DNA of 64,000 nucleotides from assembly GCA_963705915.1 (NCBI GenBank), contig OY970126.1, positions 515,552 through 579,551 on the forward strand, written 5' to 3'. Positions 1 to 64,000 of the stretch are shown here, piece after piece; within the stretch, counting starts at the first letter, position 1, and each line of letters opens with the position of its first letter. This DNA comes from an uncultured bacterium. GTDB taxonomy: Bacteria; Patescibacteriota; Minisyncoccia; UBA6257; 2-01-FULL-56-20. A program made the position numbers and the translations under genes. The notes beneath the pieces are model-generated. The model was given only the letters and a program-made list of their open reading frames with translations, made no database searches and was not told the origin of the DNA.

Positions 1-862
1 TGAGGAAGTAGAAGTGGCCGTTTGTACTCCCATACCAAATGTACGTGTCGTGGCGATTCTGCTGATAACCGGATTGACAAAGTCCGGTCATTTCAAAACC
101 GTCGATTATATAATTTTCATCGGCTCCGAAATCAAGGAAGTCGTTGTCGTTATAGACGCCGCCTATCTGATTGGCACAGCCTGACACATAATAGGTGGTT
201 TGATTGAACAGTGTGGTTGAAAGACAAGTCGTTCCGTTTACATTACCTGCATTGCACAATGGATTATTCGCGGTAAAGATCGGCCGGGCCCACGAACTTC
301 CTGTGTACCAGGTTGCGTCGACCCCAAGGTAAATCGGGTGGGCGGATGTTCCGTTTGGACACAGTCCAGTCGGACAACTCAAGTTGGGTGGTGCCCACTG
401 CCACGTCCCTCCGGACGAGGGTACGCATGATGCCCCTGGACAGTTTGTATCGGTGCTAATCCCGAAATTCCACGTGTCGCCGCCCCGGAAGATTATTCCG
501 GTTCCTGCGGGAATTCCATCGCCGCCAGTTCCGTTCGAGCCGTTCTGTACCGCCAAACAATTCGACGAGCAGTTCGGCATCATCGGGGCATGAAGCCAAG
601 GAGTGCTCTCTGACATCCCGCTATTTGAGTCCGAACCATTATCTGCAACATAGTAGCAGTTTGTGATACCAAGACTTGCGAGCGTAACCAAAGAACCGGC
701 CGGGTTTGAAGGGTTTGTGTACGTCGCCGCCGTGGGACAAGCACCGCCGCCAGCGGCATGAGCAACGGAAGGTTTTAAGGATGGTTGGTGGGTCGCAAAG
801 AAAAAGGTACCCAGGACCACAGCAATAATCAGCGATACGTAAAAAAACTTATGCCTGTACAT
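1..862 (-). CDS. Secreted Cys-rich hypothetical protein, 3'-truncated by the window edge (N-terminus MYRHKFFYVSLIIAVVLGTFFF... signal peptide)
   Basis: Hand translation of the minus strand from the ATG at 862 stays open to position 1. Hydrophobic signal peptide, then a Gly/Asn/Cys-rich secreted domain. Not in the ORF track because no stop lies inside the window. Confidence 0.5.
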   Translation of the reverse strand, partial: MYRHKFFYVSLIIAVVLGTFFFATHQPSLKPSVAHAAGGGACPTAATYTNPSNPAGSLVTLASLGITNCYYVADNGSDSNSGMSESTPWLHAPMMPNCSSNCLAVQNGSNGTGGDGIPAGTGIIFRGGDTWNFGISTDTNCPGASCVPSSGGTWQWAPPNLSCPTGLCPNGTSAHPIYLGVDATWYTGSSWARPIFTANNPLCNAGNVNGTTCLSTTLFNQTTYYVSGCANQIGGVYNDNDFLDFGADENYIIDGFEMTGLCQSGYQQNRHDTYIWYGSTNGHFYFL

Positions 863-894
863 TCTCTTTATAATAGCATTCCTATCGCCTTCGA

Positions 895-2055
895 TTAATT
901 GAGGAGCCAGTGCAAACGGCGCCGCAGTTTTTGATTAATCTCCGAATTGCTTTTGTCGAAATATGCCTCGAGGAACGGCAGCACGTACCGCGAGATAGAC
1001 CGCATATCAAGTTCATCCCCTTTAAACTCGGCAGGGAAATCAAGCTCGGCGAGAATATCTACGATCGGCGTCGCCTCGAGCGTCACGCCGCCCACGCGGT
1101 GGGGAAATGTATATGGTAATCCATGGGGAGCGTCCACGTAGGTGAATCCCCGAAGTTTTTCTTTTTCGAGCGCAACCGAAAAACGTTCGAGGGCGGGGTC
1201 GAGAATTTTCTTGAAAGCGCGCGTCGCCGTTGCGGACATCTCCCCTCTTCTATATTGCTCATAGAGCCTTTCCGCAATCGCGACGTTCACGCCGAGCTCT
1301 GCGGCGATGGCCGTTATGAGTTCGTTGAAATCCCATCCGAGTTTTTCCCGATAGAGCACGGGGTAGCCTTCGCGCGCTTCGGTGAAAACATATACTGCAG
1401 CGCCCCCATTTTCCGAAACGATCAAATTGAGCGGCAGCTTGCGCGTTCGCGCAATCGCCCGGAGACGTGACTGCGGTCCTTCCACGAAAAAGAAATTGTC
1501 GGGCGCATTGAAAAATTGCTTCAAATCTTCAAAAAGTTCGCGCGTCGTAAATCGAAGCTCAAGGACAAGCGATATTTTCTTGCCGGTAAAACCCGTGGGG
1601 TTCACGACCGATTTGCCGTCGATTTTAAAATTGCGCGCTTCGGCGCCGACGAGCACGGTATCAAGCTCATGGATGCCGAGGCGTTTCGCCGCCTCGCTCC
1701 GGCATTGGTTAAAAATTTTTCCCATCGCCTGCGCTATCAGATTTTCAAGTTCGGCGAGCGTGATTTCGAACTTTGCCTCCGCGTGCTCGCGCGATAAATC
1801 GAGCGGAATCGGGATCGTCGTTGCAAGCGCCGGATGAGCGGTTGCGATAATTTTCCTGCGTGATTTCTTGAAAAGATAATTCCCCTCCCATGATTTTTGC
1901 GTCATGCGACGCATGGGAGATTTTAAGAATTTTTTAAGATCGATGTTCTCGAGATATTTCTCGAGCTCGATGTGCCGATATTCGTCCACGGCAAGAAACA
2001 ACGCGTTCACGCCGTTCGGAGCAATCTCCAGAATGAGGAATTTATCCTTCTTCAC
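895..2055 (-). CDS. Hypothetical protein, 386 aa (possibly an actin-like ATPase fold; not recognised with confidence)
   Basis: Long uninterrupted ORF with coding-like composition. No family signature I can name with certainty. Confidence 0.6.
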   Translation of the reverse strand: MKKDKFLILEIAPNGVNALFLAVDEYRHIELEKYLENIDLKKFLKSPMRRMTQKSWEGNYLFKKSRRKIIATAHPALATTIPIPLDLSREHAEAKFEITLAELENLIAQAMGKIFNQCRSEAAKRLGIHELDTVLVGAEARNFKIDGKSVVNPTGFTGKKISLVLELRFTTRELFEDLKQFFNAPDNFFFVEGPQSRLRAIARTRKLPLNLIVSENGGAAVYVFTEAREGYPVLYREKLGWDFNELITAIAAELGVNVAIAERLYEQYRRGEMSATATRAFKKILDPALERFSVALEKEKLRGFTYVDAPHGLPYTFPHRVGGVTLEATPIVDILAELDFPAEFKGDELDMRSISRYVLPFLEAYFDKSNSEINQKLRRRLHWLLN

Positions 2056-2075
2056 GCTTTCATTTTAACACAAGA

Positions 2076-2098
2076 AAAGCCCCTCGAAATGAGGGGCT
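2076..2098 (-). terminator. Rho-independent terminator hairpin (gcccctc-gaaat-gaggggc) followed by a T-rich run on the minus strand
   Basis: Perfect 7-bp GC stem. Reverse complement reads the hairpin plus TTTTCTTGTGTT. Lies just downstream of ORF 2118..2447. Confidence 0.5.
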
Positions 2099-2117
2099 GC
2101 GACCAATGGCGCTCTGG

Positions 2118-2447
2118 TCAGTTCACATACCGTGTCGGTGATTTCAGTAAGAATAGACTGTCGTGCCGTGGTTCAGGCAGTCGGCGTTGAGGTTCTTCTT
2201 TATGGGTCAGTTGGTAGAGACGTCTGCCAAGCTCGACATCATCCGGACCATCCAGAAAGACCAAATTATACTTGGCGCCTTCCAGGTCGACGATGAAGGC
2301 GACTGGTCTTGGAGGGATCACTTTCGACTCCTGAGGCCTCGCTATCGTCCACTCCTGCTTGTCTAAAGCACCAAGACATCTGCCGGTGAGGAAAGCTAAT
2401 GAGAGCAGAATCGCAAACCCAAAACACATCATCAACCAATGAGGCAT
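2118..2447 (-). CDS. Small hypothetical protein with N-terminal hydrophobic segment and possible lipobox (109 aa)
   Basis: ORF followed by an intrinsic terminator. N-terminus MPHWLMMCFGFAILLSLAFLTGRC. Confidence 0.45.
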   Translation of the reverse strand: MPHWLMMCFGFAILLSLAFLTGRCLGALDKQEWTIARPQESKVIPPRPVAFIVDLEGAKYNLVFLDGPDDVELGRRLYQLTHKEEPQRRLPEPRHDSLFLLKSPTRYVN

Positions 2448-2493
2448 ACATCCTCCTAGATGTTCCGCCTATATTATAAGGGCTGAATTCAAT

Positions 2494-4407
2494 TCAGTCA
2501 ATCACCCCTCGCACGCGCCGGATGCCGGCCGCAACGGCTTCTTCTTTCGCCAGTGTAAAGCGCCCAATCTCGCCGGTGTGCGAAACGTGCGGACCGCCGC
2601 AGAATTCTATGGAGAATGCATGCGTAAATTTTGGATTGTCCTGGGTTGCGTCCTTGGGGCCAATCGAATACACCGAAACGCGATCAGGATATTTCTGGCC
2701 AAACTCGTGTTCGGCGCCAAGACCCTCCGCTTCTTCGCGCGCCATCTCGGTCCGGATCACCGGCAGGTCTTCGCCAATCTTTTTATTCACAATATCCTCA
2801 ACTTCTTTCTTTTGCTCATCGGTCATCTTTACATCGTACGAAAAATCGAGGCGCAACCGCTCGCTCGTGATATTACTGCCGCGCTGTTTCACCTGCGGGC
2901 CGAGCACCATCTGAAGCGCTTTTAATAAAAGATGATGAGCCGTATGTAATCGCACCGTTTTTTCTGAAGTATCAGCCAAACCACCTTTGAATGTGCCTGC
3001 GGAGGATGTGCGGGAGAGTTCGCTGTGCTTCTCCATCTCACGACGAAATGCTTCCCTATCAATTTTTATACCCTTTCCCTCGGCAATCTCTTCAGTAAGT
3101 TCCCACGGGAATCCATAGGACTGGAGTAAATTGAACGCATCAAGGCCGGTAATCTTGCCGGATTTCATAATCTTCGCGAGCTCTTTGAGCCCCGTGCCAA
3201 TCACTTCATCAAATTTTGCGAGTTCGTCCTCCATCTCTCTGTATAGAGTTGCGGACTCTGAGCTCAAATTTTCATATACCCCAGCATACGAACCTGCCAC
3301 GACGGGAACCAAACTCAAAATTTGCTTCTGATAATCTGATTGCCCGAAAAGGTTCTGCCCGATGAGCGCCGCCCTGCGGAGCAATCGGCGCAAGACATAC
3401 CCGCGCCCCTTGTTGGACGGACGAACACCGTCCGCAATGAGAAATACCGATGCGCGTACGTGATCGAGGATAATCCTCGTCCTTTTTTCTTCTTTCAGCT
3501 GTAGCGTTTCTGCCATCTGCGCAAAAACATCAATATGGAAAACATCCGGATCCCCGTTCGCCGCTGCCGTGATGCGCTCGAGCCCTCCGCCGAAATCAAC
3601 GTTGCGCTGGGCAAGTTTTTCGAATGTGCCGTCGCTCTTCTTTTTATATTCCATAAAAACGGAATTGCCGATTTCAAGGAATCGACCGCAGTCGCAGTTC
3701 GGATGGCAATGCTCACCGAATTTTTTGTCGTGCCGCGGCGAACCCTTTGCATCCATCTCGCCAAAATCGAAGAATACTTCTGAGTCGGGTCCTCCCGGCT
3801 CGCCCGCCGGCATTTTTGAAGGCACGCCCGCGCGACTCCACCAATTCTTTTTTACGTCGTACGAAAAAATCCTGCCGCCTTGCATGCCTTTTTTGCTGCC
3901 GTTTTCTTCTGAATCAAGCTCAACATACTTTGGGTCTCCTCCGTCAACGTCTTGTCCTGCAAAAAGTTTTTTCCAGATTTCCACCGATTCGTGGTCGGCG
4001 GGGATGCCGGTTTCTTTGTCGCCGGCGAAAACCGTCACGTACAATCGCGCAGGATCGAGGCCTGCGCCGTTTTTCTTGTCGGTCAAAAATGCAAAAAACC
4101 ATGGAAGTTGTTCTTGCTTCCAATAATCATTGAGCGACCAATTGCCGAGCATCTCGAAGAATGTGGTGTGGCGATTGTCGCCCACCTCGTCGATATCCTC
4201 GGCGCGAAAGCTTTTTTGCGAGTTTACGAGACGCTTGCCTTCGGGATGACGCTCGCCCAAAAGATAGGTGATGAGCGGCTGCATGCCGCTGCCCGTGAAA
4301 AGGGTCGTCGGATCGTTCTCGGGAACAAGCGACGCCGATGGGACGATAACGTGCCCCCGTTCGACGAAAAATTTTAAGAATCGACTGCGGATTTCTTGGG
4401 AATCCAT
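2494..4407 (-). CDS. alaS: Alanine--tRNA ligase, short form (637 aa) lacking the C-terminal C-Ala/DHHA1 region
   Basis: N-terminus RFLKFFVERGHVIVPSASLVPENDPTTLFTGSGMQP, then HTTFFEMLGNWS. The editing-domain HxxxH motif (TAHHLLLKA) and a C-terminal CGGPHV motif are present. These are class II AlaRS hallmarks. Confidence 0.9.
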   Translation of the reverse strand: MDSQEIRSRFLKFFVERGHVIVPSASLVPENDPTTLFTGSGMQPLITYLLGERHPEGKRLVNSQKSFRAEDIDEVGDNRHTTFFEMLGNWSLNDYWKQEQLPWFFAFLTDKKNGAGLDPARLYVTVFAGDKETGIPADHESVEIWKKLFAGQDVDGGDPKYVELDSEENGSKKGMQGGRIFSYDVKKNWWSRAGVPSKMPAGEPGGPDSEVFFDFGEMDAKGSPRHDKKFGEHCHPNCDCGRFLEIGNSVFMEYKKKSDGTFEKLAQRNVDFGGGLERITAAANGDPDVFHIDVFAQMAETLQLKEEKRTRIILDHVRASVFLIADGVRPSNKGRGYVLRRLLRRAALIGQNLFGQSDYQKQILSLVPVVAGSYAGVYENLSSESATLYREMEDELAKFDEVIGTGLKELAKIMKSGKITGLDAFNLLQSYGFPWELTEEIAEGKGIKIDREAFRREMEKHSELSRTSSAGTFKGGLADTSEKTVRLHTAHHLLLKALQMVLGPQVKQRGSNITSERLRLDFSYDVKMTDEQKKEVEDIVNKKIGEDLPVIRTEMAREEAEGLGAEHEFGQKYPDRVSVYSIGPKDATQDNPKFTHAFSIEFCGGPHVSHTGEIGRFTLAKEEAVAAGIRRVRGVID

Positions 4408-4483
4408 ACCCGTACATACTACTGGACGGCGCTGGATTTTTCCAGCAGATTAAGGCATAATACAGGCAGAAGGAGGTGCCGCT

Positions 4484-4801
4484 ATGGGCATCAAAAAACC
4501 ACCCAGCTGCACAGCAATCCGCGAAAGATTTTGGAGTCGCGTCGTCGTGGAAGCGCCGGATCTCACGCTCAAAGAGATCACGGAGATCGGCGACCACATG
4601 GTGGAATGCCAATCTTGCCATTTAGCTATCGGCACCGCCGAAAGTATCCTGGACCAGCTATCGCACTCCCAGCGATTTGCAGGCGACGCCAAAGATCCGT
4701 GCAGGGATTACATCTTCGATCTTGGAATGAAAAAATTTCTGGAACTGGTTGACTACGGCTTTTGTGAAGACACACAAAACCAGACACGATATGACCAGTA
4801 A
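4484..4801 (+). CDS. Hypothetical small protein with HxxxCxxCH zinc-finger-like motif (105 aa)
   Basis: ORF in the alaS/miaA divergent intergenic region. Contains HMVECQSCH, reminiscent of zf-HC2 anti-sigma domains. Weak evidence. Confidence 0.35.
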   Translation: MGIKKPPSCTAIRERFWSRVVVEAPDLTLKEITEIGDHMVECQSCHLAIGTAESILDQLSHSQRFAGDAKDPCRDYIFDLGMKKFLELVDYGFCEDTQNQTRYDQ

Positions 4802-4873
4802 CCAGGCTCGCTCCTCCGCTGCCGGACAGGGAACCCGGCAGCTTTTTTTACCGAAATATTTTATGATGTCTCC

Positions 4874-5788
4874 ATGCGAAAGCCCGTCATTGTGATCGTC
4901 GGCCCAACGGCAAGCGGGAAAACCGCGCTCTCGATAAAAATTGCGCGCCGGTTTGACGCTGAAATTATTTCCGCCGATTCGCGGCAGGTCTATCGAGGGA
5001 TGGACATCGGCACGGGGAAAATCACGAAGCGAGAAATGCGCGGCGTGCCACACCACATGCTCGACGTCGCTTCGGCGCTCCGGACTTTTAGCGCCGCGGC
5101 ATATCAGAAAAAAGGTAAAAAAATCATTAAAAGTATTTTGGCGAAAGGAAAACTACCGATTGTAGTCGGCGGCACCGGTTTTTATATCGACGCTCTGGTA
5201 TATGACTACGCCTTGCCTTCGGTTAAACCCAATAAGGCGCTCCGGCGAAGACTGGAGAAACAATCGACTGAAAAACTTTTTGACGAACTTACGAAGCGTG
5301 ATCCGCGACGCGCGAAGACCATCGACCGGCGCAACCGTCGGCGCCTTGTGCGCGCGCTCGAGATCGTGCTCTCCACGAAAAAACCCGTGCCGAGCCGCGA
5401 GCAATCACTCACGCGAAAAAGCCCGTACGACGTTTTGAAAATTGGCCTCATGCCGAGTGCAGCGGTACTCAAAAAAAATATTGCCGCTCGGCTCAAAGCG
5501 AGGTTGCGCCAAGGCATGATAAAAGAAGTTGAGCGACTCCATAAAAATGGTGTGAGCTGGCACCGTCTCGACAACTTTGGCCTCGAATATCGCTACGTGA
5601 GCCGCTATCTCCGCGGTATGATCACCCGCACCGAAATGGTTGCAGCCATCGAAAAGGAAAGCTGGCAGTATGCGCGCAGGCAGATGACGTGGTTTAGGAG
5701 GGATCCTTGGGTGCATTGGGTCAAAACCCAACAATCAGCCCTTACCCTGCTCAAGGCGAATATAAAAAGAAAAGAGGCGGACGAATAG
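4874..5788 (+). CDS. miaA: tRNA dimethylallyltransferase
   Basis: P-loop VIVIVGPTASGKTALS, ADSRQVYRGMDIGTGK and HHMLD motifs typical of MiaA. Confidence 0.9.
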   Translation: MRKPVIVIVGPTASGKTALSIKIARRFDAEIISADSRQVYRGMDIGTGKITKREMRGVPHHMLDVASALRTFSAAAYQKKGKKIIKSILAKGKLPIVVGGTGFYIDALVYDYALPSVKPNKALRRRLEKQSTEKLFDELTKRDPRRAKTIDRRNRRRLVRALEIVLSTKKPVPSREQSLTRKSPYDVLKIGLMPSAAVLKKNIAARLKARLRQGMIKEVERLHKNGVSWHRLDNFGLEYRYVSRYLRGMITRTEMVAAIEKESWQYARRQMTWFRRDPWVHWVKTQQSALTLLKANIKRKEADE

Positions 5789-5807
5789 ACGTCCACCTCT
5801 AAAAAGG

Positions 5808-6104
5808 TTAAAGGAAAGATTGGGTGGCTGTCCGTTGCGCTACTCCTGGCTTGGCTTCGGAAAACGCTGGCTTACAGAAGCCGCATTTAATCACTCCTCC
5901 TTCAAGTTTTTTCCAGGTGCTGTATCCGCATTCCGGACAACGGATATCGCTTGACGCCTGGCCAGACAAAATCAAAGGGCACTCATTGCCAGAAGGGCAG
6001 TGGTAGTGATTGTCCTTCAGCACAATCAACTCCGCTTGGCAGCCCTTGCATTTTTCAGCATCGTGACGATCACTCCAGCCGTCGTTAACACCCCGCAACA
6101 CCAT
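5808..6104 (-). CDS. Cys-rich zinc-ribbon hypothetical protein (98 aa)
   Basis: Four CxxC-type pairs: CKGC, CPSGNEC, CPEC, CGFC. Sits in the intergenic slot between miaA and gatB. Confidence 0.5.
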   Translation of the reverse strand: MVLRGVNDGWSDRHDAEKCKGCQAELIVLKDNHYHCPSGNECPLILSGQASSDIRCPECGYSTWKKLEGGVIKCGFCKPAFSEAKPGVAQRTATQSFL

Positions 6105-6269
6105 CGCATTCCCCTTTCTCGGTTTAAGCTCTCGAACAATCGAGAGAGCCCCTTGAGAAACGAATGTTCGTTTGCTCCTTTCGCAAAAGGCTGTCTCGAT
6201 CCGAAAGCATGCAGTTGTAATAAATTTTTAATGAACGATTTTCTATGATAAGGCGTTTTCGCCCGCAGG

Positions 6270-7712
6270 TCAAGCTAAATTGCGCTCAAAAAGATCCTTG
6301 AGCATGTCGGGACGCGCTTTGCCTTTCAATGTGCTCATCGCTTTGCCGATCAAGAACTGCAAACTCGCTTTTTTCCCTGCTTTATAATCGGCGACGGCCG
6401 CATGATGTTCGGCAATCACCGCAAGGACAACCGCCTCGATCTCGCCTTCGTCGGAAACGATGCCGATGCTTTCTGATTTCATAATCTCTTCCGGATCGGC
6501 ACCGGTCTCAAACATTTTGACAAGCATATCTTTTGCCTGCCGGCTTGTTATTTTTTTCTGCTCGATGAACCCAGCAAGGTGGGCGAGGTGTTCGGGCAGA
6601 ACCTTAGTATACGACGACGGGGTACCATTTTGGTTCAGGAGGCCGCGCAGGTCGCTCGTGAGATAGTTATAGAGCGTATTGATGCCAGCCTTACTCGCTT
6701 CTCCTGTGCCATCCGCACCGTCTTGCCCGTCCGCCAAAAATTCCTGCAATTCAGAAGCGGCTTCTTCGAAATAGTCTGCCATGGCTGGATCGCCAACCAA
6801 AAGTTCGGTCTGCTTTTCATCGAGGCCATATTCGTTCATAAACCGAACACGCTTTTGCGCAGGCAATTCTTCGAGAGCGGCCTTGAGTTGATCCAGATCA
6901 AAAACCTTCGTCTCAAAGGGTGGAATATCTGGCTCCGGAAAGTAGCGATAGTCATGCGCCTCCTCTTTTGATCGCTGGATGATAGTTTTCTGTTTTATCT
7001 CATCCCAACCACGCGTCTGCTGGGTGATCGCCTCACCCGTCTTGAGCGCTTCTTCTTGACGCTTCAATTCATATTCAACGGCATCGTGCACCGCCTTGAA
7101 CGAGTTGATGTTTTTGAGCTCGACTTTTGTTCCCATGTTCAAGCTCACATTCGCTTCGATCCGCATCTCCCCTTTTTCCATGTTGGCATCCGAGACACCG
7201 AGGTAGCGCAGGATGAGCTGAAGTTCGCGGGCAAAATCGGCAACTTGGTCGGCGCTCGTGAAATCGGGCTCCGTCACGAGCTCCATGAGCGGCACGCCCG
7301 AGCGGTTATAATCGACGAGCGACGCGCCATCCGCATGTGCAAGATTCGCCGTATCTTCTTCGAGGTGAACGCGCCGTATGCGGACGTTCTTCAACGTGCC
7401 GCCGGTCACAAGCGGTTTGTCGTATTGCGAAATTTGGTACGCCTTCGGCAAGTCCGGGTAGAAATAATTTTTGCGGTCAAATTTTGTGGACTCGCTGATC
7501 TCTGAGCCAAGCGCGAGGCCTACCTTAATCACATGTTCAATCGCCTGTTTATTTGGCACCGGCAACGTCCCCGGATGGCCGAGACAAACAGGGCAAACGT
7601 TTATATTCGGATGCTGCTCTTCGGAATCATTCAAAGAATCGCAAAACATCTTCGTTCGCGTTTTGAGCTCCGCATGGATTTCGAGGCCGATGGTTGGGTT
7701 GTATTCGGACAT
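6270..7712 (-). CDS. gatB: Asp-tRNA(Asn)/Glu-tRNA(Gln) amidotransferase subunit B
   Basis: N-terminus YNPTIGLEIHAELKTRTKMFC...CPVCLGHPGTLP plus a C-terminal GatB/YqeY domain. Confidence 0.92.
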   Translation of the reverse strand: MSEYNPTIGLEIHAELKTRTKMFCDSLNDSEEQHPNINVCPVCLGHPGTLPVPNKQAIEHVIKVGLALGSEISESTKFDRKNYFYPDLPKAYQISQYDKPLVTGGTLKNVRIRRVHLEEDTANLAHADGASLVDYNRSGVPLMELVTEPDFTSADQVADFARELQLILRYLGVSDANMEKGEMRIEANVSLNMGTKVELKNINSFKAVHDAVEYELKRQEEALKTGEAITQQTRGWDEIKQKTIIQRSKEEAHDYRYFPEPDIPPFETKVFDLDQLKAALEELPAQKRVRFMNEYGLDEKQTELLVGDPAMADYFEEAASELQEFLADGQDGADGTGEASKAGINTLYNYLTSDLRGLLNQNGTPSSYTKVLPEHLAHLAGFIEQKKITSRQAKDMLVKMFETGADPEEIMKSESIGIVSDEGEIEAVVLAVIAEHHAAVADYKAGKKASLQFLIGKAMSTLKGKARPDMLKDLFERNLA

Positions 7713-7805
7713 CTGACGAATTATTCGTATTGCCTTCTATTATAGAGAAAAAACGATAATAATGAAGGGCTCAAAATTCCGCGGCGGCTATGCCATAATA
7801 GAGGC

Positions 7806-8366
7806 ATGGCAATCGTCACGATCGGCGGACAAATCGGAGCTGGAAAGACCACGCTTGCGGCTCGGATCGCAAATACTTTGGGATATGAAAACGTATCCGT
7901 CGGCCACACATTTCGTGAAATAGCGAGACAACAAGAAAAGCCAATCGAACAATTTTACGCAGAACTCAAGAGCGACCCGAAGCTTGAACAATCAGTTGAT
8001 GAACGGCAAGCAAAGTTGATGCGTGAAAAAGATAATCTCGTTGTGCAAGGACGCGTCGCATGGTTTTTTGCAAAAGGAAGTATGCTCACAGTGTTCAATG
8101 TTTTTCTCGCCGTTGACCCGAAGACGGGAGCGGAGCGGAGCGGGAAGCGGCCCGAGAACGCCGGGAAGTCGTTGCGGGAACTGCTCGCGGCGAATCGCGA
8201 GCGCATGCAGACCGAAATCGAACGCTATCGCCTGCTCTATGGCATCCAGAATTTTCTTGACCCGAGCCATTATGATTACGTGCTCGACACCACCAATCTG
8301 AGCGAAGAAGCGGTACTTGGAAAAATTATAGAAAAACTCCGCGAACGAATCGAAGCGGATCTATAA
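7806..8366 (+). CDS. Cytidylate kinase-like P-loop NMP kinase (186 aa)
   Basis: Walker A IVTIGGQIGAGKTTLA at the N-terminus. Size and layout match archaeal-type CMP kinase / AAA-like kinases. Confidence 0.7.
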   Translation: MAIVTIGGQIGAGKTTLAARIANTLGYENVSVGHTFREIARQQEKPIEQFYAELKSDPKLEQSVDERQAKLMREKDNLVVQGRVAWFFAKGSMLTVFNVFLAVDPKTGAERSGKRPENAGKSLRELLAANRERMQTEIERYRLLYGIQNFLDPSHYDYVLDTTNLSEEAVLGKIIEKLRERIEADL

Positions 8367-8394
8367 CCATGCTCGGTTTAGTACAATTAATATA

Positions 8395-9714
8395 ATGTTC
8401 AAAAAATCCCCCAAGGTTGTCGCCGATCCCCTCTACGGCATAATCGATATCCGCCCCGTACTCGCGATGGTCGAGACGCGCGAATTCCAGGCGCTCGGGG
8501 ATAAGCGTCAGCTTGGCATGGCCTATCTCACTTTTCCATCCGCAACGCATACGCGCAAAGCCCACTCACTCGGCGCTTATCACGCAACACGAGAACTCGC
8601 CGATCTTTGGATTAAGCACGGATTCATACACTCCCGCGAAGGCGACGCGCTTGCCGGTTACGCGCTCTATCACGACATCGGCCACCCGGCGTTTTCGCAC
8701 GTCACAGAATCGCTCTGCGAATTGCCTGCCGGAGCGCAACGGGAAGCCACGCAAAAAGGCATGAGCGTAAACGGGGCGATGAGCCTTGAAATCATTAAAA
8801 AATCCCGAAAAACAATCGAGTCGTGCGGCATCGACTATAAAATACTCGAAGCGATGGCTGCCCATCGTAATCCTCTCTATCTCGCCGTGAGCGACAAGAA
8901 TCTTGGTATGGAAAAATTCGACTATCTCGAGCGCGATGGCCTCTCAACCATTCTCAGCCGTCCCGTCGGCGTGGACTACCTGCGGCATCATATTTATTTC
9001 ATAAACGGCCGTCTTGCGATCGACGAAAAGGTAGTGGACAACGCGATCGAGCTCCAAAACTATTACTTAAAAATTTATAAAAACGTCTACCTCAGAAAAA
9101 CGTCTGCGATCGCGCAACGAATGATGCAAAAGATGGTATACCATCTGATCCTTGCGGGAGAAATCAAACGAAGCGACCTTGTCGACCTCACCGATTCAGA
9201 ACTCATCGGCATCATGCACTTATCGCACGACCCGATCGTTCAGGCGATGTACGGCTTACTCCGCGAGCGCGATTTGTTCCGTGAAGCTGTCGTTGTCCGT
9301 CCCGAAAAGTTTGCGCGCGCCGAAATGACGACCGGCAAACACATCACCGTCTTCGGCACGGGCGCACGAAACATCGAAAAGCTCGCCCGCAATAATGCCT
9401 ACAAACCGGAAAATCAGCGCGGCCTTGAAGAACTCGAATCAAACATCGCCGAGATCGCGGGAATCCCCGAGACGAACGTCCTCGCCGCCCCCATCCACAG
9501 CACCGAACGTTTTGAAGGCCATGACATCATGATCTACGAAGGCCGCGGCAAAAAACTGTCCTCGCTCCGCGCGCAATATCCGGCGCACTTCAAAAACATC
9601 GAAGAGGTGGCGCAGACCTATCTTGCATTCCGCATCTGCACCACGGAAAAATATCGCAAGCGTTTGAGCGAACCAAAAATTGCGAAAAGAATTTTTGCAT
9701 TGCTTGTTGCTTGA
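8395..9714 (+). CDS. HD-domain phosphohydrolase, dGTP triphosphohydrolase-like
   Basis: HTRKAHSLGAYH...LYHDIGHPAFSH is an HD-domain metal-binding signature as in dGTPase/SAMHD1-like proteins. Confidence 0.8.
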   Translation: MFKKSPKVVADPLYGIIDIRPVLAMVETREFQALGDKRQLGMAYLTFPSATHTRKAHSLGAYHATRELADLWIKHGFIHSREGDALAGYALYHDIGHPAFSHVTESLCELPAGAQREATQKGMSVNGAMSLEIIKKSRKTIESCGIDYKILEAMAAHRNPLYLAVSDKNLGMEKFDYLERDGLSTILSRPVGVDYLRHHIYFINGRLAIDEKVVDNAIELQNYYLKIYKNVYLRKTSAIAQRMMQKMVYHLILAGEIKRSDLVDLTDSELIGIMHLSHDPIVQAMYGLLRERDLFREAVVVRPEKFARAEMTTGKHITVFGTGARNIEKLARNNAYKPENQRGLEELESNIAEIAGIPETNVLAAPIHSTERFEGHDIMIYEGRGKKLSSLRAQYPAHFKNIEEVAQTYLAFRICTTEKYRKRLSEPKIAKRIFALLVA

Positions 9715-9741
9715 TACTCCGGAGAGAAGCTTGTAAAATTT

Positions 9742-10191
9742 TTGTTCTCGACATACAATGCCCGGCAGGAGGTTGTCATGGGAGAGATGTATATCTTTGC
9801 CAAGTTTTGCAAACACGCAGAAAGAGATCAGAACGATTCTCTCAAAAGCATCGTGGAGCGTATCGAGGGTAGACTAACCGAGTATTTCAGGACCAAAATC
9901 GACCCGATCGACGCGGTCATCATTGAACCTTTTGCAACGCGCATCAAACAAGGCGAAGAAAACGCCGATATCCTCGTTCAGACGCTCGGCATTCTCCCCA
10001 ACGATTATCGCTCGGAGTGCTTCGAAAAGGACCTCGAAAAAGCAGCCGCGATCATCGCTGACTACTGCGGCAGAATGTTTTCATGCGATCGCTGCAAAGA
10101 AGAACGAGCCGTGCGCTGCAGGGTTTATGCTCTCGACGGCATCGTGAGAAACGTGTTCAAGCCGGGAGGAGTGAGAATGACGGTCGCCTAA
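9742..10191 (+). CDS. Hypothetical protein (149 aa; true start possibly at 9778 MGEMYIF)
   Basis: ORF followed by a bidirectional terminator. No recognisable domain. Confidence 0.5.
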   Translation: MFSTYNARQEVVMGEMYIFAKFCKHAERDQNDSLKSIVERIEGRLTEYFRTKIDPIDAVIIEPFATRIKQGEENADILVQTLGILPNDYRSECFEKDLEKAAAIIADYCGRMFSCDRCKEERAVRCRVYALDGIVRNVFKPGGVRMTVA

Positions 10192-10205
10192 CGGCACCCA
10201 TCAAT

Positions 10206-10248
10206 AAAAATCCCCAGCATTCGTGCCGGGGACTTTTTTTATTTCAAT
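10206..10248. terminator. Bidirectional intrinsic terminator (ccccagcattcgtgccgggga hairpin flanked by A-run and T-run)
   Basis: GC hairpin flanked by aaaaat and ttttttt. Lies between the convergent ORF 9742..10191 (+) and rplK (-). Confidence 0.6.
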
Positions 10249-10253
10249 AATTT

Positions 10254-10679
10254 TTATTCCGTAACCTCGATTCCCATATTCTTCGCAGTGCCGCGGATGA
10301 TCCGCTCGGCTGCGTCGAGGTCGGTCGTGTTGAGATCGGGAAGTTTCCGCTCGGCAATCGCGCGCACGTCGGCCTTCGTCACTTTGCCGACTTTCGCGGT
10401 GAGCGGATTCGCTGCGCCTTTCTCGATGCCAGCGGCTTTCTTGAGAAGCGCTGAAGCGGGCGGCGTTTTTAACGTGAACGAAAAACTGCGGTCTTCGTAG
10501 ATCGTGATCTCAGCAGGGACGATATCGCCACGCATATCTTTGGTTGCATCGTTGAACTGCTTGCAAAAATCCTGGATGTTAATACCTTGCGGGCCAAGCA
10601 CGGTGCCGACCGGCGGTGCAGGATTCGCAGCCCCTGCGGGGAGTTGCAACTTTAATACGGTTTTAATCTTCTTCGCCAT
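10254..10679 (-). CDS. rplK: 50S ribosomal protein L11
   Basis: [43 protein letters not shown] is a near-canonical L11 N-terminus. Confidence 0.95.
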
Positions 10680-10735
10680 AGTAGGAATATGATAACCGAA
10701 GGAGTGGGTTAAATCAAGCGCCCAGGCCGAGGATC

Positions 10736-11233
10736 TTAAAACGGAATTTCTTCAGGCTTTATCTCGTTTTCGTCGTCAAGACTGATGATGGGCACCTCGT
10801 CTTCTTTTGCGTCATTGCTAACAGGCTTTATATCATCCCCTGACGGCACAGCGCCCGAAGCGCCACCCGACGCGGCACCGCGAAAACCTCCGCCTTGTCC
10901 GCCGCCTGGCCGCGGACCAAGCTGTAAGCGTTCCGCAACGACTTCTGTGGTTTTCCGTTGTCCCCCATTTTTATCCGTCCAACTGCGCGTCTGCAATCGT
11001 CCTTCGATTAAAACCATCGCGCCCTTCGTGAGATATTGCCCGGCGATCTCCGCCTGGCGGCCCCAGAGCACAACGTTATGAAATTCGGTTTCTTCTTGTT
11101 TCTGGTTGTTTTTATCCGTCCACACCCGATTGGTCGCGACGCCGATCGTCGTGACCGCCGAACCGCCCGGCGTTGTCCGCACCTGCGGATCTGCCGTCAC
11201 CCGTCCCACCAAAAGCACCTTGTTTAAATCCAT
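10736..11233 (-). CDS. ssb: Single-stranded DNA-binding protein
   Basis: OB-fold N-terminus [34 protein letters not shown], a Gly-rich linker, and an acidic C-terminal tail ending EEIPF. Confidence 0.9.
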
Positions 11234-11337
11234 GGATTTTTTAGGTTTTGTTTAGGTTTATTGTATGACTTTGCATCTATAGTAGCAAATAGCACATTAA
11301 AAGAATCTAAAAAAACAATTAAAAATAAATAAAAATG

Positions 11338-11434
11338 CTAGGGCTTCCTGAGGGGCTCTCGGAGCCGCGAAGGCGGCGAGAGGCGAGGCGCGCGTCCAGT
11401 AGGACGCGACGCCGTACCCGAAGGAGGTCCTAGC
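11338..11434. repeat. Hairpin-flanked structured element, copy A (closing IR ctagggcttcc/ggaggtcctag with AT-rich extended arms; internal two-hairpin core)
   Basis: Perfect terminal inverted repeat. Core has CGGAG, then a hairpin with GAAG loop (gccgc-gaag-gcggc), then GAG, then a second hairpin (ggcg-cgcgtcc-agta-ggacgcg-a-cgcc) with a bulged A. Same architecture as copies B-D. Confidence 0.6.
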
Positions 11435-11444
11435 GTTTTTATTT

Positions 11445-11891
11445 TTATTGCAGAATCTCTTCTATTTTCTTCTCCAAGGCTTCGTTCGAAAGCGGACGCG
11501 GAGCTTGCGGCTTTGCGGCGGGAGCTTCAGCTCCCGGCGTTGCAGAGCGCATTGGTCGACGCGGTCGGCGCATGGCACCCATGTTCGGCATAATCTTTTC
11601 CGCGGCCGGCGGCGAGGCGATGATCATAGAACGCAAAACGTCGGTGCGTGAATTCAAATCTTTTTCCAAATTCTTGGCATTTTCCGGATAGGCGCGGAAG
11701 TTGCAGTACGCAAAGACCGCCTCCTTGTGCTTCTTGATTTCGTAGGCGAGCGCCAGGTTTCGGGCTTTCGGTTCAGCCGATATCTCTCCCTCATGTTGAC
11801 CGATGAGCGTTAAAACATTCGGTAAATCCGCCTCGGTTTTGATGAGAACGGCGATTTCGTATTCCTTTTTGTCGATATCCTCGCGATTCAT
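11445..11891 (-). CDS. rpsF: 30S ribosomal protein S6 with extended Ala/Pro-rich C-terminal tail
   Basis: YEIAVLIKTEADL...EGEISAEPKARNLAYEIKKHKEAVFAYCNFRAYPE matches the S6 fold. Sits upstream of ssb as in the conserved rpsF-ssb cluster. Confidence 0.85.
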   Translation of the reverse strand: MNREDIDKKEYEIAVLIKTEADLPNVLTLIGQHEGEISAEPKARNLALAYEIKKHKEAVFAYCNFRAYPENAKNLEKDLNSRTDVLRSMIIASPPAAEKIMPNMGAMRRPRRPMRSATPGAEAPAAKPQAPRPLSNEALEKKIEEILQ

Positions 11892-12070
11892 GTTTAGCTA
11901 TGATAGCAAGGGTTTCGGTGATTGTCCAGGCCTATTTTTTAATAAGAATTTAACCCCGCATATGGATAATGGATGATGCGGTGGGGATGGCACAATGGTT
12001 GACCCTGTCTTGGGGGCCAGGGTTCACGGGGTCCGGATTCCCCGCACCTCCACCGCGCTTTAATACAAAA

Positions 12071-12103
12071 CAAAAAGACCCGTTGATGGGTCTTTTTGTT
12101 TTG
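12071..12103 (-). terminator. Intrinsic terminator downstream of rpoBC (aagaccc-gttgatg-gggtctt plus T-run)
   Basis: Perfect hairpin followed by tttttgtttt, immediately 3' of the 12118 stop. Confidence 0.55.
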
Positions 12104-12117
12104 GCGAAGTCTATCGC

Positions 12118-15100
12118 CTATTTCTCAGATGCCCCACCGCTCGGTGCCGCCGCAGCAGCCACTTCCTCCTCTTCTATATCTTCTTCGTGAAGGATGTGAA
12201 CGCCTTCAATATCCTGTTTACCGGCCGGGATCAGGCGGCCGATGATGACGTTTTCCTTCAAGCCGCGGAGTTTGTCCACCTTGGCTTCGATGGCTGCTTT
12301 CACGAGGACACGAGATGTGTCTTGGAATGAAGCCGCGGAAAGGAATGATTCAGCAGAAAGTGCAATGCGGGTGATGCCAAGCAATACCTCTTCTGATTTG
12401 GCGAGTTTCGCGCCCTGTTTCTTGAGCTCCTTATTCACTTCGAGGAACTTGGACTTCTCAACAATCTCGCCCATCACGAAGTCAGGTGCATCGCCGCCTT
12501 CCGTAATCTTCACGCGCGAGAACATCTGCTTCACGATCATTTCGATATGCTTGTTGTTGATCGAAGCGCCTTCGGAGAGATAGATTTTCTGGACTTCATT
12601 CACAATGTAGCGAGCGACTTCACGCATGCCCTTGTGTTCATACAACTCGTGGATGTCGAGGTTGCCTTCGGTGAGGAGGTCGCCCTTCTGAACCTTGTCG
12701 CCCTGATGGGCAAAGAACACCGTGCCGCGCGGGACGCTCACTTCCTGAGCTTTGGCCTTCTTGTTTTCCGCGATAAAGCGGATCGTCTTCAAATTGCCCT
12801 TTTCTTCGATCTTATCCACCGTCCCGTCGAATGGTGCGAGGATAGCGCGGCCCTTCGGTGAACGGGTTTCGAAAATTTCTTCGACCCGCGGAAGGCCGTG
12901 CGTGATGTCGGCACCGGCGACACCGCCCGAGTGGAAGGTGCGCATGGTGAGTTGAGTGCCCGGTTCGCCGATGGACTGTGCGGCGAGAACGCCGACGGCC
13001 GTGCCAAAGGCAACCGGTTTGCTCACGCCGAGATCAAAGCCATAACAACGTGCGCAAATGCCATAAAGCGTTTTGCACGTGATGGGTGACCGCACGATGA
13101 CTTCATCAATCTTGGTTGCTTCGATCGCTTCGGCCATCTCCTTGGTGATGGTTTCATTCGCACGGACAAGAATCTTGTTGCCGACTTTGATGTCGTGAAG
13201 CGCGGTGCGGGAATAGAGTTTCGATGAAAAACTCTGATTGAATTCTTTGCCGTCGCTGCGGAGGATGTCGATGCCTTCCTTGGTGCGGCAATCTTCCTCG
13301 CGGATCGTGAGATCCTGCGACACGTCAACCAAACGGCGCGTGAGATAACCAGCCTGCGCGGTCTTCAAAGCGGTGTCGGTCGTGCCTTTGCGGGCGCCGT
13401 GCGTCGAGATGAAGTATTCGAGAACCGACAAACCCTCCTTTAGGGACGACTTCACGGGAAGTTCGATCGTCTCGCCTTTCGGGTTTTGCACGAGTCCTTT
13501 CATACCCATCATCTGGATCGGCTGCGACCATGAACCGCGGGAACCGGAATCAACGATCTGGTAAATAGAATTGTCGATCGGCAAAATGCCGGAGACAATC
13601 TTCGCGAGCTCATTCTTGGTGCGCTCCCAAACGCTGATGACGCGGCTGCGGCGTTCGGCTGCGGTGAGTAAGCCTTCCGCAAATTGTTCGTGGATGAGAT
13701 TCACTTCGGCGTCGGCCTTCTTCATCACTTCCACTTTTTCCGGCGGGATCACGAGATCTGCCATCGCCCAGGTGATACCGGAGGTCGTCGCCATGTCGAA
13801 ACCGAGGAACTTCACGCGGTCGATCACGTCGCGCGTGGCATCCATGCCGTGGTCATGGAAAATCTTACTGAGCAACTGGTTCAATTTCTTCTTTGTTATC
13901 ACGTCGTTCACGAACGGGATCGTATCGCCGAGGGCGCGATTGAAAACCAAGCGGCCGGCGGTCGTCTCTATACCCTTCACGATGATCGGTGTATGAAGCG
14001 TGATGGCGCCGAAATGATGCGCGAGGAGCGCCTCATCTAAGCCGGTCATATGCTTTACCGGACCCTGTCCTTCAATTCTGCGGGTGAGATAGTAGCAACC
14101 AAGGACAACGTCATTCCACGGACCCGGGATGAGATCACCGGTCGCAGGCTTGAGCAAGTTTTTGCCGGCGGACATGATTTCTTCCGCTTCTTTCTGTGCT
14201 GGTTCGGAGAGCGGCAAGTGAACGGCCATTTGGTCGCCGTCGAAGTCTGCGTTAAACGCTGCGCACACGAGCGGCGGCAATTTGATCGCCAAGCCTTCAA
14301 CGAGCTGCGGACGGAACGCCTGCACCGACAAGCGGTGCAACGTTGGAGCGCGGTTCAAAAGCACGCGCTTCCCCTGCATCACTTCTTCGAGAACGGCGAG
14401 CACTTCGGGCGTGTGTTCTTCCATGTAACGCGAGGCGCTGCGAATGTTATGGGCCAAGCCGCGCTTGATGATCTCGGAAACGACGAATGGGCGGAAAAGT
14501 TCCAAGGCCATGCGCTTCGGAATACCCATCTCGTCGAGCTTCAATTTTGGACCGACGACGATAACCGAACGGCCAGAGTAGTCCACACGCTTACCGAGCA
14601 AGTTCTGACGGAAGCGACCCTGTTTGCCTTTCAACATGTCGGCGAGCGAGCGAAGCGGACGGCGCTGAGCGCTAAGCTGCTGGGTGCCGAAACGGGCCGA
14701 GTTATCAATCAAGGCATCAACAGCTTCCTGCAGCATGCGCTTTTCGTTACGGACGATCACGTCCGGCGCTTTGATCTCGAGCAATTTCTTGAGGCGATTG
14801 TTGCGGTTGATCACGCGGCGATACAAATCGTTCAAGTCGGACGTGGCATAACGGCCGCCGTCGAGGGCCACCATCGGACGGAGATCCGGAGGCAGCACGG
14901 GGAGCGAGGTCATGATCATCCATTCCGGCCGAGAGCCATTGCGGATCATCGCTTTGAACATCTTGAGGCGACGAAGCAGCTTGCTCTGGGCGAGCGGATC
15001 TTTGGCGCCTTCGAGTTCGGTCTCAATCTTCTGGATTTCTTTCTTGAGATCCATCTTTTCGAGAATCGAACGGACGGCCTCTGCACCGGATGAAGCCTTG

Positions 15101-18100
15101 AAAATGTTGCCGAATTTGCGCGAGAGCGTGAAGTATTCGTTCTCTGAAAGAATCTGGCCGACATGCAAGTCTTCCAAATAATCCTTGGTGGTGTCGGCGG
15201 CTTCGAGAATCTCGCCTTTCACGGCTTTGTCTTTATTGCCGACGGTCTTTAATTTGCCCTTGAGTTCGCGATCCAACTCGGCGAGGGCTTCCTTGCGGTT
15301 GTCTTCTTTTATTTCCGTGATGATGTATGCCGAATAATAAATGACGCGCTCCAATTTCTGTGCCGACACATCGAGCGAGAGCGAAAGGCGCGACGGGATG
15401 CTCTTCAAAAACCAGATGTGGCTCGCGGGTGTCGCGAGGGCGATGTGGCCGATGCGTTCGCGGCGGACCGCTGCACGCGTCACTTCAACACCGCACTTGT
15501 CGCAGACAACGCCCTTATAGCGGATCCTGCGATATTTGCCGCAGTAGCATTCATAATCTTTCGTTGGGCCGAAAATGCGCTCGGAGAATAAGCCATCTTT
15601 TTCAGGCCGCTGCGTGCGGTAGTTGATCGTCTCGGGCTTCGTGACCTCGCCATGCGACCAGCGCGCAATGTCTTCCGGCGAGGCAACGGTGATACGCAAC
15701 GCCGAGAAGCTGTCTTTGCGATCGGTTTCTGATTCATAAAGCGGTTGGATGTTGAATCCGAGCGACTTCAATTCGTTCACCAACACATTGAACGAGGCCG
15801 GAACGTTCGGCTCTTTGATCTGTTCGCCGCGGATGATCGATTCGTATGCCGCAGCACGACCAATCACGTCATCGGATTTGATCGTGAGCATTTCCTGAAG
15901 CGTGTGTCGTGCGCCGTAGCCTTCGAGCGCCCAGACTTCCATCTCACCGAAGCGTTGGCCGCCGAACTGCGCTTTACCGCCAAGCGGCTGCTGAGTGATG
16001 AGCGAGTATGGACCGATCGAACGCATGTGCGCCTTGTCTTCCACAAGGTGGTTCAGCTTGAGCATATAGATCTGACCAACGGTCACGCGATTATCGAACG
16101 CAACGCCGGTGCGGCCGTCGAAGAGCTTCACTTTGCCGTCTTTCGGAAGGCCAGCTTTTTCGAGTTCCGTTTCGATTTCGGCTTGCGTGGCAGAATCGAG
16201 TCCCGGCGTGATGGCACGATAGCCGAGCTTCGAAGCAGCCCAACCAAGATGGGTTTCCAAAATTTGTCCGAGGTTCATACGGGAGATGACGCCGAGCGGA
16301 TTCAAAACGATGTCAACCGGCGTGCCGTCTTCGAGATACGGCATATCTTCCACGGCGCGCACTTGCGAGATGACCCCTTTGTTGCCGTGCCGTCCGGCGA
16401 GTTTGTCGCCCGCCTGCACTTTGCGGAGTTCTGCGATTTCAACCTGAATACGCCGGATGATGCCGGGTTCGAGTTTGTCGCCGCGTTCGCGATCGAACAC
16501 TTTTACGTTCACCACACGACCGATTTTACCGTGCGGAAGCGTGAGCGACGTATCTTTCACGTCGCGCGCTTTTTCACCGAAGATTGCGCGCAAAAGCCGC
16601 TCTTCTGAGGTGAGTTCCGATTCACCTTTCGGAGAAATTTTACCGACAAGAATGTCCCCCGCTTTCACTTCGGCGCCGATGCGGACGATGCCTTCTTCAT
16701 CAAGGTTCTTCAATTTATCTTCTGAAACGTTAGGGATGTCGTAGGTCGTCACTTCCGGACCAAGCTTCGTATCACGCACGTCGCAGGAATATTCATCAAT
16801 ATGGATAGAGGTGAAACGATCGTCGCGGACGACGCGCTCGGAAATGATGATGGCGTCCTCAAAGTTTGCACCTTCCCATGAGACGAAGCTCACCAGAAGA
16901 TTTTGGCCTAATGCGAGCACGCCGTTTTCAATGGAAGGTCCATCGGCGAGGATTTGCCCTTTCTTCACTTTGTCGCCGGACGTGACGAGCGGACGCTGGG
17001 AAATACAGGTGAACTGGTTTGAACGCTTGAATTTCTCAAGCGTGTAATTCTTGGTTGCTTTTGGATATCTCACTTTGAGATGGGCTCCATCAGCTTCGAG
17101 AATTTCGCCATTTTCTTCGGCGACGATCACGTAGCCGGAGTCGAGCGCCACTTTTTCCTCTTGACCCGTTGAAACATAAGGCGCATCAGGCTTTACGGAC
17201 ACGACTGCCTGGCGTTGCATGTTGGAACCCATGAGCGCCCGGTTCGCATCGTCGTGCTGCAAGAACGGAATGAGCGACGTGGCAACGGAAACGAATTCAT
17301 GCGGCGCGACGTCGATATAATCGACTTCGTCCGGCGTCACCGTTCCCGGCTCACCTTTAATACGCGCTTCGAGCAACGGGCCAACGAGTTTGTCGTTTTC
17401 ATCCCGCTTGCTGCCGGCATGGGTAATCTTGTATTTTTCTTCTTCCGAAGCATCCATCCAAACAACGTCTTTCGTAATGACACTGTTCGTCACCTTCATG
17501 TACGGCGCCTCAAGGAAACCGAAATCGTTGATGCGGGTGTAGCTTGCGAGGTAGTTGATGAGACCGATATTCGAACCTTCCGGCGTCTGAATTGGACAGA
17601 TGCGACCATAGTGCGAGCGGTGCACGTCGCGCACTTCGAAACTCGCGCGCTCACGGGTGAGACCGCCCGGACCGAGCGCGGAAATGCGGCGCTTATGCTC
17701 AAGCTCCGCGAGCGGGTTCACCTGGTCCATAAATTGCGAGAGCTGTGAGCTTGCGAAAAATTCTTTGATGACGGCTGCGATCGGGCGGAAATTCACGAGC
17801 TGTGCAGGTTGAAGATTGTCTTTGTCTTCGGTCGACATGCGGTCTTGAATGATACGACGCAAGCGAGCGAGACCGATACGCAAACGGCCCTGGAGTAATT
17901 CGCCGACCGCCTTTAAGCGGCGATTGCCCAGGTGGTCGATGTCGTCCGGTTCAGCATCCGGGTCGTTATTTAAAGCGATGATTTCACGGACAATCCCAAC
18001 GATATCATCGGCATCAAGGAGCTTATAGGTCTTTTTTTGATTGAAGTCCAAACGCTGATTCATCTTGTAGCGGCCCACCTCCGAAAGGTCGTAGCGGTCG

Positions 18101-18876
18101 GGGCGCTCAAACATCGCACTGATGAGATTCTTCGCTGTTTCTGCGTTCGCCGGATCGCCCGGGCGCAAACGGCGATAGATTTCAACATATGATTCCGCAG
18201 CGTCCTTTGCGACGTCTTTCTTGAGCGTTGCATCGATGTATTTAATGAGTCCCCCGTCAACATCCTTGAATGCCGCGTGGATTTTTTCGGTCGTGAGGCC
18301 AAAGATACGGAGCAAATCGGTGACGGGCACCTTGCGGTGACGGTCGATCTTCACGCCGATTTCACCGTTGATGTCAGTTTCAAATTCGAGCCATGCGCCG
18401 CGGTTTGGAATAATTTTTGCGCCGAAAAGCTGACGGCCGCGATACGGGGTCGCCGTAAAATACACGCCCGCCGAACGTACAAGCTGGGAAACGACAACGC
18501 GCTCAACGCCGTTCACGATGAATGTGCCGCGTCCCGTCATGATCGGGAAATCACCGAAATAGACTTCTTGCTTTTGCTCCTTCCCCGTCCGCTTATTCAC
18601 CAAGCGGAGCGTGCAGCGCAACGGCGCTTCGTACGTCGCTTCTTTGTAGCGTGCCGTCGCTTCGTCATATTTCGGCTCATCAAATCGATAGTCCGAAAAA
18701 TATAATTCAAACTCCTTCCCGGTATGATCCCGGATCGGCGAGATTTCTTCGAGGAGCTCGTTTAATCCTTTTTTAAGAAACCATTCGTAGGATTTGAGTT
18801 GAGCTTCGTTCAAATTGAACGGAGCGATGAGCGACTTTGATTTACCGAACTGCTTCGTTGAGGTAAATTTTGCCAT
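12118..18876 (-). CDS. rpoBC: DNA-directed RNA polymerase beta-beta' fusion protein (rpoB-rpoC in one 2252-aa reading frame)
   Basis: The N-terminal ~1049 aa carries beta signatures, for example [18 protein letters not shown] and ...[12 protein letters not shown] at its C-terminus. A short linker TDRKDS joins it in frame to the beta' N-terminus [77 protein letters not shown]. Beta' motifs NADFDGD and the trigger-loop region follow. The junction is at about 15730. Confidence 0.9.
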
Positions 18877-19200
18877 GCGTAGTGATGAAAAATATATAAA
18901 ATATTTATTTTCTGGCGCAGTCCGTTTGATCGCAGTGACCAGCCGCGATCCGGGACGTTTGCCCTATAATGTGCCGGAACCCACGTTTTAACCCACGATG
19001 TATGCCCATTTCCAACGCGCGTTTTCGTCCTCACACGATAACGCGCAAAAAACGGCAAACCCCTCATTTCCTGTGAGGGATTCCGTTTATGAAGTTACGT
19101 TACTAAACATTATAGCCGTGCCAGAATCGTTGTCAAGGGCCCCCTGCATGGCTCACAACGTTACTACAATCGAGCCGTTGAAATACTTTCCAAGGATTCC

Positions 19201-20226
19201 CTATTGAGAGAGATACTTTCTCTGGTTCGCTTCCTGCTGGGCCAAGGTCGTTGCATAGATCGTCTGTCCGGTCGCAGGATCGGAAAGATAATAAAGATAG
19301 GGCGAACTTTGAGGATTGAGCGCTGCCTGAATTGCTGAAACGCCAGGATTACCGATCGGGCCGGGCGGCAAGCCTTTATAACGATAGGTGTTGTAGGGCG
19401 AATCGATTTTGAAATCGCTCGGGGCGAGCGTGCTGCACGTTCCGTTTATGGTATCCGGTGAAGTCGTCGCCAAAACAGCACCTGGCATCGTGAGCAATTT
19501 GGCATAGCAGACCGTTGCGTCAACGTCGAGTGGAATTCCCTCCTTCAGGCGTTTGAGCAAAATGCCCGCAACAATCTCCTGGTCGGTTTGGTCCGGCACT
19601 TCTTTTTCAACAATCGAAGCAAGAATCAAATCCTGTGCTTCGTCCTTTGTGTCGCTCGCAAAAAGCGGAGTTGCCTTGCCGTTAAAATTTGTTAAGAATT
19701 CTTCAACAACGCTTGAGGCATTGGCGTCGGTGAAGAAATTGTACGTGTCAGGGAAAAGTCGTCCCTCAAGCGTACTGCTACCCTTGGTGATTAAATCTTC
19801 ATTAAAAGAAACAAGTGTGCCAGGATGAATCACAAGCGCATTGCTCAATATCGAATCAATTTGATAGATATTCGAACCTTCAGGGATCGTGACGGTTGTT
19901 TCGTTTGCAGTACTCCCTGCGAGTGCCGTGGCAAGCTGCGGCGCCCATTCCGATCCACTCAATTTATAAAGCCCCGGCTTCAAATCGAGCGCCCGACCAC
20001 TCAGGAGTAAATAAAATTCGGTGGCGATGGGCGAACGGATGAGCCCCGCACTATAAAGGTTGTCGACCGTGCCGCGGAATCCGTCGCCCGACTTAATTTC
20101 GAAAACCTGTGGCCCCGCGCTCGCGTTGGCCGGCGAAAGATCGTAGACAAAAATTGCAGCAACGATGAAAACGAGGATTACCGTGAGGCCGCCGACAAGA
20201 CTTTTTTTATTAAAAAATATTTCCAT
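19201..20226 (-). CDS. mltG: Endolytic murein transglycosylase MltG/YceG family
   Basis: N-terminal TM anchor, then LFPDTY, SPYNTYRYKGLPPGPIGNPG motifs characteristic of YceG/MltG. Confidence 0.85.
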   Translation of the reverse strand: MEIFFNKKSLVGGLTVILVFIVAAIFVYDLSPANASAGPQVFEIKSGDGFRGTVDNLYSAGLIRSPIATEFYLLLSGRALDLKPGLYKLSGSEWAPQLATALAGSTANETTVTIPEGSNIYQIDSILSNALVIHPGTLVSFNEDLITKGSSTLEGRLFPDTYNFFTDANASSVVEEFLTNFNGKATPLFASDTKDEAQDLILASIVEKEVPDQTDQEIVAGILLKRLKEGIPLDVDATVCYAKLLTMPGAVLATTSPDTINGTCSTLAPSDFKIDSPYNTYRYKGLPPGPIGNPGVSAIQAALNPQSSPYLYYLSDPATGQTIYATTLAQQEANQRKYLSQ

Positions 20227-20230
20227 TGCG

Positions 20231-21277
20231 CTATGACTTTTTCCGTATCGAGTTAATCACGGCGAGCAAGAAAAAGTTTGCGAACATGCTCGATCCGCCA
20301 TAGCTCAAAAATGGAAACGTGACGCCGACGACCGGCAAGACGCCCGTTGTCGAGCCGGTATTCAAAAAGAATTGCATACCGAACATCACCGCAGCGCCAA
20401 GGCAAATAAATTTTTCAAAATTTTCATCGGCGAGCGCTCCGATGCGGAGGATCTGGAAAATGAGCGCGAGGAACGCAACGACGACCACGACGCCACCGAC
20501 AATCCCCCATTCTTCAATGAGCGCGGCGAAGATAAAATCTTCCGACGGCTCCGAAAGAAACCCGAGCTGGGTTTCCGAGCCCTGGCCATAACCCTTGCCC
20601 CAAAAGCCTGCCGAGCCGATCGCAATCTTCGATTGGGTGACGCTATAGTTGATGCCGAGCGCATTCGCCTGAGGGTCAAGAAAACCGATGATGCGGGCTC
20701 GGTGATAATCCTTTAAAACGTAGACCCATATGAACGCCCCGGCGAGCGCAAAGATGACAAGGGTGACGACGATGCGGCGCCACGGCAGTCCCGAGAGCAA
20801 GAGAAAACCGAACCAAATTGCAAAAAAGATGACCGCCGAGCCGAGGTCGGGCAGCTTCACCGCGATCGCAGCGGGGATGATAAAAAAGAAAAATGACGTA
20901 AAAATATTTTGCCACCGCGCAACGGCGAGGTGCCGCCGCGCAAAATAATTCGCGTACACGAAGATGAGCGCAACTTTCAAAAGTTCAACCGGCTGGATGC
21001 TGATCGGGCCGAATACGAGCCAGCTCTTCGTGTTGCGGATGACGGGGCCAAAAAGATATGCGGCAACGAGGAGCAAAAGCGATCCTCCGTAAAAAACCCA
21101 GACCACCCAGCGTGAATTGAAGATAGCGCGCGCGTCGACGAACATGAAGATGGCGACAAGCGCCATACCGACGACGATCCATATGATTTGGAGAACAAAA
21201 AAATGGAATGAAATCGCCGAAAGCATCACGAGACTTGCAGCGATGAGAATAGCAACGGGTATAAAAAGCGCGATCAT
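20231..21277 (-). CDS. ftsW: SEDS-family peptidoglycan glycosyltransferase (FtsW/RodA)
   Basis: Polytopic membrane protein with PSEDFIFAAL and FPFLSYGGSS motifs conserved in FtsW/RodA. Confidence 0.85.
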   Translation of the reverse strand: MIALFIPVAILIAASLVMLSAISFHFFVLQIIWIVVGMALVAIFMFVDARAIFNSRWVVWVFYGGSLLLLVAAYLFGPVIRNTKSWLVFGPISIQPVELLKVALIFVYANYFARRHLAVARWQNIFTSFFFFIIPAAIAVKLPDLGSAVIFFAIWFGFLLLSGLPWRRIVVTLVIFALAGAFIWVYVLKDYHRARIIGFLDPQANALGINYSVTQSKIAIGSAGFWGKGYGQGSETQLGFLSEPSEDFIFAALIEEWGIVGGVVVVVAFLALIFQILRIGALADENFEKFICLGAAVMFGMQFFLNTGSTTGVLPVVGVTFPFLSYGGSSMFANFFLLAVINSIRKKS

Positions 21278-21300
21278 GTGAATTGGAAAAATTATATCAC

Positions 21301-21423
21301 AAGGCGAAGAAGAGCGTCTGTCTTCAAGGGCTATCGGAGGCCGCGAAGGCGGCCGAGACTTCGAGCGGTCGCGCGAGCACGCGCGAACCGCGCACCTTGA
21401 AGATAGAGGCTCTTCTTCGCCTT
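21301..21423. repeat. Hairpin-flanked structured element, copy B (15-bp perfect closing IR aaggcgaagaagagc/gctcttcttcgcctt, inner 8-bp IR cttcaagg/ccttgaag, conserved core)
   Basis: Core cggag-[ggccgc gaag gcggcc]-gag-acttcg-[gcggt cgcgcg agca cgcgcg a accgc]. Lies in the intergenic gap between the 21424 stop and the ftsW start. Confidence 0.65.
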
Positions 21424-22155
21424 CTACATATTCGTTCTCAACGCATACGCTTCAAGTTCGTTGTTCGCCGGATTAATGCCGGGAATAGCTGGGTACATCA
21501 CCGAAAAACTTTCCGTTGTATTAGGAGCAAAATTATCAATCTCAGTTTGCGAAGAACCAATGGGATTGCCGTCTGCGTCTTTAAAAACCGCGACGATCAA
21601 AACGGTATCGAACGATGCGATGTCGTTGTTCGTAACCTGCCCGTTCACCGAAACGGTACTCGATCCATCTTGTGTTTGGATGTCGCTGAACGCAAATTGT
21701 GGCACGCCGCCCATCGACGAACTCACAACCCATTGTACGTTTGAGAGATCAAGCGAAAGATACGGGGCATTGACCGGGGCCTTATTCGGCGCAACAAGGT
21801 ATTTGATCTCATTCGGATAGATGTATGACGAGCCCGGGATCGTTTCAACGACCGTGCCCGATGCATTAAAAAAATCGAAATTATAATCGAACGCGACTGC
21901 GCCGAAATTGGAGTTTACGTTGGTAACTTTCGCGAGATAGGTGGCGCTTCCCGGCCCCGCCGAAAAAATCCAGACGGTCGACGTCGTGAGCCCCTGCGCC
22001 GCAGATGTTCCGCACGTGGGCCCGGTACACGGCGTTGGCGTAATCGCCGGTTTAATGAAGATATAATACATGCCCGCAAAGAATGCGAGCCAAAGAAGAC
22101 CGTAGAATGTGCCGTAAATGAGCTGTTTGGCCCGACGGGAAGACATATCATTCAT
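21424..22155 (-). CDS. Hypothetical membrane-anchored protein (start moved to MNDMSS... to clear the 5S rRNA 3' end)
   Basis: The ORF track extends to 22191, which would overlap the 5S rRNA. The internal start at 22155 is followed by a TM helix LIYGTFYGLLWLAFFAGMYYIF. Confidence 0.55.
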   Translation of the reverse strand: MNDMSSRRAKQLIYGTFYGLLWLAFFAGMYYIFIKPAITPTPCTGPTCGTSAAQGLTTSTVWIFSAGPGSATYLAKVTNVNSNFGAVAFDYNFDFFNASGTVVETIPGSSYIYPNEIKYLVAPNKAPVNAPYLSLDLSNVQWVVSSSMGGVPQFAFSDIQTQDGSSTVSVNGQVTNNDIASFDTVLIVAVFKDADGNPIGSSQTEIDNFAPNTTESFSVMYPAIPGINPANNELEAYALRTNM

Positions 22156-22183
22156 TATAGCAACAAAAAAACGGCCCTTTGAT

Positions 22184-22298
22184 GTCGGCACATCCTACGT
22201 TCCCCATCGTCGAAACAATGAGTATCATCGGATTGGAGCGCTTTCACTTCTCTGTTCGGAATGGGAAGAGGTGGGACACGCCCGAATAAAGCACCGAC
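22184..22298 (-). rRNA. rrf: 5S ribosomal RNA
   Basis: Reverse complement reads ...GTGTCCCACCTCTTCCCATTCCGAACAGAGAAGTGAAAGCGC...GATGGGGAACGTAGG..., matching the 5S loop B/C consensus. Terminal helix is gtcggtgc/gtgccgac. Confidence 0.8.
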
Positions 22299-22333
22299 AT
22301 CAAAAGGTCGTTTTTTGTTGTAGAGAAAACAGC

Positions 22334-22440
22334 ATTTGTGTTTGTGGTTTGGAGGGTGTCACGGAGGCACGAAGGTGCCGAGTGTCAGCGGTCGCGCCAG
22401 CAGGCGCGAACCGCGACCCTACAAATCACAAACACAAATG
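22334..22440. repeat. Hairpin-flanked structured element, copy C, in the 23S-5S internal transcribed spacer (14-bp closing IR catttgtgtttgtg/cacaaacacaaatg)
   Basis: Core cggag-[ggcac gaag gtgcc]-gag-tgtc-[gcggt cgcgcc agca ggcgcg a accgc]. Base pairs covary relative to copy B: cgcgcg/cgcgcg in B versus cgcgcc/ggcgcg here, and ggccgc/gcggcc versus ggcac/gtgcc. Confidence 0.65.
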
Positions 22441-22569
22441 CGTAAGTCAGCATTGGGATGGTTGGCGGGATTATTAGTATCACTTGGCTTAACGCATTGC
22501 TGCGCTTACACCTATGACCTATCAACGTCGTAGTCTTCGACGAAATCACGCACACCTAATCTTGGGGTG

Positions 22570-22602
<33 letters not shown>

Positions 22603-22691
22603 CTTCCATACATAGCTACTCGGCAATTCACCTGGTGGCAAAGCCGATAGACCAGAGGTATGTTCAGTCCAGTCCTCTCGTCGATTACTCA

Positions 22692-23463
22692 CATATTACT
22701 ATGTGCTCAGACTATATCTTCATCCTTCCGCAAAGCGGTGTCGGACGTCGGCATATTATAGCGATTCAAAAACCGCTATCCGGTCATTCGGTATAGAACC
22801 GAAGACACAAGTCGTTACGGGGTCAAACCAAAAATCGTTTTTAATTCTTCTTTGGATCTTTTCTTTCTTGTAGCATAATTTTCGGATTGAACAATCAATA
22901 TATTATCTATTAATTGTTCTTTGACTGGCGACAAGTCGCAGCCAGCAGACAAAAGTAGTCGAGCTGAACTTATAATAGCTTGTGCCTGTTTCTTTTTAAA
23001 TTTAAGAAATGGCAACAAACTTTCTAAAATGTTCATCACCCGTTTGTGTCCGTTGATTCGCAGCTCCGTCATCCCATCATTTCTCCGATAAATGTATCCT
23101 ATGCCCAAGACTGTCCTGATCCAATGGAGCGGTTGGTCATGCCGGGAATCCTGATAAAAACAGATGGTCAGCATGACCCTTCGTGTTTTTAATCGAGATT
23201 CTGAACGCCGCTTGAGTTGTATCATCAAGCTACCATCTCCGTCCAAGAATCCAGCGATATACGCTAGATCGATTTGAGATTGACTTCCCACGGTATTGCC
23301 CTGTTCTTGTACCATATCTCAATGGTAAGGAATGAGGACCGTAATTCAAGCTGCCTTTAATAAATTTTTAATAAAAATATTAAGGACGCCGAAGTAAGAA
23401 TAGGGTTTCACCGTTATTAGCCGAGTTGGCAATCTGGATTACTCCAGAAAGTAGCAATTTCTT
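22692..23463 (-). mobile_element. Intron (presumed group I) in 23S rRNA at the sarcin-ricin loop region, carrying a LAGLIDADG homing endonuclease ORF
   Basis: Exon sequences GGTCTTAGT | ACGAGAGGACTGG rejoin to the universally conserved AGUACGAGAGGACC. The 772-nt insert ends in G and begins after U. About 270 nt of non-ORF sequence remains for a ribozyme core. Confidence 0.6.
22815..23315 (-). CDS. LAGLIDADG-family homing endonuclease (intron-encoded)
   Basis: LAYIAGFLDGDGSLMIQLK motif. 166 aa, single-motif type. Lies entirely within the 23S insertion. Confidence 0.85.
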   Translation of the reverse strand: MVQEQGNTVGSQSQIDLAYIAGFLDGDGSLMIQLKRRSESRLKTRRVMLTICFYQDSRHDQPLHWIRTVLGIGYIYRRNDGMTELRINGHKRVMNILESLLPFLKFKKKQAQAIISSARLLLSAGCDLSPVKEQLIDNILIVQSENYATRKKRSKEELKTIFGLTP

Positions 23464-23503
23464 ACTAAGACCAACTCCCCTCAAGTGTTAAACGCCTGCA
23501 GCA

Positions 23504-23544
<41 letters not shown>

Positions 23545-24428
23545 ACGTGCCACTTTAATTGGCGAACAGCCAAACGCTTGGGAGCTTCTCCACCCCCGCG
23601 CTGTGGCGAGCCGACATCGAGGTGCCGAGCATTGTCGTCGCTAGGGACGCTCGGACAATACTAGCCTGTTATCCCCGGAGTAGCTTTTATCCGGTGTCTC
23701 CGGCCTTTCTATCAAGAATTTAATGAATCGTAAGAAACAATAAATATAGCCGTCGGGTCACTAACTTCTGCTTTCGCACCTGCTCGACTTGTAGGTCTCG
23801 CAGTCAAGCCAGCTTTTGCGTTTGCACGTCCTGCCCGATTTCCATCCGGGCTAAGCTGACCTTAATAAACTCCTCCGTTACTCTTTTGGAGGAAAACGCC
23901 CCATTTAAACTGCCTACCAAGCACTGTCTCAGTTGGGTTTCCTCTAGGGTCCCCAACCGGTTAGACGTTAAAGTTCTAAAAATGGCTGTTTCATTGTCGG
24001 ATCCACACAACCCGAGAGCTGTGCTTCAAATCCTCACCACTACGCTACGTAGTAGAACTCTAAAATCAATACCAAGCTGCAGTAAAGCTTCCGGGGTCTT
24101 TTCGTCCCGCTGCAGGTATCCCGCGTCTTCACGGGAATCGCATTTTCACCGAGCTTGCCTCTGAGACAGTTCTCCGGTCGTTACGCCTTTCGTGCGCTTC
24201 GGAACTTACCCGAAAAGGAATTGCGCTACCTTAGAACGATTATAGTTATCGCTGACATTGACGAGGGCTTGAGTCAGTGAGCCTCCGTATTGCTACGGCA
24301 CCCCCAACCTTGACCTTCTCGCATCGGTCAGGCGTCACCCCCTATACATCCTCTTGCGAGTTAGCAGGGAGCTGTGTTTTTGGTAAACAGTCGCCAGAGA
24401 GACTTTTGTTGCAGCCCAACACCACTTT

Positions 24429-24737
24429 GATTTCAAGATTAAAGAAAGCTGTTTTTGATCCTTTTATAAAGCTCTTGCTTAGCTCTACCATGACTTTTTA
24501 ATCGTTGTTCTCTGCGAAGAGCGTCCTCAAAACTTCGATACGCTTCAATGTAAACAAATTTCCATTCGCCTACACTTCGTTTAGTAGCAGTTTGAAGACC
24601 ACGATTATGCTCAGATAATCTACGTCGAAGATTTTTTGTATGTCCGATGTAGAACTCTTTTGTCACAGTATTTTGGATGAAGTAAACAGCAAACATTTGC
24701 TCATTTTAATCCTATGCGGATTAAAAATATCTTAAAA
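24429..24737 (-). mobile_element. Compact 309-nt insertion in a 23S variable helix carrying a GIY-YIG ORF (IVS-like or degenerate intron)
   Basis: Flanked by an about 15-bp complementary pair, gcccagcaccactttg and caaagtggtgttgggc. The non-ORF part is only about 50 nt, which is too short for a group I core. Confidence 0.5.
24439..24696 (-). CDS. GIY-YIG nuclease-domain protein (85 aa)
   Basis: VYFIQNTVTKEFYIGHTKNLRRRLSEHN matches the GIY-YIG core (GIY...YIG, R, E, N). Confidence 0.7.
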   Translation of the reverse strand: MFAVYFIQNTVTKEFYIGHTKNLRRRLSEHNRGLQTATKRSVGEWKFVYIEAYRSFEDALRREQRLKSHGRAKQELYKRIKNSFL

Positions 24738-25987
24738 GCAAAGTGGTGCTGGGCAGGCCTTATCGCTAACTTACGGCCGCTTTTTTGCCTAGTTCCTTAG
24801 AGGCAAATCACTCGTTCCCCTTGGGCTACTCGCCCTATCCACCAGTGTCGGTTTACGGTACGGTTCCCATGTTTCATAACAAACACGCTTTTCTCGAAGG
24901 GCTCTTCACGATCATTAGCCAGGTAAATTCCTGACCTTCCGCCTCCGGCCGCTTGAACTTGCCGGTAGCGATATCAAACCAATAAGACACGATCGCTTAT
25001 TTCCCTTGCACGTGCAGGATAAAAACATAGGAGGGCTGGAATATTAACCAGCATTCCATCGACTGCCCCTTTCGGGATTGCCTTAGGACCGCCTAACCCG
25101 TGGTTGATTGCCAGTGCCACGGAAACCTTAGATTTTCGGGGTTCCAATTTCTCATTGGGATTGTGGTTACTCGTTCCGACATTTTCTCTTCCGGACGCTC
25201 CAGTCGCCCTCGCGGGTCGACCTTCACTGCAACCGGAATGCTCTCCTACCAGACGTGTCTCCCGAAGGAAACACGAATTCGTATCTTCGGTGCCGTGCTT
25301 GAGCCCCGATACATTTTCGGCGCCACCACCCGTCGAATAGTGAGTTGTTACACACTCTTTAAAGGATGGCTACCTCTAAGCCAACCTCCTATCTGTCTAT
25401 GGGTGATAACTACCTTTAACACTGAGCACGGACTTGGGGACCTTAGATGACGATCTGGGCTCTTCCCCTCGCGACCATGGAGCTTAGCCCCCACAGTCTG
25501 ACTAGTGAGTTTTTGACTCTCGGTATTCGGAGTTTGATTGATCTGTCGGCCTTTCGGCCTTTACAGATCATCCAGTGCTCTACCCCCAAGAGGAACACTC
25601 ACCGCTAGTCCTAAAACTATTTCGGAGAGAACCAGCTATTACGTAATTCGATTAGCTTTTCACTCCTTACCTCAGCTCATCCGAAGATTTTGAACAATCA
25701 ACCGGTTCGGGCCTCCCTCTCGATTTCTCGAGAGTTCACCCTGGCCAAGGTAAGCTCATCACGCTTCGGGTCTAGACTGTGCCGCCTATAGTTCGCCCTA
25801 TTAAGACTCGCTTTCGCTGCGCCTTCGCGCTATTCGCGCTTAGACAAGCGACACAATATAAGTCGTCGGATCATTCTTCAATAGGCACATTGTCGTTCTC
25901 GTCCGCGGATTGCTCCGCAGCCGTTCGAACTTCAATTCCTTGTAGACAAATGGTTTCAGGTTCTATTTCAACGGCCTCACCGGCCTG

Positions 25988-26024
<37 letters not shown>

Positions 26025-26998
26025 ATCTAGAAAAGTATTTAGCCTTACCAGATAGTACTGGCAAATTCCTTCGAAACTGTTTTACTTCGAAGTACTCAAG
26101 TAGGTAAACTAAGGAGACCAAAAGTTTTCGTCTACGGGGCTATCACCCGCTATGGCACTGGCTTTCCAGCCAGCTTCGACTAACTCATGATTTTTTGACT
26201 CCTCCACCAACCTCATAAATAACACAAGGTACATTGCTATACCCTATGTTATTTAGGAGGAGAGCGTTCATCACTTATAACTCCAAGGTTTGACCTTGCG
26301 ATCAGAACCTTAGTCTGGGCTCTTCCCTTTTCTCTCGCCGATACTCAGGGAATAAACTGTTTGTTCTTTGTTCCTCCGGCTACTGAAATGTTTTACTTCG
26401 CCGGGTACGCTCTTGGATTGCTCCAAGCCATTGAGGTTTACTCAACGAGGTTCCCCCATTCGGAAATTCCCGGATCACAGGTTGCTACGCACCTCCCCGA
26501 GACATATCGCTGCTACGCCGCGTCCTTCATCGCCTTTTCTAGTCTAGGCATCCACCATTCGCCCTTAATGCCAACCATCCCAATGCTGACTTAAATTTAT
26601 TTGCTCTGCCTGCCAAGAGAAATTGCGCGCGTGAAAAGTGCAAAACATCAAGCGCGTGCCTGGTCTCTCTATAATATAGAGCGGCTCCAGACATAAGATG
26701 GCGCAGAGCTACATATAATGACTCCGACTCTACAATTCGGAGTTCGTTCATGGACTATCGAACGAATTATGGAAAATTGCGTTCGACAGGATACCTAAGA
26801 AAAAAATCAGCCGCACATCGCGGCCGCTCTGCCATCATAAAATGGCGGGTTCAGCCGCTTGCTTTGAGAAGATTTTTATTCGTAAGCATCTGTCTTAGGG
26901 ATAAGTATACTCAGCTTGAAAAGGGTGTCAAGCATGATGGAAACAGATCAAAAGTTTCAAAAATAAAACCGCCTGGCGACATTGCTTGTAAAGCTTCG

Positions 26999-27358
26999 CT
27001 AGGCGGTTGGCTCCTGATCAAACAGGAGGAATCGGGGACCGGTTTTGGGCTTTTTGAGGTTGAGCGCTCCTGGGACTTCGTCTGATGGCTCGAGGAGCGC
27101 GTCGATCTCTGCGTCGGTCACGTATGCATCGACGCCAAATGAATGTGGCTGTAGGCGGACGAGCTTCTGAAAGCACGTACAGCACCTGAACAATCCACAA
27201 ACTAGGATCTTATCTTCGTTCGCGCTCATCGTCCGATTGCAAGCGGTGCAAACAAGTTCGAACTCGACTTTCGTCTTCGCTCCGTTATCATCAGGAATAA
27301 CGACTCTCGCGAGATCAAGATACGATCGCAAGACAATTTTCTTGTCGGCCACGGGCAT
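26999..27358 (-). CDS. Cys-rich zinc-ribbon hypothetical protein (119 aa)
   Basis: Strong SD: GGAGG lies 7 nt upstream of the ATG on the minus strand. CTAC...CGLFRCCTC cysteine clusters. Confidence 0.55.
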   Translation of the reverse strand: MPVADKKIVLRSYLDLARVVIPDDNGAKTKVEFELVCTACNRTMSANEDKILVCGLFRCCTCFQKLVRLQPHSFGVDAYVTDAEIDALLEPSDEVPGALNLKKPKTGPRFLLFDQEPTA

Positions 27359-27453
27359 GTGATTGTCCTCCTTTCTTTTGTGAAGTTACTAACGAGCCTC
27401 GTGGCTCATCGCTATTATTACAGAAAAAATAAAAAAGTCAATCATGGCAATGT

Positions 27454-27482
27454 TTGAAATTTTTCTTAAAACAAGGTTAAAT
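27454..27482 (+). promoter_or_regulatory. Sigma70-like promoter for tRNA-Pro (TTGAAA, 17 nt spacer, TTAAAT)
   Basis: The -35 and -10 hexamers have ideal spacing. The -10 ends about 13 nt before the tRNA 5' end. Confidence 0.5.
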
Positions 27483-27495
27483 ACCTTGGTATCTA

Positions 27496-27566
27496 CGGGC
27501 CGTAGTATACCGGTAGTACGTGCGCTTCGGGTGCGTAAAGACTGGGTTCGATTCCCAGCGGCCCGA
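27496..27566 (+). tRNA. tRNA-Pro (anticodon CGG), CCA not encoded
   Basis: Manual fold: acceptor CGGGCCG/CGGCCCG, D-stem GTAT/GTAC, anticodon stem TGCGC/GCGTA with loop TTCGGGT (CGG, G37), T-arm CTGGG-TTCGATT-CCCAG, discriminator A. Confidence 0.65.
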
Positions 27567-27568
27567 CT

Positions 27569-27688
27569 CACAAAAACAAAGCATGGCATTATGAGGTACG
27601 CAGTCTCGCGCTACTGCGCGAGCTGCTCCGCTCTCGATCGCCTACGCGATCTCCGAGAGCCCTCATAATGCCATGCTTTGTTTTTGTG
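27569..27688. repeat. Hairpin-flanked structured element, copy D, immediately 3' of tRNA-Pro (28-bp perfect closing IR), in the reverse-complement orientation of the core
   Basis: cacaaaaacaaagcatggcattatgagg ... cctcataatgccatgctttgtttttgtg. Inside: gcag-t-ctcgcgc-tact-gcgcgag-ctgc (bulged T, TACT loop), then ctc-[gatcgc ctac gcgatc]-tccgag. This is the mirror of the A/B/C core. Confidence 0.6.
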
Positions 27689-27699
27689 CCTATTCCTTT

Positions 27700-29163
27700 C
27701 TACACGTGGAATTTTTTCTTAATCTCGTTTTCGGCTTCTTCTTTAAATTCGTCTTTGGTTTCTCGCGCCCGGTCGGCGAGCTTTTTGAGGTCGTTATCGT
27801 TCATCTTGTGCAACGCCTTCATACGTTTCAAGAGGTATGCGCGATCGTTTTTTTCTGGATCCTCCAAAACTTCTTCAAGCAGCGCAACGATGATCCATCC
27901 AACGCGCATGCCTTCCGGAAGACCGAGCTCTTTCATCACGTCGTCGCCGTTCACCTTGAGCATCTTAGGCGAAATCGGATCGTCCTTTACCTTCTCAATC
28001 ATAAAGAGCAAATGACGCAACTTGTAAGGCACGGCTTTCTTGACGCCCGAACCGATCCGGTCGGCTTCACGAACTTTTAATAAATCGGGAACGGTTTCCG
28101 GGCCAACGCGCGCAAGAAATCGCCGCACGCCATGTGCCGTCACGTCGCCAACGTTGTAATAGAACATGTGCTGGCGCACGAGGTGCGTTACGTCTTCAAC
28201 AAACTCTCGTGAGAAGCGCAATCGATCGAGCGCTTTCGCCGCCATCTTTGCTCCGATGTATTCATGGTTGTAAAACGTTGACTTCGGACCCTCACCGGCT
28301 TTCGCGCGAGGCTTGCCGGCGTCGTGAAGCAATGCGGCCATCCGGACTTCGAGTGAATACCCTTCGCGGGCGGTGTAATCGAGTGCACGGATGTTGTGTT
28401 CGAAGACGGTATAAATATGATGGAGATTTTGTTCAACGCCGATCCCTTCGCGAAGTTCAGGCAAAACATACTGGAGAAGGCCCAGCTCTTCAAGAAGCAC
28501 GATCCCCTTTGCGGCGCGGGGGGTCATCACAATTTTCACGAGCTCTTCGCGGATGCGCTCTTTCGCGATCACTTCGAGTTCGCGCGAATACTTTTCAATC
28601 GCGCGACGGGTATTCAGTTCAATTTCAAAATCAAGTTCAACAGCAAATCGTACCGCGCGCATAAGCCTTAGAGCGTCTTCATGGAAACGGACTTCTGGAT
28701 CGCCGACAGTTCTGATGATTGCTTTCTTGAGATCTTTTTGCCCGCCGTGCGGATCGATGATTTCACCGCCCAAAGACATCGCCATCCCATTCACGGTAAA
28801 GTCCCGGCGGCTCAAGTCGTCTTCGATCGTGCGAGCAAACGTGACCTCGTCGGGATGGCGTTTGTCGGTGTATTTCCCCTCAATGCGATATGTCGTGACT
28901 TCGATCACTTTGAGCTTTGAATTTTCTGAGTCGGTTTTCACGCCGACCGTGCCGAAGGTATTTTCGTAAACGCTGTCAGGAAAAAGTTTGAGAATCTCCG
29001 GCGGCTTTGCGTTCGTCGCAATATCCCAGTCTTTTGGCTCGCGCCCCAACAAAAGATCGCGGACGCAGCCGCCAACAAGATAGGCTTCAAAACCGGCTTT
29101 TGCAAGCTTCGCTGCGATTTCTGAAACTTCAGCCGGAACCGTTTTGAGGTCCGATTTCATCAT
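27700..29163 (-). CDS. cca: CCA-adding tRNA nucleotidyltransferase with C-terminal HD domain
   Basis: YLVGGCVRDLLLGREPKDWDIATNAKP (pol-beta NTase head) and a downstream HD domain (LLHDAGK). Confidence 0.85.
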   Translation of the reverse strand: MMKSDLKTVPAEVSEIAAKLAKAGFEAYLVGGCVRDLLLGREPKDWDIATNAKPPEILKLFPDSVYENTFGTVGVKTDSENSKLKVIEVTTYRIEGKYTDKRHPDEVTFARTIEDDLSRRDFTVNGMAMSLGGEIIDPHGGQKDLKKAIIRTVGDPEVRFHEDALRLMRAVRFAVELDFEIELNTRRAIEKYSRELEVIAKERIREELVKIVMTPRAAKGIVLLEELGLLQYVLPELREGIGVEQNLHHIYTVFEHNIRALDYTAREGYSLEVRMAALLHDAGKPRAKAGEGPKSTFYNHEYIGAKMAAKALDRLRFSREFVEDVTHLVRQHMFYYNVGDVTAHGVRRFLARVGPETVPDLLKVREADRIGSGVKKAVPYKLRHLLFMIEKVKDDPISPKMLKVNGDDVMKELGLPEGMRVGWIIVALLEEVLEDPEKNDRAYLLKRMKALHKMNDNDLKKLADRARETKDEFKEEAENEIKKKFHV

Positions 29164-29186
29164 TACGTAATAACTATAACCTAAAA

Positions 29187-30357
29187 CTACCGCACGGTCG
29201 CACCGAATTCTTTGGCGGTCTCCTGTTCAATACTCTTGTGCAAGACGTCCACCTCGTCGTTCGTAAGCGTGCGATCACTTGAGCGATAGGTTATGCGATA
29301 GGCATAGCTTTTGTTCCCTGCACCAAACTTAGCATCGTTCTCATAGGAATCGATAAGCTCCACTTGTTCAACAAGATCTCCCGCGATATCGCGGACAAGA
29401 TCAAAATAATCGTTCGGGCTGAAGGTTTTCGGGACAATGAATGAGATGTCGCGCACCACGGGCGGATATTTGCTGACTTCCACAAACTTTTGCCCCATAT
29501 GAAGCTGGCGCTTCACGCGTTCATCGTCTGACCATAAGAGGCGAATGTCTGGCAACTCCATACTGATGATGGCAAGCCGTTCGAGGCCGAAACCAAACGC
29601 CCATGCGTTATATCCTTCGACGCCGAATTTTTTGAAAACGCTTTGCTTCGTCATGCCGCCGCCCAAAATTTCAACCCATTGGCCGTTCACTTTCACTTCC
29701 ACCTGAAGCGACGGATCGGTGTATGGGAACGTGTCATCCAAAAACCGATACTCGACATCGGCGCCGAACAATCCTTGTACAATCTCAATCAACGCATTCC
29801 GCAAATCATCGATCGTGAGCGGCATTGTGTCGGCTGGCGTCATGTACCATCCACCAAACTGATGAAAGATGTTCATGTGCTTGCGGTCAATCTCATCTTT
29901 ACGGTAGACCTTGCCGTAGCAGACAACGCCGAGCGGTTCTCGTCGCGCAAGACGTTCTTTTACCTCGGGGAGTTGCGTGTAGTAATACCACATGACCGTG
30001 TCATGCGTGCGAAGAATATTGTTATCATCTATATAATAGGTGTCCGACTTGCTCCGCGCGGGATGGTCGACCGGGAAATCGAAAAGATCAAAACTGATGT
30101 CTGCCGGGACAATTTCGGGAATAATGATGTCGTCGAAATTTTTGAGTGCCGAAACGCTTTTTGCCTTTTCGACGATTTCATGGAGCGGGCTCCCCGGCGT
30201 GCGCGAAAGGTCGGGCATCGCAAGATAGCGTTTGATCCGCTGCGCTTCAGCATCGGTGCGCGTATTAAGCAACGTCAAAATCTTTTTTTGCTCGTCCAAC
30301 GAGACGCGATATTCATGCGATTCCATAGAGAGTATTGTAGCGGTATCGATTGTCATT
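29187..30357 (-). CDS. pheS: Phenylalanine--tRNA ligase, monomeric mitochondrial-like type (alpha catalytic core fused to a C-terminal FDX anticodon-binding domain). The ORF track extends to 30512 but the likely start is MTIDTA at 30357.
   Basis: Class II core with FPYTDPS (PheS motif 2 region) and GFGLERLAI (motif 3). The C-terminal VVRDISFIVP...ELIDSYEND...KSYAYRITYRSSDRTLTNDEV resembles the FDX-ACB domain. An upstream extension would overlap the convergent pyrE. Confidence 0.8.
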
Positions 30358-30422
30358 TTCAAATTTTTGTGATATCCTCTGTGCGCAATGAACTTTGACA
30401 TCATGCAATAGAAGGAGGAACG

Positions 30423-31025
30423 ATGGACATGGATACTAAGCGAGTGCTTGAAATCCTTGAGTACATTGGTGCGCTCAAAGATGTTCACACCGAAACCCAT
30501 TCCAAAAGGCACGTACGACGCTATTTCGACAAGCGAGTGCTTTTCGCGGATACTTTCAACACCGGACGCATATCGACGGCGCTGGCGGATCTTTTTTTAA
30601 ACGATCCGGTCGATGTTGTATGCGGGCCACCGCAAGGCGGGATGATCCTCGCAGGACCTGTATCGGAACGCCTCAGGGAAAAATTTCGCAAGGAGATACC
30701 GGTCATCTCAATAGAAAAGAATGAAGACGGAACGCTCGTCGTATCGCAAGCTTCCCGCGAAGCCTTGACGGGCAAGACCGTTTTGATTGTCGAGGATACC
30801 GTGACGACCGGCGGAAGCGTACGAGAGGTCGTGCGCATTGCAAGAGCTTCCGGCGCAAAGAAAATCCTCGTCGGCGCCATACTCAATCGCGGCGACGTCC
30901 GAGCAAAGCAGCTCGACGCCGATCGCTTCAGATACCTTGCTTCCATGGTTCCAGAAGATTGGCTTCCTGAAAATTGTCCGCTTTGTAAAGCCGGCATTCC
31001 TCTTGAGCCGACACCCGGAAAATAG
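30423..31025 (+). CDS. pyrE: Phosphoribosyltransferase, orotate PRTase-like
   Basis: PRPP-binding motif VLIVEDTVTTGGS. About 200 aa, adjacent to an OMP decarboxylase gene. Confidence 0.65.
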   Translation: MDMDTKRVLEILEYIGALKDVHTETHSKRHVRRYFDKRVLFADTFNTGRISTALADLFLNDPVDVVCGPPQGGMILAGPVSERLREKFRKEIPVISIEKNEDGTLVVSQASREALTGKTVLIVEDTVTTGGSVREVVRIARASGAKKILVGAILNRGDVRAKQLDADRFRYLASMVPEDWLPENCPLCKAGIPLEPTPGK

Positions 31026-31027
31026 AA

Positions 31028-31057
31028 AGGCCGTCCTTATGGGACGGCCGTTTTTTG
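31028..31057. terminator. Bidirectional intrinsic terminator (ggccgtcc-ttat-gggacggcc, then TTTTTT)
   Basis: Perfect 8-bp hairpin between the convergent pyrE (+) and pyrF (-). Confidence 0.6.
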
Positions 31058-31771
31058 TGAACGGGCTTGGAGGCCTTCGGCGATATCTTCGAGAAACGCT
31101 CGTATGGCGCCGGGCCGGTTGTTGTTCTGGACTATCTGCCTTCCAACGATCACCCGATCGGCTCCGACTTCGATCGCTTCGCTCGCGGTCATCGACCACT
31201 CTGGGTTTTGGTCGTCGCTCTCAATATGATGCCAACGTGAGCGAATGTTTGGCGTGCAGATTTTGAAATCGAATCCACTTTTCCGCAAGAGAGGGACTGC
31301 TCGAGGCGGAGCGATGATCCCGTCTAGGCCCGCTTTTTTCGCAACGCCCGCAAGCCTGACGACCACTTCTTCGAATGGATCACGGTACACATCCTCGACA
31401 TCTTCCTTTGAGCTGCTCGTGAGTACCGTCACACCCAACACCATCGTGTCCGGGAGCTCACGCTTCAAGGCACGAAGAGCTGTCGGACCGGCAGAGCATG
31501 CAGCGGTGACAACGGCAGGGTTAACACCTCGGAGGTGGGCGCCGTCGCTCTTCAGCGTTTGAAGCGTGCCGAATAATTTTACGTCGGCAAAAACCCTTAG
31601 GCTGAATGTTCTTTGCAGATGTTCAATCAGGCCATAACCAGGGTCCCTCGCAAATCCTTCGATCTTCAGAAGGACCTTCCTGTTCTTCAAAAACTCTGCG
31701 ACGGCGAAAAGGTCATCCAACGATGTATCAACAGCGACGATCAAACGTTCTTCAATGCTTGCCTCTTCCAT
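31037..31771 (-). CDS. pyrF: Orotidine 5'-phosphate decarboxylase
   Basis: LIVAVD near the N-terminus, FADVKLFGTLQT (the DxKxxD-like region) and a C-terminal VGRQIV. Paired with the PRTase gene. Confidence 0.7.
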   Translation of the reverse strand: MEEASIEERLIVAVDTSLDDLFAVAEFLKNRKVLLKIEGFARDPGYGLIEHLQRTFSLRVFADVKLFGTLQTLKSDGAHLRGVNPAVVTAACSAGPTALRALKRELPDTMVLGVTVLTSSSKEDVEDVYRDPFEEVVVRLAGVAKKAGLDGIIAPPRAVPLLRKSGFDFKICTPNIRSRWHHIESDDQNPEWSMTASEAIEVGADRVIVGRQIVQNNNRPGAIRAFLEDIAEGLQARSQKTAVP

Positions 31772-31863
31772 GTGACCTCCAAATCAAGTATCAAAAAGTA
31801 ATAGAACTTCTCACTTTATATATCATTTTCTCTTATGAGTAAAGAAGCTCTTTTATTATGGTG

Positions 31864-31936
31864 TGCCGACGGGAGGAGTCGAACCTCCGACCTAGCGCTT
31901 ATGAAACGCCCGCTCTAACCGCTGAGCTACGTCGGC
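31864..31936 (-). tRNA. tRNA-Met/Ile2-type (anticodon CAT), CCA not encoded
   Basis: Reverse complement folds as acceptor GCCGACG/CGTCGGC, D-arm GCTC-AGCGGTTA-GAGC, anticodon stem GGCGT/GCGCT with loop TTCATAA, T-arm GGAGG-TTCGACT-CCTCC, discriminator A. Confidence 0.7.
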
Positions 31937-31987
31937 AAATGCAAAATTACTATAGAGCAGATATCGCTTATTTTCAAACAAAAACAA

Positions 31988-32013
31988 TGATGTTGCGGGG
32001 GCAGGACTCGAAC
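31988..32013 (-). repeat. 26-bp tRNA-3'-end-like direct repeat, copy 1 (tgatgttgcgggggcaggactcgaac). Lacks a pairing T-stem partner, so it looks like a fragment.
   Basis: Identical to a 26-mer at 32247..32272. The reverse complement reads GTTCGAGTCCTGCCCCCGCAACATCA, a T-loop plus acceptor-3'-like sequence. Confidence 0.6.
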
Positions 32014-32034
32014 GTCGCTCGAGGACTCGCTCCC

Positions 32035-32106
32035 TCGGAACCCTCGGTTCCGAGCGGTTCGCATCGGAATGCGAACCCTCCAACACGGGGAACCTTGCGG
32101 TTCCCC
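32035..32106. repeat. Three consecutive perfect hairpins built on the GGTTC/GAACC motif (cggaacc-ctc-ggttccg; ggttcgcat-cgg-atgcgaacc; ggggaacc-ttgc-ggttcccc)
   Basis: Read directly from the sequence. Stems of 7 to 9 bp with 3 to 4 nt loops. Located between the two tRNA-like direct repeats. Confidence 0.55.
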
Positions 32107-32142
32107 GACCCCCTCCCTCGTTCTCGTCCTTGCCCAAGAAGT

Positions 32143-32245
32143 TTTTCTTTTTACCCTGAAAGGGTATGCCGGACGCGCGCAGGCGCGGAGGCGTAGGCCG
32201 CTTTCAGTAGAAAGCGAGCCGACCCTTTCAGGGTAAAAAGAAAAA
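32143..32245. repeat. Hairpin-flanked element E (23-bp perfect closing IR ttttctttttaccctgaaagggt/accctttcagggtaaaaagaaaa). Divergent relative of copies A-D.
   Basis: Internal cgcggaggcg... and a hairpin gctttc-agta-gaaagc with the AGTA loop. The hairpin-1 equivalent is degenerate. Confidence 0.45.
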
Positions 32246-32246
32246 C

Positions 32247-32272
32247 TGATGTTGCGGGGGCAGGACTCGAAC
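32247..32272 (-). repeat. 26-bp tRNA-3'-end-like direct repeat, copy 2. Here it is followed upstream by a T-stem partner and a CAT-containing anticodon-like hairpin, so it may be the 3' end of a noncanonical tRNA or tRNA-like RNA spanning roughly 32249..32325.
   Basis: The reverse complement of 32249..32325 has GCAGG-TTCGAGT-CCTGC and GGAGC-CCCATAA-GCTCC. I could not pair a canonical 7-bp acceptor stem. A TATAAT box lies upstream at 32362..32367 on the minus strand. Confidence 0.4.
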
Positions 32273-32418
32273 CTGCTTCGGGAGCTTATGGGGCTCCCCG
32301 GAAAACCTTTCCCAACCCTCCCGCGATGAGTGCTCGATTTCGCGCTTTGCACGTCCTGAGATTATACCGATTTCTATGAGCGATTGTCAAAACAATTCGT
32401 TAGTGACATTATCTAGAA

Positions 32419-33777
32419 ATGACTCCGGAAGATATTAAAAAACGCTATGGCGGTAAGAAAATAACGCTGATGGGACTCGGCCTTCTCGGGCGCGGCGTTC
32501 ACGATGCTGAATTCTTTGCTGAAGCCGGTGCCGAGCTCATCGTGACCGATCTTAAAAGCGCGACCGAACTCGCACCTTCGCTCGAGCGCCTTAAAAAATA
32601 TTCGCATATCACCTATCGGCTCGGTGAGCATAAGCTTGAAGATTTTGAACATTGCGATCTCGTGATTCGCGCGCCAAATGCGCCGCTTGACTCACCATTC
32701 CTCGCCCGTGCCCGCGAACACAACATTCCTGTTGAGATGGACGCATCGCTTTTTGCCAAACTCACCGATGCGACGATCGTCGGCGTGACGGGCACCCGGG
32801 GCAAATCGACGGTCACACAGATGATCTATGAAATCCTCCGTGCGGCCGGGAAAACCGCTTATCTCGGCGGCAACGTCCGCGATGTGGCCACGCTCCCCCT
32901 CGTATATAAGACGAAGCCGGGGGACATTGTCATTTTAGAACTCGATTCGTGGCAACTCCAAGGATTTGAGGAAGATCGCATAAGCCCCCACGTTTCTGTT
33001 TGGACAAACTTCATGCCCGACCATATGAATTATTATCACGGCGATATGGCTCGGTATTTCCAAGACAAAGCCGCTATCGCACGCTTCCAAAAGCCGGAGG
33101 ATTATTTCATCACAACGCCAGACATTAAAAAAACATTAGAAGAACGGTTCGGCATGCTCCATGGAACCTGCATTACGGACGTTGTCCTGCCGGAAGATTG
33201 GGAGATTGGCGTCCCCGGCGATCACAATCGTACGAACGCTGCTTTTGCACGGACGGCAGCGCTCTCCCTCGGCATTGTCGATGAGATTATCAAAAACTCA
33301 TTACAAGTTTTTCACGGCCTGCCTGGACGCCTTGAACTCCTCGGCGAAAAGCATGGCATAGCATTCTACAACGATTCGAACGCCACAACGCCCGAAGCCA
33401 CGATAGCCGCGCTTGAAGCGCTCATGTCTACGCATCGTCCGATCATCCTTATCGCTGGCGGCAGTGATAAAGAATTGGACTACACAAAGCTTATTCCAGC
33501 CATCGAACACACCGTTAAGAAATTGATCGTATTCAAGGGTACCGGAACAGAAAAAATGGCGAACCTTTTTTCGGCATCATTCGCTCAAAAAAACTTTCCG
33601 GGCGGTGACCCGCTCAAAGCAGCAGCACAAACCATGGACGAGGCCGTGAAAAAAGCGCTTGCCGTTGCAGAGCCGAACGACATCATTCTCTTATCCCCCG
33701 CCGCCACAAGCTTTGGCATCTTCAAAAACGAGTATGACCGAAGCGATCAGTTCCGGGCTTGTTTTGCAAAGCTGTAA
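32419..33777 (+). CDS. murD: UDP-N-acetylmuramoyl-L-alanine--D-glutamate ligase
   Basis: N-terminal Rossmann GLGLLGRG, ATP-binding VTGTRGKST, and the Mur ligase central and C-terminal domains. Confidence 0.85.
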   Translation: MTPEDIKKRYGGKKITLMGLGLLGRGVHDAEFFAEAGAELIVTDLKSATELAPSLERLKKYSHITYRLGEHKLEDFEHCDLVIRAPNAPLDSPFLARAREHNIPVEMDASLFAKLTDATIVGVTGTRGKSTVTQMIYEILRAAGKTAYLGGNVRDVATLPLVYKTKPGDIVILELDSWQLQGFEEDRISPHVSVWTNFMPDHMNYYHGDMARYFQDKAAIARFQKPEDYFITTPDIKKTLEERFGMLHGTCITDVVLPEDWEIGVPGDHNRTNAAFARTAALSLGIVDEIIKNSLQVFHGLPGRLELLGEKHGIAFYNDSNATTPEATIAALEALMSTHRPIILIAGGSDKELDYTKLIPAIEHTVKKLIVFKGTGTEKMANLFSASFAQKNFPGGDPLKAAAQTMDEAVKKALAVAEPNDIILLSPAATSFGIFKNEYDRSDQFRACFAKL

Positions 33778-33850
33778 TAAAAAGCCGGAGAGCGATTTCT
33801 GCCACGGCGCGAAATTGAAAAAACAGCCGAAAAACGCTACTATTCGGTAT

Positions 33851-34144
33851 ATGTCTTCTGTTATCAACAAGCACGAGCTCGAACATCTCGCAAAGCTCGC
33901 CCGGATTGAACTTGACCCGAACGAAGAAGAAAAGCTCCTTAAAGATTTGGGAAATATTTTGGAGCACTTCAAAGAACTCCAAGCGATTGATACCACAAAC
34001 ATCGAACCGATGGCTGGCGGCACCGATCTAAAAAATAGTTTTCGCGACGATACTGAACGCGAAAATACCAATCGCGGCGCAGGCGTCGACGTCTTCCCCG
34101 AAAAACAAAATGGTTTTTTGAAAGTGCCACCGGTTTTTGAATAG
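33851..34144 (+). CDS. gatC: Asp/Glu-tRNA amidotransferase subunit C (start moved to MSSVINK within the track ORF 33659..34144)
   Basis: KHELEHLAKLARIELDPNEEEKLLKDLGNILEHFKELQAIDT is a typical GatC. It lies immediately upstream of gatA. Confidence 0.8.
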   Translation: MSSVINKHELEHLAKLARIELDPNEEEKLLKDLGNILEHFKELQAIDTTNIEPMAGGTDLKNSFRDDTERENTNRGAGVDVFPEKQNGFLKVPPVFE

Positions 34145-34158
34145 CGCCGAAATCACTC

Positions 34159-35649
34159 ATGGAACTCCTCCGCGATCTCACCATAAAAAAATTCAGCGAC
34201 GGTTTGCGCGACAAAAAATTTTCCGCACTCGAGATCACCCAAGCGTCGCTTGAACACATCAAAAAAGAAAATCCTGAGATTAATGCGTTCTTGAGCACGG
34301 CAGAAGAGCAGGCGGTCCAACAAGCCGAAGATGTGGACATCTCCATTGCAAAAGACGACGAACTCCCAACGCTCGCGGGCGTTCCCCTCGCCATCAAAGA
34401 TTGCATCCTCATTAAAGATTTGCCCGCTACCGCGGCATCGAAAATCCTCGAAACCTATGCGGCGAGCTACGATGCGGGCGTCATCCAAAGATTAAAAAAA
34501 GATAAAGCGGTGTTTCTCGGCAAAACCAACCTGGATGAATTTGCCATGGGATCGTCAACCGAAAACTCAGCGTTCGGCGTCGTCAAAAATCCTCATGACA
34601 CAACGCGCGTTGCCGGCGGCTCATCTGGCGGATCGGCGGCGGCCGTTGCGGCACATATGGCGCTCGGCGGCCTCGGCACGGACACCGGCGGCTCAATCCG
34701 CTTGCCATCGAGCTTTTGCGGCGTGGTCGGCATGAGCCCGACGTATGGGGCGGTTTCCCGTTCGGGCGTCATCGCCATGGCATCAAGCCTTGACCAAGTT
34801 GGGCCAATCGCAAAAACCGTTGAAGACGCGGCGATTATCTTTAATACTATCCGCGGTAGCGACCCGCTCGATGCAACAAGCGCAGAAGACAACCGTCCGG
34901 AATATAAAGAAAAAGAATTGCTCGAGCCGGAACTCGCAACGGTAAAATCGCTCACCGTCGGTTTGCCGGAAGAATATTTTATCGACGGCCTCGAACCGGA
35001 AGTGAAAAAAGAGATCGATGCGACGATCGAGAAACTGACATCGCTCGGCATGACATTCAAAAAAATATCATTGCCGCATACAAAGTATGCGCTCTCGGTC
35101 TACTACATTATTGTCCCAGCGGAAGTGAGCTCGAATCTCGCGCGCTATGACGGGGTACGCTATTCGCGGCCAGTAGTATTTTCAAGCGGCGAGACAACAG
35201 GCGACGCACAAGGGCAAAACCTCACCGATCTCTACGTTAAAACCCGGGGCGCCGGCTTTGGCGCAGAATCAAAACGTAGGATCATCCTCGGAACATTCGT
35301 ATTGTCATCGGGCTACTATGATGCCTATTACGAAAAAGCCCAGCGCGTGCGCACCATCATCAAGCAAGAATTCGACTCGGCATTTAAAGAGGTGGATGTG
35401 ATGCTTGCCCCGGTCGCGCCAATGCGAGCATTCAAAATCGGCGAACGCGCGGACGACCCCCTTGCCATGTACCTCGCCGATGTTTTTTCCATCCCCCCGA
35501 AACTCGGCGGGTTCCCGGCTATTTCCATCCCTACAAAACCGGCGTCATCGCTCGCGCCGAAAGAATTGCCGGTTGGGTTCCAGCTCATCGGCCGCAAATG
35601 GCGCGAAGCCGACATCTTGGGCATTGGCCAATGGTATGAGAAGATATAA
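34159..35649 (+). CDS. gatA: Glutamyl-tRNA(Gln) amidotransferase subunit A
   Basis: Amidase signature GGSSGGSAAAVAA and the Ser-cisSer-Lys region KDCILIKDLPATAASKIL. Confidence 0.92.
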   Translation: MELLRDLTIKKFSDGLRDKKFSALEITQASLEHIKKENPEINAFLSTAEEQAVQQAEDVDISIAKDDELPTLAGVPLAIKDCILIKDLPATAASKILETYAASYDAGVIQRLKKDKAVFLGKTNLDEFAMGSSTENSAFGVVKNPHDTTRVAGGSSGGSAAAVAAHMALGGLGTDTGGSIRLPSSFCGVVGMSPTYGAVSRSGVIAMASSLDQVGPIAKTVEDAAIIFNTIRGSDPLDATSAEDNRPEYKEKELLEPELATVKSLTVGLPEEYFIDGLEPEVKKEIDATIEKLTSLGMTFKKISLPHTKYALSVYYIIVPAEVSSNLARYDGVRYSRPVVFSSGETTGDAQGQNLTDLYVKTRGAGFGAESKRRIILGTFVLSSGYYDAYYEKAQRVRTIIKQEFDSAFKEVDVMLAPVAPMRAFKIGERADDPLAMYLADVFSIPPKLGGFPAISIPTKPASSLAPKELPVGFQLIGRKWREADILGIGQWYEKI

Positions 35650-35657
35650 CTAAGGAA

Positions 35658-36227
35658 ATGCCGACGTCATCCACCGCCACGAGTTCGCTGCAAGCCATTG
35701 CTTCGGCAACCGTTGCCTCGGCAAAAGCGGCGGGCCAGACATTTTTGAGCGTCTATTTTGCCAATGTCACGTGGCTCCAAATTTTAAGCGTGCTCATTTC
35801 GTCGCTGCTTTTTGCGCTCATCATTTATATCGGCGTAAAAACCAATTATTTCGGCATCCGTATCGACCGCGTGCGGGATATCATTTTGAAAAGCGACTTA
35901 TCGCGGGAGCTTGCACAACGCACCTGGGAGCGCATCGAAATGCATTTTTATAAAGGAAGCGAAAACGATATGAAAGTGGCAATTCTCGAAGCCGACAAGA
36001 TTTTGAACGAAGCCCTGCGCGCTGCAGGCATGCCCGGCATCCAACTGGGCGATCGCCTCAAGCGGGCAAAGACAAGCCAGATACCGAATCTCGACGAACT
36101 CTGGCAAGCCCATAAGCTCCGCAACCAGATCGCTCACGAACCTGACTTTACATTAAAACGGGACCTCGCCGAGCGGGCCCTCGATATTTATCACACGGCG
36201 CTCAAAAACTTAGGCGTCCTCGATTAA
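35658..36227 (+). CDS. Hypothetical membrane protein (189 aa)
   Basis: ORF with one TM helix (ILSVLISSLLFALIIYIGV). No known domain. Confidence 0.5.
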   Translation: MPTSSTATSSLQAIASATVASAKAAGQTFLSVYFANVTWLQILSVLISSLLFALIIYIGVKTNYFGIRIDRVRDIILKSDLSRELAQRTWERIEMHFYKGSENDMKVAILEADKILNEALRAAGMPGIQLGDRLKRAKTSQIPNLDELWQAHKLRNQIAHEPDFTLKRDLAERALDIYHTALKNLGVLD

Positions 36228-36236
36228 AAACAATGA

Positions 36237-37208
36237 CTAGAGCGACGTTCCGTTCACGCTCGTGAGCGTCATCGAATCAGATCCCGGAACAAACGTTCCA
36301 CCAAGTTGTGTTGAACTGCCAACATACGGTTGAAGCGCAGTGCCCACCCCTGCAGCTTTTGAATTCCCAATGAAAATCTTTCCGCCATAGGTGCCCACGA
36401 CAAAATAATTCTTTGCGGTGTTCACGTTCACAACGCCCGTTATGGAGATCGGCGTTGCCGTGGCCGTTGTGCCGGCCGGCACCGCATAGAACGAAAGCTC
36501 AGTCATAAGTTCCTGGTTGGATGCCATGAGCGCCGTGGTACTCGCGGCGAGCGCGGTGCTTGAGGCCGTGAGCGCATTCACTTGGCTTGTGAGCGAAGCA
36601 ACTTGCGAGGTGACGCTTGAACTCTGTCCCGAGAGCGAACTGATCTGGCCGCTCAGCGAATTGTTTTGCATATACAGATATCCGGAAAGACCGAGAAGGA
36701 CGAGGATGACAACTCCCCCAATGATGCTCATTGTCATGCCTTTCTTCGAACTGGATCCGGTCGGCATTGAGGTCATAGTTGTGGCCATTTTGGCCGGAGC
36801 CGCGGCGTCTTTCTTTTGAGCAACGCCCATCGTGGACATTGGGCCATCGGAAGCAGAGACAAGATCGCTCATCCTGATCACTTGCGGACCAGGACCGGAG
36901 TTCATCGGCGAGCTTTGCACTGCGGGCCTTGCCGCTGCAGGCGATGCCATGGCGTTTGTGGACGCCGGAAACGCCGACGCGGCTTTCGTGGTTGGTCCTG
37001 CAACGGTCACCGTGGGCTGCGCAGTAACAGCAGCCGGTTTAAAACCGGTAGCAGCAACTGCAGGCGCAGATCCTTCAAATTTTTTGAAGCTGTCCTCCAC
37101 ATCGGCCGCTTGCCATCCAACGCCGAGCAGTGCCGATTTTATCGTTTCCTTGGAGGCACCTGCTTTGACTTGTGCTGATATGTAGTCAACGAGTTGATCT
37201 TGTACCAT
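36237..37208 (-). CDS. Hypothetical membrane-anchored protein with coiled/low-complexity Ser/Thr-rich region (323 aa)
   Basis: ORF with a central TM helix (MSIIGGVVILVLLGLSGYLY) and an SLSGQ repeat region. Confidence 0.5.
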   Translation of the reverse strand: MVQDQLVDYISAQVKAGASKETIKSALLGVGWQAADVEDSFKKFEGSAPAVAATGFKPAAVTAQPTVTVAGPTTKAASAFPASTNAMASPAAARPAVQSSPMNSGPGPQVIRMSDLVSASDGPMSTMGVAQKKDAAAPAKMATTMTSMPTGSSSKKGMTMSIIGGVVILVLLGLSGYLYMQNNSLSGQISSLSGQSSSVTSQVASLTSQVNALTASSTALAASTTALMASNQELMTELSFYAVPAGTTATATPISITGVVNVNTAKNYFVVGTYGGKIFIGNSKAAGVGTALQPYVGSSTQLGGTFVPGSDSMTLTSVNGTSL

Positions 37209-37247
37209 GTTCCCTAATGGTTGATATTATTTTTATTATACACTATC

Positions 37248-38090
37248 TCAAATTCGCTGGTAAGGATATGGACTGTACGGGCTGTAATCGCGGGCCCGAC
37301 GGACCCAGGTTCCTGAAATTGATCCGACCAAGAGGCCGAGTGAAACCAAAATAACGAATATCACGGCAACAATTTGAGCAATCACGATGAACGTTTTGCC
37401 GTTTGTTGCGTGTCCACCATGCACATGCGGCTTGAGCTCAATCATGTTGCGATACATGGAATAATAATACGCCACGGAAAACGGCGTTATAAAGAGAATA
37501 CTGAGCGCCGAGACAATTCCCCTGCCAATCATGCCACCAACGAGCACAAAGGGAATACTCACAATCGCATAGACAATGAGGATGCTCACAACCAGAAGCA
37601 CTACGCGCCCAAAAATTGCCCACCAATAACCGCGCGAATACTCACGACTCTGCGTGAGCGCTCCGAGTCCACGCTTTCCTTCGAGGATCACGGCAAAATT
37701 TGCAAAGATGAGCGCTATCGCAAGCCAAATGCCGGGGATGATAAGCATGACAGACGCACCAAGCACGGCGAAGATGAGCAAGATCGTGAGCCAGAGGAGC
37801 GATGAAAAGAGCCGCCCTCCCGCCTGATACGATTCGTTGAAGTCAGTTTTATGATGAAAAGAATAGACGAGAGCGGCACTGCTCACGATTGAAAAAAGCA
37901 CGCCGATGATCGAAATGATTACCCCCGCAATCGCAACCGGATAGCCGAAGGCTTGAAATATAGTCCCCAAGCCGAGCAAGAGCATCGGCGGCACCATGAT
38001 TTGCGTCGCCGTCTCAAAATGATCGGCATACGCCTTCCAGGCGTCTTGCCAAAGTTTTCCAACCGGATGCATCCGCAAAGTTCCTTCCAT
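37248..38090 (-). CDS. Polytopic membrane protein, hypothetical (280 aa)
   Basis: Multiple predicted TM helices. No motif recognised. Confidence 0.5.
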   Translation of the reverse strand: MEGTLRMHPVGKLWQDAWKAYADHFETATQIMVPPMLLLGLGTIFQAFGYPVAIAGVIISIIGVLFSIVSSAALVYSFHHKTDFNESYQAGGRLFSSLLWLTILLIFAVLGASVMLIIPGIWLAIALIFANFAVILEGKRGLGALTQSREYSRGYWWAIFGRVVLLVVSILIVYAIVSIPFVLVGGMIGRGIVSALSILFITPFSVAYYYSMYRNMIELKPHVHGGHATNGKTFIVIAQIVAVIFVILVSLGLLVGSISGTWVRRARDYSPYSPYPYQRI

Positions 38091-38106
38091 AGTTTAAGTA
38101 TAACAA

Positions 38107-38183
38107 ATGGCGGGCCGGACGGGATTTGAACCCGCGATCTTTCCCGTGACAGGGGAACGTGTTGCCAGGCTACACCACCGGCC
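38107..38183 (-). tRNA. tRNA-Asp (anticodon GTC), CCA encoded
   Basis: Reverse complement: acceptor GGGCCGG/CCGGCCC, D-arm GTGT-AGCCTGGCA-ACAC, anticodon stem TTCCC/GGGAA with loop CTGTCAC, T-arm GCGGG-TTCAAAT-CCCGT, discriminator G, CCA. Confidence 0.8.
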
Positions 38184-38219
38184 CATGCTGAAAAATTGTA
38201 TACTTCCGGTTGGTATAAA

Positions 38220-40367
<2,148 letters not shown>

Positions 40368-40415
40368 TTACTACAATATAGTCGAATACGGTTTTGCAGG
40401 CGAGCCGCGATGTGC

Positions 40416-40847
40416 CTAGGGGAATATGGTGCTCGTCGAAAGAATCTGTTCATAAAACGCGCGCGAACTGCTTTCTGATGTCCCCCGCGAGACGATGTAG
40501 GTCACGCTCGAGTTGTTGTAACACGCCGTCGTGCTGTTATTCGCGTCGTAGCACGTCACCGTCACCGTGGCACCGCTCCCCGAAAAAGGCCCCATCACCG
40601 GTGCGCTCGTGCAGCGCGGAATGGGATTCTGGGTGGATGTTGTTGCGCAGTAATAATTAAAAAGGCCGAAATCGGCGCCGGCGTCGGCGGCAAAAATCGC
40701 TTTCGCCGAATTCAGCGAATCCGTGCTCGATCGGATTTGGTAGAGGATGAGAAAACCCGCAATCGCCGTCGCGGCGATCATGGCGCCGCCAAGGGCGAGG
40801 ATTGCGATGAGCATGGCCTGTCCGGAACGTTCCCCTTCGATTGGCAT
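40416..40847 (-). CDS. Hypothetical membrane-anchored protein, weakly pilin-like N-terminus (143 aa)
   Basis: N-terminus ...SGQAMLIAILALGGAMIAATAIAGF is hydrophobic but lacks the canonical Glu at +5, so a pilin call is uncertain. Confidence 0.4.
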   Translation of the reverse strand: MPIEGERSGQAMLIAILALGGAMIAATAIAGFLILYQIRSSTDSLNSAKAIFAADAGADFGLFNYYCATTSTQNPIPRCTSAPVMGPFSGSGATVTVTCYDANNSTTACYNNSSVTYIVSRGTSESSSRAFYEQILSTSTIFP

Positions 40848-40909
40848 AGGTTCATTATATCATCCGCCGGAAAACGGACCGCCGGGAGGTAACCCCTCTC
40901 AGATAAAAG

Positions 40910-40942
40910 AACGCCCTATCGAGATTACCTCGACAGGGCGTT
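40910..40942 (-). terminator. Hairpin (aacgccct ... agggcgtt, 8-bp stem with 17-nt loop) just downstream of ORF 40945..42807
   Basis: Inverted repeat read from the sequence. Weak T-run. Confidence 0.35.
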
Positions 40943-40944
40943 GA

Positions 40945-42807
40945 TTATTGATTTGGAACGGTTACGAATTGGTCACGGTTGGCGCAGTAGACCGAAAGGC
41001 CGTCTGCGGAAACCGCGAGTCCACCGCCACGCATGGCAGATGGGCACGTATTCGTGAGTGGCGTGACGACGCCGGCAGAAGACACGCTTTCGAATCGCAT
41101 AAGTTGGTTTGCGTAGTCATCGTAGGCTACGATCACCGCACCATGCGTTTCGTCGGCCGCGATGCGAAAAGCATTCGCGGGCAATATGACCGGCGTGCCC
41201 CAGGTGAGGGCATTCCCGTCAAAAAACGTGAGGCGTTGCGAAACGCTGTTATCGGCGTTCAGCACGGTGTCGAACACCGCTCCACCGCAGGAAGACTGGA
41301 ACGCGGCCGCGTACCAATTGCCTGCAAACGGATCCACCGAGTGTAATGTGGATGCCGGCGTGAAGCCTGGCAAAGGAGTGCTTGTGCCAACGAGAGACAC
41401 GTGCGCGTTCCCGCTGCCATCAAGACTCACACTGCCGTCGTAGAGTATCCCACTCGCCCGATCGTAGGGAAGGACATTCGTCCCACCACAGGCGGGAGTC
41501 ATTGCCAAAGGCCATGGATCGGTGCCAGCCGGAAGCGAAGCGACCGTCGGGCTTACCTGTTGCATGTTCACACACTGGAGACCAACGGTTGACGTAATAC
41601 AGAGGAGTCGATTGGCCGCAGCAACATCCTTTGTGCCTATCCCCTGGCTGTTGTCGGAAAAGCCACCCAGTTGACTGCCGTTCTCATCGGTCCAGAGTAC
41701 GTTCCCGTAATAGAAAAGCATACCAAGGTCCTCTGAAGCGGGATCAACGGTCAAAACCGGCGATCCACCAAACTGGAGCGGGGCCTCTTGTGAACCATTC
41801 GACAGATCGAAGGAGTCAACAGCGCCGATCGCATCGATGAACATGTTAGTTGCCGACGCGGCCGCCGGGTTGAAGTTTCCAAAAAAGACAAGCTGACTGT
41901 TGGCCGAAGGCGTTGAGCATTCGCTCTTGCCGTCGGCAGAACAAACCTGAATGGAAAACGTCCCAGGCGACCAATGCCCCGGATCGATGCTGAGTGAAAA
42001 TGAGATCAGATTTGGATTATTCGACCCATTGGTAGTGCAGCCGAATATCGGAGTGATACAAACCTGATCGCCAGCAGCAAATCCGTTGCCCTGGATATCC
42101 AACCCACCAACGATACCTGGCGAGTCGAGCGAAAAGTGATTCGGCGAAATGCCGGTCACGGTGATCGGATTCGGCGTGACCGTGACGGAAGCGGAAGCTT
42201 GCTTCGAACCGTCGAGCGTCGACACCGTAATCGTCATCGCAGTCTGTTTCGAAACGAGCGGTGCCGTGAAAAGACCACTCTCGTCGAATGACCCCCCGAT
42301 GTTCGAGGGCATGAGCGCCCATGTGAATCCGGTGGTCCCGGTGACGCTCACGGTGAATTGTTTTGTTCCCCCGCCGACAACGGTTGCTGTCGTGGGCGTT
42401 ATCGAGATGCCAATCGGCGGTTGCTGAGCCGTGATCACGATCGTAGTCGATGCCGACTTTGTCGTGTCGTCGGTTGACGTAGCGGTTACCGTTGCCGTTC
42501 CGGCTGCGGTGCCCGTTACGAGGCCGTTTGCAGTTACCGTGCCGAGGTTCGCCGGTGAAAGCGACCACGTCACGGTACCTTTGCATCCCGACCCACTGAC
42601 GTTCGGCTTGGCGCTGCACTGCGACGTGCCACCGACGAGAATGCTCGCCGGGTCGCACGTTGGCGTGGAAACGCTCGACACTTGGCACGAAGGCGGAGGA
42701 GGATTTTGTCCTCCTGTTCCACTCGTAGGTGAACTCACACTACCGCCACCGCAGCCAACCATGACCGCGACAGCAAAAATAGTCGCGAACAACCATGTAT
42801 GCTTCAC
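40945..42807 (-). CDS. Surface lipoprotein with repeated Ig-like (Big_2-type) domains
   Basis: Lipobox VMVGC after the signal peptide. Thr/Gly-rich Ig-like repeats (GTATVTATSTDDTTKSASTTIVI, TITVSTLDGSKQASASVTV). Confidence 0.6.
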   Translation of the reverse strand: MKHTWLFATIFAVAVMVGCGGGSVSSPTSGTGGQNPPPPSCQVSSVSTPTCDPASILVGGTSQCSAKPNVSGSGCKGTVTWSLSPANLGTVTANGLVTGTAAGTATVTATSTDDTTKSASTTIVITAQQPPIGISITPTTATVVGGGTKQFTVSVTGTTGFTWALMPSNIGGSFDESGLFTAPLVSKQTAMTITVSTLDGSKQASASVTVTPNPITVTGISPNHFSLDSPGIVGGLDIQGNGFAAGDQVCITPIFGCTTNGSNNPNLISFSLSIDPGHWSPGTFSIQVCSADGKSECSTPSANSQLVFFGNFNPAAASATNMFIDAIGAVDSFDLSNGSQEAPLQFGGSPVLTVDPASEDLGMLFYYGNVLWTDENGSQLGGFSDNSQGIGTKDVAAANRLLCITSTVGLQCVNMQQVSPTVASLPAGTDPWPLAMTPACGGTNVLPYDRASGILYDGSVSLDGSGNAHVSLVGTSTPLPGFTPASTLHSVDPFAGNWYAAAFQSSCGGAVFDTVLNADNSVSQRLTFFDGNALTWGTPVILPANAFRIAADETHGAVIVAYDDYANQLMRFESVSSAGVVTPLTNTCPSAMRGGGLAVSADGLSVYCANRDQFVTVPNQ

Positions 42808-42933
42808 GTTGAATCTCCTTTTATTTCAATGTTTGCAGGTAATTCTTAGGTTAGCCTGCGGCTTACTGCTCAGGACATTATATGTAATTTTCGGGGAAAT
42901 GTAAATCCCGGGCGCACTGCCCGGGATTATTGC

Positions 42934-45174
42934 CTATTGCGTGCAACCGGATGGCGGACATTCTTGCCTGCCAGGATTCGAAACGCTGATGTTCACCGTC
43001 TGACTCGCCACATAATTCTGCCAGTTCGGAGGATTACCGTTGCAAGAGATGGAATACGCAACATTACTTGTCGGCGTAACGGACCATGTCCCTTTTACCT
43101 CGTTCGGCCCAACGGCATTGATGTTCTGATCGCTGCTTCCATCGGTTCCCTTCAGTGTGCAACTCGGCGTATTAATATAGTCACATTCATAGGAGAGCGT
43201 CGATGAATTCGGCACGACTACGTTCGTTGGATTTGCCGTGAGCGTACAGCTCGGCGTATTGCCGCACAATCCGGTGCCGTCCCCTGGGCAATTCAAAGAA
43301 GTTTTTGAGAATGTCACCTGGACAGAAGCCGGCGTCGGAATATTGGGACAGCTATTGCCAGTGCATGGCGATGAGGTGCCAGTGAACGAGAGAGTCGCAG
43401 TGGATGTGCCGAGAGGCAAACCGGTTGACGACGCAATCACATTGATCTGGTCGCCCGGACCTCCAACCGAAAGGCCGTTCTGATCACTGAGTGGCGAAGC
43501 GGTAAACGGACAGCTGGTCGTCGCAACGCCGTTGACCGCACAATTTGTGAACGTTGCGTTCCAAGCGAGCGTCGATCCTTGCGTGCCAGCGTTCGTGACC
43601 GTCACACTGCCGGACGGCGATGCTGAATTGAGAGAGAGGGTCGGCGGAGTTAATCCAAAGGCCGCGAGCGGATCCCATTGAATAATGAACGTGGTCTGCT
43701 TGCCAGCGGAAACTTGATTCGATCTCGGATAGCCGGATGGGAAGGAAAACGCTTTTGCAACCGATCCTATGATATTTTCACCGAACGCGACAAGGTTGCT
43801 CCAAAGCGTATTGTTGCTTGCTATCGGAGCGAGCATTTCATTCCCAAATGCATAGCCAGCAGCGGAGCCTGGCGTGGGTATTATTTCATAAGTCGCAGGA
43901 GCTTGGTTCTGATAAATTACGGACGTTACATTGGTGCACGGACCTGCAGTGCAAGGGTTATCACCTCCAGAGCCTGGCTGGAATGACCATGAGGCAGTCA
44001 CAGGGCCATTCGGTGGTATCGACTCTATAGAAGAGACCGAGATACTGCCGGTCGACGGCCCAGTAATTGAGAAATTATCGGAATCAGACTTTGTCTTATC
44101 GGCATTACTCACAACCTTCACGGTAATGTTATTCGGACTGGGAATTTGAGAAGGTGCCGTATAGACCGCCAAGTCAGAGTTGTTCACGTTCGGGACAATT
44201 TTGCCATCAGGATAACTGCCGTTACTATCGCCGTTTACGTACCCATTTACATACCACGTGACTGCAGTGGTTGATGTGCCATTGACCGTGGCGGTATAGT
44301 TGTGTGTTGCACTCGTTTGGATTGAAGGCGGCTGGCTGTTTTGGATTTTAGGACTCAAGGTGACGCTTATCGGCAATGCATGCTGAACAGTGAATGGTGC
44401 GTAGAAACAAACTCTTCCTTGACCCGGGAACGTTTCACCGGTTTCGCAGACCCAAAGAATGTGGACGCCGTCAGAAAGGTTCTTGATATGCGTCGAATCA
44501 GAAAAATTATATTCGTAAATATTATTATTCGGCCCAGGGGAAGGATTCAAGCACGTCGGCCACGTCGATGTTGCAGCCTGATCAAGTTTTAAAGCATATG
44601 GATACGAGGCCCCCCCATCGAAACTATAGGTGGGATTCGTAACGGTTACCCAGGGTGCGAGTGGAACATCTGGCTTGTTAAAAGGATGACACGTTAACGT
44701 ACCGATTGTATCCCCCGACCAAAGACCCTCGTATCCATCGGCGATGTTTATCGAAGTGTCGGCATTCACGTCCGGCGTTATACTATTAGTATTCAAAGCG
44801 TCCCGCGTTGGCGTGTCGCACGTGCCCGGTCCGCATGCCCCGCCAAAGTAAAAACTTGCCCATGCCGAATCCGAAGGATTCGACTTGTCAGTCGCAACAA
44901 CATACATCGTGGGTATATACTTTACACCGCCCGGCGGGACTGTGTAATACCCCGATGCCGAAATGGTCCCGAGGGCCGAGTTGCCGCCGACCACGCCATT
45001 CACACTCCAAGTGACGCCGGTGGTTCCACAATTCGAAGCCGTAAATTGCTGCTCTCCACCTTTTACGCCTTGACCAGAAGGCGAAATACTGCAGGCAAAA
45101 GCAGAAGTCTTGAGGCCTCCCACCGCGAGAGCTGCGACCGCTATGATTGCCGCAAAAAATATCTTTTTATACAT
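42934..45174 (-). CDS. Large secreted Cys-containing surface protein (746 aa), possible pilus-associated adhesin
   Basis: Signal peptide MYKKIFFAAIIAVAALAVGG. Ser/Thr/Asn-rich beta-type composition. Lies adjacent to the pseudopilin genes. Confidence 0.6.
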   Translation of the reverse strand: MYKKIFFAAIIAVAALAVGGLKTSAFACSISPSGQGVKGGEQQFTASNCGTTGVTWSVNGVVGGNSALGTISASGYYTVPPGGVKYIPTMYVVATDKSNPSDSAWASFYFGGACGPGTCDTPTRDALNTNSITPDVNADTSINIADGYEGLWSGDTIGTLTCHPFNKPDVPLAPWVTVTNPTYSFDGGASYPYALKLDQAATSTWPTCLNPSPGPNNNIYEYNFSDSTHIKNLSDGVHILWVCETGETFPGQGRVCFYAPFTVQHALPISVTLSPKIQNSQPPSIQTSATHNYTATVNGTSTTAVTWYVNGYVNGDSNGSYPDGKIVPNVNNSDLAVYTAPSQIPSPNNITVKVVSNADKTKSDSDNFSITGPSTGSISVSSIESIPPNGPVTASWSFQPGSGGDNPCTAGPCTNVTSVIYQNQAPATYEIIPTPGSAAGYAFGNEMLAPIASNNTLWSNLVAFGENIIGSVAKAFSFPSGYPRSNQVSAGKQTTFIIQWDPLAAFGLTPPTLSLNSASPSGSVTVTNAGTQGSTLAWNATFTNCAVNGVATTSCPFTASPLSDQNGLSVGGPGDQINVIASSTGLPLGTSTATLSFTGTSSPCTGNSCPNIPTPASVQVTFSKTSLNCPGDGTGLCGNTPSCTLTANPTNVVVPNSSTLSYECDYINTPSCTLKGTDGSSDQNINAVGPNEVKGTWSVTPTSNVAYSISCNGNPPNWQNYVASQTVNISVSNPGRQECPPSGCTQ

Positions 45175-45175
45175 A

Positions 45176-45667
45176 TTATTGAGATGATTCGGTATAGCTC
45201 ACCGTTATGGTCGACCCGCTTCCTTGAGGTTCGACAACAATATCCACGTCGTGGCCATTGCCGTCACCTGCTGCCATCCCGAGAAAATTCGCTTGCGATT
45301 GCTGATTGCTGATCGTCCATTGATTTGCCTGGAAATATGAAAAATATTCGTCGAAGATCGTATTCGCCGAACTTGATGAGTTCCAAGTCGCAGTGTACTG
45401 GGTTGTACCCGAAGCGTTTATAGTGTAACTCGTAGCAACAGTCGCCGAGGGATCCATGATGAGGCTCTGCGGAAATCCCGAGACAACCTGACCTTGTGAT
45501 GCATACGAAATTCCATTTGAATTCGCGGATCCCGTCTGCGTTGATCCTGGCTGTGTCGTCGGAGAACCTGGTCTCCAACCAACAAGAAGGACAACGGCGA
45601 TAATAATCACCACCACAACACCTATCCAGACCCAGACGTTTCCCTTCCGGTTGTCCTGCATATGCAA
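45176..45667 (-). CDS. Hypothetical membrane-anchored protein (163 aa)
   Basis: N-terminal TM helix VWVWIGVVVVIIIAVVLLVGW followed by a Thr/Ser-rich domain. Confidence 0.5.
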   Translation of the reverse strand: MHMQDNRKGNVWVWIGVVVVIIIAVVLLVGWRPGSPTTQPGSTQTGSANSNGISYASQGQVVSGFPQSLIMDPSATVATSYTINASGTTQYTATWNSSSSANTIFDEYFSYFQANQWTISNQQSQANFLGMAAGDGNGHDVDIVVEPQGSGSTITVSYTESSQ

Positions 45668-45722
45668 TTATCATACCAAACGCGTTTCCCAACTGTGTGG
45701 ATATCTTGCGGGCAATCCGCGC

Positions 45723-46370
45723 TTAACACGCCCCGCCGGAGGTGCAATCGATTTGGCGGGCGCTTACCGTTGTTTCAAAATGGAGCGTCGTACTCTGAAC
45801 GGCAGGATCGGTGCTGCTTGGGCTCACGCCGAGCATGATCGTGATGCGCGGTGGCCACTGGTCGCCTTCTATCTGTCCCATCATTTGGAATGTGAGATAA
45901 TCCACCTTCACGTCATCGCCGGTGAGCGGCCCCGGCACGTCACCGTTTTCGAGACTCGCCGAACGCATGAGCGTGCTGCTATCAAGCGTGTACTCAACAA
46001 GCTCATCCTGCGCGTTGTAGAATTCGATCGTAGGACATGTCCAAATCGGATCGCCGTTGTTCGGCTGAACGTTGCACCCGAGCGGCTGATTGTTTTCAAG
46101 GCCACAATCAGCATCAAGTTGCGTACTATTCGGCGTGTGGCAGAAAAGATAACCGGTACGAATTTCGCGGGCCATCTGCTCGATCGAAAGGCTCACGTTA
46201 TCTTCCGAAGAAAGGAGCAATGCGGTTTCGCGCTGGGTATGGATCGCACTCACGAATCCGCCAATCGCGATCGCCGTGAGAACGGAAAAGAGCAAGATCG
46301 AGACGAGCACCTCGACAAGCGTAAATCCGCTTTCGGAAGAATGATTATTGTGGTTAGGGGTGCCAGTCAT
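45723..46370 (-). CDS. Type IV pilin-like (minor/pseudopilin) protein. The track ORF extends to 46451; likely start MTGTP at 46370.
   Basis: Class III signal: ...SSESG|FTLVEVLVSILLFSVL (G, then F+1, E+5). Confidence 0.65.
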   Translation of the reverse strand: MTGTPNHNNHSSESGFTLVEVLVSILLFSVLTAIAIGGFVSAIHTQRETALLLSSEDNVSLSIEQMAREIRTGYLFCHTPNSTQLDADCGLENNQPLGCNVQPNNGDPIWTCPTIEFYNAQDELVEYTLDSSTLMRSASLENGDVPGPLTGDDVKVDYLTFQMMGQIEGDQWPPRITIMLGVSPSSTDPAVQSTTLHFETTVSARQIDCTSGGAC

Positions 46371-46857
46371 AGAAATGGTCTTCGAGGATGAGTTGGCTGC
46401 TAAACGGAGTTCCCGCGTTCCAGGTGACGACCGACTCCACGTCGATTTCACTCGGTGACGGCGAAGAAAGGATTATCTGGCGGCTAAAGATCGTCGATGT
46501 GCCGTTCGTATAGCCATAGGTGTTATTAACCGAATTAAAAACAAGAGGCCTGTTCCTCGCATTAATCAACGATGTCGAATCGTACGAAACGAGCGCTTGC
46601 ACGCCATTGCAATTAAAGTTGCAGAGCGCGCCCCATCCAAGCGATGGATCATAGACGTCATGGTCAATGATATTTTTGGTGACTTCGATGCCCTCGGCAG
46701 CAAGGTACACGGCGATGTCTTGGTTGGTGGTTGTCCGCGTGATGAAAAATGATTGCGTGAGAAGCGCGGCGATACCGAGAAACGCCGTCGTGAGCATGGT
46801 GAGCGCAACGATGGTTTCGATGAGCGTCTGCCCCGAGCGGTTGCGGTTGCTCGCCAT
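46354..46857 (-). CDS. Type IV pilin-like (pseudopilin) protein
   Basis: RNRSG|QTLIETIVALTMLT prepilin leader with Glu at +5. Confidence 0.65.
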   Translation of the reverse strand: MASNRNRSGQTLIETIVALTMLTTAFLGIAALLTQSFFITRTTTNQDIAVYLAAEGIEVTKNIIDHDVYDPSLGWGALCNFNCNGVQALVSYDSTSLINARNRPLVFNSVNNTYGYTNGTSTIFSRQIILSSPSPSEIDVESVVTWNAGTPFSSQLILEDHFYDWHP

Positions 46858-46860
46858 GGG

Positions 46861-47487
46861 CTAAAAACTTACCTGGCCCGTTGGGCCTATTTCGATATTT
46901 TCCGTTGCCGTGCCGTCAACGGTCTCAAGGTTCACATACGACGTCGACGTCGTTTCAAAAGCATTGCGACGCAAAGGGCTTAGCATATCCACAGTCTGCA
47001 CCATAAGCGTTGCGGGCTGGGGAGGATAGAACATGATGACCGATGCGCTCAAACAGTTCGTCGTGTCGTTGATCATCGTGACGCCTTGCGCCACGGGTAT
47101 TTGCCACGTGCCGTTGCTATACGGCACGATATCGTTTAACAAAAACGTCGACGAATTTTCAACAGTCGCGAGCGTGGGGCACACCCCGGTTTTTTGCGCA
47201 CTCTGCGGGCTATACACAAAGAGGGAATATTTGTTGGCTGCAATATCAAAATACACGCCATAGCCGCAAGCAGGGGTTGAACTCGGGGCGCTATACGTTG
47301 CAACGGCGAGTTGTTTTGCCTGAAGGATAACACCCGCAATCTTTGCCGATTGCACCGAAAGGGTAATTTGGTTGCGGCTTGTCCCGCTATAGACGATGAC
47401 AATCGTCACAATGAACGTGATGATTGCAATCACGACGAGAAGTTCGACAATCGTAAAGCCGCGCCTGCCGTTCACGTTATTCACCAT
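46861..47487 (-). CDS. Type IV pilin-like (pseudopilin, GspH/FimT-like) protein
   Basis: GRRG|FTIVELLVVIAIITFIV is a canonical prepilin N-terminus. Confidence 0.7.
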   Translation of the reverse strand: MVNNVNGRRGFTIVELLVVIAIITFIVTIVIVYSGTSRNQITLSVQSAKIAGVILQAKQLAVATYSAPSSTPACGYGVYFDIAANKYSLFVYSPQSAQKTGVCPTLATVENSSTFLLNDIVPYSNGTWQIPVAQGVTMINDTTNCLSASVIMFYPPQPATLMVQTVDMLSPLRRNAFETTSTSYVNLETVDGTATENIEIGPTGQVSF

Positions 47488-47513
47488 TTTATTTTACCAT
47501 AGGAGTTCCGGGG

Positions 47514-48371
47514 CTAGAGGCCGCCGATGTGAAGATATCCGCTCGTCACGGCATAGCTTCCAAAGAAAACGATTGCCGCCCCGATCGCAAGAAACGGGGC
47601 GAACGGCAGCGTGCCTTTCATATTCTTTTTGCCCCGAACGATGAGCGCGATCCCCACGACCGCACCAATAATAAAGGCACCGGCAACGAGAACCATGATG
47701 TCCGGCCAGCCGAATATGAGGCCGAGCGGAAACGCGAGCTTCACGTCGCCCATCCCCATCCCCTTTCCGCGCGTTGCAACGACGAGGATAAAGAAGAATA
47801 GGCACGCGATCACCGCAGCCGCAAGATGATTAAGGAGAATATTTTCCTGCAATCCAAAAAATCCCGCATACGAACCAAAGAGCGAATGGTTCGCAGGGCC
47901 GAAATAGCCGCCGAGCGTTGTGATGAAAAATATGCCGAGCACGCCGAGGGCAAAACTCAATTCATCCGGAATGATGCCGAGACGCAAATCGATACACGCA
48001 ATGAGGAGCAGTATTTCGAACACGACCACCCACAATGTTGAAACAACAATGAGCGGTTCGCCCGGGCCGGTGAGCATGTAGGTGACGATCGGAACGAATG
48101 TAAAAATGCACGCCGAGAGCAACTCGACGATTGGATATTGCCAACCGATGCGCGCGCCGCAGTGCCGGCACTTTCGGTTTTGGATGATAAAACTCACGAC
48201 CGGAATGAGCTCGTACCAGTGGAGCGTTTCGCCGCAGTGCGGACAGTGCGAACGGCCACCGATCACATTCGGGTCCGCCACCACACGCTCGCCGTCGTAT
48301 CGAAGCGATACCACGTTCAAAAAACTGCCGATCATGAGGCCGAAGATGAAGAGGATTATCTCTGCGGGCAT
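47514..48371 (-). CDS. pilD: Prepilin peptidase (A24 family)
   Basis: N-terminal Zn-binding CPHCGETL...CRHCGARI, catalytic Asp regions including GMGDVKLAFPLG. Polytopic. Confidence 0.9.
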   Translation of the reverse strand: MPAEIILFIFGLMIGSFLNVVSLRYDGERVVADPNVIGGRSHCPHCGETLHWYELIPVVSFIIQNRKCRHCGARIGWQYPIVELLSACIFTFVPIVTYMLTGPGEPLIVVSTLWVVVFEILLLIACIDLRLGIIPDELSFALGVLGIFFITTLGGYFGPANHSLFGSYAGFFGLQENILLNHLAAAVIACLFFFILVVATRGKGMGMGDVKLAFPLGLIFGWPDIMVLVAGAFIIGAVVGIALIVRGKKNMKGTLPFAPFLAIGAAIVFFGSYAVTSGYLHIGGL

Positions 48372-48520
48372 GAGGTCATTCTAGCACGGAGATTATTGCG
48401 TCGAGGTCAGCCCGTCCCGAGCTTTCGTTCAACAGCGTCCATGCCAAGAACTCTACGCCGCCGCCAAACGCTGTCAAAACTTTTTTAATGAATTTTTAAT
48501 GTTAACCATATCGTGAATTC

Positions 48521-48546
48521 AAAAACCCCGCTTTGCGGGGGTTTTT
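48521..48546. terminator. Intrinsic terminator (aaaaaccccgc-tttg-gcgggggttttt), symmetric
   Basis: Perfect 6-bp GC hairpin flanked by A5 and T5, downstream of pilA (minus strand). Confidence 0.6.
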
Positions 48547-48576
48547 GAATATCTTTAGCTAGGAATCCTTACTCTT

Positions 48577-49089
48577 CTAAAGAGTTACGCAATACTCAGG
48601 AGCAGCACAGGTCGAGATAGTATCTCCAGAAGGATTGCTCGGAAGCGTTGGCGGATTATAGCCGTCAAAAACAGTACCGCTTCCATTTTCCATGGTTGCC
48701 TGTATGACGTACGTTGTTGCTGGAGCAGTCGTGTTCTCTGCAAACAAATAAACATATTTGTTGGTGTTTATTGGATCGCTTGGAATGGAACTCACACCAA
48801 TACCAGCCGTCCCAACAAGGTCGGCTCCCATTGTATTATAGTACGTCCCCCCCGTTTCCGTCTGGCCGCCAATAATGGTAGCCGCTCCGCAATTCGCCGT
48901 ACCCGGATAGAAACCGCATTTGTTGTAGTAAAGTTCGAGACCATTCTGGATTTCATGGATGTCCGAGACACGTCGAGCGTCTCTTCCAGCCTGTTGCGTC
49001 GGGCCAAGACCCACCAAGACAACAGACGCCAAGATGGCGATGATAGCAACGACGATCAGGATTTCGATAAGGGTGAAACCTTTTTTCAT
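48577..49089 (-). CDS. pilA: Type IV major pilin
   Basis: MKKG|FTLIEILIVVAIIAILASVV is a canonical short-leader type IVa pilin. 170 aa with C-terminal Cys residues. Confidence 0.8.
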   Translation of the reverse strand: MKKGFTLIEILIVVAIIAILASVVLVGLGPTQQAGRDARRVSDIHEIQNGLELYYNKCGFYPGTANCGAATIIGGQTETGGTYYNTMGADLVGTAGIGVSSIPSDPINTNKYVYLFAENTTAPATTYVIQATMENGSGTVFDGYNPPTLPSNPSGDTISTCAAPEYCVTL

Positions 49090-49191
49090 GAAAGTTTAAT
49101 GAATTTTCCCTTCATCATTCGACCTTTCTTATGTATCCAGTATAACAGATGATTTTTCTCGGCCTGTGGAAAGAGGCTGGATAATGGCTCT

Positions 49192-50322
49192 CTATTTTTC
49201 GAACAATCCCACATATTCGTGGAGTTCAAATGAACGATTCCGTGAAAGCCCCGTCTTTTCCTTGAGAATGCCTTTATTTTCAAACTCCTTTACGAGTCGG
49301 GTTGCGGTAACAAAAGCAACATCAAGCTTGTCGGCGATCTGATTGATACTGAGGATTGGCTGGGAGAAAAGCATGATCAGGAGTTGTTGGCCCAATTCCG
49401 CACGTCTGCCCATTTCTATAATCTTTTTCTCGTAACGGCGGCGCAGGGTGATGATTTTTTCAAAAGTCGCCTTCCCTTTTGTGGCAGTTTCGACCACTCC
49501 GGTCAGAAAAAATTTGATCCATTGCTCGATATCGCTCGATGCTCGAACAACCGTAAGGGCGTCGTAGTAAGCTCCTTTGTGCCGTTCAAAAAAATCTGAA
49601 AGGTATAACGTCGGCTTTGCAAGAATGCCGGCTTCAACGAGTTGAAGGGTTATAAGCAGACGGCCGGTTCTGCCGTTGCCGTCGAGAAAGGGATGTATAG
49701 TCTCAAATTGGTAGTGGCTCATGGCAGACTTCACGAGTAGCGGGATCTCGAGATCTTTGTTGTGCCAGAATTTTTCGAGATCGGAAAGTAGTTCCGGTAA
49801 TTCAGTTGGATGTGGAGGCACAAAGACTGCGTTTTGGAGGTTTGAACCTCCTATCCAATTCTGGCTTGTCCGAATTTCGCCAGGCGTTTTGTGTTCTCCG
49901 CGTACACTCGTAAGGAGAATCTTATGGGCATTCCTCAGCAACCTCATCGAAAGTGGAACAGCTTCAAGCTCGTTAATGGCATAATTCATGGCTGAGATAT
50001 AATTCTGCACTTCTTTCCAATCATCGCGTCGCTCGGGATTGATATCTTCTTTCGGTTGGAGGGCCTCTTCTATGCGAGTTTTCGTTCCCTCAATGCGGCT
50101 GGAGGTTATCGCTTCTTTGGCGATGTGCATCCTTATGAAATAATTCACGTCGGGAACAAGCGTGGAATAGGCATTCAATTCGCCAAGAAGACGCATTGCC
50201 TCTGCAAGTAATACGTTGACCTTCTGGTCTTCCCACATAAAAGGCTTATTGATAAATGAGGGACTAAAACTTTTATATTGATCCTGCCGCACGTAGGTGC
50301 CGGATGTAAATGTTGTTTTCAT
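49192..50322 (-). CDS. fic: Fic-family protein (class II, with N-terminal inhibitory motif), putative AMP-transferase
   Basis: Canonical Fic motif [13 protein letters not shown]-terminal TSSRIEG fits the [S/T]xxxE[G/N] alpha-inh motif. C-terminal wHTH-like region. Confidence 0.85.
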
Positions 50323-50398
50323 AAGTGGAAATAAGGATTTCTTTATTTACACTTTAGCATATAAAGTGGAAATAAGCAAAATCTTGTTTACACTTCCT

Positions 50399-51610
50399 CT
50401 ACGAGAAGCTCGCCGTGAGCCGATAAATTGGAATGAGCACCGAGGCAAAGAGCAGTCCAACCATAATGCCCATGCCGATGATGAGAATCGGCTGGATGAG
50501 CTCAACGAGGTTGCCGGTCACCTGGTCGGCTTCGCGGGTGTAGATGCCGGCAAGCCGGCTGAACATATCTTCTATCTTGCCGGTTGTCTCGCCCACGGCA
50601 ACCATCTGCGAAACGAGCGCCGGGAAAAAATCGGGATATTTTGCGATGCTCGCGGAGAGCAGTTCGCCTTGCCGCACGTCTTGGGCGATCTGGTGGATCA
50701 CATCGCGGTACAGTGAATTATCAACCATGTGGCCGATGATCTCGAGCGCTTGCGCGATCGGGATGCCGCCGTGCACGAGGAGGGCCGCGGCGTTGCCAAA
50801 GCGGGCGATCACAACCGGCATGTAGACTTGCTTTGCAACCGGCAAGCGCATTTTGAGTTCGTCCGCAATCGTCTGCCCTTCCGCGGTCTGGAAATAATCA
50901 AAACCCACGATGCCGAGGACGACAACCGCGATGATGATTGCCGGCCACCATTTTCCGAGGAATGATCCTACTTTGAGGAGAATGTTGGTGTACCACGGGA
51001 GCGCCACGTTGTTCTGCGCGAATACCTGACCGAGCTGGGGATAGACGAACGTGACAATAATGAAGGCAACGACAACAAAGACCACGAGCACGATTGAAGG
51101 GTAGATGAGCGCGGACGCTGCCTTTGATGCGAGGTCGCCTTCTTTTTCCGTGTAATCGGCAAGGAACACGGCGATTTCGTTGAGATTGCCGGTCACTTCT
51201 GAGGCCCGGATCATCTCAACATAATAGTCGGGAAATACTTTCCCCTGCCGCTCCATCGCCTGCGAAAACGAAAGGCCGGCGTCGATGTCTTGCGTGATAT
51301 CGAGGATCGCCCCTTTGAGCTTGGTGTTCGTGGTCTGCTGGGCGAGAATTTTGAGGGCGCTATTCAAGGGAAGACGGGCTTCGAGGAGCGTTGCAAGCTG
51401 GCGGGCAAAAACGATCATATCTTTGCGGCCCACCCGATTGAAGAAATCGGCAACGGAGTCGAGTATACTCGGCGCCTCGGTTGCCGAGAGGCTCATCACA
51501 AACAGGTTGTGGCTGTTCAAAACAACGACGGCGCTGTCGCGGTCGCTTGCTTCCACAAAGCCCACCTGCAATTCCCCGTCGCGTGTTTTGGCTTGATATT
51601 TGAACTTCAT
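50399..51610 (-). CDS. pilC: Type IV pilus assembly platform protein (GspF/PilC family)
   Basis: Two GspF repeats with three TM segments. Sits between pilT and pilA. Confidence 0.9.
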   Translation of the reverse strand: MKFKYQAKTRDGELQVGFVEASDRDSAVVVLNSHNLFVMSLSATEAPSILDSVADFFNRVGRKDMIVFARQLATLLEARLPLNSALKILAQQTTNTKLKGAILDITQDIDAGLSFSQAMERQGKVFPDYYVEMIRASEVTGNLNEIAVFLADYTEKEGDLASKAASALIYPSIVLVVFVVVAFIIVTFVYPQLGQVFAQNNVALPWYTNILLKVGSFLGKWWPAIIIAVVVLGIVGFDYFQTAEGQTIADELKMRLPVAKQVYMPVVIARFGNAAALLVHGGIPIAQALEIIGHMVDNSLYRDVIHQIAQDVRQGELLSASIAKYPDFFPALVSQMVAVGETTGKIEDMFSRLAGIYTREADQVTGNLVELIQPILIIGMGIMVGLLFASVLIPIYRLTASFS

Positions 51611-52680
51611 GTGCGCTCAAGCAAGATGCGTAACTCGGCGGGATTCAAAGAATAGAGTTCGCCGTTGTCGAGGGAGATTTCTTTGTTCTTGATGAGGTTC
51701 ACGAGCGAGCGGTTGAGCGTCACCATCCCCTCCTGCAAACTGGTTTCGATGACGAGGTCGATCTGATAGGTCTTGCGTTCGCGGATGAGATTGCGGATGG
51801 CGGGATTCACGATCATGATTTCCATGGATGGTATGCGGCCGCCGGAAATTCTCGGAAGCAAGCGCTCGGAGACGATTGCAACAAGCGTGGCGGCGAGCTG
51901 TGACGTGACCTGCCCCTGCTGCTCGGCCGGGAATGAGTCGATGATGCGGTCGATCGTCTGCGCCGCTGAGTTTGTGTGGAGTGTGGAGAGCACCAAGTGA
52001 CCGGTTTCCGCTGCAGTCATGGCGGTCGAAATGGAAACCGCGTCGCGCATTTCGCCGATCATGATCACGTCGGGGTCTTGGCGAAGCACGGTTCTCAAAG
52101 CGGAATGGAAGCTTGTGGCGTCGCTCCCGATTTCGCGTTGCGAGACAATGCAGCGGTCTTGGTTAAAAAGATATTCAACGGGATCTTCGATCGTAATAAT
52201 ATGGTCCGAGCGCGTGTGGTTCACTTCGTCGAGGAGCGCGGCGAGCGTGGAAGACTTGCCGTGCCCCGCCGGACCCACAACAAGGATGAATCCTTGTGAC
52301 AATTTTGAAAAATCATGGAGCAATGGCGGCAGGTTGAGTTCTTCTATTGTCTTGATGCGGTTTGGCACCAAACGAAGCGCTGCGGCGAGATAGCCACGCT
52401 GAAAATATACGTTCACGCGGAAGCGCGCTTTGTCTTCAAAGCTGTAGGCAAAGTCCACCTGGCGCTGGGTAATCAGTTTTGCTTTCTGTTCCGGGCTGAT
52501 GAGTTCCCCTACAATGCCTTCCGCCTCTTCCGGCGTCATGATCGGCTCTTTTTGGAGCGGCACGAGCACGCCGTCGATGCGGAGCGTTGGCCGCCGGCCG
52601 ACCGCAAGATGCAAGTCGGAAGCATTTTGCTTTGCGCACGCCGTGAGAAGATCGTTCAGCTTTTGTTTATAGTCGTCCAT
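51607..52680 (-). CDS. pilT: Twitching-motility/retraction ATPase PilT
   Basis: Walker A GPAGHGKSST, Asp box, Walker B, and the His box TLHTNSAAQTIDRI. About 357 aa, typical PilT size. Confidence 0.9.
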   Translation of the reverse strand: MDDYKQKLNDLLTACAKQNASDLHLAVGRRPTLRIDGVLVPLQKEPIMTPEEAEGIVGELISPEQKAKLITQRQVDFAYSFEDKARFRVNVYFQRGYLAAALRLVPNRIKTIEELNLPPLLHDFSKLSQGFILVVGPAGHGKSSTLAALLDEVNHTRSDHIITIEDPVEYLFNQDRCIVSQREIGSDATSFHSALRTVLRQDPDVIMIGEMRDAVSISTAMTAAETGHLVLSTLHTNSAAQTIDRIIDSFPAEQQGQVTSQLAATLVAIVSERLLPRISGGRIPSMEIMIVNPAIRNLIRERKTYQIDLVIETSLQEGMVTLNRSLVNLIKNKEISLDNGELYSLNPAELRILLERT

Positions 52681-52759
52681 AATGATGGCTTTTCTTCATT
52701 GTATCATATGCGAACCGAGGCGAGGCGGCCTCTAAAAACACCTATTACAAGAAAAACCC

Positions 52760-54481
52760 TTAGATTTCTTCCGTCTCTCTCACCACTTCTTCAATGGAAA
52801 CCAAACCGCGGAGCGCTTTCACGACGCCGTCCTGCCGGAGCGAAATCATGCCTTGGTTTTTGGCTTCTTTGATAATCTTTTGCGTCGTGGGGCCGTCAGC
52901 CACAATCAATTCGAGCGCCGGCGTCATGCGCAGCACTTCATAGATACCCATGCGACCGAGGATGCCTTTGCCTTTGCACGTGTCGCAGCCCTGCGCATGG
53001 TAAATCTGATACGGCTCAGAGAATTTCGACGCGACGTCAACCGGCAGGCCGACGAGTGCATTTTTTATGACCTTCTGCAGTTCAAGCGTTGCGGTTTCCG
53101 CAACTTTGCAATCGGGGCAAAGCACGCCGACAAGGCGCTGGGCGATCATGAGATTCACCGACACCGGAATGAGGAACGGTTCAACTTTCATGTCGATGAG
53201 GCGCGGGATCACGCCGGCACTGTTGTTGGTGTGGAGCGTCGAAAGCACGATGTGGCCGGTGAGCGCCGCCTGCACGGCGAGGCCGGCAGTTTCGTTGTCG
53301 CGAATTTCGCCGACCATAATGATGTCCGGGTCTTGGCGAAGAATCTGCCGCAAGCCGGATGCAAAATCGTAGCCGATTTCCGGACGAACCTGGGACTGGT
53401 TGATGCCGCTCACAAAATATTCCACCGGGTCTTCGAGCGAAACGATGTTCACGTCTTCCTGGTTCAACGTCTGCAAAAACGCATAGAGCGTGGTGGTTTT
53501 ACCGGATCCCGTTGGGCCCGTGATGAGCACCATGCCAAACGGTTTATCAAGGCCTTGCTTGATGATCGCGCGGGTTTGGTCGAGGAGATCGAGTTTTTCA
53601 AAACTCTTGAGGCCGGCTTCCGGATCGAGCACGCGGATGGCTACTTTTTCGCCGAGCGGCGTGGGGAAGGTGGCAACGCGGAAGTCGATGTCGCGATCAA
53701 AAATCCTCGCACGAAAACGGCCGTCCTGAGGGATTCGGGTTTCATCAATCTTTAAATTTGAAATGACTTTCACGCGCGAGGTGATCGGCTGGGCAAGTTC
53801 AAGCGGCAACGATGCCACTTGCCGGAGATCGCCGTCGACGCGGAACCGAATGCGTAATCCTTTGACCTGGGGCTCGATGTGTACGTCGGACGCTTTGTTT
53901 TGCACTGCCTCGCGGAAGGTGTCGGCGACAATCTTAATGATCGGCGCGTCGTCGGCCGAGCCGCTACCCTCGAGTTCGATCATTTTTTGGCCGTCGCCGC
54001 TTGCTTTGAGGTTGAGCGACTGGATCGCGCTTGCGATTTCGCTTCGGTACGGCGAATAGCGGCGCAGAACGCCATCCCAATCGCCGTAGGAAACAAGGTA
54101 CACGCCGAGATTCAAATGGTTGCGACGCGCGATGAACTTCATCGCCTCTTGCGCCTTCGGGTCGTCGGGGTGGAGCATGCCGACGATGAATAAATTATCG
54201 GCGAGGCTCATCGGAATCGATTCGTACGTCCGCGCCGTCTCTTCGGGCAAAAGTTCAAAAAGTTTTGCGTCAACCGAGGCAGGATCGATTTTTTTATAGG
54301 GAACGTTGAGCAGCTCGCTCTTGAGCTGAGCCACTTGCTCATCAGGCACAAGACGATCGCGCCCTATGATAGTTTCAATGGAATCGCCGCTCACCAGCGA
54401 ATCACGCCGCAATCGATTTGCGACGGGGACAGCCACCATGCCACGGGTCTGCAGCTCCTTGAGAAGATCTTCTCCGGTCAT
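52760..54481 (-). CDS. pilB: Type IV pilus assembly ATPase PilB (GspE family)
   Basis: N-terminal GspII-like domain, Walker A GPTGSGKTTT, the tetracysteine motif CPDCK...CDTCKGKG, and the His box STLHTN. Confidence 0.9.
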   Translation of the reverse strand: MTGEDLLKELQTRGMVAVPVANRLRRDSLVSGDSIETIIGRDRLVPDEQVAQLKSELLNVPYKKIDPASVDAKLFELLPEETARTYESIPMSLADNLFIVGMLHPDDPKAQEAMKFIARRNHLNLGVYLVSYGDWDGVLRRYSPYRSEIASAIQSLNLKASGDGQKMIELEGSGSADDAPIIKIVADTFREAVQNKASDVHIEPQVKGLRIRFRVDGDLRQVASLPLELAQPITSRVKVISNLKIDETRIPQDGRFRARIFDRDIDFRVATFPTPLGEKVAIRVLDPEAGLKSFEKLDLLDQTRAIIKQGLDKPFGMVLITGPTGSGKTTTLYAFLQTLNQEDVNIVSLEDPVEYFVSGINQSQVRPEIGYDFASGLRQILRQDPDIIMVGEIRDNETAGLAVQAALTGHIVLSTLHTNNSAGVIPRLIDMKVEPFLIPVSVNLMIAQRLVGVLCPDCKVAETATLELQKVIKNALVGLPVDVASKFSEPYQIYHAQGCDTCKGKGILGRMGIYEVLRMTPALELIVADGPTTQKIIKEAKNQGMISLRQDGVVKALRGLVSIEEVVRETEEI

Positions 54482-54509
54482 AGTGCTATTTTAGCACGGA
54501 GCACCGCCG

Positions 54510-54812
54510 TTATGGTGCGATGAAGGGATTAGAGCGGCTTCCGGTGCCGCCGGTCGAAGTCGGAACCATAGGAACCGTGGGCTGCTGGAGCGCTTGGAAT
54601 GCCGCGCTCTTTAAAACGCTGTCAGGATTCACTGGGTTTTCAACGATAGGTTCGATCGTACTCAAGCTTCCGCTCGGCTCGATGATGACGAGTTGCGGCG
54701 TCACGAAGAATATATAATAGATGGCCACAATAAATACGATGAAAACCACGACCCAGCCGATGATGCGCACGAGACCTGACTTGCTCTTTTCTTCTTCGAT
54801 GATGATGGCCAT
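54510..54812 (-). CDS. Small membrane protein in the pilus operon (100 aa), possibly PilP-like
   Basis: Single TM helix IIGWVVVFIVFIVAIYYIFF. Lies between pilO-like and pilB. Confidence 0.45.
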   Translation of the reverse strand: MAIIIEEEKSKSGLVRIIGWVVVFIVFIVAIYYIFFVTPQLVIIEPSGSLSTIEPIVENPVNPDSVLKSAAFQALQQPTVPMVPTSTGGTGSRSNPFIAP

Positions 54813-54813
54813 G

Positions 54814-55425
54814 TTATTGCGATTGATAATAGGTCATGACACTTATGCTAAAAGTGAAGGCATCGGGGGTGCTTGTCTTTCCGGTGCCGCCCGAGAGCGG
54901 AGCGACGGAAACCTCTTGGACATCAAAGAGGCGCATATTGGTTGCAAGATCGTTCAAGAATGACTGAAAGTTTTCATAACTGCCGACAAGCGAGAGCGCG
55001 AAGGTGATCGTGCCGAGCGGCTTCACGATTTGCCCGGTCGCCGCAGCGCCCGCGATATCCCCTTCCGGCACGGATGCCGCAGCAAGCTGCGAACTAATAC
55101 CGATATTTTGGATCGTGAGACTGTTCGCACCAGCGATACCGTAGAGTTGAGCAATACCATCTGCCAAATCGGGGCCAACCGGCAATGCGGTATTCACCGC
55201 TTCCGCATCGGACGATTGACTGTTATACGTGGTGAGAAGGCCCTGGATCTGATTCACCACTTGCTTTTCGTTCGTAAGGAGCGCCTGGTCGGAAAGTTCG
55301 CTCGCTTTTGCTGATTGGAGACTGGTATATGCCGGCGTGAGCATGTCGAAATACACCACAAGCGCAAGCACAATAAAGAGCAGTGCGAAGATCATACTGT
55401 AAAGCCGTTTGGTGTTCTGCTTCAT
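54814..55425 (-). CDS. pilO: PilO-like pilus assembly protein
   Basis: N-terminal TM helix, then a coiled-coil segment. Position directly after the pilM and pilN-like genes. Confidence 0.6.
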   Translation of the reverse strand: MKQNTKRLYSMIFALLFIVLALVVYFDMLTPAYTSLQSAKASELSDQALLTNEKQVVNQIQGLLTTYNSQSSDAEAVNTALPVGPDLADGIAQLYGIAGANSLTIQNIGISSQLAAASVPEGDIAGAAATGQIVKPLGTITFALSLVGSYENFQSFLNDLATNMRLFDVQEVSVAPLSGGTGKTSTPDAFTFSISVMTYYQSQ

Positions 55426-55958
55426 AGTTTGGTTGGGTCAATCGTGATGTTCGCCGTGAATTGCCAGACATTGTCCGTGAACGCGATACCGGAGATGGTA
55501 AGCGTTGTTATCTCGGGTGCCGATTCGAGTACGGCGATCTGCTGGTTGGCATCGGCTTCGCTCTTTGCGTTTGCCGTGAGCGTCATCGTGCCGCTATTCG
55601 AATAGCTGAAGGCGCTCCAATACACGTTTGACTCCGTATGATTCTCAAGCCACGTGAAAATGGCCGTGCCGTTCGTGTGCCCCTGCAGCAATGTTTGTAA
55701 ATTACTAATTTGAGAATAAAAATTGATGAGCTCTGTTTGATCCGTGGGAGAAATTGATTGTTCGGTCTGGCTGATCTCGTCTTGCACTTTTGCCGTCTGG
55801 TTTGCGAGGTACGGCTGATAGCCGTAGGTGAGGCCAGCGTACGTAATGAGGACGATCGCGAGAATGCCTCCGGAAAAGGAAATAAGCCCGAATGACCATC
55901 CTGGGCTTTGCGAAGTATCCCTCCCGATTTGTTCAACAACTTTTTCTGGAAGAGGCAT
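55422..55958 (-). CDS. pilN: PilN-like pilus assembly protein
   Basis: Single N-terminal TM helix (GLISFSGGILAIVLITYAGL) immediately downstream of pilM. 4-nt overlap, operon-like. Confidence 0.6.
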   Translation of the reverse strand: MPLPEKVVEQIGRDTSQSPGWSFGLISFSGGILAIVLITYAGLTYGYQPYLANQTAKVQDEISQTEQSISPTDQTELINFYSQISNLQTLLQGHTNGTAIFTWLENHTESNVYWSAFSYSNSGTMTLTANAKSEADANQQIAVLESAPEITTLTISGIAFTDNVWQFTANITIDPTKL

Positions 55959-55963
55959 GGTTC

Positions 55964-57052
55964 TTATGCGAGAGCCTTCATACCGAGGCCGAGCGCGACG
56001 CTCATAATGGGGCCGAGCTCGGGGACGAAGGGCTGGATGGCGTCCGGATATCCGAACTTCGCGAAGGGCGTTGCCTTTACGACGGGGATGCCAAACTCTC
56101 GCTCAAAATATTTTTCGATGCCGATAAGGTCGGCGCCACCGCCTGCAAGCACCACGCGTTCGGCCATTTTCGCCGAAGGAAGCTGTTCGTGGTACACAAA
56201 GACGGACTTCTTCACTTCATTTATTATAACATCCAAAAATGGCAGCATAATTGTGGATAGCTCATAATTTGGCCCCGTTCCCAAAATGCCTTTCTCTTTT
56301 TTGAGCTCTTCGGCGCGCAACGGATTCACGTGAAGGCTCGACGAAAGCGCTTGCGTGAGTGAATACGAAGCGTAATCAGTTTGCGCGCTCCACGTGACAC
56401 TCCCCTTTTCCATAAAAATAATGTTCGTCGAGCGGCTGCCGATGTCGATGAGGATCGTAGGCGTTGGATCTCCCGAAAAAAGCCGCGCGAGACTGAGGCT
56501 CTCAATCTCAAGCGCGCGGAGCGACAGGCCAACCGACTCAAACATCCGCTGATAGCGGCTGATCTGCTCGCGCGGCACGGAGATGAGCATGATCTTCGTG
56601 TGGTCGAAGCCTTTATCATCTTGATATTCACCAACCTGCAACCAGTCGAGCGCCACCTCTTCAATCGGCAACGGCACGTACTGCCGCGCTTGATAGACGA
56701 GCGCCTTTTCGATTTCCTTCGGATCCATTTTGGGAAAATCGATCATCGTGGTGAAGACCGAAAAGAGCGGCAACGACGCATACGCGTCTTTCGTGGAAGG
56801 CTTCATTTCGCGCAAAAGCGTTCTCAAAAGCTGGACGATGTCGGCTTCAAAAATCTTGAGGCTGCTCGTTTGAAGTGCCTGATTCGCGCGCGCGAGATAA
56901 CCGCTCGATTCGAGGAGCCCATAATTGATAACTTCCGGGCCATGGTTACCGTGCGCCACTTCGGCCATCTTGATTGAGGTTGTCCCGATGTCGACCGTGA
57001 GCGACGATCCGGAAAATCCCCTTTTAAACATAGTGAGCGGATTGTCCATCAA
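55964..57052 (-). CDS. pilM: Type IV pilus assembly ATPase-fold protein PilM
   Basis: Actin-like ATPase fold: SLTVDIGTTSIKMAEV and ILIDIGSRSTNIIF phosphate motifs. 362 aa. Confidence 0.85.
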   Translation of the reverse strand: MMDNPLTMFKRGFSGSSLTVDIGTTSIKMAEVAHGNHGPEVINYGLLESSGYLARANQALQTSSLKIFEADIVQLLRTLLREMKPSTKDAYASLPLFSVFTTMIDFPKMDPKEIEKALVYQARQYVPLPIEEVALDWLQVGEYQDDKGFDHTKIMLISVPREQISRYQRMFESVGLSLRALEIESLSLARLFSGDPTPTILIDIGSRSTNIIFMEKGSVTWSAQTDYASYSLTQALSSSLHVNPLRAEELKKEKGILGTGPNYELSTIMLPFLDVIINEVKKSVFVYHEQLPSAKMAERVVLAGGGADLIGIEKYFEREFGIPVVKATPFAKFGYPDAIQPFVPELGPIMSVALGLGMKALA

Positions 57053-57069
57053 AATTTAATATATTCTTA

Positions 57070-57768
57070 ATGCCGTCTTGCTACTATCATAGCATGAATT
57101 TCGCCCCTTTTATTGAGATTTTATTCCCGCGGCGATGCCTCGCCTGCGGGCAAACTATCGCATCAGCATCCACGGCGTGTTGTGAGACGTGCCGTCGGAA
57201 TATTTTGTTAAACCCGCCGCCTGTGCTGTCTCTTGGCAATGAAAAATCTTTTCCCGTCGCCGCAACGAGATATGAAAATCCCATCATCCAAAAACTCATT
57301 CACCACCTAAAATTCAACGGGATAAAAAGCGCTGCCACGCCGCTCGGCGAAATACTCGCCGAATACGTCCTCGAATCGGACGCATCGTACTTGGATTTCA
57401 TTGCGAGCGCAACGATAATCCCGATCCCCCTCGCAAAGAAACGCGAGCGCCACCGGGGATTCAATCAATCGACGCTTATCGCACAGGCATGGAACCGTTC
57501 CATGCAACGCGGCAACGCGAAGGGCATTGTAATCAAAGATCATATCCTCGCACGCATCCGCAACGTGCCCCCTCAAAGCAAAACTGCAAGCGCCGAAGAG
57601 CGGCGGGAAAATATTCGGGGATGCTTCGGCGTGCGTGAAGCGCCGCCGCAGAACATCGTGCTCCTCGACGATGTGGTCACCACCGGATCAACGTTGCATG
57701 AAGCAGCGGCCACGCTCAACGCTGCGGGCGCAAAAAAGATCCTCGCGCTCGCCGTTGCAAACGCTTAA
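57070..57768 (+). CDS. comF: ComF-family competence protein (phosphoribosyltransferase domain with N-terminal zinc finger)
   Basis: N-terminal CLACGQ...CCETCRRN zinc finger and the C-terminal PRTase motif VLLDDVVTTGSTL. Confidence 0.8.
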   Translation: MPSCYYHSMNFAPFIEILFPRRCLACGQTIASASTACCETCRRNILLNPPPVLSLGNEKSFPVAATRYENPIIQKLIHHLKFNGIKSAATPLGEILAEYVLESDASYLDFIASATIIPIPLAKKRERHRGFNQSTLIAQAWNRSMQRGNAKGIVIKDHILARIRNVPPQSKTASAEERRENIRGCFGVREAPPQNIVLLDDVVTTGSTLHEAAATLNAAGAKKILALAVANA

Positions 57769-57787
57769 TCGGTACGATCCAAAAAAA

Positions 57788-58627
57788 CTATTGCGGAAGC
57801 AATGCTTGAATTTCAGTGCTCACGTTGAAAAATTGCTGATAGGTATCAGAAAGCGATGCGAGCGATTGCTGGATGAGATTGAGTGACTGGTCGGGCGGCA
57901 AAAATTGCGCGAGTGCGTTGTATGCCGACTGGTTCAAGGCCTGCGCCGACTGGAAAGATGCGAGCGCGGCATTAAATGAATCTTGCAGCGCCGAATCAGG
58001 CGTTGCGCCCTCAAGGAATGAGACCGCCCGACTCGTCTGATCCATGCGATCGGCTGCGGTCGTAAACAGGCTTTGATTCGCATTCCAGATGATAAAATTA
58101 TTCACGTCGCCCGCGATAGGATCGTAGGAACCCGTGCGATACGCGAGCACTTCCTTTGCGATCGCTTCACTGCCCGAAATGCCCGCACCGTTCAATTTGG
58201 TGAGTTCGATATTATAAAAATTGATCGCGTCGTCCAGCCTGCTCGAAAGTTGTCCGGCAAGATTGGCCGAATCACCGCTCACAGAAAGAGCGTTCAATGA
58301 CGTTTGGAGCGTGGTCGCTTCCTCTTCTGCACAGGTGATCGTCTGCGAAAGAAGCTGCTTGCGGAGTGCGAGTTCTTCAACAAGGTTATTCTCTACCGCC
58401 GCAACCTGCGCGAGGTCGGCTGCGCTTGGCGCGCAGATGTCCGTGACGCCCGGGGCAACCATCGGCGTGCTTGTGGCGAGCGTCCCCGTGGCGTTGGTTC
58501 CGGCAGACGCCGTGGTGCTCGCGGTGCTTGTGCCGGTGTCAGCGTAAACTCTCGCAGCACCGACAAGCCAAACCGCTGCGAGCGCGGCCAAGCATAGCGA
58601 ACCTGCAATGCGTGCATAGGATTTCAT
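57788..58627 (-). CDS. Secreted coiled-coil hypothetical protein (279 aa)
   Basis: Signal peptide MKSYARIAGSLCLAALAAVWLVGAARVYA. Ala/Gln/Leu-rich helical composition. Confidence 0.5.
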   Translation of the reverse strand: MKSYARIAGSLCLAALAAVWLVGAARVYADTGTSTASTTASAGTNATGTLATSTPMVAPGVTDICAPSAADLAQVAAVENNLVEELALRKQLLSQTITCAEEEATTLQTSLNALSVSGDSANLAGQLSSRLDDAINFYNIELTKLNGAGISGSEAIAKEVLAYRTGSYDPIAGDVNNFIIWNANQSLFTTAADRMDQTSRAVSFLEGATPDSALQDSFNAALASFQSAQALNQSAYNALAQFLPPDQSLNLIQQSLASLSDTYQQFFNVSTEIQALLPQ

Positions 58628-58657
58628 AGAGATACGTATGGTGAAAATGCCGACGGC

Positions 58658-59167
58658 TTACTGCGACAACGCGCGGAGAGCATTATCAACCGAAGCCGTT
58701 GATGTGCTTGCGGTGCTCGTCGTGGAACTCCCTGCTCCAGCCGGTGTGGAAACAGAAGATGTCGCAACGGTTATTGCTGCGGAGAATGAACGCGGGCTTG
58801 CCGCCGATCCGCTCGCCTCTTGCGTGGAGCCATTATTGAGAGAGGCGACGTTCGGGTAGCTCACGTTTGCAAGCTGGATCTGCATGTCGATCGCCTGCGC
58901 TTCTGCGTGAAGCCCCGCCGAATCAATCACCGAATATTGCACCGGCGTGATGTAGCCCGAGTTTGAAAAAGCCCCCGTGATGAGCAGTATGAAAAATCCT
59001 GCGAGCGCGACTGCCGCGCCGGTTTCGATAAATTGCAAAATACCCCGGAACGGGCTCATCGCCGGCATCTCTTGCCGTGACGCCAAAATAACCCGTTTGG
59101 ATTTCTCCGTGTATGACGGGTCTGGTTTTATGGTTTTAAATTTTCGAAGGGTTTCGAAAAGGTTCAT
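58658..59167 (-). CDS. Putative anti-sigma factor (membrane protein downstream of, and overlapping, the ECF sigma gene)
   Basis: ATGA start/stop overlap with the sigma gene. Single TM helix AAVALAGFFILLITGAF and a Ser/Thr-rich extracytoplasmic tail. Confidence 0.5.
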   Translation of the reverse strand: MNLFETLRKFKTIKPDPSYTEKSKRVILASRQEMPAMSPFRGILQFIETGAAVALAGFFILLITGAFSNSGYITPVQYSVIDSAGLHAEAQAIDMQIQLANVSYPNVASLNNGSTQEASGSAASPRSFSAAITVATSSVSTPAGAGSSTTSTASTSTASVDNALRALSQ

Positions 59168-59733
59168 GATTGTAATGATTCGAATGGCAACGGTTCTTTT
59201 GTCCCAAGCAATTTTTGCAATTCTTTAATTGCGCGATGTTGGATCAACTTTACCGCACCTTCTGTTTTGCCCATGATAGTCGCGGTCTCCTTGAGAGAAA
59301 TATCTTCGATGAAACGCATGATGATCACGTCCTGATAATCTGGTTTCAACGTTTCGACCGCGTGTCGGACTTTCTCCACTTCGAGCTTCATCATAAGGTC
59401 TGAGGTTATCGACGACGTCGCCACGAAATATTCCGGGTCGATGACGTCCAAGCTCACATCACTTTTCTTTGCACGATAGTGATCGATCACTTGGTTGCGG
59501 GCGATCTGATAGAGCCAGCTCGAGAACGGATGTCCGCGATGCTTGTAGGTCCGGACATTCTGCCAGGCCGATAAAAAAACCTGGTGGGTGATATCTTCCG
59601 CCTCTTCACGGCTTCCGACCTTTACCAATATGAACCGATAAATCATCGGTTGGTAATGGTCATAAAGCGTGCCAAAGGCCGAGGATGCACCCCGGATGGC
59701 GTCTTTTATTAACTTTTCTTCGCCATCTATCAT
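59164..59733 (-). CDS. RNA polymerase sigma-70 factor, ECF subfamily (track ORF runs to 59790; likely start MIDGEEK)
   Basis: Region 2 (YRFILVKVGSREEAEDITHQVFLSAWQ, HPFSSWLYQIARN) and region 4 HTH (SLKETATIMGKTEGAVKLIQHRAIKELQ). Confidence 0.8.
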   Translation of the reverse strand: MIDGEEKLIKDAIRGASSAFGTLYDHYQPMIYRFILVKVGSREEAEDITHQVFLSAWQNVRTYKHRGHPFSSWLYQIARNQVIDHYRAKKSDVSLDVIDPEYFVATSSITSDLMMKLEVEKVRHAVETLKPDYQDVIIMRFIEDISLKETATIMGKTEGAVKLIQHRAIKELQKLLGTKEPLPFESLQS

Positions 59734-59859
59734 GTAAAACGTGAGGAATGATGAATACGTTACTCTATATAATACGACTCCAGCCAACAAAAAAGCCCTA
59801 CGAATCAGGGCATATCTCTTCTCTATCCATAATACCCCTTTAGAAAGGGCGGGTCAAAG

Positions 59860-60861
59860 CTACGTTTCGGTCTGTGCTTTTTCTTTTCTCTTCTTATCGG
59901 CGAACTCCTTCCACTCGTCGGTGACAATCCCGCCGACAACGGCAAGCTCGGCTTTGATCGCGGGGTGTGGGTCGTAGCCAATAAGCGTTGCATGCTCGGG
60001 ACGAAAATCATCGATCGTTTTCACCGAAGGGTCGAGTGTGAGCGTTGGCAACGGTTTTGGCTCGCGGGAGAGTTGTTCCTTCACAGCTTCCATGTGATTC
60101 TCGTAAATATGTACATCGCCATAGGTATGGATGAATTCTCCGGGCTGATTCCCCGTCACCTGCGCGAGGATAATGGTGAGCAAAGCATAGCTCGCAATGT
60201 TAAACGGGACGCCGAGAAAAATATCCGCTGAACGCTGATAGAGATGAAGCGACAGCTTTCCGTTTTTTACATTTGCCTGATACATGTTATGGCAAATTGG
60301 GAATCGTGCCGCTTCGTTCGGCAATGCCATCTCGTAGAGGTATTCCGGGTTCCAGGAATTCACAAGGGCGTTGTGCGCGTCCGGATCTTTTTTGAGATCA
60401 TCAACAATCCACTGCACCTGGTCAATCGTCCGCCCGTTCTTTGCCGGCCAATGTCGCCAGAGCTGCCCATAGATATACGGAAGCTCGCCGTATTGTTTTG
60501 CAAACTCGGTGTCGGATGCAATTTTTGCGATGAATGCATCTTTTGTCATCTCGGGCAACTGCCCCTTCACCATCTTTTCGTGATAGATGCGGTAGGGATA
60601 ATCGTCCCAAATGTGAACGTTGTTATCGACGAGATATTTTATATTCGATTGTCCCGACAAAAACCAATAAAGCTCGTGCAAGACGCCCTTCCAATATACA
60701 CGCTTGGTGGTGAGCATGGGAAAACCGTCGGCGAGGTTGAAGCGCAGCTGCCGCCCGAAGACGCTGTAGGTCACGTCGCCGGTGCCTTTATCGGTCTGCT
60801 TCTCGCCATGATCCAAAATGTCCTGAAGCAAATCGAGATATTGTTTTTCGGGATGGGCCAT
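59860..60861 (-). CDS. thyA: Thymidylate synthase (long form)
   Basis: Active-site region FPICHNMYQANV, plus LPFNIASYALLT and the dUMP-binding HxYxN-like HTYGDVHIYENH. Confidence 0.85.
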   Translation of the reverse strand: MAHPEKQYLDLLQDILDHGEKQTDKGTGDVTYSVFGRQLRFNLADGFPMLTTKRVYWKGVLHELYWFLSGQSNIKYLVDNNVHIWDDYPYRIYHEKMVKGQLPEMTKDAFIAKIASDTEFAKQYGELPYIYGQLWRHWPAKNGRTIDQVQWIVDDLKKDPDAHNALVNSWNPEYLYEMALPNEAARFPICHNMYQANVKNGKLSLHLYQRSADIFLGVPFNIASYALLTIILAQVTGNQPGEFIHTYGDVHIYENHMEAVKEQLSREPKPLPTLTLDPSVKTIDDFRPEHATLIGYDPHPAIKAELAVVGGIVTDEWKEFADKKRKEKAQTET

Positions 60862-60882
60862 TGGTCTTTTATTCTTATCCGA

Positions 60883-61557
60883 CTATGCTATCGTAAAAAA
60901 TTTTTCTGTGCCGTAGTAGTCCCGCCAGTGCTCATTATAATAGGCGAACATCCGGCCGAGGCGGGCTTGGTCAAGTTCATCCGCGCCCACTTGTTTCATT
61001 AGGTTCCTGAGCGTCGTTTTCGCTGCGTCGGCTCGGGTTGGGTCGTTTTCGATCATTTCAAACTCCGCAAGATAACCGTACCCGGCGTTTTTATCAATCG
61101 TCACATTGGCACCTGAAAAGCTATACTCTTCCCGCTCGCGCGACCACTTGGCTTGGTAGGTAAAACCGGCTTTGAGCACGATCGCATCGAGCTCATCGAG
61201 CGTCATTGAAACTTGTTTATCAAATTCACGGCGCGCGGTGCCGTTCGCGCTCGTTGTGTCATCGATCGAGGCTTTGAGCACGAGGAGGACCGTGCCGTTC
61301 GCATCGCGGGTGCGCAACGAAAAATCCTTCGCCCTGGACGCAAGCTCGAGAAATTCTTTTCGATCGCTTTCATTTTTGAGCGCCGTGGCAACGAGAGACC
61401 AGTCCCCTTTCCCTTCAAAGTAATGGTTGAGTTGCTTGCTCTCGCCCGTCTTCTTGAAACTTGCATCGCTACGCTGCATCGCGGCGAGTAACCGGTCGGC
61501 GCTTTCGCGGCTCCCGAGGAGTGATTTAATTTCAATTTCGTAACTTGCTCCAGCCAT
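60883..61557 (-). CDS. CYTH-domain protein (triphosphate tunnel metalloenzyme)
   Basis: N-terminal YEIEIK matches the CYTH EXEXK motif. About 220 aa. Confidence 0.7.
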   Translation of the reverse strand: MAGASYEIEIKSLLGSRESADRLLAAMQRSDASFKKTGESKQLNHYFEGKGDWSLVATALKNESDRKEFLELASRAKDFSLRTRDANGTVLLVLKASIDDTTSANGTARREFDKQVSMTLDELDAIVLKAGFTYQAKWSREREEYSFSGANVTIDKNAGYGYLAEFEMIENDPTRADAAKTTLRNLMKQVGADELDQARLGRMFAYYNEHWRDYYGTEKFFTIA

Positions 61558-61569
61558 AGGAATAAAAAA

Positions 61570-62157
61570 TTATGACGCGTGTTTGTTTTCCGACTCTTCC
61601 GCAAAGCGAGACGCGAGCGGCTCTGCCTGACGGACATACTTCCCGTCTTTTTTGCTGGTATAGGGAACTTCTGCCGGGCTCGAAAGTTCCTCGAAGGTGA
61701 ATGCGCAGACGCGCATGCCCGGCCAAAGGAGCACCGGCACAACGCCCAAATTGCCGAGTTCCATCACGGGCTTTCCTTTCCATCCGGCATCGAATATCGA
61801 TGCGGTGCCGTGCACAATGATGCCGAGGCGACCGAGCGAGCTGCGGCCTTCAATGCGGCCGATGAGATCGTCCGAGATTTCGAGCCACTCAAGCGTTGTT
61901 GCAAGCACAAGGTCGCCGGGATGGAGCACAAGCGGCTCGCCATCCGGAATCACAAACTCTTCCATGATCTTTTCCGCTTCCTGCATGTGACGCACGTCAA
62001 CGTGCGTCATTTTTGATGGACGAAATGCACGGGCTGTGCTCCCAAGCCGGAGGTCGAGTGAGCACGAGCCAAGCTGTGTTGTGTAATCGGGAGCCGGATT
62101 AACTTTGATGCGGCCGGAGGCGATGGCTTTTTTTATGTCGCGATCGGAGAGAATCAT
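61570..62157 (-). CDS. dcd: dCTP deaminase
   Basis: MILSDRDIKKAI N-terminus, GxxxxS/T and the trimeric dUTPase-fold motif GRSSLGRLGI. Confidence 0.88.
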   Translation of the reverse strand: MILSDRDIKKAIASGRIKVNPAPDYTTQLGSCSLDLRLGSTARAFRPSKMTHVDVRHMQEAEKIMEEFVIPDGEPLVLHPGDLVLATTLEWLEISDDLIGRIEGRSSLGRLGIIVHGTASIFDAGWKGKPVMELGNLGVVPVLLWPGMRVCAFTFEELSSPAEVPYTSKKDGKYVRQAEPLASRFAEESENKHAS

Positions 62158-62678
62158 GTCCCTCCATTGTAACGCGCTGTTTTGTCATAGGTCAAAAAGT
62201 CAAAATCAAAAGGATTTTTCTCGTCTTTTTGATGTCGTTCGGACGAACTCACCGTCCACATTTCGGGATCGATCTCCGGGAAAAACGCGTCTCCAGCAAA
62301 AGTGCCGTGCACATTCGTGATAAAAAGCTTGTCGGCGGCCGGAAGCGCCATGGCGTAAATTTGTGCGCCGCCGAGAATAAAAACTTTGTTACCTTCACCG
62401 GAAATGGAATCTTCGGCAAACCGCATCGCTTCTTGCAGCGAATGCGCCACCGAAATGCCTTCCGCCTTATACCCCAGATCGTGCGTGATAACAATGTTCA
62501 TCCTGCCGGGCAATGGCTTCCCAATCGACTCAAATGTTTTTCGCCCCATGATGACCGGATGGCCCATCGTGAGATCTTTGAAATGTTTGAAGTCCGCGGG
62601 CAAGTGCCACGGGATTTTTCCAGCCGAACCAATCACGCGATTTTCTCCCATCGCTGCGATGATGCAAATTTCTGCCAT
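62154..62678 (-). CDS. folA: Dihydrofolate reductase
   Basis: ICIIAAMGENRVIGSAGKIPWHLPADFKHFKDLTMGHPVIMGRKTFESIG and LGGAQIY are canonical DHFR motifs. Confidence 0.88.
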   Translation of the reverse strand: MAEICIIAAMGENRVIGSAGKIPWHLPADFKHFKDLTMGHPVIMGRKTFESIGKPLPGRMNIVITHDLGYKAEGISVAHSLQEAMRFAEDSISGEGNKVFILGGAQIYAMALPAADKLFITNVHGTFAGDAFFPEIDPEMWTVSSSERHQKDEKNPFDFDFLTYDKTARYNGGT

Positions 62679-62688
62679 GGGAGACGCC

Positions 62689-63384
62689 TTATTGCGTAAA
62701 GCTTATCGAATCTAAGACGCGCTGAAATGCCGTAAGGAATGTTGTGCCTTTCGGGTCGTTCTCGTGATATGAGAGATATATTTTATAGAGCAGGCCGTTC
62801 GATGCGTCCGGACAATACACCCCGATATTATTCGAAGGGTATCCTTGCCCATAGTTGCTCGTGTACGAAACCTGCGTGCATGCAACGTGGTCAACTGTGA
62901 CGCTCGACGTGCTATTTACCGTATCGTCCATCGTCTCAGTTTGGATGATTGGCCCGTCCGGACCGGCGTTCTTCACGCTCACAACGTCGATCTCCGCGCC
63001 CCCGGCAGGGATCATTTCATTGTTTTGATAATTATTGCCGAAGTTATCAAATGAGAGCGGCAAATCTGTTCCAAGAATCCAACCCGGCGGATAATCTAAT
63101 GAAATGTTCACGCTGTCGCTCGAGTACGGTTCCCATACGCTTGAAACGCCGCCATTCGTGCTTGTGCTGAGTGTCACCGTGAGGCCGCCCGTTGAACTAA
63201 CACTCATCTGAGTGCCGCTCGCGACGACGGTTGAAGAAGCGGGAATAGAAACGGTGCTCGTCGATGAGCCCGAAGGCTGGGTTTCCGGCGCACGCGCACG
63301 TAAAGTCCATGCCAAAAAGCCAATCACTACGACGACAACTACGACAACCACAATAATCCAGATTTGTTTCCTACGGGAATCCAT
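62689..63384 (-). CDS. Secreted/membrane-anchored hypothetical protein (231 aa)
   Basis: N-terminal TM or signal helix IWIIVVVVVVVVIGFLAW, then a Ser/Thr-rich domain. Confidence 0.5.
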   Translation of the reverse strand: MDSRRKQIWIIVVVVVVVVVIGFLAWTLRARAPETQPSGSSTSTVSIPASSTVVASGTQMSVSSTGGLTVTLSTSTNGGVSSVWEPYSSDSVNISLDYPPGWILGTDLPLSFDNFGNNYQNNEMIPAGGAEIDVVSVKNAGPDGPIIQTETMDDTVNSTSSVTVDHVACTQVSYTSNYGQGYPSNNIGVYCPDASNGLLYKIYLSYHENDPKGTTFLTAFQRVLDSISFTQ

Positions 63385-63386
63385 CG

Positions 63387-63833
63387 TTAAGGCGTCTGCA
63401 ACAACTCGCCGCTAAGCGCTGCCTGGATGTCCTGCTGATACGTGGAGTCGCCACCTTGCGGCATCGTACCCGTGCAAGGATGGAGGGACGATTTCGCTCC
63501 GTAAGCAAAGTCTAATGTGCATTCGTGAAGTTCGAGGGAATTCACATAATGCGCCTGGGCAAAAGGAATCACAGCAGGGAGATATTCCGCGGCCCAAACG
63601 TTGATCTGATCACTACCGCCGCCATAGGTTCCGTTACCAACCGACGTCGTGAAGGTGAACTGACCGTTTGCGCCTACATCCTGGCATGAGTTGATCGAGG
63701 TTTGGATAATCGTCGCGTTGTTAAAAGGATCGGTGTTTGCCGCGGTGAGATATACGGACGCTTGGCAAAGCGGCGTGCAATCGCCGTTGCACGTTGCCGT
63801 TGCAAGTCCATTATTCACTTTGATTGAAGTCAC
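63387..63833 (-). CDS. Cys-containing secreted hypothetical protein. The track ORF begins at a GTG codon and the gene may extend further upstream toward the window end.
   Basis: ORF only. Codon at 63831..63833 is GTG, not ATG. Confidence 0.35.
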   Translation of the reverse strand: MTSIKVNNGLATATCNGDCTPLCQASVYLTAANTDPFNNATIIQTSINSCQDVGANGQFTFTTSVGNGTYGGGSDQINVWAAEYLPAVIPFAQAHYVNSLELHECTLDFAYGAKSSLHPCTGTMPQGGDSTYQQDIQAALSGELLQTP

Positions 63834-64000
63834 CGGGAACGTCTCCGTCTGGGATCCTGTGAAAGGTCCTGGCCAAATCGTCTGGGCGTAGTGAATGACA
63901 GGAACCGTGGAGTACGTACTAAAGTTAAGAGCCCAGTCATGGAGCGACGAAGGGATGATGCCGTGGCTGTATGCATACGGATCGTTAATAGTAGCGCCTT

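Follow-up and report, generated by a model that had tools for sequence, protein, structure and literature searches.

Paceibacteria, in the candidate phyla radiation, harbor what is apparently a large and undescribed family of elements, in which a GC-rich three-way junction of ~65-70 nt, conserved and covarying, caps a long hairpin. The long closing stem (P1) has a different sequence at each locus and measures 17-47 bp (median 27.5 bp). Two arms leave the junction: P2-P3 contains an invariant 5'-GGA/GA-3' internal loop and is tipped by a GNAG loop, and P4-P5 contains a bulged A and is tipped by an AGYA loop. All these unpaired letters, and a junction A, are near-invariant. The interior reads, in order, CGGA(G), the GNAG-loop hairpin, GAG, a linker, and a hairpin of 4 bp plus 6-7 bp with the bulged A and the AGYA loop. 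The first-pass annotation of this DNA had described this interior correctly (CGGAG, two hairpins, a bulged A, and a tetraloop), the general loops being GNAG and AGYA. Its two-hairpin architecture stands in that both hairpins are present, but it overlooked an additional helix, P2, in which 3-6 nt located 5' of GGA pair with nucleotides located 3' of GA (CUC/GAG, CAC/GUG, or GCC/GGC). Because of this pairing around GGA/GA, the hairpins are not independent and the core is a three-way junction. Some copies have long insertions at the P3 tip, the remainder of the element being intact.

We found ~100 further copies in related Paceibacteria contigs, and the compensatory stem changes noticed earlier between copies are borne out by them. 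Indeed, across 79 sequences, both partners vary in 19 of the 21 core pairs, and pairing is observed in 94.8% of cells versus 28-45% when the partners are slid; none of 500 shuffles reached the observed pairing and covariation values. This covariation upholds the view of a selected single-strand structure rather than a chance palindrome. Every copy folds with z = -10 to -14 relative to shuffles (-7 to -16 when both strands are considered, each of them folding very well), and P3, P4, and P5 were recovered independently by RNAalifold. The element had not been recognized as a named motif; accordingly, an Rfam search gave no family match at E<=10, and literature searches gave no match either.

The five copies in the window

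A descriptor scan of the window, i.e., the whole 64-kb stretch of DNA that was analyzed, returned exactly five copies (A to E). An unfiltered covariance model (CM) gave them 68-85 bits, the next match (20.8 bits) lying inside the rpoBC ORF, so that both searches recover the five copies listed previously, where they had been placed, and no others. The five longest inverted repeats of the window (I1-I5), with arms of 26-33 nt, are these five copies. Each had been said to be closed by a long perfect inverted repeat: the repeats are long in all five, but perfect only in D and E (100% arm complementarity, against 93% in B, 92% in C, and 79% in A with A/T tracts counted).

Copy A (+ strand) lies between rpsF and ssb, as had been proposed. 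Its P1 5' arm (11327-11349, an A-tract plus GCTAGGGCTTCCT) and P1 3' arm (11422-11444) form 20 Watson-Crick pairs and 3 G.U pairs on the + strand, and P1 ends 0 nt from the stop codon of rpsF (11445-11891, - strand), with ssb downstream. The core (11350-11421, CM score of 84.5 bits) comprises a tandem GA, GGGG, P2 (CUC/GAG), GGA (11361-11363), the P3 hairpin (11364-11377, loop GAAG), GA (11378-11379), P4 (GGCG/CGCC), the P5 hairpin (11391-11408, loop AGUA), the bulged A, and GUACCC. Copy B (+ strand) has its P1 5' arm at 21301-21329, with the FtsW start codon 23 nt to the left and a TGATATAAT promoter touching the arm. Its core (21330-21394, 67.7 bits) contains GGA (21336-21338), P3 (21339-21354, GGCCGC/GCGGCC, loop GAAG), and P5 (21369-21386, loop AGCA), and its P1 3' arm (21395-21423) ends 0 nt from the stop codon of a 255-aa ORF (21424-22191, - strand).

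The P1 5' arm of copy C (22332-22357, + strand) lies 33 nt from the 5' end of the 5S rRNA (22182-22299, - strand). Its core (22358-22415, 79.7 bits) contains P2 (CAC/GUG), GGA (22363-22365), P3 (22366-22379, GGCAC/GUGCC), and P5 (22392-22409, loop AGCA), and its P1 3' arm (22416-22441) abuts the 23S rRNA 3' end, with a conserved 3' flank from ~22443. The 23S gene is interrupted by a group I intron, so that the earlier assignment of this copy to the 23S-5S spacer depends on where the true 3' exon lies; with that exon at 22462-22701 (LSU model positions 2654-2912), copy C does fill the spacer. In copy D, the purine-rich form is on the - strand, with the P1 5' arm (27661-27688) 11 nt from the stop codon of the CCA-adding enzyme gene (27700-29163, - strand) and a core (27597-27660, 75.5 bits) containing GGA (27652-27654), P3 (27636-27651, GAUCGC/GCGAUC, loop GUAG), and P5 (27605-27622, loop AGUA). 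Its P1 3' arm (27569-27596) begins 1-2 nt past the 3' end of tRNA-Pro (27496-27567, + strand), directly after the tRNA as first noted. Copy E (+ strand) has the most divergent core (32166-32221, 71.4 bits), with P2 (UAUGCC/GGCGUA, including a U.G pair), GGA (32171-32173), P3 (32174-32187, CGCGC/GCGCG, loop GCAG), a P4 of only 3 bp, and P5 (32199-32216, loop AGUA); its inverted-repeat arms are at 32140-32165 (5') and 32222-32247 (3'), the latter ~7 nt past the 3' end of an unusual tRNA(CAU)-like gene (32254-32324, - strand).

Inheritance and the folded strand

Copies are retained at orthologous sites with compensatory changes. Orthologous copies occupy the rpsF-ssb spacer (window and related loci L001, L005, L203, and L206), the 23S-5S spacer (window, L124, L160, and L184), and the spacer between the CCA-enzyme gene and tRNA-Pro (window and L165); in each case, the stems are different and still paired. 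Where the last codons of a neighboring gene (EELPAL*) fall within one arm, their synonymous changes are matched by changes in the opposite arm. P3, P4, and P5 vary among all five window copies, copy A being nearer to its L001 ortholog than to its own paralogs; hence, the copies are old and vertically inherited. Some turnover is also visible: the ssb-L11 spacer holds an element in L001 and is empty in the window, the rpsF-ssb spacer is missing from L006 and has a coreless hairpin in L207, and deleted or decaying copies are found in L186 and L106. The first-pass annotation had argued against a MITE, and rightly so, since the arms are not common to the copies and a flanking direct repeat (4 nt or longer) accompanies only 1 of 84; the target duplications of mobile repeats are lacking.

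We observed that the fold is preserved on the purine-rich (G/A-rich) strand, even where host transcripts carry the complement. This strand is the more stable one in 68 of 74 copies (by -5.9 kcal/mol on average), including 35 of the 37 that adjoin gene ends and 17 of the 20 whose right-hand neighbor gene is on the same strand. In P1, G.U pairs number 47 on the purine-rich strand versus 10 on the other (p = 7.5e-7, which is indicative only, because the sequences are phylogenetically related and the gene calls in metagenome loci come from a purpose-made codon-score caller), and 23 versus 2 in the copies whose sense transcript is the complement. Read on the purine-rich strand, the non-Watson-Crick positions of P1 are almost exclusively G.U or tandem G.A; they cluster in its inner part, the outer part being perfect. 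At the base of the GGG/CCC helix, two positions are Watson-Crick in 26 of the cleanly parsed copies, a tandem G.A in 21, and a single G.A in 4. The core helices alone have only 11 G.U pairs on the purine-rich strand and 7 on the other, and their one conserved mismatch (columns 18/45) is U.C or U.U, i.e., G.A or A.A on the complement. The stability and the P1 pairing lend no support to the earlier premise of a functional RNA in the reverse-complement (sense) form. In DNA, too, G.T and tandem G.A are stable, so that the asymmetry is no proof of RNA; we infer, tentatively, that the folded strand is RNA rather than single-stranded DNA.

Position relative to neighboring units and alternative readings

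The element sits between transcription units, with its P4-P5 side tight against one of them. This side is the nearer to a neighbor in 27 cases versus 6 (p = 3e-4, again indicative only), and the median distance to the neighbor is 1.5 nt on the P4-P5 side and 114 nt on the other. The P4-P5 side faces a stop codon; the 3' end of a tRNA, tmRNA, or 23S; or an outward-pointing promoter. Indeed, a TTGACA-N17-TATAAT promoter pointing away from this side scores at least 9 in 12 of 70 copies, against 3% of shuffles, and no sigma-70-type promoter is directed into the element, the inward scores equaling those of shuffles (2 of 70 at 9 or above). Copies also occur in head-to-head pairs, between convergent genes in L085, at rpsF/ssb in L206, and around 23S and 5S in L124, L160, and L175; therefore, each copy faces its own unit, and orientation follows the adjacent unit and not the direction of replication. 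The single orientation relative to local transcription reported earlier is found for all five window copies, but it is not universal in the family, since, outside the window, the opposite orientation is seen in copies that immediately precede promoters, 23S, and 5S.

A sense-strand processing or stabilizing hairpin, the idea raised in the first-pass annotation, is possible, though we regard it as doubtful. The pyrimidine-rich transcript would form a P1 duplex cut by an RNase III-like nuclease, which would set the 3' end and separate neighboring RNAs, the core merely capping and nucleating the hairpin. Such a role would fit the 11 of 11 copies that adjoin stable RNA 3' ends (nine tRNAs, one tmRNA, and 23S), 0-20 nt from the mature end, where the sense transcript carries the complement, and ~36 protein genes, where the sense transcript is likewise the pyrimidine-rich form; in all of these, the element lies at most about 12 nt from the gene end (~20 nt for 23S). 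RNase III processing hairpins, e.g., rRNA flanking stems and phage T7 intercistronic sites, are likewise duplexes of at least 20 bp in spacers between rRNAs, tRNAs, or cistrons; in these genomes, the stems that flank 23S (24 bp in L124) and 5S (23 nt in the window) match P1 in length, and P1 exceeds ordinary terminators (10-19 bp) and belongs to an element of which both strands fold very well. However, RNase III sites act on the sense transcript and have no conserved branched tip, whereas the sense form of the element is consistently the worse folder, its P1 has 23 A.C mismatches against the 2 G.U, and its loops and internal loop would be all-pyrimidine. Such a role would also fail to explain the mirrored copies that precede promoters, 23S, and 5S, and the invariance of the loop letters.

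A REP-like selfish or DNA-level repeat is, in our view, rather unlikely, but it is still a serious contender, as is RNase III-type processing. The core would be, or have been, a mobile GC-rich unit folding as single-stranded DNA and tolerated in intergenic DNA; template switching around the stable core would extend the arms, and the orientation bias would come from the insertion mechanism or purifying selection, not from a host function. The element is multicopy and dispersed, has no promoter of its own, and shows the presence/absence and decay described above. Moreover, arms of at least 26 nt are confined, in the window, to this core, the imperfect inner and perfect outer P1 are expected from outward growth, and the ordinary terminators of these genomes are likewise perfect palindromes. 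REP/BIME and REPIN of proteobacteria are also dispersed, multicopy, intergenic hairpin-forming repeats located just past stop codons, between transcription units, for which single-strand folding matters (PMC3733652). Proposed functions of these GTAG- or CGTC-tagged palindromes include the protection of mRNA 3' ends, termination, and effects on DNA topology; REP copies share the palindrome sequence itself, carry a terminal tag, and are dispersed by a RAYT transposase (PMC3733652). The element, on the contrary, has a locus-specific stem with only the branched tip conserved, no terminal repeat common to its copies, no family tag (GTAG/CGTC in 3 of 84), and no known partner gene. Its copies are old and orthologously retained, its arms covary with synonymous changes of the neighboring gene, and no match was found in viral contigs.

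Other folding repeats differ as well. Integron attC sites share with the element a conservation of structure over sequence, the folding of one specific strand, extrahelical bases, and a location immediately past the stop codon with the folded strand complementary to the mRNA. Yet attC sites have conserved R/L boxes at their base and a variable tip, the reverse of the layout seen here; attC-type core sites (RYYYAAC/GTTRRRY) are found in 0 of 84 copies, and the neighbors are core housekeeping genes and rRNA/tRNA genes, not cassettes. The GC clusters and double-hairpin elements of fungal mitochondria are also small, GC-rich, two-hairpin units dispersed in AT-rich spacers and beside rRNA/tRNA genes of a compact genome, but their mobility is recent, the copies being nearly identical and bearing short target duplications, unlike the divergent, orthologously retained copies closed by long locus-specific stems described here.

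We consider it improbable that the element is simply a transcription terminator, perhaps a bidirectional one, whose hairpin tip is unusually elaborate, even though its location is invariably after a stop codon and before the promoter that follows, and most genes examined have their own promoter. Like bidirectional intrinsic terminators, it has palindromic stems between convergent or tandem units, and A/T tracts at the P1 base of A, D (on both sides in these two), and ~1/5 of the copies resemble local terminators. But a T-rich or A-rich tract is found in just 16-18 of 75 copies and a T-rich tail in only ~22%, so that the element is not a canonical intrinsic terminator, in agreement with the earlier argument against a generic one; the other ~78% have no T-tract, and the stems are twice as long as local terminators. 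Canonical terminators exist alongside in the same genomes, copies occupy the 23S-5S spacer and the gaps between tRNAs, places that call for read-through, and neither invariant loop letters nor a polarity rule is needed for intrinsic termination. The element also differs from bidirectional terminators in the conserved 65-nt junction in its loop.

It is highly improbable that the copies are independently transcribed purine-rich small RNAs, with a long terminal stem, that bind or sponge a protein. The purine-rich strand is indeed the well-folded one, the 5' spacer is AT-rich, -10-like hexamers being slightly overrepresented 6-12 nt upstream of P1, and a divergent promoter could serve head-to-head pairs; but inward promoter scores are at background, the 43-nt spacer between the paired L124 copies has no convincing promoter, and a terminator tail is missing from most copies. 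A new self-cleaving ribozyme or excised element has only the slimmest chance: a small multicopy three-way junction, located in spacers between RNAs, in which the closing stem varies and ~20 unpaired or closing nucleotides are invariant, would suit it, but neither strand matches an Rfam ribozyme family (E<=10), the invariant letters lie in hairpin and internal loops, as in protein-binding sites, with no junction-centered conserved core, and a 29-nt insertion replaces the GNAG loop in some copies, the rest being kept.

A putative polar boundary element

Tentatively, we favor a protein-recognized, polar boundary element that would fold in nascent RNA headed toward the adjacent unit. HK022 put and EAR offer a partial likeness, being of ~65-70 nt with two stem-loops and conserved bulges or internal loops. 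They are cis-acting antitermination RNAs that work on RNA polymerase, in the nascent transcript, downstream of a promoter; the element differs from them in lying upstream of promoters or after genes and in being multicopy, and no sequence similarity to them was detected with Rfam. Its placement by stable RNA 3' ends looks like that of a 3'-end module of those genes, which speaks against the boundary proposal. For co-directional gene pairs, we found no evident incoming transcription, except possible divergent firing of a neighboring promoter. In L124 and L175, 23S and 5S are directly preceded by copies in the 'active' orientation, and no promoter was seen by eye in the short stretch between element and 23S in L124; there, cleavage or antitermination must be assumed, because a strict terminator would block rRNA synthesis.

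According to the boundary proposal, the element would act in RNA from a polymerase moving toward the adjacent unit, whether by read-through from an upstream gene or by convergent, divergent, or antisense transcription. The fast-folding GC core would nucleate the long hairpin and present its invariant loops to a putative protein partner, while transcripts exiting the unit would carry the weaker complement. At the DNA level, one P1 arm may serve as the template for the other, which would lengthen the arms and keep them perfect. The outcome would be termination or cleavage at the border, and the element may thus serve Paceibacteria as a polar insulator.

Five copies and their fold

A descriptor scan of both strands of the 64 kb finds the element exactly five times, at 11327-11444, 21301-21423, 22332-22441, 27569-27688 and 32140-32247 (copies A to E), where the first-pass annotation had located it. 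The same five copies are recovered by the covariance model run on the window with its filters off (67.7–84.5 bits). Its next-best match, at 15408-15489 inside the rpoBC ORF (20.8 bits), lacks the GGA, GNAG and AGYA features and was set aside as a chance match. In this genome, a single 2252-aa ORF (12118-18876, − strand) combines rpoB and rpoC; the fusion is also called in L001 and L207, two loci of related Paceibacteria, and in two others (L203 and L205) the gene calls break this region into many fragments.

Copies A to E, with arms of 26–33 nt, exceed every other inverted repeat of the window in length, and inverted repeats with arms of at least 26 nt occur there only around this core. The closing repeat had been described as perfect, which holds for D and E but not for B and C (two non-Watson-Crick positions each) nor for A (79% complementary over 33 nt, with A/T tracts). 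The whole-element folds of the five copies reach z-scores of −10 to −14 against dinucleotide shuffles. We call forward form the G/A-rich reading of the element, carried by the + strand in A, B, C and E and by the − strand in D. In the forward form, a long closing stem specific to each locus (P1), whose inner end is GGG(G)/(C)CCC, is followed by P2, made of three covarying NNC/GNN pairs, a U.Y mismatch and two further pairs, and by an internal loop in which 5'-GGA-3' faces 5'-GA-3'. P3 has 5–6 bp, a GNAG loop and a junction A after it; P4 has 4 bp and then a bulged A; P5 has 6–7 bp and an AGYA loop, and 1–3 nt of junction lead back to P1. Thus, the two hairpins that had been described are present, but the P2 pairs had been overlooked and the core is a three-way junction, not two separate hairpins. 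The internal loop, tandem sheared G.A with one bulged G, is kink-turn-like. It shares with kink-turns the tandem GA (G23 A24/G40 A41, in 76–78 of 79 sequences, about 96–99%), but we rejected this identity because the bulge is a single G (G22) instead of 3 nt and the covarying P2 register leaves no room for three.

Covariation was tested on a MAFFT alignment of 79 distinct copies with a structure that we specified. Standard pairs fill 94.8% of the cells, versus 28–45% when partners are slid by 1–3 columns. The proposal of a selected covarying structure is upheld: 19 of the 21 pairs change on both sides and none of 500 shuffles reaches the observed values, shuffle counts that are not probabilities because the sequences are related. 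RNAalifold independently predicts P3, P4 and P5. The variation of P3 is under-sampled in the alignment, because most sequences were fished with a fixed P3; P3 covaries in the window and model-found copies (GCCGC, GGCAC, GAUCGC, CGCGC, AGCGC and GCGGC).

Distribution, inheritance and possible growth of the closing stem

SSB homologs place the organism in the Paceibacterota/Minisyncoccia, within the candidate phyla radiation (CPR). The SSB search of genome contigs returned mostly distant phyla, and only six loci were from Paceibacteria. A relative whose SSB is 82% identical carries a copy in the matching rpsF-ssb spacer, with a P1 and a P5 that are wholly different and still paired, and a second copy between ssb and the L11 gene. 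Scanning metagenomes with the 21-mer CGGAGCCGCNNAGGCGGCGAG gave at least 120 stretches, and about 70 of those listed are complete elements, the others being GC-rich coding noise; viral contigs contain no match to the P3 21-mer. The covariance model yields 99 matches in 92 loci, among them other P3 sequences, long insertions at the tip of P3, a deletion derivative (L186) and decaying copies. At another locus, L084, an element that follows a complete tRNA-Arg is itself directly followed, at 6398-6428, by a 31-nt fragment resembling a tRNA 3' half (T arm and acceptor strand); a split or permuted tRNA around this copy was rejected, as no 5' half was found on the contig.

P3, P4 and P5 differ among all five window copies, and copy A is nearer to its L001 ortholog than to any paralog. 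The same sites are occupied across lineages whose SSB are 71–82% identical, though unevenly: L001 has a copy in the ssb-L11 spacer, where the window has none, nor any earlier hairpin or duplication, and in L006 hardly anything separates rpsF from ssb. We conclude that the copies are old and have for the most part been passed on vertically, with gains or losses. At the rpsF-ssb site of L207, a perfect 22-bp hairpin (9876-9940) with a 20-nt loop, UUCCUGCGAAGACGAAGUCG, has neither core nor U-tract, and is either a version that lost its core or an empty-hairpin state. Past the ssb-L11 block, L203 carries at 15657-20489 two DNA methylase genes, a restriction-enzyme-like gene and a phage-type integrase, probably an inserted island, to which the window has no counterpart at this position.

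The family was also compared with known mobile and recombining elements. A MITE, against which the first-pass annotation had already argued, has shared terminal inverted repeats and a target-site duplication. It is ruled out here: the arms are locus-specific, a flanking direct repeat of at least 4 nt is found in a single copy of 84, and the filled and empty ssb-L11 sites differ without duplication. The R''/R' core sites of integron attC sites (RYYYAAC ... GTTRRRY) are found in none of the 84 copies.

P1 has a median length of 27.5 bp and is 96% Watson-Crick; the non-Watson-Crick pairs cluster in its inner 10 bp, and its outer part is perfect. At orthologous loci, one arm contains the last codons of the neighboring gene (EELPAL*), and the synonymous differences among these codons have their counterparts in the other arm. 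We infer that the arms may be extended and repaired at the DNA level, one arm being copied from the other by a process similar to quasipalindrome template switching, and that selection would filter the remainder. Ordinary terminators of the same genomes are perfect palindromes of 10–19 bp, A- and T-tracts included; those at 12066-12103, 48517-48550 and 10206-10238 of the window, and at many loci, look bidirectional.

Strand preference and polarity

The functional RNA had been taken to be the reverse-complement form, that is, the form carried by the sense transcript of the neighboring gene. Our results do not support this choice. The forward strand is the more stable one in 68 of 74 copies, by a mean of −5.9 kcal/mol; this includes 35 of the 37 copies beside gene ends and 17 of the 20 that have a same-strand gene as right-hand neighbor, as upstream of promoters. 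The differences between forward and complement are 17.4, 9.4, 8.6, 1.8 and 5.2 kcal/mol in the five window copies. The P1 pairs show the same preference: beside 2031 Watson-Crick pairs and 22 other mismatches, 47 are G.U on the forward strand versus 10 on the complement (p = 7.5e-7), and the ratio is 23:2 in the 30 copies for which the complement is the only sense transcript expected. At two positions of the GGG/CCC helix base, cleanly parsed copies are Watson-Crick (26), tandem G.A (21) or single G.A (4), and mismatches other than G.A are absent from them, which argues that the forward strand keeps its helix continuous and not that the complement is deliberately disrupted. The core helices alone make a weaker point (11 G.U forward versus 7 complement), and on the complement one conserved core mismatch would oppose two purines (G.A or A.A). 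A mutational strand bias is an unlikely cause of the G.U asymmetry, since the usual deamination biases, those of the non-template strand and of the lagging-strand template, predict the opposite sign. The hairpins of 22 ordinary terminators, with 308 Watson-Crick pairs, three wobbles (two sense and one antisense) and two other mismatches, hold too few wobbles to serve as a control for this asymmetry.

Neighbors were assigned with a codon-score gene caller and ARAGORN. The elements are located between the end of one unit and the following promoter, and it is the 3' (P4-P5) side of the forward form that lies nearer to a neighbor (27 cases versus 6), at a median distance of 1.5 nt versus 114 nt on the other side. 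This side faces the 3' end of an opposite-strand gene, namely about 36 protein genes, whose last codons are often overlapped, nine tRNAs, one tmRNA and the 23S; otherwise, it faces a strong promoter pointing outward, for instance those of the S1, SecD, AtpB, MreB and ssb genes. Two copies sharing one spacer are head-to-head, each facing its own unit, as between the convergent genes of L085 or in L206, where one copy follows rpsF and another precedes the ssb promoter. Three loci (L124, L160 and L175) display the order 23S, complement-orientation copy, forward copy, 5S, and L124 has an additional forward copy immediately upstream of the 23S processing stem. The uniform orientation relative to local transcription that had been reported does not extend to the family, in which the copies that flank a gene on either side have mirrored orientations. 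Replication direction was rejected as the control, since copies arranged head-to-head or mirrored can be only a few hundred bases apart; orientation therefore follows the adjacent unit.

Of the genes examined, most are served by a sigma-70-type promoter of their own, located a few to about 50 nt from the ATG; promoters were identified in the window at 10689-10717, 11260-11288, 11900-11928 and 26904-26931. Those of rpsF and L11 end at most about 10 nt from the start codon, so that the mRNAs are leaderless or carry a very short leader; ssb has its promoter farther upstream, and the apparent promoter of the rRNA genes (26904-26931) is located about 320 nt ahead of the 23S. In copies upstream of the S1 gene (L120, L123 and L133), the outer P1 sequence CGCTTTTGCAAGGG is conserved; the −35 box of the S1 promoter is the palindromic TTGCAA of this sequence, which places the promoter partly within the hairpin arm. 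Next to copy E, an unusual tRNA(CAU)-like gene that ARAGORN misses (32254-32324, − strand; best Rfam match tRNA-Sec, 32.4 bits) has a 6-bp anticodon stem, a CCCAUAA loop, a short D arm and its own TTGACA-N17-TATAAT promoter about 30 nt upstream. The 5S rRNA is enclosed by a 23-nt inverted repeat (22166-22188/22294-22316, 91% complementary), presumably its processing stem, and a 255-aa ORF without Pfam match (21424-22191) overlaps its 3' flank. The 23S gene (22449-26578, − strand) is interrupted near its 3' end by an intron (about 22702-23319) that resembles group I introns (RF00028, 39.4 bits, below the gathering score) and contains a LAGLIDADG endonuclease ORF (22815-23315). As the 3' exon lies at 22462-22701 (LSU model 2654-2912), the whole-window Rfam call ending at 23320 is misleading.

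A proposed polar boundary element and its alternatives

We tentatively favor a reading in which the forward fold acts in the RNA of a polymerase moving toward the neighbor, the only one that we found to account at once for the asymmetry between strands, the mirrored orientation and the close apposition to the adjoining unit. The fold would form in the product of this polymerase and serve there as a polar barrier or as a cleavage site, its invariant loops being a possible platform for a protein. One weakness of this polar reading is the presence of forward copies in front of the 23S and the 5S, which argues for cleavage over termination. Another is that all 11 3' ends of stable RNAs have the element where a 3' module of the sense strand would naturally lie. 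RNase III-type processing of the sense form would account for this location, and P1 is long enough for it, since an RNase III substrate is a near-perfect duplex of at least 20 bp (about two turns), a length in which P1 resembles RNase III stems; with the forward strand being the more stable one, including beside gene ends, we hold this alternative to be somewhat doubtful.

That the element is a REP-like repeat acting at the DNA level seems unlikely. It resembles the RAYT-associated REP/BIME in where it sits, but their palindrome is conserved between copies, whereas the P1 arms share no sequence among the five window copies, nor among 84 copies, and the GTAG/CGTC tag is not a feature of the family (of 84 copies, three have GTAG close to the 5' end and two have CTAC close to the 3' end). 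A plain terminator, a GC-rich hairpin followed by a U-tract, is improbable: the elements do stand at the ends of units, but A/T tracts at the base are present in only about one-fifth of them, at least six T in an 8-nt window at the P1 3' end are found in 16 of 75 copies, and a consensus scan calls no copy. An independent small RNA is quite improbable, as the scores of promoters pointing into the element equal the shuffled background, and the AT-richness of the spacers confounds the slight excess of −10-like hexamers. A ribozyme is hardly credible: Rfam 15, known self-cleaving ribozymes included, gives no family over the copies on either strand, at the gathering threshold or at E ≤ 10, in line with the first-pass annotation, which had recognized no named motif.

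The element is described nowhere that we found in the literature searched, and the sole CPR-related match, TIGR-Tas, is a different thing. TIGR stem-loop arrays are tandem, lie beside a Tas gene and consist of hairpins around variable single-stranded spacers with box C/D-like motifs (PMC12045711), whereas the copies described here are dispersed singletons or head-to-head pairs, with a fully paired, covarying interior devoid of any variable unpaired segment. We classify the element as a kind of interspersed structured intergenic element; its branched conserved tip on a free stem, together with its polarity rule, was found in no repeat or RNA family.

CPR bacteria are uncultured, and very little is known of how their transcripts end, separate or are insulated from one another. 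The novelty lies in a widespread, strongly covarying element with dozens of independent loci, a clear rule of position and polarity, and invariant loop letters that call for a specific protein partner. Its covariance model is ready for use in annotating Paceibacteria genomes. If the element acts as DNA, it would represent an interspersed repeat of a new kind, its tip conserved and its stem free, and a natural case of palindrome growth around a stable core; if it acts as RNA, it would represent a new class of structured RNA and offer a way into the transcription-unit architecture of these organisms. More speculatively, it could define a new class of polar boundary RNA, a protein-recognized three-way junction that folds only in transcripts running toward the neighbor and stops or cuts them at the border, the neighbor's own transcript passing as the weaker complement. 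The very compact, one-promoter-per-gene genomes of Paceibacteria would then possess a dedicated insulator system, with stems continually rebuilt by palindrome templating at the DNA level.

What the first reader, a model, noticed from the sequence alone, without database searches (positions are those of the whole stretch)
12118..18876. In-frame fusion of RNA polymerase beta and beta' subunits into one 2252-aa protein
The beta C-terminus (...[13 protein letters not shown]) runs through a 6-aa linker into the beta' N-terminus ([22 protein letters not shown]...). There is no stop or frameshift. Natural rpoB-rpoC fusions are rare; from established knowledge they are described in Helicobacter and Wolbachia. 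A fusion here would be of note for this lineage and for RNAP assembly. It could alternatively be an assembly error that removed a stop codon and a few bases of intergenic sequence.
Basis: partly seen in the sequence, partly recalled or inferred. Interest (0 to 1): 0.6.

Follow-up and report, generated by a model that had tools for sequence, protein, structure and literature searches.

The report
Fused RNA polymerase beta-beta' gene
The two largest RNA polymerase subunits really are encoded as a single 2252-residue protein here; this is an inherited trait of a whole group of tiny-genome Parcubacteria (candidate phyla radiation) bacteria and not an assembly error, and it is an independent example of a kind of fusion already known from Helicobacter and Wolbachia.

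Summary
Window 12118-18876 (- strand) is one uninterrupted 2252-codon ORF. It encodes a complete beta subunit (aa 1-~1050), a ~6-residue linker (TDRKDS) and a complete beta' subunit (aa ~1057-2252), with the catalytic and zinc motifs intact.

The assembly-error alternative is rejected. All 120 best database clusters (70-92% identical; NCBI, JGI, ENA and Logan assemblies; contigs up to 914 kb) are fused proteins of similar size. In 113 of 121 sequences the junction has the same length, and it carries a conserved R-[KR]-[DE]-x-F motif. DNA from five assemblies keeps the frame although synonymous sites are near saturation (linker pN/pS 0.26).

Named relatives are Liptonbacteria, Ryanbacteria and Paceibacterota. 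Other CPR lineages (Zambryskiibacteria, Nomurabacteria, Spechtbacteria, Saccharibacteria-labelled) keep a stop codon and a spacer.

The protein falls far below NCBI's cut-offs for the Helicobacter-type and Wolbachia-type fused families. It is closer to unfused CPR subunits than to any other fused protein, so the fusion arose independently.

A 2024 paper already notes in one sentence that beta and beta' are fused in Candidatus Adlerbacteria. I rate it a new member of a known kind, of modest interest.

The parts
12118..18876 (-). Fused rpoB-rpoC gene (rpoBC): one ORF of 2252 codons plus a stop codon
15727..18876 (-). Beta (RpoB) module, aa 1-1050. It has Rpb2 domains 1, 2, 3, 45, 6 and 7 and no large lineage-specific insertions.
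   Evidence: Pfam. NCBIfam NF001616 scores 1528 bits against a cut-off of 896, covering aa 7-1044.
15709..15726 (-). Linker TDRKDS (aa 1051-1056), which joins the last beta strand to the first beta' strand. R1054, K/R1055 and D/E1056 are conserved across the clade.
   Evidence: pN/pS 0.26; the AF2 model shows strand-loop-strand
12118..15708 (-). Beta' (RpoC) module, aa 1057-2252, plus the stop codon. Zn-binding CxC...CxxC starts at aa 1110, NADFDGD at aa 1542, and the second Cys cluster lies at aa 1863-1946. The C-terminal tail is acidic.
   Evidence: Pfam. TIGR02386 scores 1525 bits against a cut-off of 963.5, covering aa 1060-2219.
19109..19136 (-). Sigma-70-like promoter TTGACA-16-TATAAT (12 of 12 matches) upstream of rpoBC. 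It is conserved in the closest relatives.
   Evidence: function is inferred
19047..19094 (-). Terminator-like hairpin plus T-run in the rpoBC leader, about 15 nt downstream of the promoter and about 170 nt upstream of the ATG. It may be a leader attenuator.
   Evidence: the hairpin and T-run are present in all five loci compared, with changed stem sequences. Function is not established.

Best explanation
This is a genuine, vertically inherited rpoB-rpoC gene fusion of a clade of Parcubacteria/Paceibacteria (candidate phyla radiation) bacteria. An ancestral in-frame deletion removed the rpoB stop codon, the intergenic spacer and the first few codons of rpoC. The gene is translated as one ~250-kDa polypeptide in which a complete, minimal beta module and a complete, minimal beta' module are tethered by a ~6-residue loop. 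The loop connects the last beta strand to the first beta' strand, two elements that already lie side by side in the clamp of bacterial RNA polymerase. The polypeptide therefore folds into the ordinary catalytic core (alpha2-beta-beta'). What changes is how the enzyme is made, not what it does: the two subunits are produced in a fixed 1:1 ratio and their association becomes intramolecular. Shown here: the ORF, the domain content, the intact catalytic motifs, conservation of the fusion and the linker across the clade, purifying selection on the junction, and an origin separate from the Helicobacter and Wolbachia fusions. Inferred: the deletion mechanism, that the product stays uncleaved, the geometry of the linker, and any benefit for assembly or stoichiometry.
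For: - **ORF and domains.** There is a single ORF with no stop and no N. All beta and beta' Pfam domains are present in order. The protein passes the curated NCBIfam cut-offs for both rpoB and rpoC. The NADFDGD, Zn-finger and other conserved motifs are intact.
- **Conservation of the fusion.** All 120 best clusters at 90% non-redundancy are 1971-2322 aa and span the junction in one alignment. A second search seeded from the most distant member returns the same set plus 16 more clusters, again all fused.
- **Conservation of the linker.** The junction length is identical in 113 of 121 sequences. Among the 113 sequences of that length, R1054 is kept in 105, K/R1055 in 107, D/E1056 in 113 and F1057 in 113.
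- **DNA-level evidence.** Junction DNA from five independent assemblies keeps the frame. Synonymous difference is pS 0.84, and pN/pS is 0.26 in the linker against 0.14 and 0.19 in the flanks. One of these assemblies is a 914-kb contig and one is an NCBI MAG.
- **Synteny.** The order FtsW-YceG-rpoBC-S6-SSB is conserved.
- **Relatives without the fusion.** Other CPR lineages have a stop codon and a spacer at the homologous place (L002-L004, L008, L009, L019, L039).
- **Independent origin.** The nearest unfused subunits (beta 61%, beta' 51% identity) are closer than any other fused family (49% or less).
- **Structure prediction.** An AF2 model of aa 940-1400 places the linker as a loop between two strands, with pLDDT about 68.
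- **Established knowledge, from memory.** Artificially fused E. coli beta-beta' is functional (Severinov et al. 1997). H. pylori makes the fused polypeptide (Zakharova et al. 1998, 1999; the 1999 paper is cited in PMC1557499).
Against: There is no protein-level evidence, such as proteomics or a purified enzyme, that the product remains a single chain in these uncultured organisms. The AF2 fragment model is of only moderate quality (mean pLDDT 62), and I could not inspect its coordinates. No solved structure spans a natural beta-beta' junction among the PDB hits. The selective advantage of tethering is untested; from memory, H. pylori with the subunits split apart is viable. The exact protein of this window is not in the protein collection, so the case rests on relatives that are at most 92% identical.
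Confidence: 0.92

Rival explanations
1. Assembly or sequencing artefact: a small deletion or error in this contig removed the rpoB stop codon and the spacer, and the organism really has two genes.
For: Spurious read-through 'fusions' do occur in public data. Many short fragments in the representative library join beta to beta' through 30-115 residues of low-complexity Arg/Gly/Pro-rich sequence that look like translated spacers or frameshifts.
Against: The same junction, with the same length and a conserved motif, is present in all 120 nearest clusters, which come from four data sources and several assemblers. Five DNA loci differ by saturated synonymous change yet keep the frame. None of the 120 closest clusters listed is an unfused protein.
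Confidence: 0.01
2. The gene is fused, but the mature enzyme has separate subunits. Either the polyprotein is cleaved at the conserved linker, or beta' is also made on its own from an internal start.
For: The linker carries a conserved charged motif (x-[DEA]-R-[KR]-[DE]-x-F) that could in principle be a processing site. There is no protein-level data.
Against: No in-frame ATG occurs between the junction and aa 1275. The only nearby in-frame start-like codon after the junction (TTG at aa 1060) has no Shine-Dalgarno-like sequence before it and is CTC or CTG in relatives. The conserved D-x-F is also found at the N-terminus of unfused beta' in other CPR bacteria, so conservation there reflects beta' structure rather than a cleavage site. 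From memory, the Helicobacter precedent stays tethered.
Confidence: 0.06
3. The fusion was not formed in this lineage but acquired by horizontal transfer of an already fused rpoBC from another fused lineage, such as a Helicobacter-type, Wolbachia-type or other metagenomic family.
For: Fused genes exist in many distant lineages.
Against: Both halves are most similar to unfused CPR subunits (61% and 51% identity). They are 49% identical or less to every other fused family. The scores against the two curated fused families are less than half of their cut-offs. The linkers share no length or sequence.
Confidence: 0.01

Closest known systems
Helicobacter/Wolinella fused RpoBC (NCBIfam NF007172 / PRK09603; Zakharova et al. 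1999, cited in PMC1557499)
   Same: It has a single ORF encoding beta followed by beta' in the same order, joined at the beta C-terminus and the beta' N-terminus. It is a clade-wide 'rare genetic change'. A fused example, Helicobacter muridarum L068, was recovered in my genome scan.
   Different: The origin is independent. The score against NF007172 is 2198 bits against a cut-off of 5372. The Helicobacter protein is ~2890 aa with a junction about 21 residues longer (81 nt against 18 nt between the matched beta and beta' ends; sequence ...YGDKVDEFGLIKPLVVGEDEKDRPRDF...). This one is 2252 aa with ~6 linker residues and lacks the proteobacterial insertions.
Wolbachia/Rickettsiales fused RpoBC (NCBIfam NF011417 / PRK14844)
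   Same: It has the same fused architecture and occurs in a small-genome, host-dependent lineage (the P0138 cluster, with members of 2842 aa).
   Different: The score is 2104 bits against a cut-off of 4632. Identity is 45-49% in each half. The linker differs: 17 residues between the matched ends (sequence ...[22 protein letters not shown]...).
Fused beta-beta' of Candidatus Adlerbacteria, noted in Protein Sci 2024 (PMC11515920)
   Same: It is a Parcubacteria-group CPR lineage reported to have beta and beta' 'fused into one polypeptide chain'. This is most probably the same phenomenon and possibly the same clade.
   Different: The paper gives one sentence and no analysis. I could not retrieve the sequence, so I did not test whether it shares this linker or clade. 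None of the named hits is labelled Adlerbacteria.
Engineered E. coli beta-beta' fusion (Severinov et al. 1997; mentioned as 'functional synthetic rpoB-rpoC fusion' in bioRxiv 10.1101/2021.11.05.467461)
   Same: It shows that tethering the beta C-terminus to the beta' N-terminus is compatible with assembly and activity.
   Different: It is artificial and not under natural selection.
Mycoplasma wenyonii fused RpoBC (WP_014849752.1, 2648 aa)
   Same: It is another natural fusion in a reduced genome.
   Different: There are 59 residues between the matched beta and beta' ends. Identity is 38-49%. It is unrelated to this event.

Membership tests
Bacterial RNAP beta subunit (RpoB; NCBIfam NF001616, TIGR02013) | Whole-protein score above the curated cut-off, and Rpb2 domains 1, 2, 3, 45, 6 and 7 in order | tested here: met
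   NF001616 scores 1528 bits against 896, and TIGR02013 scores 1514 against 801. All six Pfam domains are present at aa 22-1044.
Bacterial RNAP beta' subunit (RpoC; TIGR02386) | Whole-protein score above the curated cut-off, Rpb1 domains 1-5, the catalytic NADFDGD motif and the N-terminal Zn-binding Cys motif | tested here: met
   TIGR02386 scores 1525 bits against 963.5. Pfam domains cover aa 1056-2146. NADFDGD is at aa 1542 and [20 protein letters not shown] at aa 1110.
Natural beta-beta' fusion (general kind) | Beta and beta' are encoded in one ORF with no stop or frameshift, and this is conserved among relatives | tested here: met
Natural beta-beta' fusion (general kind) | The product exists as a single polypeptide in the cell | not testable with these tools
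   This needs proteomics or biochemistry on an uncultured lineage.
Helicobacter-type fused beta/beta' (NF007172) | Equivalog score of at least 5372 bits | tested here: not met
   2198 bits, matched in 6 separate stretches
Wolbachia-type fused beta/beta' (NF011417) | Equivalog score of at least 4632 bits | tested here: not met
   2104 bits
Parcubacteria fused RpoBC clade (defined here: Liptonbacteria, Ryanbacteria and Paceibacterota-labelled MAGs) | A protein of ~2240-2320 aa with the junction ...[FL]-[ND]-I-x-P-x-Y-x-x-x-x-x-R-[KR]-[DE]-x-F-x-A-L... at a fixed length | tested here: met
   In 113 of 121 sequences the spacing is the same, and the window has the modal form.
Parcubacteria fused RpoBC clade (defined here) | Gene neighbourhood FtsW/RodA - YceG/MltG - rpoBC - S6 - SSB | tested here: met
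   Window. L084 and L085 match fully. L082 and L083 match upstream only. L081 matches downstream only.

The most novel reading that the evidence does not exclude
Beta-beta' tethering may be a recurrent, convergent solution in fast-evolving bacteria, several of which (named cases only) have reduced genomes. Cases include this order-level Parcubacteria clade, Wolbachia, hemoplasmas, Helicobacteraceae and roughly twenty further unnamed metagenomic families with unrelated linkers. It would be selected because it replaces a lost or weakened assembly aid (for example omega or chaperone-assisted beta' folding) or fixes subunit stoichiometry. In this clade it would be coupled to a dedicated promoter and leader attenuator in place of the ancestral rplKAJL-rpoBC operon control.
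Probability: 0.2. Interest if true: 0.5.

Novelty: new member of a known kind. Interest (0 to 1): 0.3.

Why it matters
- **Clade marker.** The fusion is a clean rare genomic change that marks a clade within the Parcubacteria. CPR phylogeny is hard, so it could serve as a synapomorphy, as the Helicobacter/Wolinella fusion has been used (PMC1557499).
- **Annotation and marker genes.** The automated names seen for these proteins are only 'subunit beta'', 'subunit beta' or 'hypothetical protein'. They fail both curated fused-family models. Marker-gene sets that expect separate rpoB and rpoC will meet one gene that matches both models.
- **A minimal natural single-chain core.** This is one of the shortest full-length natural beta-beta' fusions seen here (2252 aa with a ~6-aa linker; two unnamed library proteins of 2241 and 2283 aa are comparable). 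That makes it a possible template for a single-chain RNAP core in structural or synthetic-biology work.
- **Frequency of such fusions.** It adds to evidence that these fusions have arisen many times.
- **Limits.** None of this changes the understanding of transcription, and a CPR case has already been noted in print.

Tried and rejected
- **GTDB genome scan.** It returned mostly unrelated phyla; only L001 and L068 were fused.
- **Exact look-up of the window protein.** The protein is not on record, so the source sample remains unknown.
- **Cluster-member look-ups for taxonomy.** Most of the other fused families carry no names, so I could not say what most of them are.
- **PDB search.** No chain spans a natural junction among the best 60 hits, so there was no structural template for the linker.
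- **AF2 fragment model.** The model of aa 940-1400 is only moderate (mean pLDDT 62), and the first 90 residues are disordered out of context. I used it only for the strand-loop-strand statement and did not run fold searches on it.
- **Literature searches.** Searches combining Patescibacteria, CPR or Parcubacteria with rpoB/rpoC fusion terms found nothing. A broader search led to the single Adlerbacteria sentence. That paper's held supplements do not list the accession. PMC93870 (Zakharova 1999) is not held.
- **Hypotheses considered and rejected.** I rejected internal initiation of beta', read-through or recoding, and horizontal acquisition from another fused lineage; see the rival explanations.
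Full report
**1. The observation**

The window has one ORF on the minus strand, 12118..18876, of 2252 codons starting with ATG. Its translation has no internal stop, and the window contains no ambiguous bases.

- ...[13 protein letters not shown] is aa 1038-1050.
- TDRKDS is aa 1051-1056.
- [17 protein letters not shown] starts at aa 1057, so the junction lies at window 15706-15729.

Both other reading frames are closed around the junction. Pfam finds every beta domain in order (Rpb2_1, 2, 3, 45, 6, 7; aa 22-1044), followed directly by every beta' domain (Rpb1_1 to 5; aa 1056-2146).

NCBIfam's curated rpoB and rpoC models are both passed: NF001616 scores 1528 bits against a cut-off of 896, and TIGR02386 scores 1525 against 963.5. 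The catalytic NADFDGD (aa 1542), the N-terminal zinc-binding cysteines (from aa 1110), the second cysteine cluster (aa 1863-1946) and conserved beta motifs are intact. The only additions are the strand, and that the 'linker' is 6 to about 11 residues depending on where the subunit ends are drawn.

**2. It is not an assembly error**

A search of 5.8 billion non-redundant proteins returned 120 best clusters that are 70-92% identical over 87-100% of the query. All carry both sets of domains. All are 2240-2322 aa apart from four shorter entries of 1971-2038 aa, some labelled partial. They come from NCBI, JGI, ENA and Logan assemblies, on contigs up to 914 kb.

Every one of them spans the junction in a single alignment. 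The distance between the flanking motifs PASFNVL and WSHGE is identical in 113 of 121 sequences. Among the 113 sequences of that length, R1054 is kept in 105, K/R1055 in 107, D/E1056 in 113 and F1057 in 113. A second search seeded with the most distant member (P0120) returned essentially the same set plus 16 further clusters, all fused.

I fetched DNA for four relatives and used one locus from the genome scan. These include a 914-kb contig and an NCBI MAG. Together with the window, five of these sequences were compared at the junction. The frame and the linker length are kept although synonymous sites are close to saturation: pooled pS is 0.84 in the 13-codon junction, and pN/pS is 0.26 there against 0.14 and 0.19 in the flanking 40 codons. 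That pattern indicates long-term purifying selection on an expressed junction. It is not what a shared artefact would produce.

The gene order FtsW/RodA - YceG/MltG - rpoBC - S6 - SSB (- L11) is also conserved.

**3. Which organisms, and how far the fusion extends**

Where sources give names, the relatives are labelled Candidatus Paceibacterota, Liptonbacteria, Ryanbacteria, Minisyncoccia or Patescibacteria group. In NCBI taxonomy the Liptonbacteria fall under the Parcubacteria group of the Patescibacteria, the candidate phyla radiation.

The window fits such an organism. It has small beta and beta' modules, a 23S-5S pair with no 16S in the window, and a LAGLIDADG ORF beside the rRNA.

The fusion is not general in the CPR. 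In my genome scan, loci labelled Saccharibacteria (L002, L039), Patescibacteria (L003), Parcubacteria (L004), Zambryskiibacteriota (L008), Paceibacterota (L009) and Nomurabacteria (L019) all have a stop codon after rpoB and a spacer before rpoC.

The closest unfused subunits in the 1.84-billion-protein representative library are a Spechtbacteria beta (P0204, 61% identical over the full length) and an unnamed beta' (P0196, 51%). All fused clade members compared are at least 73% (beta) and 67% (beta') identical to the window. At 50% clustering the whole fused clade collapses into one representative (P0015). The simplest reading is a single fusion event in the ancestor of a sizeable but bounded Parcubacteria clade. 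I did not build a tree, so monophyly is inferred from this gap in identity.

**4. Relation to known fusions**

NCBI curates two fused 'beta/beta'' equivalogs:
- NF007172 (2890-position profile; I infer it is Helicobacter-type from the profile length and from memory): the window protein scores 2198 bits against a cut-off of 5372.
- NF011417 (2839-position profile; likewise inferred to be Wolbachia-type): the window protein scores 2104 bits against a cut-off of 4632.

It is therefore a member of neither family. It is 49% identical or less to every other fused protein I recovered. The junctions also differ in length and sequence. Between the matched beta and beta' ends, Helicobacter muridarum has about 21 more residues than this protein (81 nt against 18 nt), Wolbachia has 17 residues and Mycoplasma wenyonii has 59. 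The fusion therefore arose independently.

The representative search also showed that such fusions are commoner than the textbook pair. About two dozen full-length fused representatives were found, mutually only 28-46% identical. They include Mycoplasma wenyonii and MAGs labelled Deltaproteobacteria, Anaerolineaceae and Rickettsiales. Many short 'fused' fragments in that library do look like read-through artefacts, so these counts should be taken only from full-length proteins.

**5. How it most likely works**

*Shown:* there is one ORF with two complete modules, a short conserved linker and no nearby internal start. The first in-frame ATG after the junction is at aa 1275. The only start-like codon just after the junction is a TTG at aa 1060, which is CTC or CTG in relatives.

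*Inferred:* the gene is translated as one ~250-kDa chain. An AlphaFold2 model of aa 940-1400 is only moderate overall (mean pLDDT 62). It predicts a helix, then the last beta strand (aa 1041-1046), then a loop containing the linker (pLDDT about 68), then the first beta' strand (aa 1059-1064). This fits the established picture, recalled from memory of the Thermus and E. coli core structures, that the beta C-terminus and the beta' N-terminus lie next to each other in the clamp.

Comparison with unfused CPR relatives shows that the 'D-x-F' just before the first beta' strand is native beta' sequence. The event therefore looks like an in-frame deletion that removed the short beta tail, the stop codon, the spacer and about 5-15 N-terminal beta' codons.

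The functional consequences are obligatory 1:1 synthesis and intramolecular association of the two subunits. Catalysis should be unchanged.

Precedents, from memory except where cited:
- An engineered E. coli fusion is active (also mentioned in the bioRxiv paper).
- Helicobacter makes the fused chain (Zakharova et al. 1999, cited in PMC1557499).
- Split H. pylori is viable.

The advantage may therefore be modest.

**6. Regulation (side observation)**

rpoBC is not preceded by rplJ-rplL here. About 230 nt upstream of the ATG there is a perfect TTGACA-16-TATAAT (19136-19109). It is followed within about 15 nt by a hairpin plus T-run (19094-19047). Both elements are conserved in the three closest loci. 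A hairpin plus T-run is recognisable in all five loci with altered stems.

This could be a leader attenuator, comparable in role to the E. coli attenuator upstream of rpoB (described in the paper). It could also be a short RNA gene, or the yceG terminator. I did not resolve which.

**7. Novelty and verdict**

The sequences have been public for years under the names 'hypothetical protein', 'subunit beta' or 'subunit beta''. My literature searches found no analysis of a CPR fusion. [quoted passage not shown] Adlerbacteria, from memory, is a Parcubacteria-group lineage. I could not test whether it belongs to the same clade.

The finding is therefore real, but it is a new, independently derived member of a known kind, and it has been partly anticipated in print. 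It is useful as a phylogenetic marker and as an annotation caveat. It is of modest interest to RNA polymerase specialists, and I score it 0.3.

Noticed in passing
window 19047-19136 (- strand), leader of rpoBC: A perfect sigma-70-like promoter (TTGACA-16-TATAAT) is followed about 15 nt later by a strong terminator-like hairpin plus T-run. About 170 nt of variable leader then precede the rpoBC start codon. The promoter and the hairpin with T-run are conserved in relatives' loci, with changed stem sequences. It may be a leader attenuator for RNAP autoregulation, a short RNA gene, or the yceG terminator.
   Followed up: partly
window 29187-30512 (- strand): A 441-aa protein combines a PheS catalytic core with a C-terminal FDX-ACB anticodon-binding domain. 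Its best NCBIfam match is the mitochondrial-type single-chain PheRS (TIGR00469 pheS_mito, 237 bits against a cut-off of 258), ahead of bacterial pheS. No pheT was found among the ORFs I scanned. This suggests a monomeric, mitochondrial-like PheRS architecture in this CPR bacterium.
   Followed up: partly
window 22182-26578 (- strand): There is a 23S rRNA (23320-26578; 3259 nt against a 2925-position model, so about 330 nt of insertions) and a 5S rRNA (22182-22299), with no 16S in the window. A 166-aa LAGLIDADG homing-endonuclease ORF (22815-23315) lies in the 23S-5S spacer, immediately after the 23S 3' end.
   Followed up: no
protein library: P0123, P0136, P0145, P0148, P0151, P0152, P0155, P0157, P0169, P0175, P0183, P0215, P0227, P0235, P0248, P0257 and others: About two dozen full-length fused beta-beta' representative proteins (about 2000-2840 aa) are mutually only 28-46% identical and have unrelated linkers of 0-59 residues. 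Most are unnamed. Named ones include Mycoplasma wenyonii, Wolbachia/Rickettsiales, a Deltaproteobacteria-labelled MAG and an Anaerolineaceae-labelled MAG. Natural rpoB-rpoC fusion seems to have arisen many more times than the literature I found reports.
   Followed up: partly
window 15480-15737 (- strand): An 85-codon ATG ORF overlaps the junction in a different frame of the same strand. Its ATG lies inside the codons for L-Y-E of beta. It is most probably a chance ORF inside a long gene.
   Followed up: no
window 10254-11891 (- strand), downstream of rpoBC: The genes for ribosomal proteins S6, SSB and L11 follow rpoBC on the same strand. L11 normally lies upstream of rpoB in the rplKAJL-rpoBC cluster. 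This rearranged order recurs in relatives: L081 and L084 have all three, while L085 has S6 and SSB but no L11.
   Followed up: partly

Follow-up and report, generated by a model that had tools for sequence, protein, structure and literature searches.

A probable mobile IA-like group I intron within the sarcin-ricin loop of a Patescibacteria 23S rRNA gene

Of all functional loops in the large-subunit (LSU) rRNA, the sarcin-ricin loop is the most conserved. It is needed for elongation-factor function (GTPase activation), and therefore has to be restored if the ribosome is to work. The locus described here, in which this loop is split by an insert and would be rebuilt by RNA splicing, lies in a 64,000-nucleotide stretch of bacterial DNA that was analysed as a whole (hereafter the window). 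A preliminary description, made from the letters of the sequence, had noticed an intron with a LAGLIDADG endonuclease in a 23S rRNA gene. According to the present analysis, the insert is very probably a mobile IA-like group I intron located between U2656 and A2657 (E. coli numbering) of a Patescibacteria 23S rRNA. The coordinates of all features are collected in Table 1.

The position of the insert was obtained by blastn alignment to E. coli rrlH. Positions 1770-2660 of rrlH correspond to window positions 24394-23460 and positions 2657-2884 to window positions 22681-22473, and the 23S sequence thus resumes past the insert. E. coli position 2657 falls on 22681, where the 3' exon begins, and the upstream exon ends in ...GGUCUUAGU at 23464. 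When the exons are rejoined they read ...CUUAGU/ACGAGAGGACUGG (a slash marks the junction here and below), which is the sarcin-ricin loop; the corresponding E. coli stretch, 2640-2680, is GGGGGGCUGCUCCUAGUACGAGAGGACCGGAGUGG. The split had been described earlier as AGU/ACGAGAGG, and this is borne out. The insertion point is U2656/A2657, within the sarcin-ricin loop (domain VI, helix 95), rather than near 2655 as previously estimated, and it is distinct from the known site 2593. At the DNA level, the intron-less junction reads GGGGAGTTGGTCTTAGT/ACGAGAGGACTGGACTGAAC. The insert is preceded by U and its last base is G. Of the interval first proposed (22692-23463, 772 nt), the upper bound was exact, but the lower bound lies 10 nt away at 22682, giving a length of 782 nt. 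The Rfam LSU match, running from 26578 to 23320, stops wrongly inside the intron. Consequently, annotation with the standard rRNA model would misplace the 3' terminus of the gene.

An interruption of this kind might be suspected of being an assembly artefact or of marking a dead copy of the rRNA gene, given that the genome to which the window belongs is of the metagenome type. Moreover, one of the related loci discussed below has a rearranged 5' part, with an odd fusion of 23S at ~2587 to the intron interior. However, identical boundaries recur in dozens of independent assemblies, the exons flanking the insert are well conserved and retain the helix 95 pairing, and both the open reading frame (ORF) and the core are intact in an element that sits on an 827-kb contig. 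An artefact or a dead gene copy is thus considered exceedingly improbable.

The identity of the insert was approached through Rfam and through comparison of homologous introns. Intron_gpI (RF00028) matched from 22921 to 22689 with 39.4 bits (E = 1.2e-7), a score lower than the gathering cutoff of 50; the length of the ORF and the additional hairpins interrupt the alignment. It is sensible only in the 3' core (J8/7-P7-P9), where it covers UGAAGAUAUAGUC and the terminal hairpin. In the 5' half, Rfam draws a helix within the ORF, which is unsupported and was replaced by a comparative structure. For the latter, 67 introns were aligned after removal of the ORF interior and folded with RNAalifold, which returned P1 including the exon, P2, a long-range P3, P4, P5 with its arm, P6 around the ORF, P8, P9.0, and P9. 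Over 56 core pairs in these 67 homologous introns, 96.7% of the pairs are canonical, and the fraction drops to 35-39% when the 3' partner is slid by 1-2 columns. Column shuffles gave 85% canonical pairs and none of 300 reached the observed value, a statistic that is inflated by kinship among the sequences. Both-side compensatory changes occur in 32 of the 56 core pairs. Additionally, RNAalifold applied to tool-made alignments of the two intron ends found P1, P2, P8, P9.0, and P9 again, with 7/12 and 11/16 compensated pairs. Covariation is silent on P7 and on most of P4 and P6 because these never vary; the invariance of P7 fits a catalytic core. We identify the insert as a group I intron with a P1-P9 core. 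The preliminary description had allowed for an element without such a core, and this core is detected, in its 3' part by Rfam (E = 1.2e-7) and more widely by covariation.

These features also bear on whether the insert could be an intervening sequence (IVS) of the classical bacterial kind, cut out by RNase III-type processing without ligation, leaving the 23S rRNA fragmented. Many IVSs are known from the 23S genes of bacteria, those of CPR included (PMC11270868), and a second insert of this same 23S gene, with a GIY-YIG ORF, resembles a helix extension. The insert at 2656/2657, by contrast, combines the covariation-supported group I core with an invariant U·G, an invariant terminal G and P9.0, and a long RNase III-type flanking stem is absent from it. 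Its site is a 12-nt universally conserved loop, the sarcin-ricin loop, which would not survive breakage at this point. Excision as an IVS is therefore very improbable, and the intron reading is retained.

At the 5' splice site, UAGU/AA pairs with UUGCUA, and the final exon U forms a U·G wobble in P1 that is invariant in 28/28 and in 67/67 homologues. In one homologue, the exon sequence CAGU is matched by the guide GCUG, representing one compensatory change in P1. The terminal G is present in all 68 homologous introns extracted, and the group I hallmarks noted at the outset, an insert after U that ends in G, thus extend to the homologues. The P6 motifs are similarly well kept, with AAYAYCGWGGGAAGWC on the 5' side and TGACCCCSTAACGACT on the 3' side each found in 64 of 68 introns. 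The region of J8/7 and the P7 3' strand is almost invariant among homologues and forms the well-matched portion of the Rfam Intron_gpI alignment. Covarying pairs number 2-3 in P9.0 and 5/6 in P9. Two hairpins, P7.1 and P7.2, stand between P7 and P3', an arrangement seen in most of the 16 homologues displayed, the window copy included, and regarded as a hallmark of subgroup IA (PMC3428280; PMC2248736). By its architecture alone, the intron is assigned as IA-like. The IA introns of phage and Bacillus nrd and DNA-polymerase genes (PMC3428280, PMC2248736) resemble it in having two hairpins after the P7 5' strand, an ORF in P6 that runs into core helices, a U·G pair at the 5' splice site, and a terminal G. 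They differ in their protein-coding hosts and their HNH or GIY-YIG enzymes, and also with respect to P10: a pairing of the P1 loop with the 3' exon was looked for here, but the window and most homologues lack a complement to ACGAG.

Table 1. Features of the interrupted 23S rRNA gene and its intron in the window (positions count from the first letter of the window)
Feature	Coordinates	Strand	Evidence or remark
Interrupted 23S rRNA gene	22450..26578	-	3' end approximate; Rfam LSU_rRNA_bacteria, 2052.8 bits
5S rRNA	22299..22182	-	Rfam
5' exon, last four bases UAGU (E. coli 2653-2656), forming the P1 5' strand	23464..23467	-	Sequence and blastn
3' exon start ACGAGAGGACUGG (E. coli 2657-2669; GAGA tetraloop of the sarcin-ricin loop)	22669..22681	-	
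Group I intron of 782 nt; 22682 is the terminal G (omega-G)	22682..23463	-	
Internal guide sequence UUGCUA (P1 3' strand)	23452..23457	-	
P2 hairpin UCUGGA-GUAA-UCCAGA	23433..23448	-	Both-side compensatory changes in 6/6 pairs; 7/7 in the 67-sequence set
P3 5' strand UCGGC, partner 22748-22752	23420..23424	-	RNAalifold long-range pairing; compensatory in 4/5 pairs
P3 3' strand GCCGA	22748..22752	-	
P4 5' strand ACGGUG, partner 23290-23295	23409..23414	-	99.8% canonical, one compensatory change
P5 CCCUAUUCUU / AAGAACAGGG, with extended P5a/b arm between the strands	23299..23405	-	5/6 pairs covary
P6 5' strand GGGAAGUCAA, within the ORF (V-G-S-Q codons)	23280..23289	-	Comparative structure
Predicted LAGLIDADG homing-endonuclease ORF, 166 aa, ATG at 23315, UAA stop 22817-22815, in the P6 loop	22815..23315	-	
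P6 3' strand UUGACCCC, final ORF codons (..L-T-P)	22819..22826	-	Comparative structure
P7 5' strand GACU, partner AGUC 22710-22713	22810..22813	-	Invariant in 67/67
P7.1 (22787-22803) and P7.2 (22758-22779), two hairpins between P7 and P3'	22758..22803	-	
P8 hairpin GUCC...GGAU	22722..22746	-	Covarying in 4/5 pairs (67-intron set) and 3/4 (second alignment)
J8/7 and P7 3' strand GAAGAUAUAGUC, conserved S element of group I introns	22710..22721	-	Rfam Intron_gpI alignment
P9.0 (GAG / AUC just before the terminal G), P9 hairpin CACAUA-GUAA-UAUGUG, terminal G 22682	22682..22708	-	

With such a structure, the intron would be transcribed within the pre-23S rRNA and its RNA would fold to the P1-P9 core. 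An external guanosine would attack after the U of the conserved P1 U·G, and the freed 5' exon would in turn attack after the terminal G, positioned by P9.0 and P7. The end ...UAGU would thereby be joined to ACGAGAGG, recreating the sarcin-ricin loop.

The ORF product contains a single LAGLIDADG motif, LAYIAGFLDGDGS, and matches Pfam LAGLIDADG_1 (PF00961) with E = 1.4e-10 (42.4 bits versus a cutoff of 23.1). The single-motif assignment made earlier therefore stands. Its nearest PDB sequences are I-CreI variants, I-MsoI, and I-CvuI (1e-11 to 1e-15). An AlphaFold model built from 30 homologues has a mean pLDDT of 87.8, with residues 1-8 below 50 and predicted to be disordered. In Foldseek, the model aligns with I-CvuI, I-CreI, and I-MsoI at TM-scores of 0.75-0.83 and identities of 26-32%, and the order of its helices and strands is that of the alpha-beta-beta-alpha-beta-beta-alpha core fold. 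Furthermore, 30 diverse homologues all retain D27, Q55, and K107, which align with D20, Q47, and K98 of I-CreI. The latter we take to be the catalytic residues of I-CreI; their numbering agrees with the PDB titles D20N and Q47E. Judged from sequence and model, the product is probably an I-CreI-type LAGLIDADG_1 enzyme, and endonuclease activity is predicted.

The ORF is closely interwoven with the ribozyme. Codons 3-12 also serve as 3' strands for P5 and P4 and as 5' strand for P6. At the other end, the closing codons (..L-T-P) supply the 3' side of P6, and a spacer of 1 nt separates the stop codon from P7. The purely peripheral position once assumed for the ORF does not hold, as its ends overlap strands of P5, P4, and P6. 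The strong conservation of NTVGS and GLTP would most simply reflect constraint on the RNA.

Relatives of the protein are numerous, with 2,401 database entries at E <= 0.001. A pattern search restricted to one genome per species found more than 509 loci, of which the best 80 were fetched, and these best 80 all belong to CPR metagenome-assembled genomes (MAGs). An automatic rule, requiring an insert between ...AGU and ACGAGAGGAC, placed 68/80 at the junction. The 12 loci missed by the rule were inspected; some have 3'-exon variants (ACGAGAGGAU) and some stop at a contig edge. Also among these 12 are the locus with the rearranged 5' part, one whose ORF is interrupted, and two with a further intron upstream. 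After inspection, 80/80 of these best relatives lie at or beside the junction. Over distant CPR lineages, the protein retains 55-87% identity. The host itself is a CPR/Patescibacteria bacterium, judging from sequence: the closest named relatives of its GatA (68-81% identity) come from Candidatus Paceibacterota, the Patescibacteria group, and Minisyncoccia. Nearby lie typical genes of bacteria, coding for LigA, AlaS, the CCA-adding enzyme, GatA, PilB, RodA, and MurD.

For the spread of the intron we infer, as for its splicing, a conventional course. The 166-aa enzyme would dimerise and cut intron-less DNA of the same site, and repair from an intron-bearing copy would spread the intron. From -6 to +13 about the junction (~19 bp), the CPR consensus is identical to E. 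coli, and the target is therefore close to universal in bacteria. All possible centres of two-fold symmetry were scanned, in the window sequence as well as in the consensus of the 68 loci, and a convincing pseudo-palindrome was not found in either, the best centres having 4-5 of 11 symmetric positions as against ~2.75 by chance. This weak symmetry, which is below that expected from I-CreI-like symmetric recognition, is the most puzzling feature if the enzyme is a homodimer.

The weak symmetry of the target lends some weight to the view that the ribozyme is functional but the ORF encodes a maturase or an inactive remnant, the intron being inherited vertically only. LAGLIDADG proteins may indeed serve as maturases (PMC11270868). 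Decay does happen among the relatives, at least one of which has an interrupted ORF, and RNA structure rather than protein function would be what constrains the two termini of the ORF, in keeping with the low pLDDT of the first eight residues. However, the ORF of the window is intact, and its presumed catalytic residues are invariant across the diverse homologues. The sequence identity kept over distant lineages at a constant site fits continued selection for site-specific cleavage, and horizontal transfer has been reported within same-site clades (PMC11270868). A maturase or remnant inherited only by descent is thus held to be unlikely, and the mobile intron remains the preferred reading.

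Classical bacterial 23S group I introns lie chiefly at 1917 and 1931, and the preliminary description had taken the present position to be an uncommon one. It is indeed absent from the classical lists, but in CPR it is frequent under the name 23IS14, as found by Tsurumaki et al. (2024, J Bacteriol; PMC11270868) in a survey of 348 CPR 23S genes. In that survey, positions 1917, 1931, 1952, 2593, 2604, and 2657 (23IS6-8 and 12-14) are listed as sites that predominantly encode LAGLIDADG_1 proteins, and position 2657 (23IS14) is a frequent LAGLIDADG_1 intron site (PMC11270868). The hoped-for novelty of the position is thereby largely gone. The window element shares with the 23IS14 class its clade, gene, position, Rfam group-I-like character, and single-domain LAGLIDADG_1 protein, and it is one member of this published class. 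The survey delimited insertions against E. coli, so that they may differ from the spliced region, and it presents the class without exact splice sites, subgroup, covariation structure, or mention of the sarcin-ricin loop; CPR intron sites are said there to cluster round the peptidyl transferase centre (PMC11270868). In the literature searched for introns in the sarcin-ricin loop, it was the only relevant paper. Beyond it, the present analysis contributes precise splice sites, a location within the sarcin-ricin loop, a covariation-backed IA-like structure, and the overlap of ORF and core. The classical introns of Coxiella, Thermotoga, Simkania, and cyanobacteria (PMC11270868, refs 27-30) are likewise group I, often with LAGLIDADG proteins and in conserved parts of 23S, at positions other than 2656/2657.

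Among characterised enzymes, two groups are instructive. I-ShaI and I-KazI are, like the ORF product, single-domain LAGLIDADG_1 proteins of group I introns in CPR 23S genes; they differ in belonging to 23IS7, in the 1917-1952 cluster, with another target sequence. I-ShaI, from 23IS7, cleaves its own insertion site and dimerises, and is the only CPR enzyme assayed (PMC11270868). By analogy, it would be the best experimental precedent for the expected action of the present enzyme, although I-ShaI is closest to I-CeuI (PMC11270868) and the ORF protein here to the I-CreI type. I-CreI, I-MsoI, and I-CvuI, which the comparison with characterised I-enzymes identified as nearest, share with it the single motif, a length of ~160 aa, an origin in LSU rRNA group I introns, the fold, and the catalytic residues. 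Their introns, in contrast, lie at 23S position 2593 in domain V of green-algal chloroplasts, as opposed to 2656/2657 in domain VI of CPR. Furthermore, the identity is just 26-32%, and the target here is far less symmetric.

The enzyme family, which counts over 2,400 relatives in the database and over 500 genomes at species level, has a presumed target common to nearly all bacteria. One may ask why the element keeps to CPR. A bolder proposal is that in Patescibacteria the intron is more than a selfish element and serves as a checkpoint or throttle that 50S maturation must pass, which is conceivable because there is no sarcin-ricin loop until splicing has taken place. If true, this would explain the wide retention of the intron in Patescibacteria and not elsewhere, despite the identical ~19-bp target in E. 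coli. In a milder form, the proposal is that of an I-CreI-type meganuclease with a new specificity for a near-universal bacterial sequence. Taken together, we rate this proposal as quite unlikely. The predicted near-universal target specificity could nevertheless be of interest to meganuclease engineers.

Two of the related loci, L047 and L066, possess an extra upstream intron besides the one at 2657. They had been candidates for relatives at other sites, which was rejected as the matching ORF is actually that of the second intron, at 2657. The upstream introns, at 2593 in L047 and at ~2537 in L066, encode more distant proteins with 45% and 33% identity, respectively. The protein of the L047 intron at 2593, which shares its 23S gene with the intron at 2657, reaches its 45% identity over 99 aa.

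The endonuclease gene carried by the group I intron of the sarcin-ricin loop is closely interwoven with the ribozyme at both of its ends. The start of the ORF (23280-23315) overlaps the ribozyme helices P5', P4' and P6, and its end (22815-22826) overlaps P6'. This dual coding of both ends would most simply explain why the terminal peptides NTVGS and GLTP are near-invariant in an endonuclease family whose members otherwise vary. Disorder is predicted for residues 1-8 of the window protein, the 166-aa LAGLIDADG enzyme of this intron. The intron also affects annotation of its host gene. With the standard LSU rRNA model of Rfam, the 3' end of the match is pushed inside the intron and terminates at 23320, leaving out the true final ~250 nt of the 23S gene (22681-22450). 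Thus, annotation relying on this model would misplace the end of the gene.

The same 23S gene harbours a second large insertion, which encodes a GIY-YIG protein and is bounded by an inverted repeat, CACCACUUUG...CAAAGUGGUG. No group I match was found for this segment, which thus resembles an extended helix or an IVS with a nuclease gene. Compared with E. coli, the gene, which lies on the minus strand, additionally shows two smaller expansions at about 26170-26250 and about 23708-23749. The first is an extra hairpin of ~65-110 nt near E. coli 272-288; in the second, upstream of the GGAUAACAGGCU motif, a hairpin loop bears an AT-rich enlargement of ~40 nt. Regarding the genomic layout, the whole 64-kb window contains no 16S rRNA gene, and the 23S-5S pair is not linked to the 16S. 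Neighbouring features are listed together with the insertions in the table.

Features of the window and of relatives carrying two introns
Feature	Position	Strand	Remarks
Second 23S insertion	24405-24745	minus	~300 nt, inserted at about E. coli 1704-1770
GIY-YIG ORF in second insertion	24439-24696	minus	85 aa; Pfam E = 2.1e-18
tRNA	27496-27566	opposite to 23S-5S	nearest feature upstream of the 23S-5S pair
Very long ORF	12118-18876	minus	2,252 aa
Two introns, locus L047	about 1-1750		after U2593 (I-CreI site) and at 2656/2657
Two introns, locus L066	about 1-1686		near E. coli ~2537 and at 2656/2657

Among the best 80 fetched relatives of the endonuclease ORF, some CPR 23S genes (L047 and L066) bear two closely spaced introns, each with an endonuclease. 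The enzymes of the upstream introns share only 45% (L047) and 33% (L066) identity with the window protein. Signs of decay or rearrangement are also seen among the relatives. At locus L014 the endonuclease ORF is shortened to 48 codons. At locus L037 (2400-2560) the J3/4-P4 region of the intron is joined directly to 23S sequence from the vicinity of E. coli ~2587; the intron's P1-P3 are lacking, along with about 70 nt of exon, and this fusion reflects either a misassembly or a deletion. Moreover, the same intron as in the window is present at locus L007 (2218-3002), which is labelled 'uncultured Gammaproteobacteria'. This label may stem from a binning or classification error, or the locus may represent a case outside CPR. 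Its exon is unusual in reading UUCAGU as against CUAGU, a difference compensated in the guide sequence (the 3' strand of P1).

Follow-up and report, generated by a model that had tools for sequence, protein, structure and literature searches.

The window, a 64-kb stretch of DNA, carries a full-length 23S rRNA gene on its minus strand, and within this gene lies a compact cassette encoding a small nuclease. The host organism is a candidate-phyla-radiation (CPR) bacterium. The features referred to below are:

23320-26578, minus strand: host 23S rRNA gene, full length, 3259 nt (Rfam RF02541, 2052.8 bits, model positions 1-2925)
24415-24753, minus strand: inserted cassette, 339 nt, CCCAGCACC...GGTGTTGGG, its ends taken from comparing related elements across host sites
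24739-24754, minus strand: 5' terminal inverted repeat, outer 16 nt, GCCCAGCACCACTTTG, the first G possibly host-derived
24729-24737, minus strand: inner extension of the 5' arm, 9 nt, TTTTAAGAT, pairing with 24431-24439 in the minimum-free-energy fold
24704-24726, minus strand: 5' untranslated hairpin, 9 bp, TTTTAATCC-GCATA-GGATTAAAA, predicted from the fold
24703-24708, minus strand: -10-like hexamer TAAAAT, 6 nt upstream of the ATG, a candidate internal promoter
24439-24696, minus strand, as the rRNA: GIY-YIG open reading frame (ORF), 85 aa, UPF0213/Slx1 type (Pfam PF01541)
24431-24439, minus strand: inner extension of the 3' arm, 9 nt, ATCTTGAAA, taking in the final base of the stop codon
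24414-24429, minus strand: 3' terminal inverted repeat, outer 16 nt, CAAAGTGGTGTTGGGC, with one G.U pair with the 5' repeat

Two complementary 16-mers in the 23S gene (minus strand) are separated by the 309 nt at 24430-24738, in agreement with the complement-flanked insertion of 309 nt claimed in an earlier note on this DNA, whose coordinates were shifted by 1-2 nt. That note had also proposed an alignment to E. coli 23S, and this now names the helix: by cmscan alignment and MAFFT against E. coli rrlH the insertion falls between E. coli positions ~1708 and ~1770, and the hairpin that bears it, directly 5' of GACUGUUUA, is helix 63. The rRNA alignment is unbroken on either side of the cassette arms. 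In relatives with an empty helix 63 the hairpin is only 6-11 bp long and mostly GNRA-capped, which marks the long stem as foreign to the rRNA, and the same arm sequences flank related ORFs in quite different host genes, which assigns it to the element. The feature first described as a 15-bp rRNA helix with a gene in its loop is therefore the element's own pair of terminal inverted repeats. Judged by sequence comparison, the cassette stands where the tip of helix 63 in the 23S would otherwise form a short capped hairpin, and its GC content is 36.6% against 49.4% for the remainder of the 23S gene. Related ORFs are found at the same 23S site in dozens of independent assemblies, ruling out an assembly artefact. 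No further arm motifs or second cassette copies were detected elsewhere within the 64-kb window.

The repeat ends of the window cassette read CCCAGCACC...GGTGYTGGG, and the enclosing stem comprises 16 bp, one C.U mismatch and a further 9 bp, reaching the final base of the stop codon, and so exceeds the 15 bp given in the earlier note. For the region as a whole the predicted folding energy is -113.9 kcal/mol (z = -7.4 against shuffles), and a small 5' untranslated hairpin similar to that listed above is seen in the closest relative, L002. A generic two-hexamer promoter scan of the ORF strand returned no promoter and no -35 box.

Many CPR 23S genes contain group I introns, and several loci related to this one have LAGLIDADG ORFs further downstream, so that a group I or II intron with misplaced ends had to be considered; the chance that the cassette is one is vanishingly small. 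With permissive filters, no group I or group II intron or other Rfam family was matched in 24330-24830 at E <= 10, and the intron models gave no match at gathering score across the whole 64-kb window; the Rfam model of the conserved group I core (P3-P9; RF00028) does detect introns in other loci. The rRNA alignment that continues past both arms, together with element ends pinned by empty sites and by copies at other sites, argues against mis-assigned boundaries as well. The earlier note had rejected an intron from the small size of the non-coding flanks and had proposed a covariance-model check; both lines hold, as the models are silent and just 51 non-coding nt remain inside the arms (42 on the 5' side, 9 on the 3' side). 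Group II introns are recognised by their domain V/VI core and are usually longer than 600 nt.

The GIY-YIG protein

The match of the window protein to Pfam PF01541 (E 2.1e-18, 66.8 bits) confirms the 85-aa GIY-YIG ORF on the rRNA strand that had been read from the letters. The conserved catalytic Tyr, Tyr, Gly, Arg and Glu are all present, and Y5, Y16, G18, R26, H30, N31 and E63 are invariant across 22 homologues. By sequence comparison the cassette ORF is intact and under purifying selection, with dN/dS values of 0.06-0.18 in cassette ORF comparisons and 0.06 for the window ORF against L002. An AlphaFold2 model (pLDDT 87.7) predicts a single domain, and neither the Pfam scan nor the model contains a C-terminal DNA-binding module in this 85-aa protein.

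Searching the PDB with hmmsearch gave 1zg2 (9.3e-09), 1ywl (1e-05) and Slx1 (1e-3), while Foldseek matches including 1zg2, 1ywl, 6seh and 7cq3 had TM scores of 0.56-0.70 and identities of 29-35%; for the closest, UPF0213 and the Slx1 nuclease domain, TM was 0.63-0.70 at an rmsd of 1.6-2.6 A, and the fold match to I-TevI was weaker than that to Slx1. As far as sequence and the predicted fold indicate, the window protein is the catalytic domain alone and is nearest to UPF0213 and Slx1. With UPF0213 (YhbQ-like) proteins and the Slx1 nuclease domain, the best matches in both sequence and fold, it shares the form of a single GIY-YIG domain of ~85-100 aa. The cassette differs from Slx1 in having no Slx4-type partner and no RING domain, the likeness being one of sequence and predicted fold, and to our knowledge neither UPF0213 nor Slx1 proteins are known from hairpin-bounded cassettes. 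In NCBIfam, PHROGs and PADLOC the protein was matched weakly, over the catalytic core only, and was assigned to no family: TIGR01453, a group I intron endonuclease family, scored 26 bits against a cut-off of 56 and covered only the N-terminal 35 residues, and phrog_314 and PADLOC HEase likewise matched the N-terminus weakly. An exact-sequence look-up of the window protein found no record, and viral contigs contained distant relatives only (identity <= 41%), which indicates that the cassette family is not phage-borne.

Distribution and ends of the cassette family

Sites were counted over 80 species-level loci. More than half of these (53/80) lie in or beside rRNA genes, at helix 63 (27 loci), helix 25, four other 23S regions, the 23S leader and three 16S regions. 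RNase P RNA hosts a further 5/80, with three of its helices occupied and the P3 site of L049 confirmed by Rfam (E 3.3e-28), and 4/80 adjoin tRNA genes. Some ORF-bearing copies are intergenic, between protein genes, and in prepilin genes the nuclease ORF occurs as in-frame fusions. The same arms surround related ORFs at ~15 unrelated sites, which lie in poorly conserved sequence and are for the most part peripheral helix tips of stable-RNA genes, and the ORF is in all cases on the host strand. Beyond the CPR, hosts include Tindallia and Deferribacter thermophilus, strain BMA of which (locus L079) is a cultured host of the family, with two cassettes in its 23S gene, one at helix 25 and one near E. 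coli position 270.

The presence and site of the cassette vary among related 23S genes. Among the 23S genes of the set, that of L068 is nearest to the window gene, with 85-97% identity in the blocks that align; its cassette copy lies at E. coli ~1030-1185, and a different insert occupies its helix 63. Nearest relatives often have their site in common, and nearest protein relatives are also found at different sites, as when a copy from helix 63 is paired with one near position 270 (78% identity) or with one at RNase P P3 (71% protein identity). Some genes carry two divergent copies; recent intragenic duplication was rejected as their source because the paired copies are just 38-60% identical.

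A metagenome scan found at least 120 stretches in which identical arms form hairpins without an ORF, and the 82 ORF-less hairpins that were read, in 80 loci, have hosts of several kinds, namely RNase P RNA, a TPP riboswitch, group I introns, 23S rRNA and pilin genes. The comparisons show that conserved terminal inverted repeats travel with the gene and that ORF-less copies keep the ends. The junction is sharp where it can be followed between sites: homology between L010 (helix 63) and L022 (23S near E. coli 270) runs exactly from CCCAGC to GCTGGG, with arms 24/24 identical, an ORF of ~75% nucleotide identity (dS 1.4) and unrelated flanks. Target-site duplications were not seen at rRNA and RNase P sites; in prepilin genes an imperfect direct repeat, GG(G/A)TTTAC, stands on either side of the hairpins. 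No recognised class of transposase (DDE, HUH, serine or tyrosine recombinase) was found, the GIY-YIG nuclease being the sole cassette protein.

A flanking stem (score >= 10) is present in 67/90 non-redundant family copies. The 3' arm starts exactly at the stop codon in 46 of these 67, and the motif CCAGC(A/C)CC is conserved in 43 of the 67 copies with clear stems; the terminal inverted repeats of the family measure 12-26 bp, with outer ends CCCAGC[A/C]CC ... GG[T/G]GCTGGG. Pairing statistics are biased towards structure because the stems were located by complementarity search, and with this bias own arms pair at 99.2% of positions against 50.5% for arms mixed between copies, compensatory changes occur at 12/14 stem pairs with 95.7% of cells paired (reached by 0/500 shuffles), and 1054/1077 stem positions are Watson-Crick, the mismatches including 14 G.U and 5 A.C (p = 0.06). 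Such near-pure Watson-Crick stems may fit maintenance of the repeats at the DNA level better than selection at the RNA level alone. Taken together, the alignments indicate that the arms covary, that they are better conserved than the ORF and that their sequence is conserved past the demands of pairing.

Upstream of the start codon, a TANNNT hexamer stands at 6-7 nt in 49/90 copies, against ~3 copies at each of the other offsets. Should this -10-like box prove to act as a promoter, dependence on host transcription would not account for the ORF always lying in the host's orientation.

The shifting sites bear on the suggestion, made in the earlier note, of a homing-endonuclease-like gene, which is now doubtful. 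A free-standing enzyme of this type would cut element-free helix 63 alleles, into which its gene would pass during recombinational repair; homing endonucleases with the GIY-YIG fold are known, the weak N-terminal matches to TIGR01453, phrog_314 and PADLOC HEase point in the same direction, and the helix 63 site is common to 27/80 loci, with nearest relatives often sharing it. The cassette has its catalytic fold, motifs and selfish insertion into conserved genes in common with I-TevI and the phage Seg proteins, but its 85-aa product lacks a linker and a DNA-binding domain, the gene resides in no ribozyme and goes to more than one target site, and the protein stands closer to UPF0213 and Slx1 than to I-TevI. 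Being Slx1/UPF0213-like and lacking a DNA-binding domain, it is not a classical homing endonuclease. Usually one rRNA copy is present in these organisms, which leaves no intragenomic empty allele to invade. The authors of a CPR survey share the doubt (PMC11270868). Homing of this kind is accordingly judged improbable.

Strong purifying selection, invariant catalytic residues and a strict sense orientation would equally be expected of a domesticated host nuclease, for example in repair, parked in highly transcribed stable-RNA operons with the hairpin as an RNA processing or stability signal, and UPF0213-type proteins are common in bacteria. Patchy presence and shifting sites in close relatives such as L068 do not suit a resident gene, however, and nor do a GC content that deviates from the host gene, two divergent copies in one gene, the abundance of ORF-less copies and arm conservation in excess of pairing needs, so that domestication is given little credence.

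Fate of the cassette in the 23S transcript

Bacterial rRNA intervening sequences (IVSs) are extended stem-loops with complementary borders that replace a tetraloop, are cut by RNase III and have a lower GC content than their host (PMC4990558). An IVS, one of the two readings offered in the earlier note, agrees with the architecture found here, in which a tetraloop hairpin at a variable helix tip has been replaced by a stem-loop of GC below that of the host, whose bordering complementary sequences form a long stem. The sporadic distribution of the cassette and its signs of horizontal origin (site variation and the GC difference given above) match as well. Classical ORF-bearing 23S IVSs (Leptospira, Coxiella, Brucella; S23p/PF05635) likewise turn a tetraloop hairpin into a long complementary-bordered stem-loop and have an internal ORF on the rRNA strand, low GC and a sporadic distribution (PMC4990558). 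Their protein is a four-helix bundle whereas that of the cassette is a GIY-YIG nuclease, and the Pfam scan of the window protein accordingly gives GIY-YIG only, without a match to PF05635. Classical sites are helices 9, 25 or 45, in contrast to helix 63 here. The Coxiella ORF is decaying (PMC4990558), whereas the cassette ORF is clearly under selection.

The segment 24415-24753 is thus, with reasonable probability, a selfish cassette of the IVS type whose repeats form a 25-bp helix and which is probably removed by RNase III; classical IVSs are excised by this enzyme, and for the cassette excision is proposed by analogy. In CPR bacteria, rRNA insertions are reportedly lost from the transcripts (Brown et al. 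2015, cited in PMC11270868). An RNase III homologue is encoded on the same contig as a cassette-bearing 16S gene (L039), and within the 64-kb window no RNase III signature was found.

A member of the family consists of a single-domain GIY-YIG nuclease gene, a short untranslated leader with a -10-like box and terminal inverted repeats that enclose both. In the pre-rRNA the repeats would pair into the 25-bp helix, stacked upon the base of helix 63, and RNase III would cut this helix as it does those of classical IVSs, removing the cassette RNA; the 23S would be left in two parts of ~1.83 and 1.09 kb that are not ligated, and the insertion would then be phenotypically silent because its RNA is lost from the 23S. 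The nuclease could be translated on the RNA so released or on a leaderless mRNA that begins at the internal -10 box. More speculatively, the nuclease may be a structure-specific enzyme whose substrate is the hairpin or cruciform DNA into which its own repeats fold, aiding spread or maintenance; GIY-YIG enzymes are hydrolytic nucleases for which we know of no strand-joining activity or transposition chemistry.

Helix 63 is solvent-exposed and in eukaryotes bears a large retained expansion segment, ES27L, so retention of the cassette is sterically conceivable. The 25-bp helix and its 300-nt loop might then be kept in the mature 50S subunit, a bacterial equivalent of ES27L, with the nuclease made solely from a separate leaderless transcript driven by the internal -10 box, for which the positioned box 6-7 nt before the ATG in 49/90 copies would speak. 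The ORF-less hairpins in RNase P RNA and a riboswitch also sit well with retention, since cutting at such places would disrupt a small RNA with a function of its own. Long perfect helices (>20 bp) are nevertheless canonical RNase III substrates, and a translatable 258-nt ORF on all ribosomes would be odd. Classical IVSs of the same anatomy are excised (PMC4990558), and CPR rRNA insertions are reportedly absent from transcripts (Brown 2015, via PMC11270868). Retention, together with the separate transcript that it entails, is therefore considered unlikely.

Place among known elements

In a survey of rRNA insertions, Tsurumaki et al. (2024; PMC11270868) found 15 GIY-YIG ORFs in the 16S and as many in the 23S, never within an insertion of intron-like character, and these CPR rRNA insertions (Brown 2015; PMC11270868) are the same phenomenon as the window cassette. 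The novelty implied by the earlier note stands in part only: non-intron GIY-YIG ORFs in CPR rRNA genes were already published (Brown 2015; PMC11270868), whereas their repeat-bounded architecture is apparently undescribed. The text of PMC11270868 makes no mention of inverted repeats, palindromes or copies outside rRNA, and compared with that survey the cassette here has defined conserved ends, ORF-less derivatives, an occurrence outside the CPR and hosts other than rRNA, namely RNase P RNA and, as in-frame fusions, prepilin genes, with ORF-less copies also within a TPP riboswitch and within group I introns. In the part of the literature covered on GIY-YIG proteins with inverted repeats, RNase P RNA insertions and prepilins, the architecture was not described. 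A repeat-bounded cassette that also occurs in other RNA genes and in pilin genes therefore appears undescribed.

Several families of short repeats offer parallels. REP/RAYT systems resemble the cassette in comprising dispersed short palindromic repeats and a single associated protein gene flanked by them; the Correia (nemis) elements of Neisseria are repeats whose hairpin RNAs are cut by RNase III, and Rickettsia palindromic elements are tolerated within RNA genes and, in frame, within protein genes. The cassette differs from all three in carrying its gene within the hairpin loop and in preferring the helix tips of structured RNAs, and from REP/RAYT in that its protein is a GIY-YIG nuclease and not an HUH/Y1 transposase. 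It is possible, and is put forward only tentatively, that the family constitutes a hitherto unrecognised kind of autonomous mobile element in prokaryotes, in which an Slx1-like nuclease would be the sole protein and would act on hairpin or cruciform DNA of its own repeats, and the ORF-less hairpins would be non-autonomous derivatives. Such elements would persist where the host removes or tolerates the insertion: in rRNA at helix tips that RNase III can cleave, in RNase P RNA at peripheral loops, in riboswitches and group I introns, and in type IV prepilins at the leader peptide that is cleaved off, with the nuclease fused in frame.

How bacterial rRNA intervening sequences arose and how they move has been a puzzle since 1990 (PMC4990558), and work on the GIY-YIG insertions of CPR rRNA genes that are not introns has so far stopped at counting them (PMC11270868). 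The window provides a well-preserved example of the family, with a selected nuclease, sharp ends, ORF-less derivatives, many independent sites and at least one cultured host, and the family makes it possible to ask by experiment if IVSs are mobile elements and by what means they move. If a new class of mobile element is indeed involved, it would give at least some of these enigmatic sequences a concrete origin. Furthermore, such insertions have practical consequences for annotation, as they inflate or split rRNA gene calls in CPR genomes and break covariance-model detection of RNase P RNA. At loci that had seemed 'free-standing', Rfam at gathering score missed the RNase P RNA because a 330-nt cassette splits it, and a scan of the flanks alone recovered it.

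The interrupted 23S rRNA gene

The window holds a complete bacterial 23S rRNA gene with 5S rRNA about 1 kb downstream, and the Rfam scan found no 16S rRNA within the window. The 23S gene is interrupted by 309 nt between the complementary sequences GCCCAGCACCACTTTG and CAAAGTGGTGTTGGGC, and an 85-codon GIY-YIG ORF occupies most of the interruption, leaving 42 nt of non-coding sequence upstream and 9 nt downstream.

Features of the 23S rRNA region (window coordinates)
23320-26578, minus strand: complete bacterial 23S rRNA (Rfam, 2052.8 bits)
24739-24754, rRNA strand: 5' arm, GCCCAGCACCACTTTG
24439-24696, rRNA strand: 85-codon ORF (Pfam GIY-YIG, E 2.1e-18)
24414-24429, rRNA strand: 3' arm, CAAAGTGGTGTTGGGC
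25896-25915: 20 extra nt compared with E. coli 23S, at helix 25 (past position ~553)
23719-23749: 31-nt insertion relative to E. coli 23S, after position ~2400
22182-22299: 5S rRNA, beyond a spacer bearing a LAGLIDADG_1 ORF

After one mismatch the arm stem continues inward for 9 further bp, giving 25 bp in total, and the arm region folds far better than shuffled sequences (z = -7.4). Covariance-model alignment and alignment to E. coli rrlH place the insertion between E. coli ~1708 and ~1770, that is at helix 63, the hairpin directly 5' of GACUGUUUA. Neither intron models nor any other Rfam family matched the insertion region, even at E <= 10. Since arms, ORF and stem were all found and no intron model matched, the original observation of an 85-aa GIY-YIG ORF between complementary arms is confirmed, its coordinates being 1-2 nt off, and so is its argument against a group I intron. 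A mis-delimited intron is barely conceivable, within the power of the models to reveal one.

Domain I of this 23S gene holds another insertion, of ~111 nt and without an ORF (26194-26304), after E. coli ~281, which folds into a hairpin of ~26-30 bp (core about 26205-26266, minus strand; z = -6.3) with arms (CTCCTCC.../...GGAGGAG) similar to the CCCTCC arm variant; GIY-YIG cassettes occupy this class of site in the related loci L015, L022, L043, L052, L070, L079 and L081. Five nucleotides past the 23S 3' end begins a 166-aa LAGLIDADG_1 ORF (22815-23315, minus, the rRNA strand; Pfam E 1.4e-10) that fills half of the unusual 1-kb 23S-5S spacer, and the window scan gave no group I intron model match around it.

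Extent of the cassette and range of its hosts

The genomic context of the homologues was retrieved, and a family-profile scan of one genome per species yielded 187 relatives, the best 80 loci of which were retained. Among these best 80 of 187, rRNA-query mapping placed the ORF inside or directly adjoining an rRNA gene in 53, and 27 loci are at helix 63. Other 23S sites (E. coli numbering) are ~130-157, ~230-330, 540-553 (helix 25), ~1030-1185, ~2400 and ~2765-2831, and further copies lie in the 23S leader; the 16S sites are near helices 6 and 10, around ~1069-1156 and in the trailer. The flanks of all copies share one layout: 5' arm, 10-30 untranslated nt, ORF, 3' arm. The 5' arm typically reads CCCAGC(A/C)CCA(C/G)TTTT(T)GGTTTTAA and the 3' arm starts at the stop codon as TGA-AACCAAAAAGTGGTGCTGGG; a clear stem is present in 67 of 90 non-redundant copies, with the 3' arm beginning exactly at the stop codon in 46 of those 67.

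At the sequence level, the decisive comparison for assigning the arms to the element is that between L010, a helix 63 locus, and L022, a 23S copy near position 270. Their homology runs exactly from CCCAGC to GCTGGG; the arms are identical at 24/24 positions, the ORFs are ~75% identical in nucleotides (dS 1.4), and outside the element the host sequences are unrelated. Empty helix 63 in relatives is a short hairpin, for example CCTCCACC-GCAA-GGTGTGGGG or CCCTGA-GCAA-TCAGGG. From these homology limits and empty sites, the element in the window is delimited to 24415-24753 (339 nt), replacing the helix 63 tip, just as insertions replace a helix tip in classical intervening sequences (IVSs) (PMC4990558). 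The earlier note had described a 15-bp helix of 23S rRNA around the ORF; a long stem of 25 bp is indeed there, but it is the terminal repeat of the element, and the same arms occur at unrelated sites. An expansion segment of helix 63 that stays in the mature rRNA is an unlikely alternative.

Helix 63 of L022 (about 4990-5190) and of L068 (about 1455-1635), whose 23S gene is the nearest to that of the window within the set, carries ORF-less inserts of about 175-190 nt whose own 13-18 bp complementary ends are unrelated to the CCAGC arms. In this clade, then, helix 63 seems to attract IVS-like insertions in general.

Some loci first scored as free-standing actually lie within genes for other stable RNAs. 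In L049, L054 and L092 the flanks read as RNase P RNA on both sides of helix P3 (L049 flank scanned alone: RNaseP_bact_a, E 3.3e-28), and, as assigned from flanking sequence only, cassettes occupy the P15-17 region in L023 and L059, the latter with a second in P18. A tRNA lies within 3-45 nt of the ORF at four loci. Among the best 80 of 187, the ORF is on the host strand in all 62 stable-RNA cases, while the other 18 are between protein genes or without an assigned host; in both protein-gene loci with gene calls (2/2) it is co-oriented with its neighbours. At one cassette between protein genes (L019), a gene with the 23S_rRNA_IVP domain (PF05635), which marks the proteins encoded by classical IVSs that bear an ORF, is found two genes downstream (4933-5367).

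The RNase P RNA genes with a 330-nt cassette (L049, L054, L092, L023, L059) are missed at the Rfam gathering score and match only when a flank is scanned alone. [quoted passage not shown]

Parcubacteria-type CPR organisms are the source of the homologues of the window protein, but the family extends outside CPR, for example to Deferribacter thermophilus BMA, Tindallia, and Bacillota and other metagenome-assembled genomes. The cultured, non-CPR D. thermophilus BMA (L079, NZ_JAPNXM010000024.1) has two hairpin-bounded cassettes in 23S (2384-2608 and 2963-3217), one of which occupies helix 25, a classical IVS site; the cassette of Tindallia (L084) is at helix 25 as well. Shine-Dalgarno sequences are present in the non-CPR copies, including both of L079.

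In a survey of CPR rRNA insertions, Tsurumaki et al. 2024 (PMC11270868) counted 30 GIY-YIG ORFs, split evenly between 16S and 23S genes (15 each), all in insertions of neither intron class spread across poorly conserved sites and regarded by the authors as outside a homing context; RNase III-type IVSs were proposed for some non-intron insertions. As cited there, Brown et al. 2015 first sighted GIY-YIG ORFs in such insertions and showed that CPR rRNA insertions are removed from transcripts. Given this survey and the Parcubacteria-type homologues, the existence of such insertions is not new. The text of PMC11270868 makes no mention of inverted repeats or palindromes, and the repeat-bounded architecture at family level appears to be new; it makes the origin of IVSs accessible to experiment.

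Selection, mobility and a proposed mechanism

Arm positions pair at 99.2% within their own copy versus 50.5% between arms of different copies. Across 37 distinct arm pairs, compensatory changes are seen at 12 of the 14 base pairs and 95.7% of cells are paired, a covariation level reached by none of 500 shuffles, although these pairing statistics come from stems located through a search for complementarity. The outer pairs (C-G, C-G, G-C, C-G) are almost invariant, and 1054 of 1077 stem positions are Watson-Crick, with 14 G.U against 5 A.C mismatches (p = 0.06). Near-perfect complementarity, together with arm conservation above that of synonymous sites, suggests that the arms are constrained at the DNA level or recognised by a protein, beyond RNA pairing alone.

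The protein is likewise under selection (dN/dS 0.06-0.18 in eight pairs), with Y5, Y16, G18, R26, H30, N31 and E63 invariant in 22 homologues. By AlphaFold2 model (pLDDT 87.7) and PDB sequence search, the best matches are UPF0213 proteins and the Slx1 nuclease domain, with I-TevI poorer. The window protein is a catalytic domain alone and does not reach the score threshold for the family of group I intron endonucleases. The suggestion of a homing-endonuclease-like gene is doubtful, and a classical homing endonuclease gene is improbable. A domesticated host nuclease is equally improbable.

In 49 of 90 copies a TANNNT hexamer is placed 6-7 nt upstream of the start codon, whereas other offsets have about 3, and only 8 of 90 have a Shine-Dalgarno-like motif; the window reads TAAAAT-gagcaa-ATG. 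The pattern is consistent with a putative internal promoter giving a leaderless mRNA. A simple promoter scan of the window found none on the ORF strand.

Copies whose proteins are most alike often occupy different sites: a helix 63 copy shares 78% protein identity with a copy near position 270 and 71% with one in RNase P P3. Paired copies inside one gene share only 38-60%, and so represent separate acquisitions. L068 is 85-97% identical to the window 23S over aligned blocks, and has its GIY-YIG copy elsewhere in the gene and an unrelated ORF-less insert at helix 63. At 36.6%, the GC content of the cassette is below that of the remaining 23S gene (49.4%) and that of the window (51.9%). Comparison of the flanks of copies revealed no target-site duplication at RNA-gene sites.

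The helix 63 tip has thus been replaced by a cassette that is bounded by repeats, foreign in composition and equipped with a nuclease gene under selection. This unit is found in sense orientation at many sites, and it has ORF-less derivatives. In the precursor rRNA the arms would pair as a 25-bp helix to be cut by RNase III, which would leave 23S rRNA in two pieces. RNase III cuts the IVSs of Salmonella, Leptospira and Coxiella (PMC4990558), and an RNase III homologue is encoded on the same contig as an element-bearing 16S gene. More speculatively, the Slx1-like nuclease might act on hairpin DNA built by the repeats. The recurring locations are parts that the host excises or tolerates, which is consistent with a selfish element under selection to insert silently.

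ORF-less hairpins and prepilin genes

ORF-less hairpins are abundant: a metagenome scan with the pattern CCAGCACCACTTTT-N(4-34)-AAAAGTGGTGCTGG returned at least 120 stretches matching the exact arm sequence of the window. Among the matches listed, 82 hairpins in 80 loci (L101-L180) were examined, and those in structured RNAs occupy peripheral loops.

ORF-less hairpins in structured RNAs (metagenome loci)
L135, L159, L168: RNase P RNA
L104: TPP riboswitch (59.9 bits)
L109/L116, L164: group I introns of 23S genes
L119: 23S rRNA

Nested or tandem ORF-less hairpins occur in L108, L127, L132 and L166, and a family ORF is within about 100 nt at nine hairpin loci among the matches listed. At least 14 hairpins, again among the matches listed, are at Gly-Phe-Thr codons of type IV prepilin genes, bordered by the imperfect direct repeat GG(G/A)TTTAC. 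The window itself has two type IV prepilin-like genes, at about 49080 and 46328 (minus; MKKGFTLIEILIV... and ..SGFTLVEVLV..), both without hairpin or nuclease insertion.

In-frame fusion of the family nuclease to a type IV prepilin-like protein occurs at five independent loci; no description of such a fusion was found in the literature.

Nuclease-prepilin fusions (proteins P0022-P0048)
L080, 3001-3786
L140, L154, L156, L157

Translation of the arms supplies the linker (...PSTT...KSGAG|FTLIELLV), so the fused nuclease would be a leader peptide cut off by prepilin peptidase. In other pilin genes the hairpins at GFT codons are out of frame, with GG(G/A)TTTAC repeats on either side. At least 17 protein clusters combine GIY-YIG (PF01541) with the prepilin N-terminal domain (PF07963).
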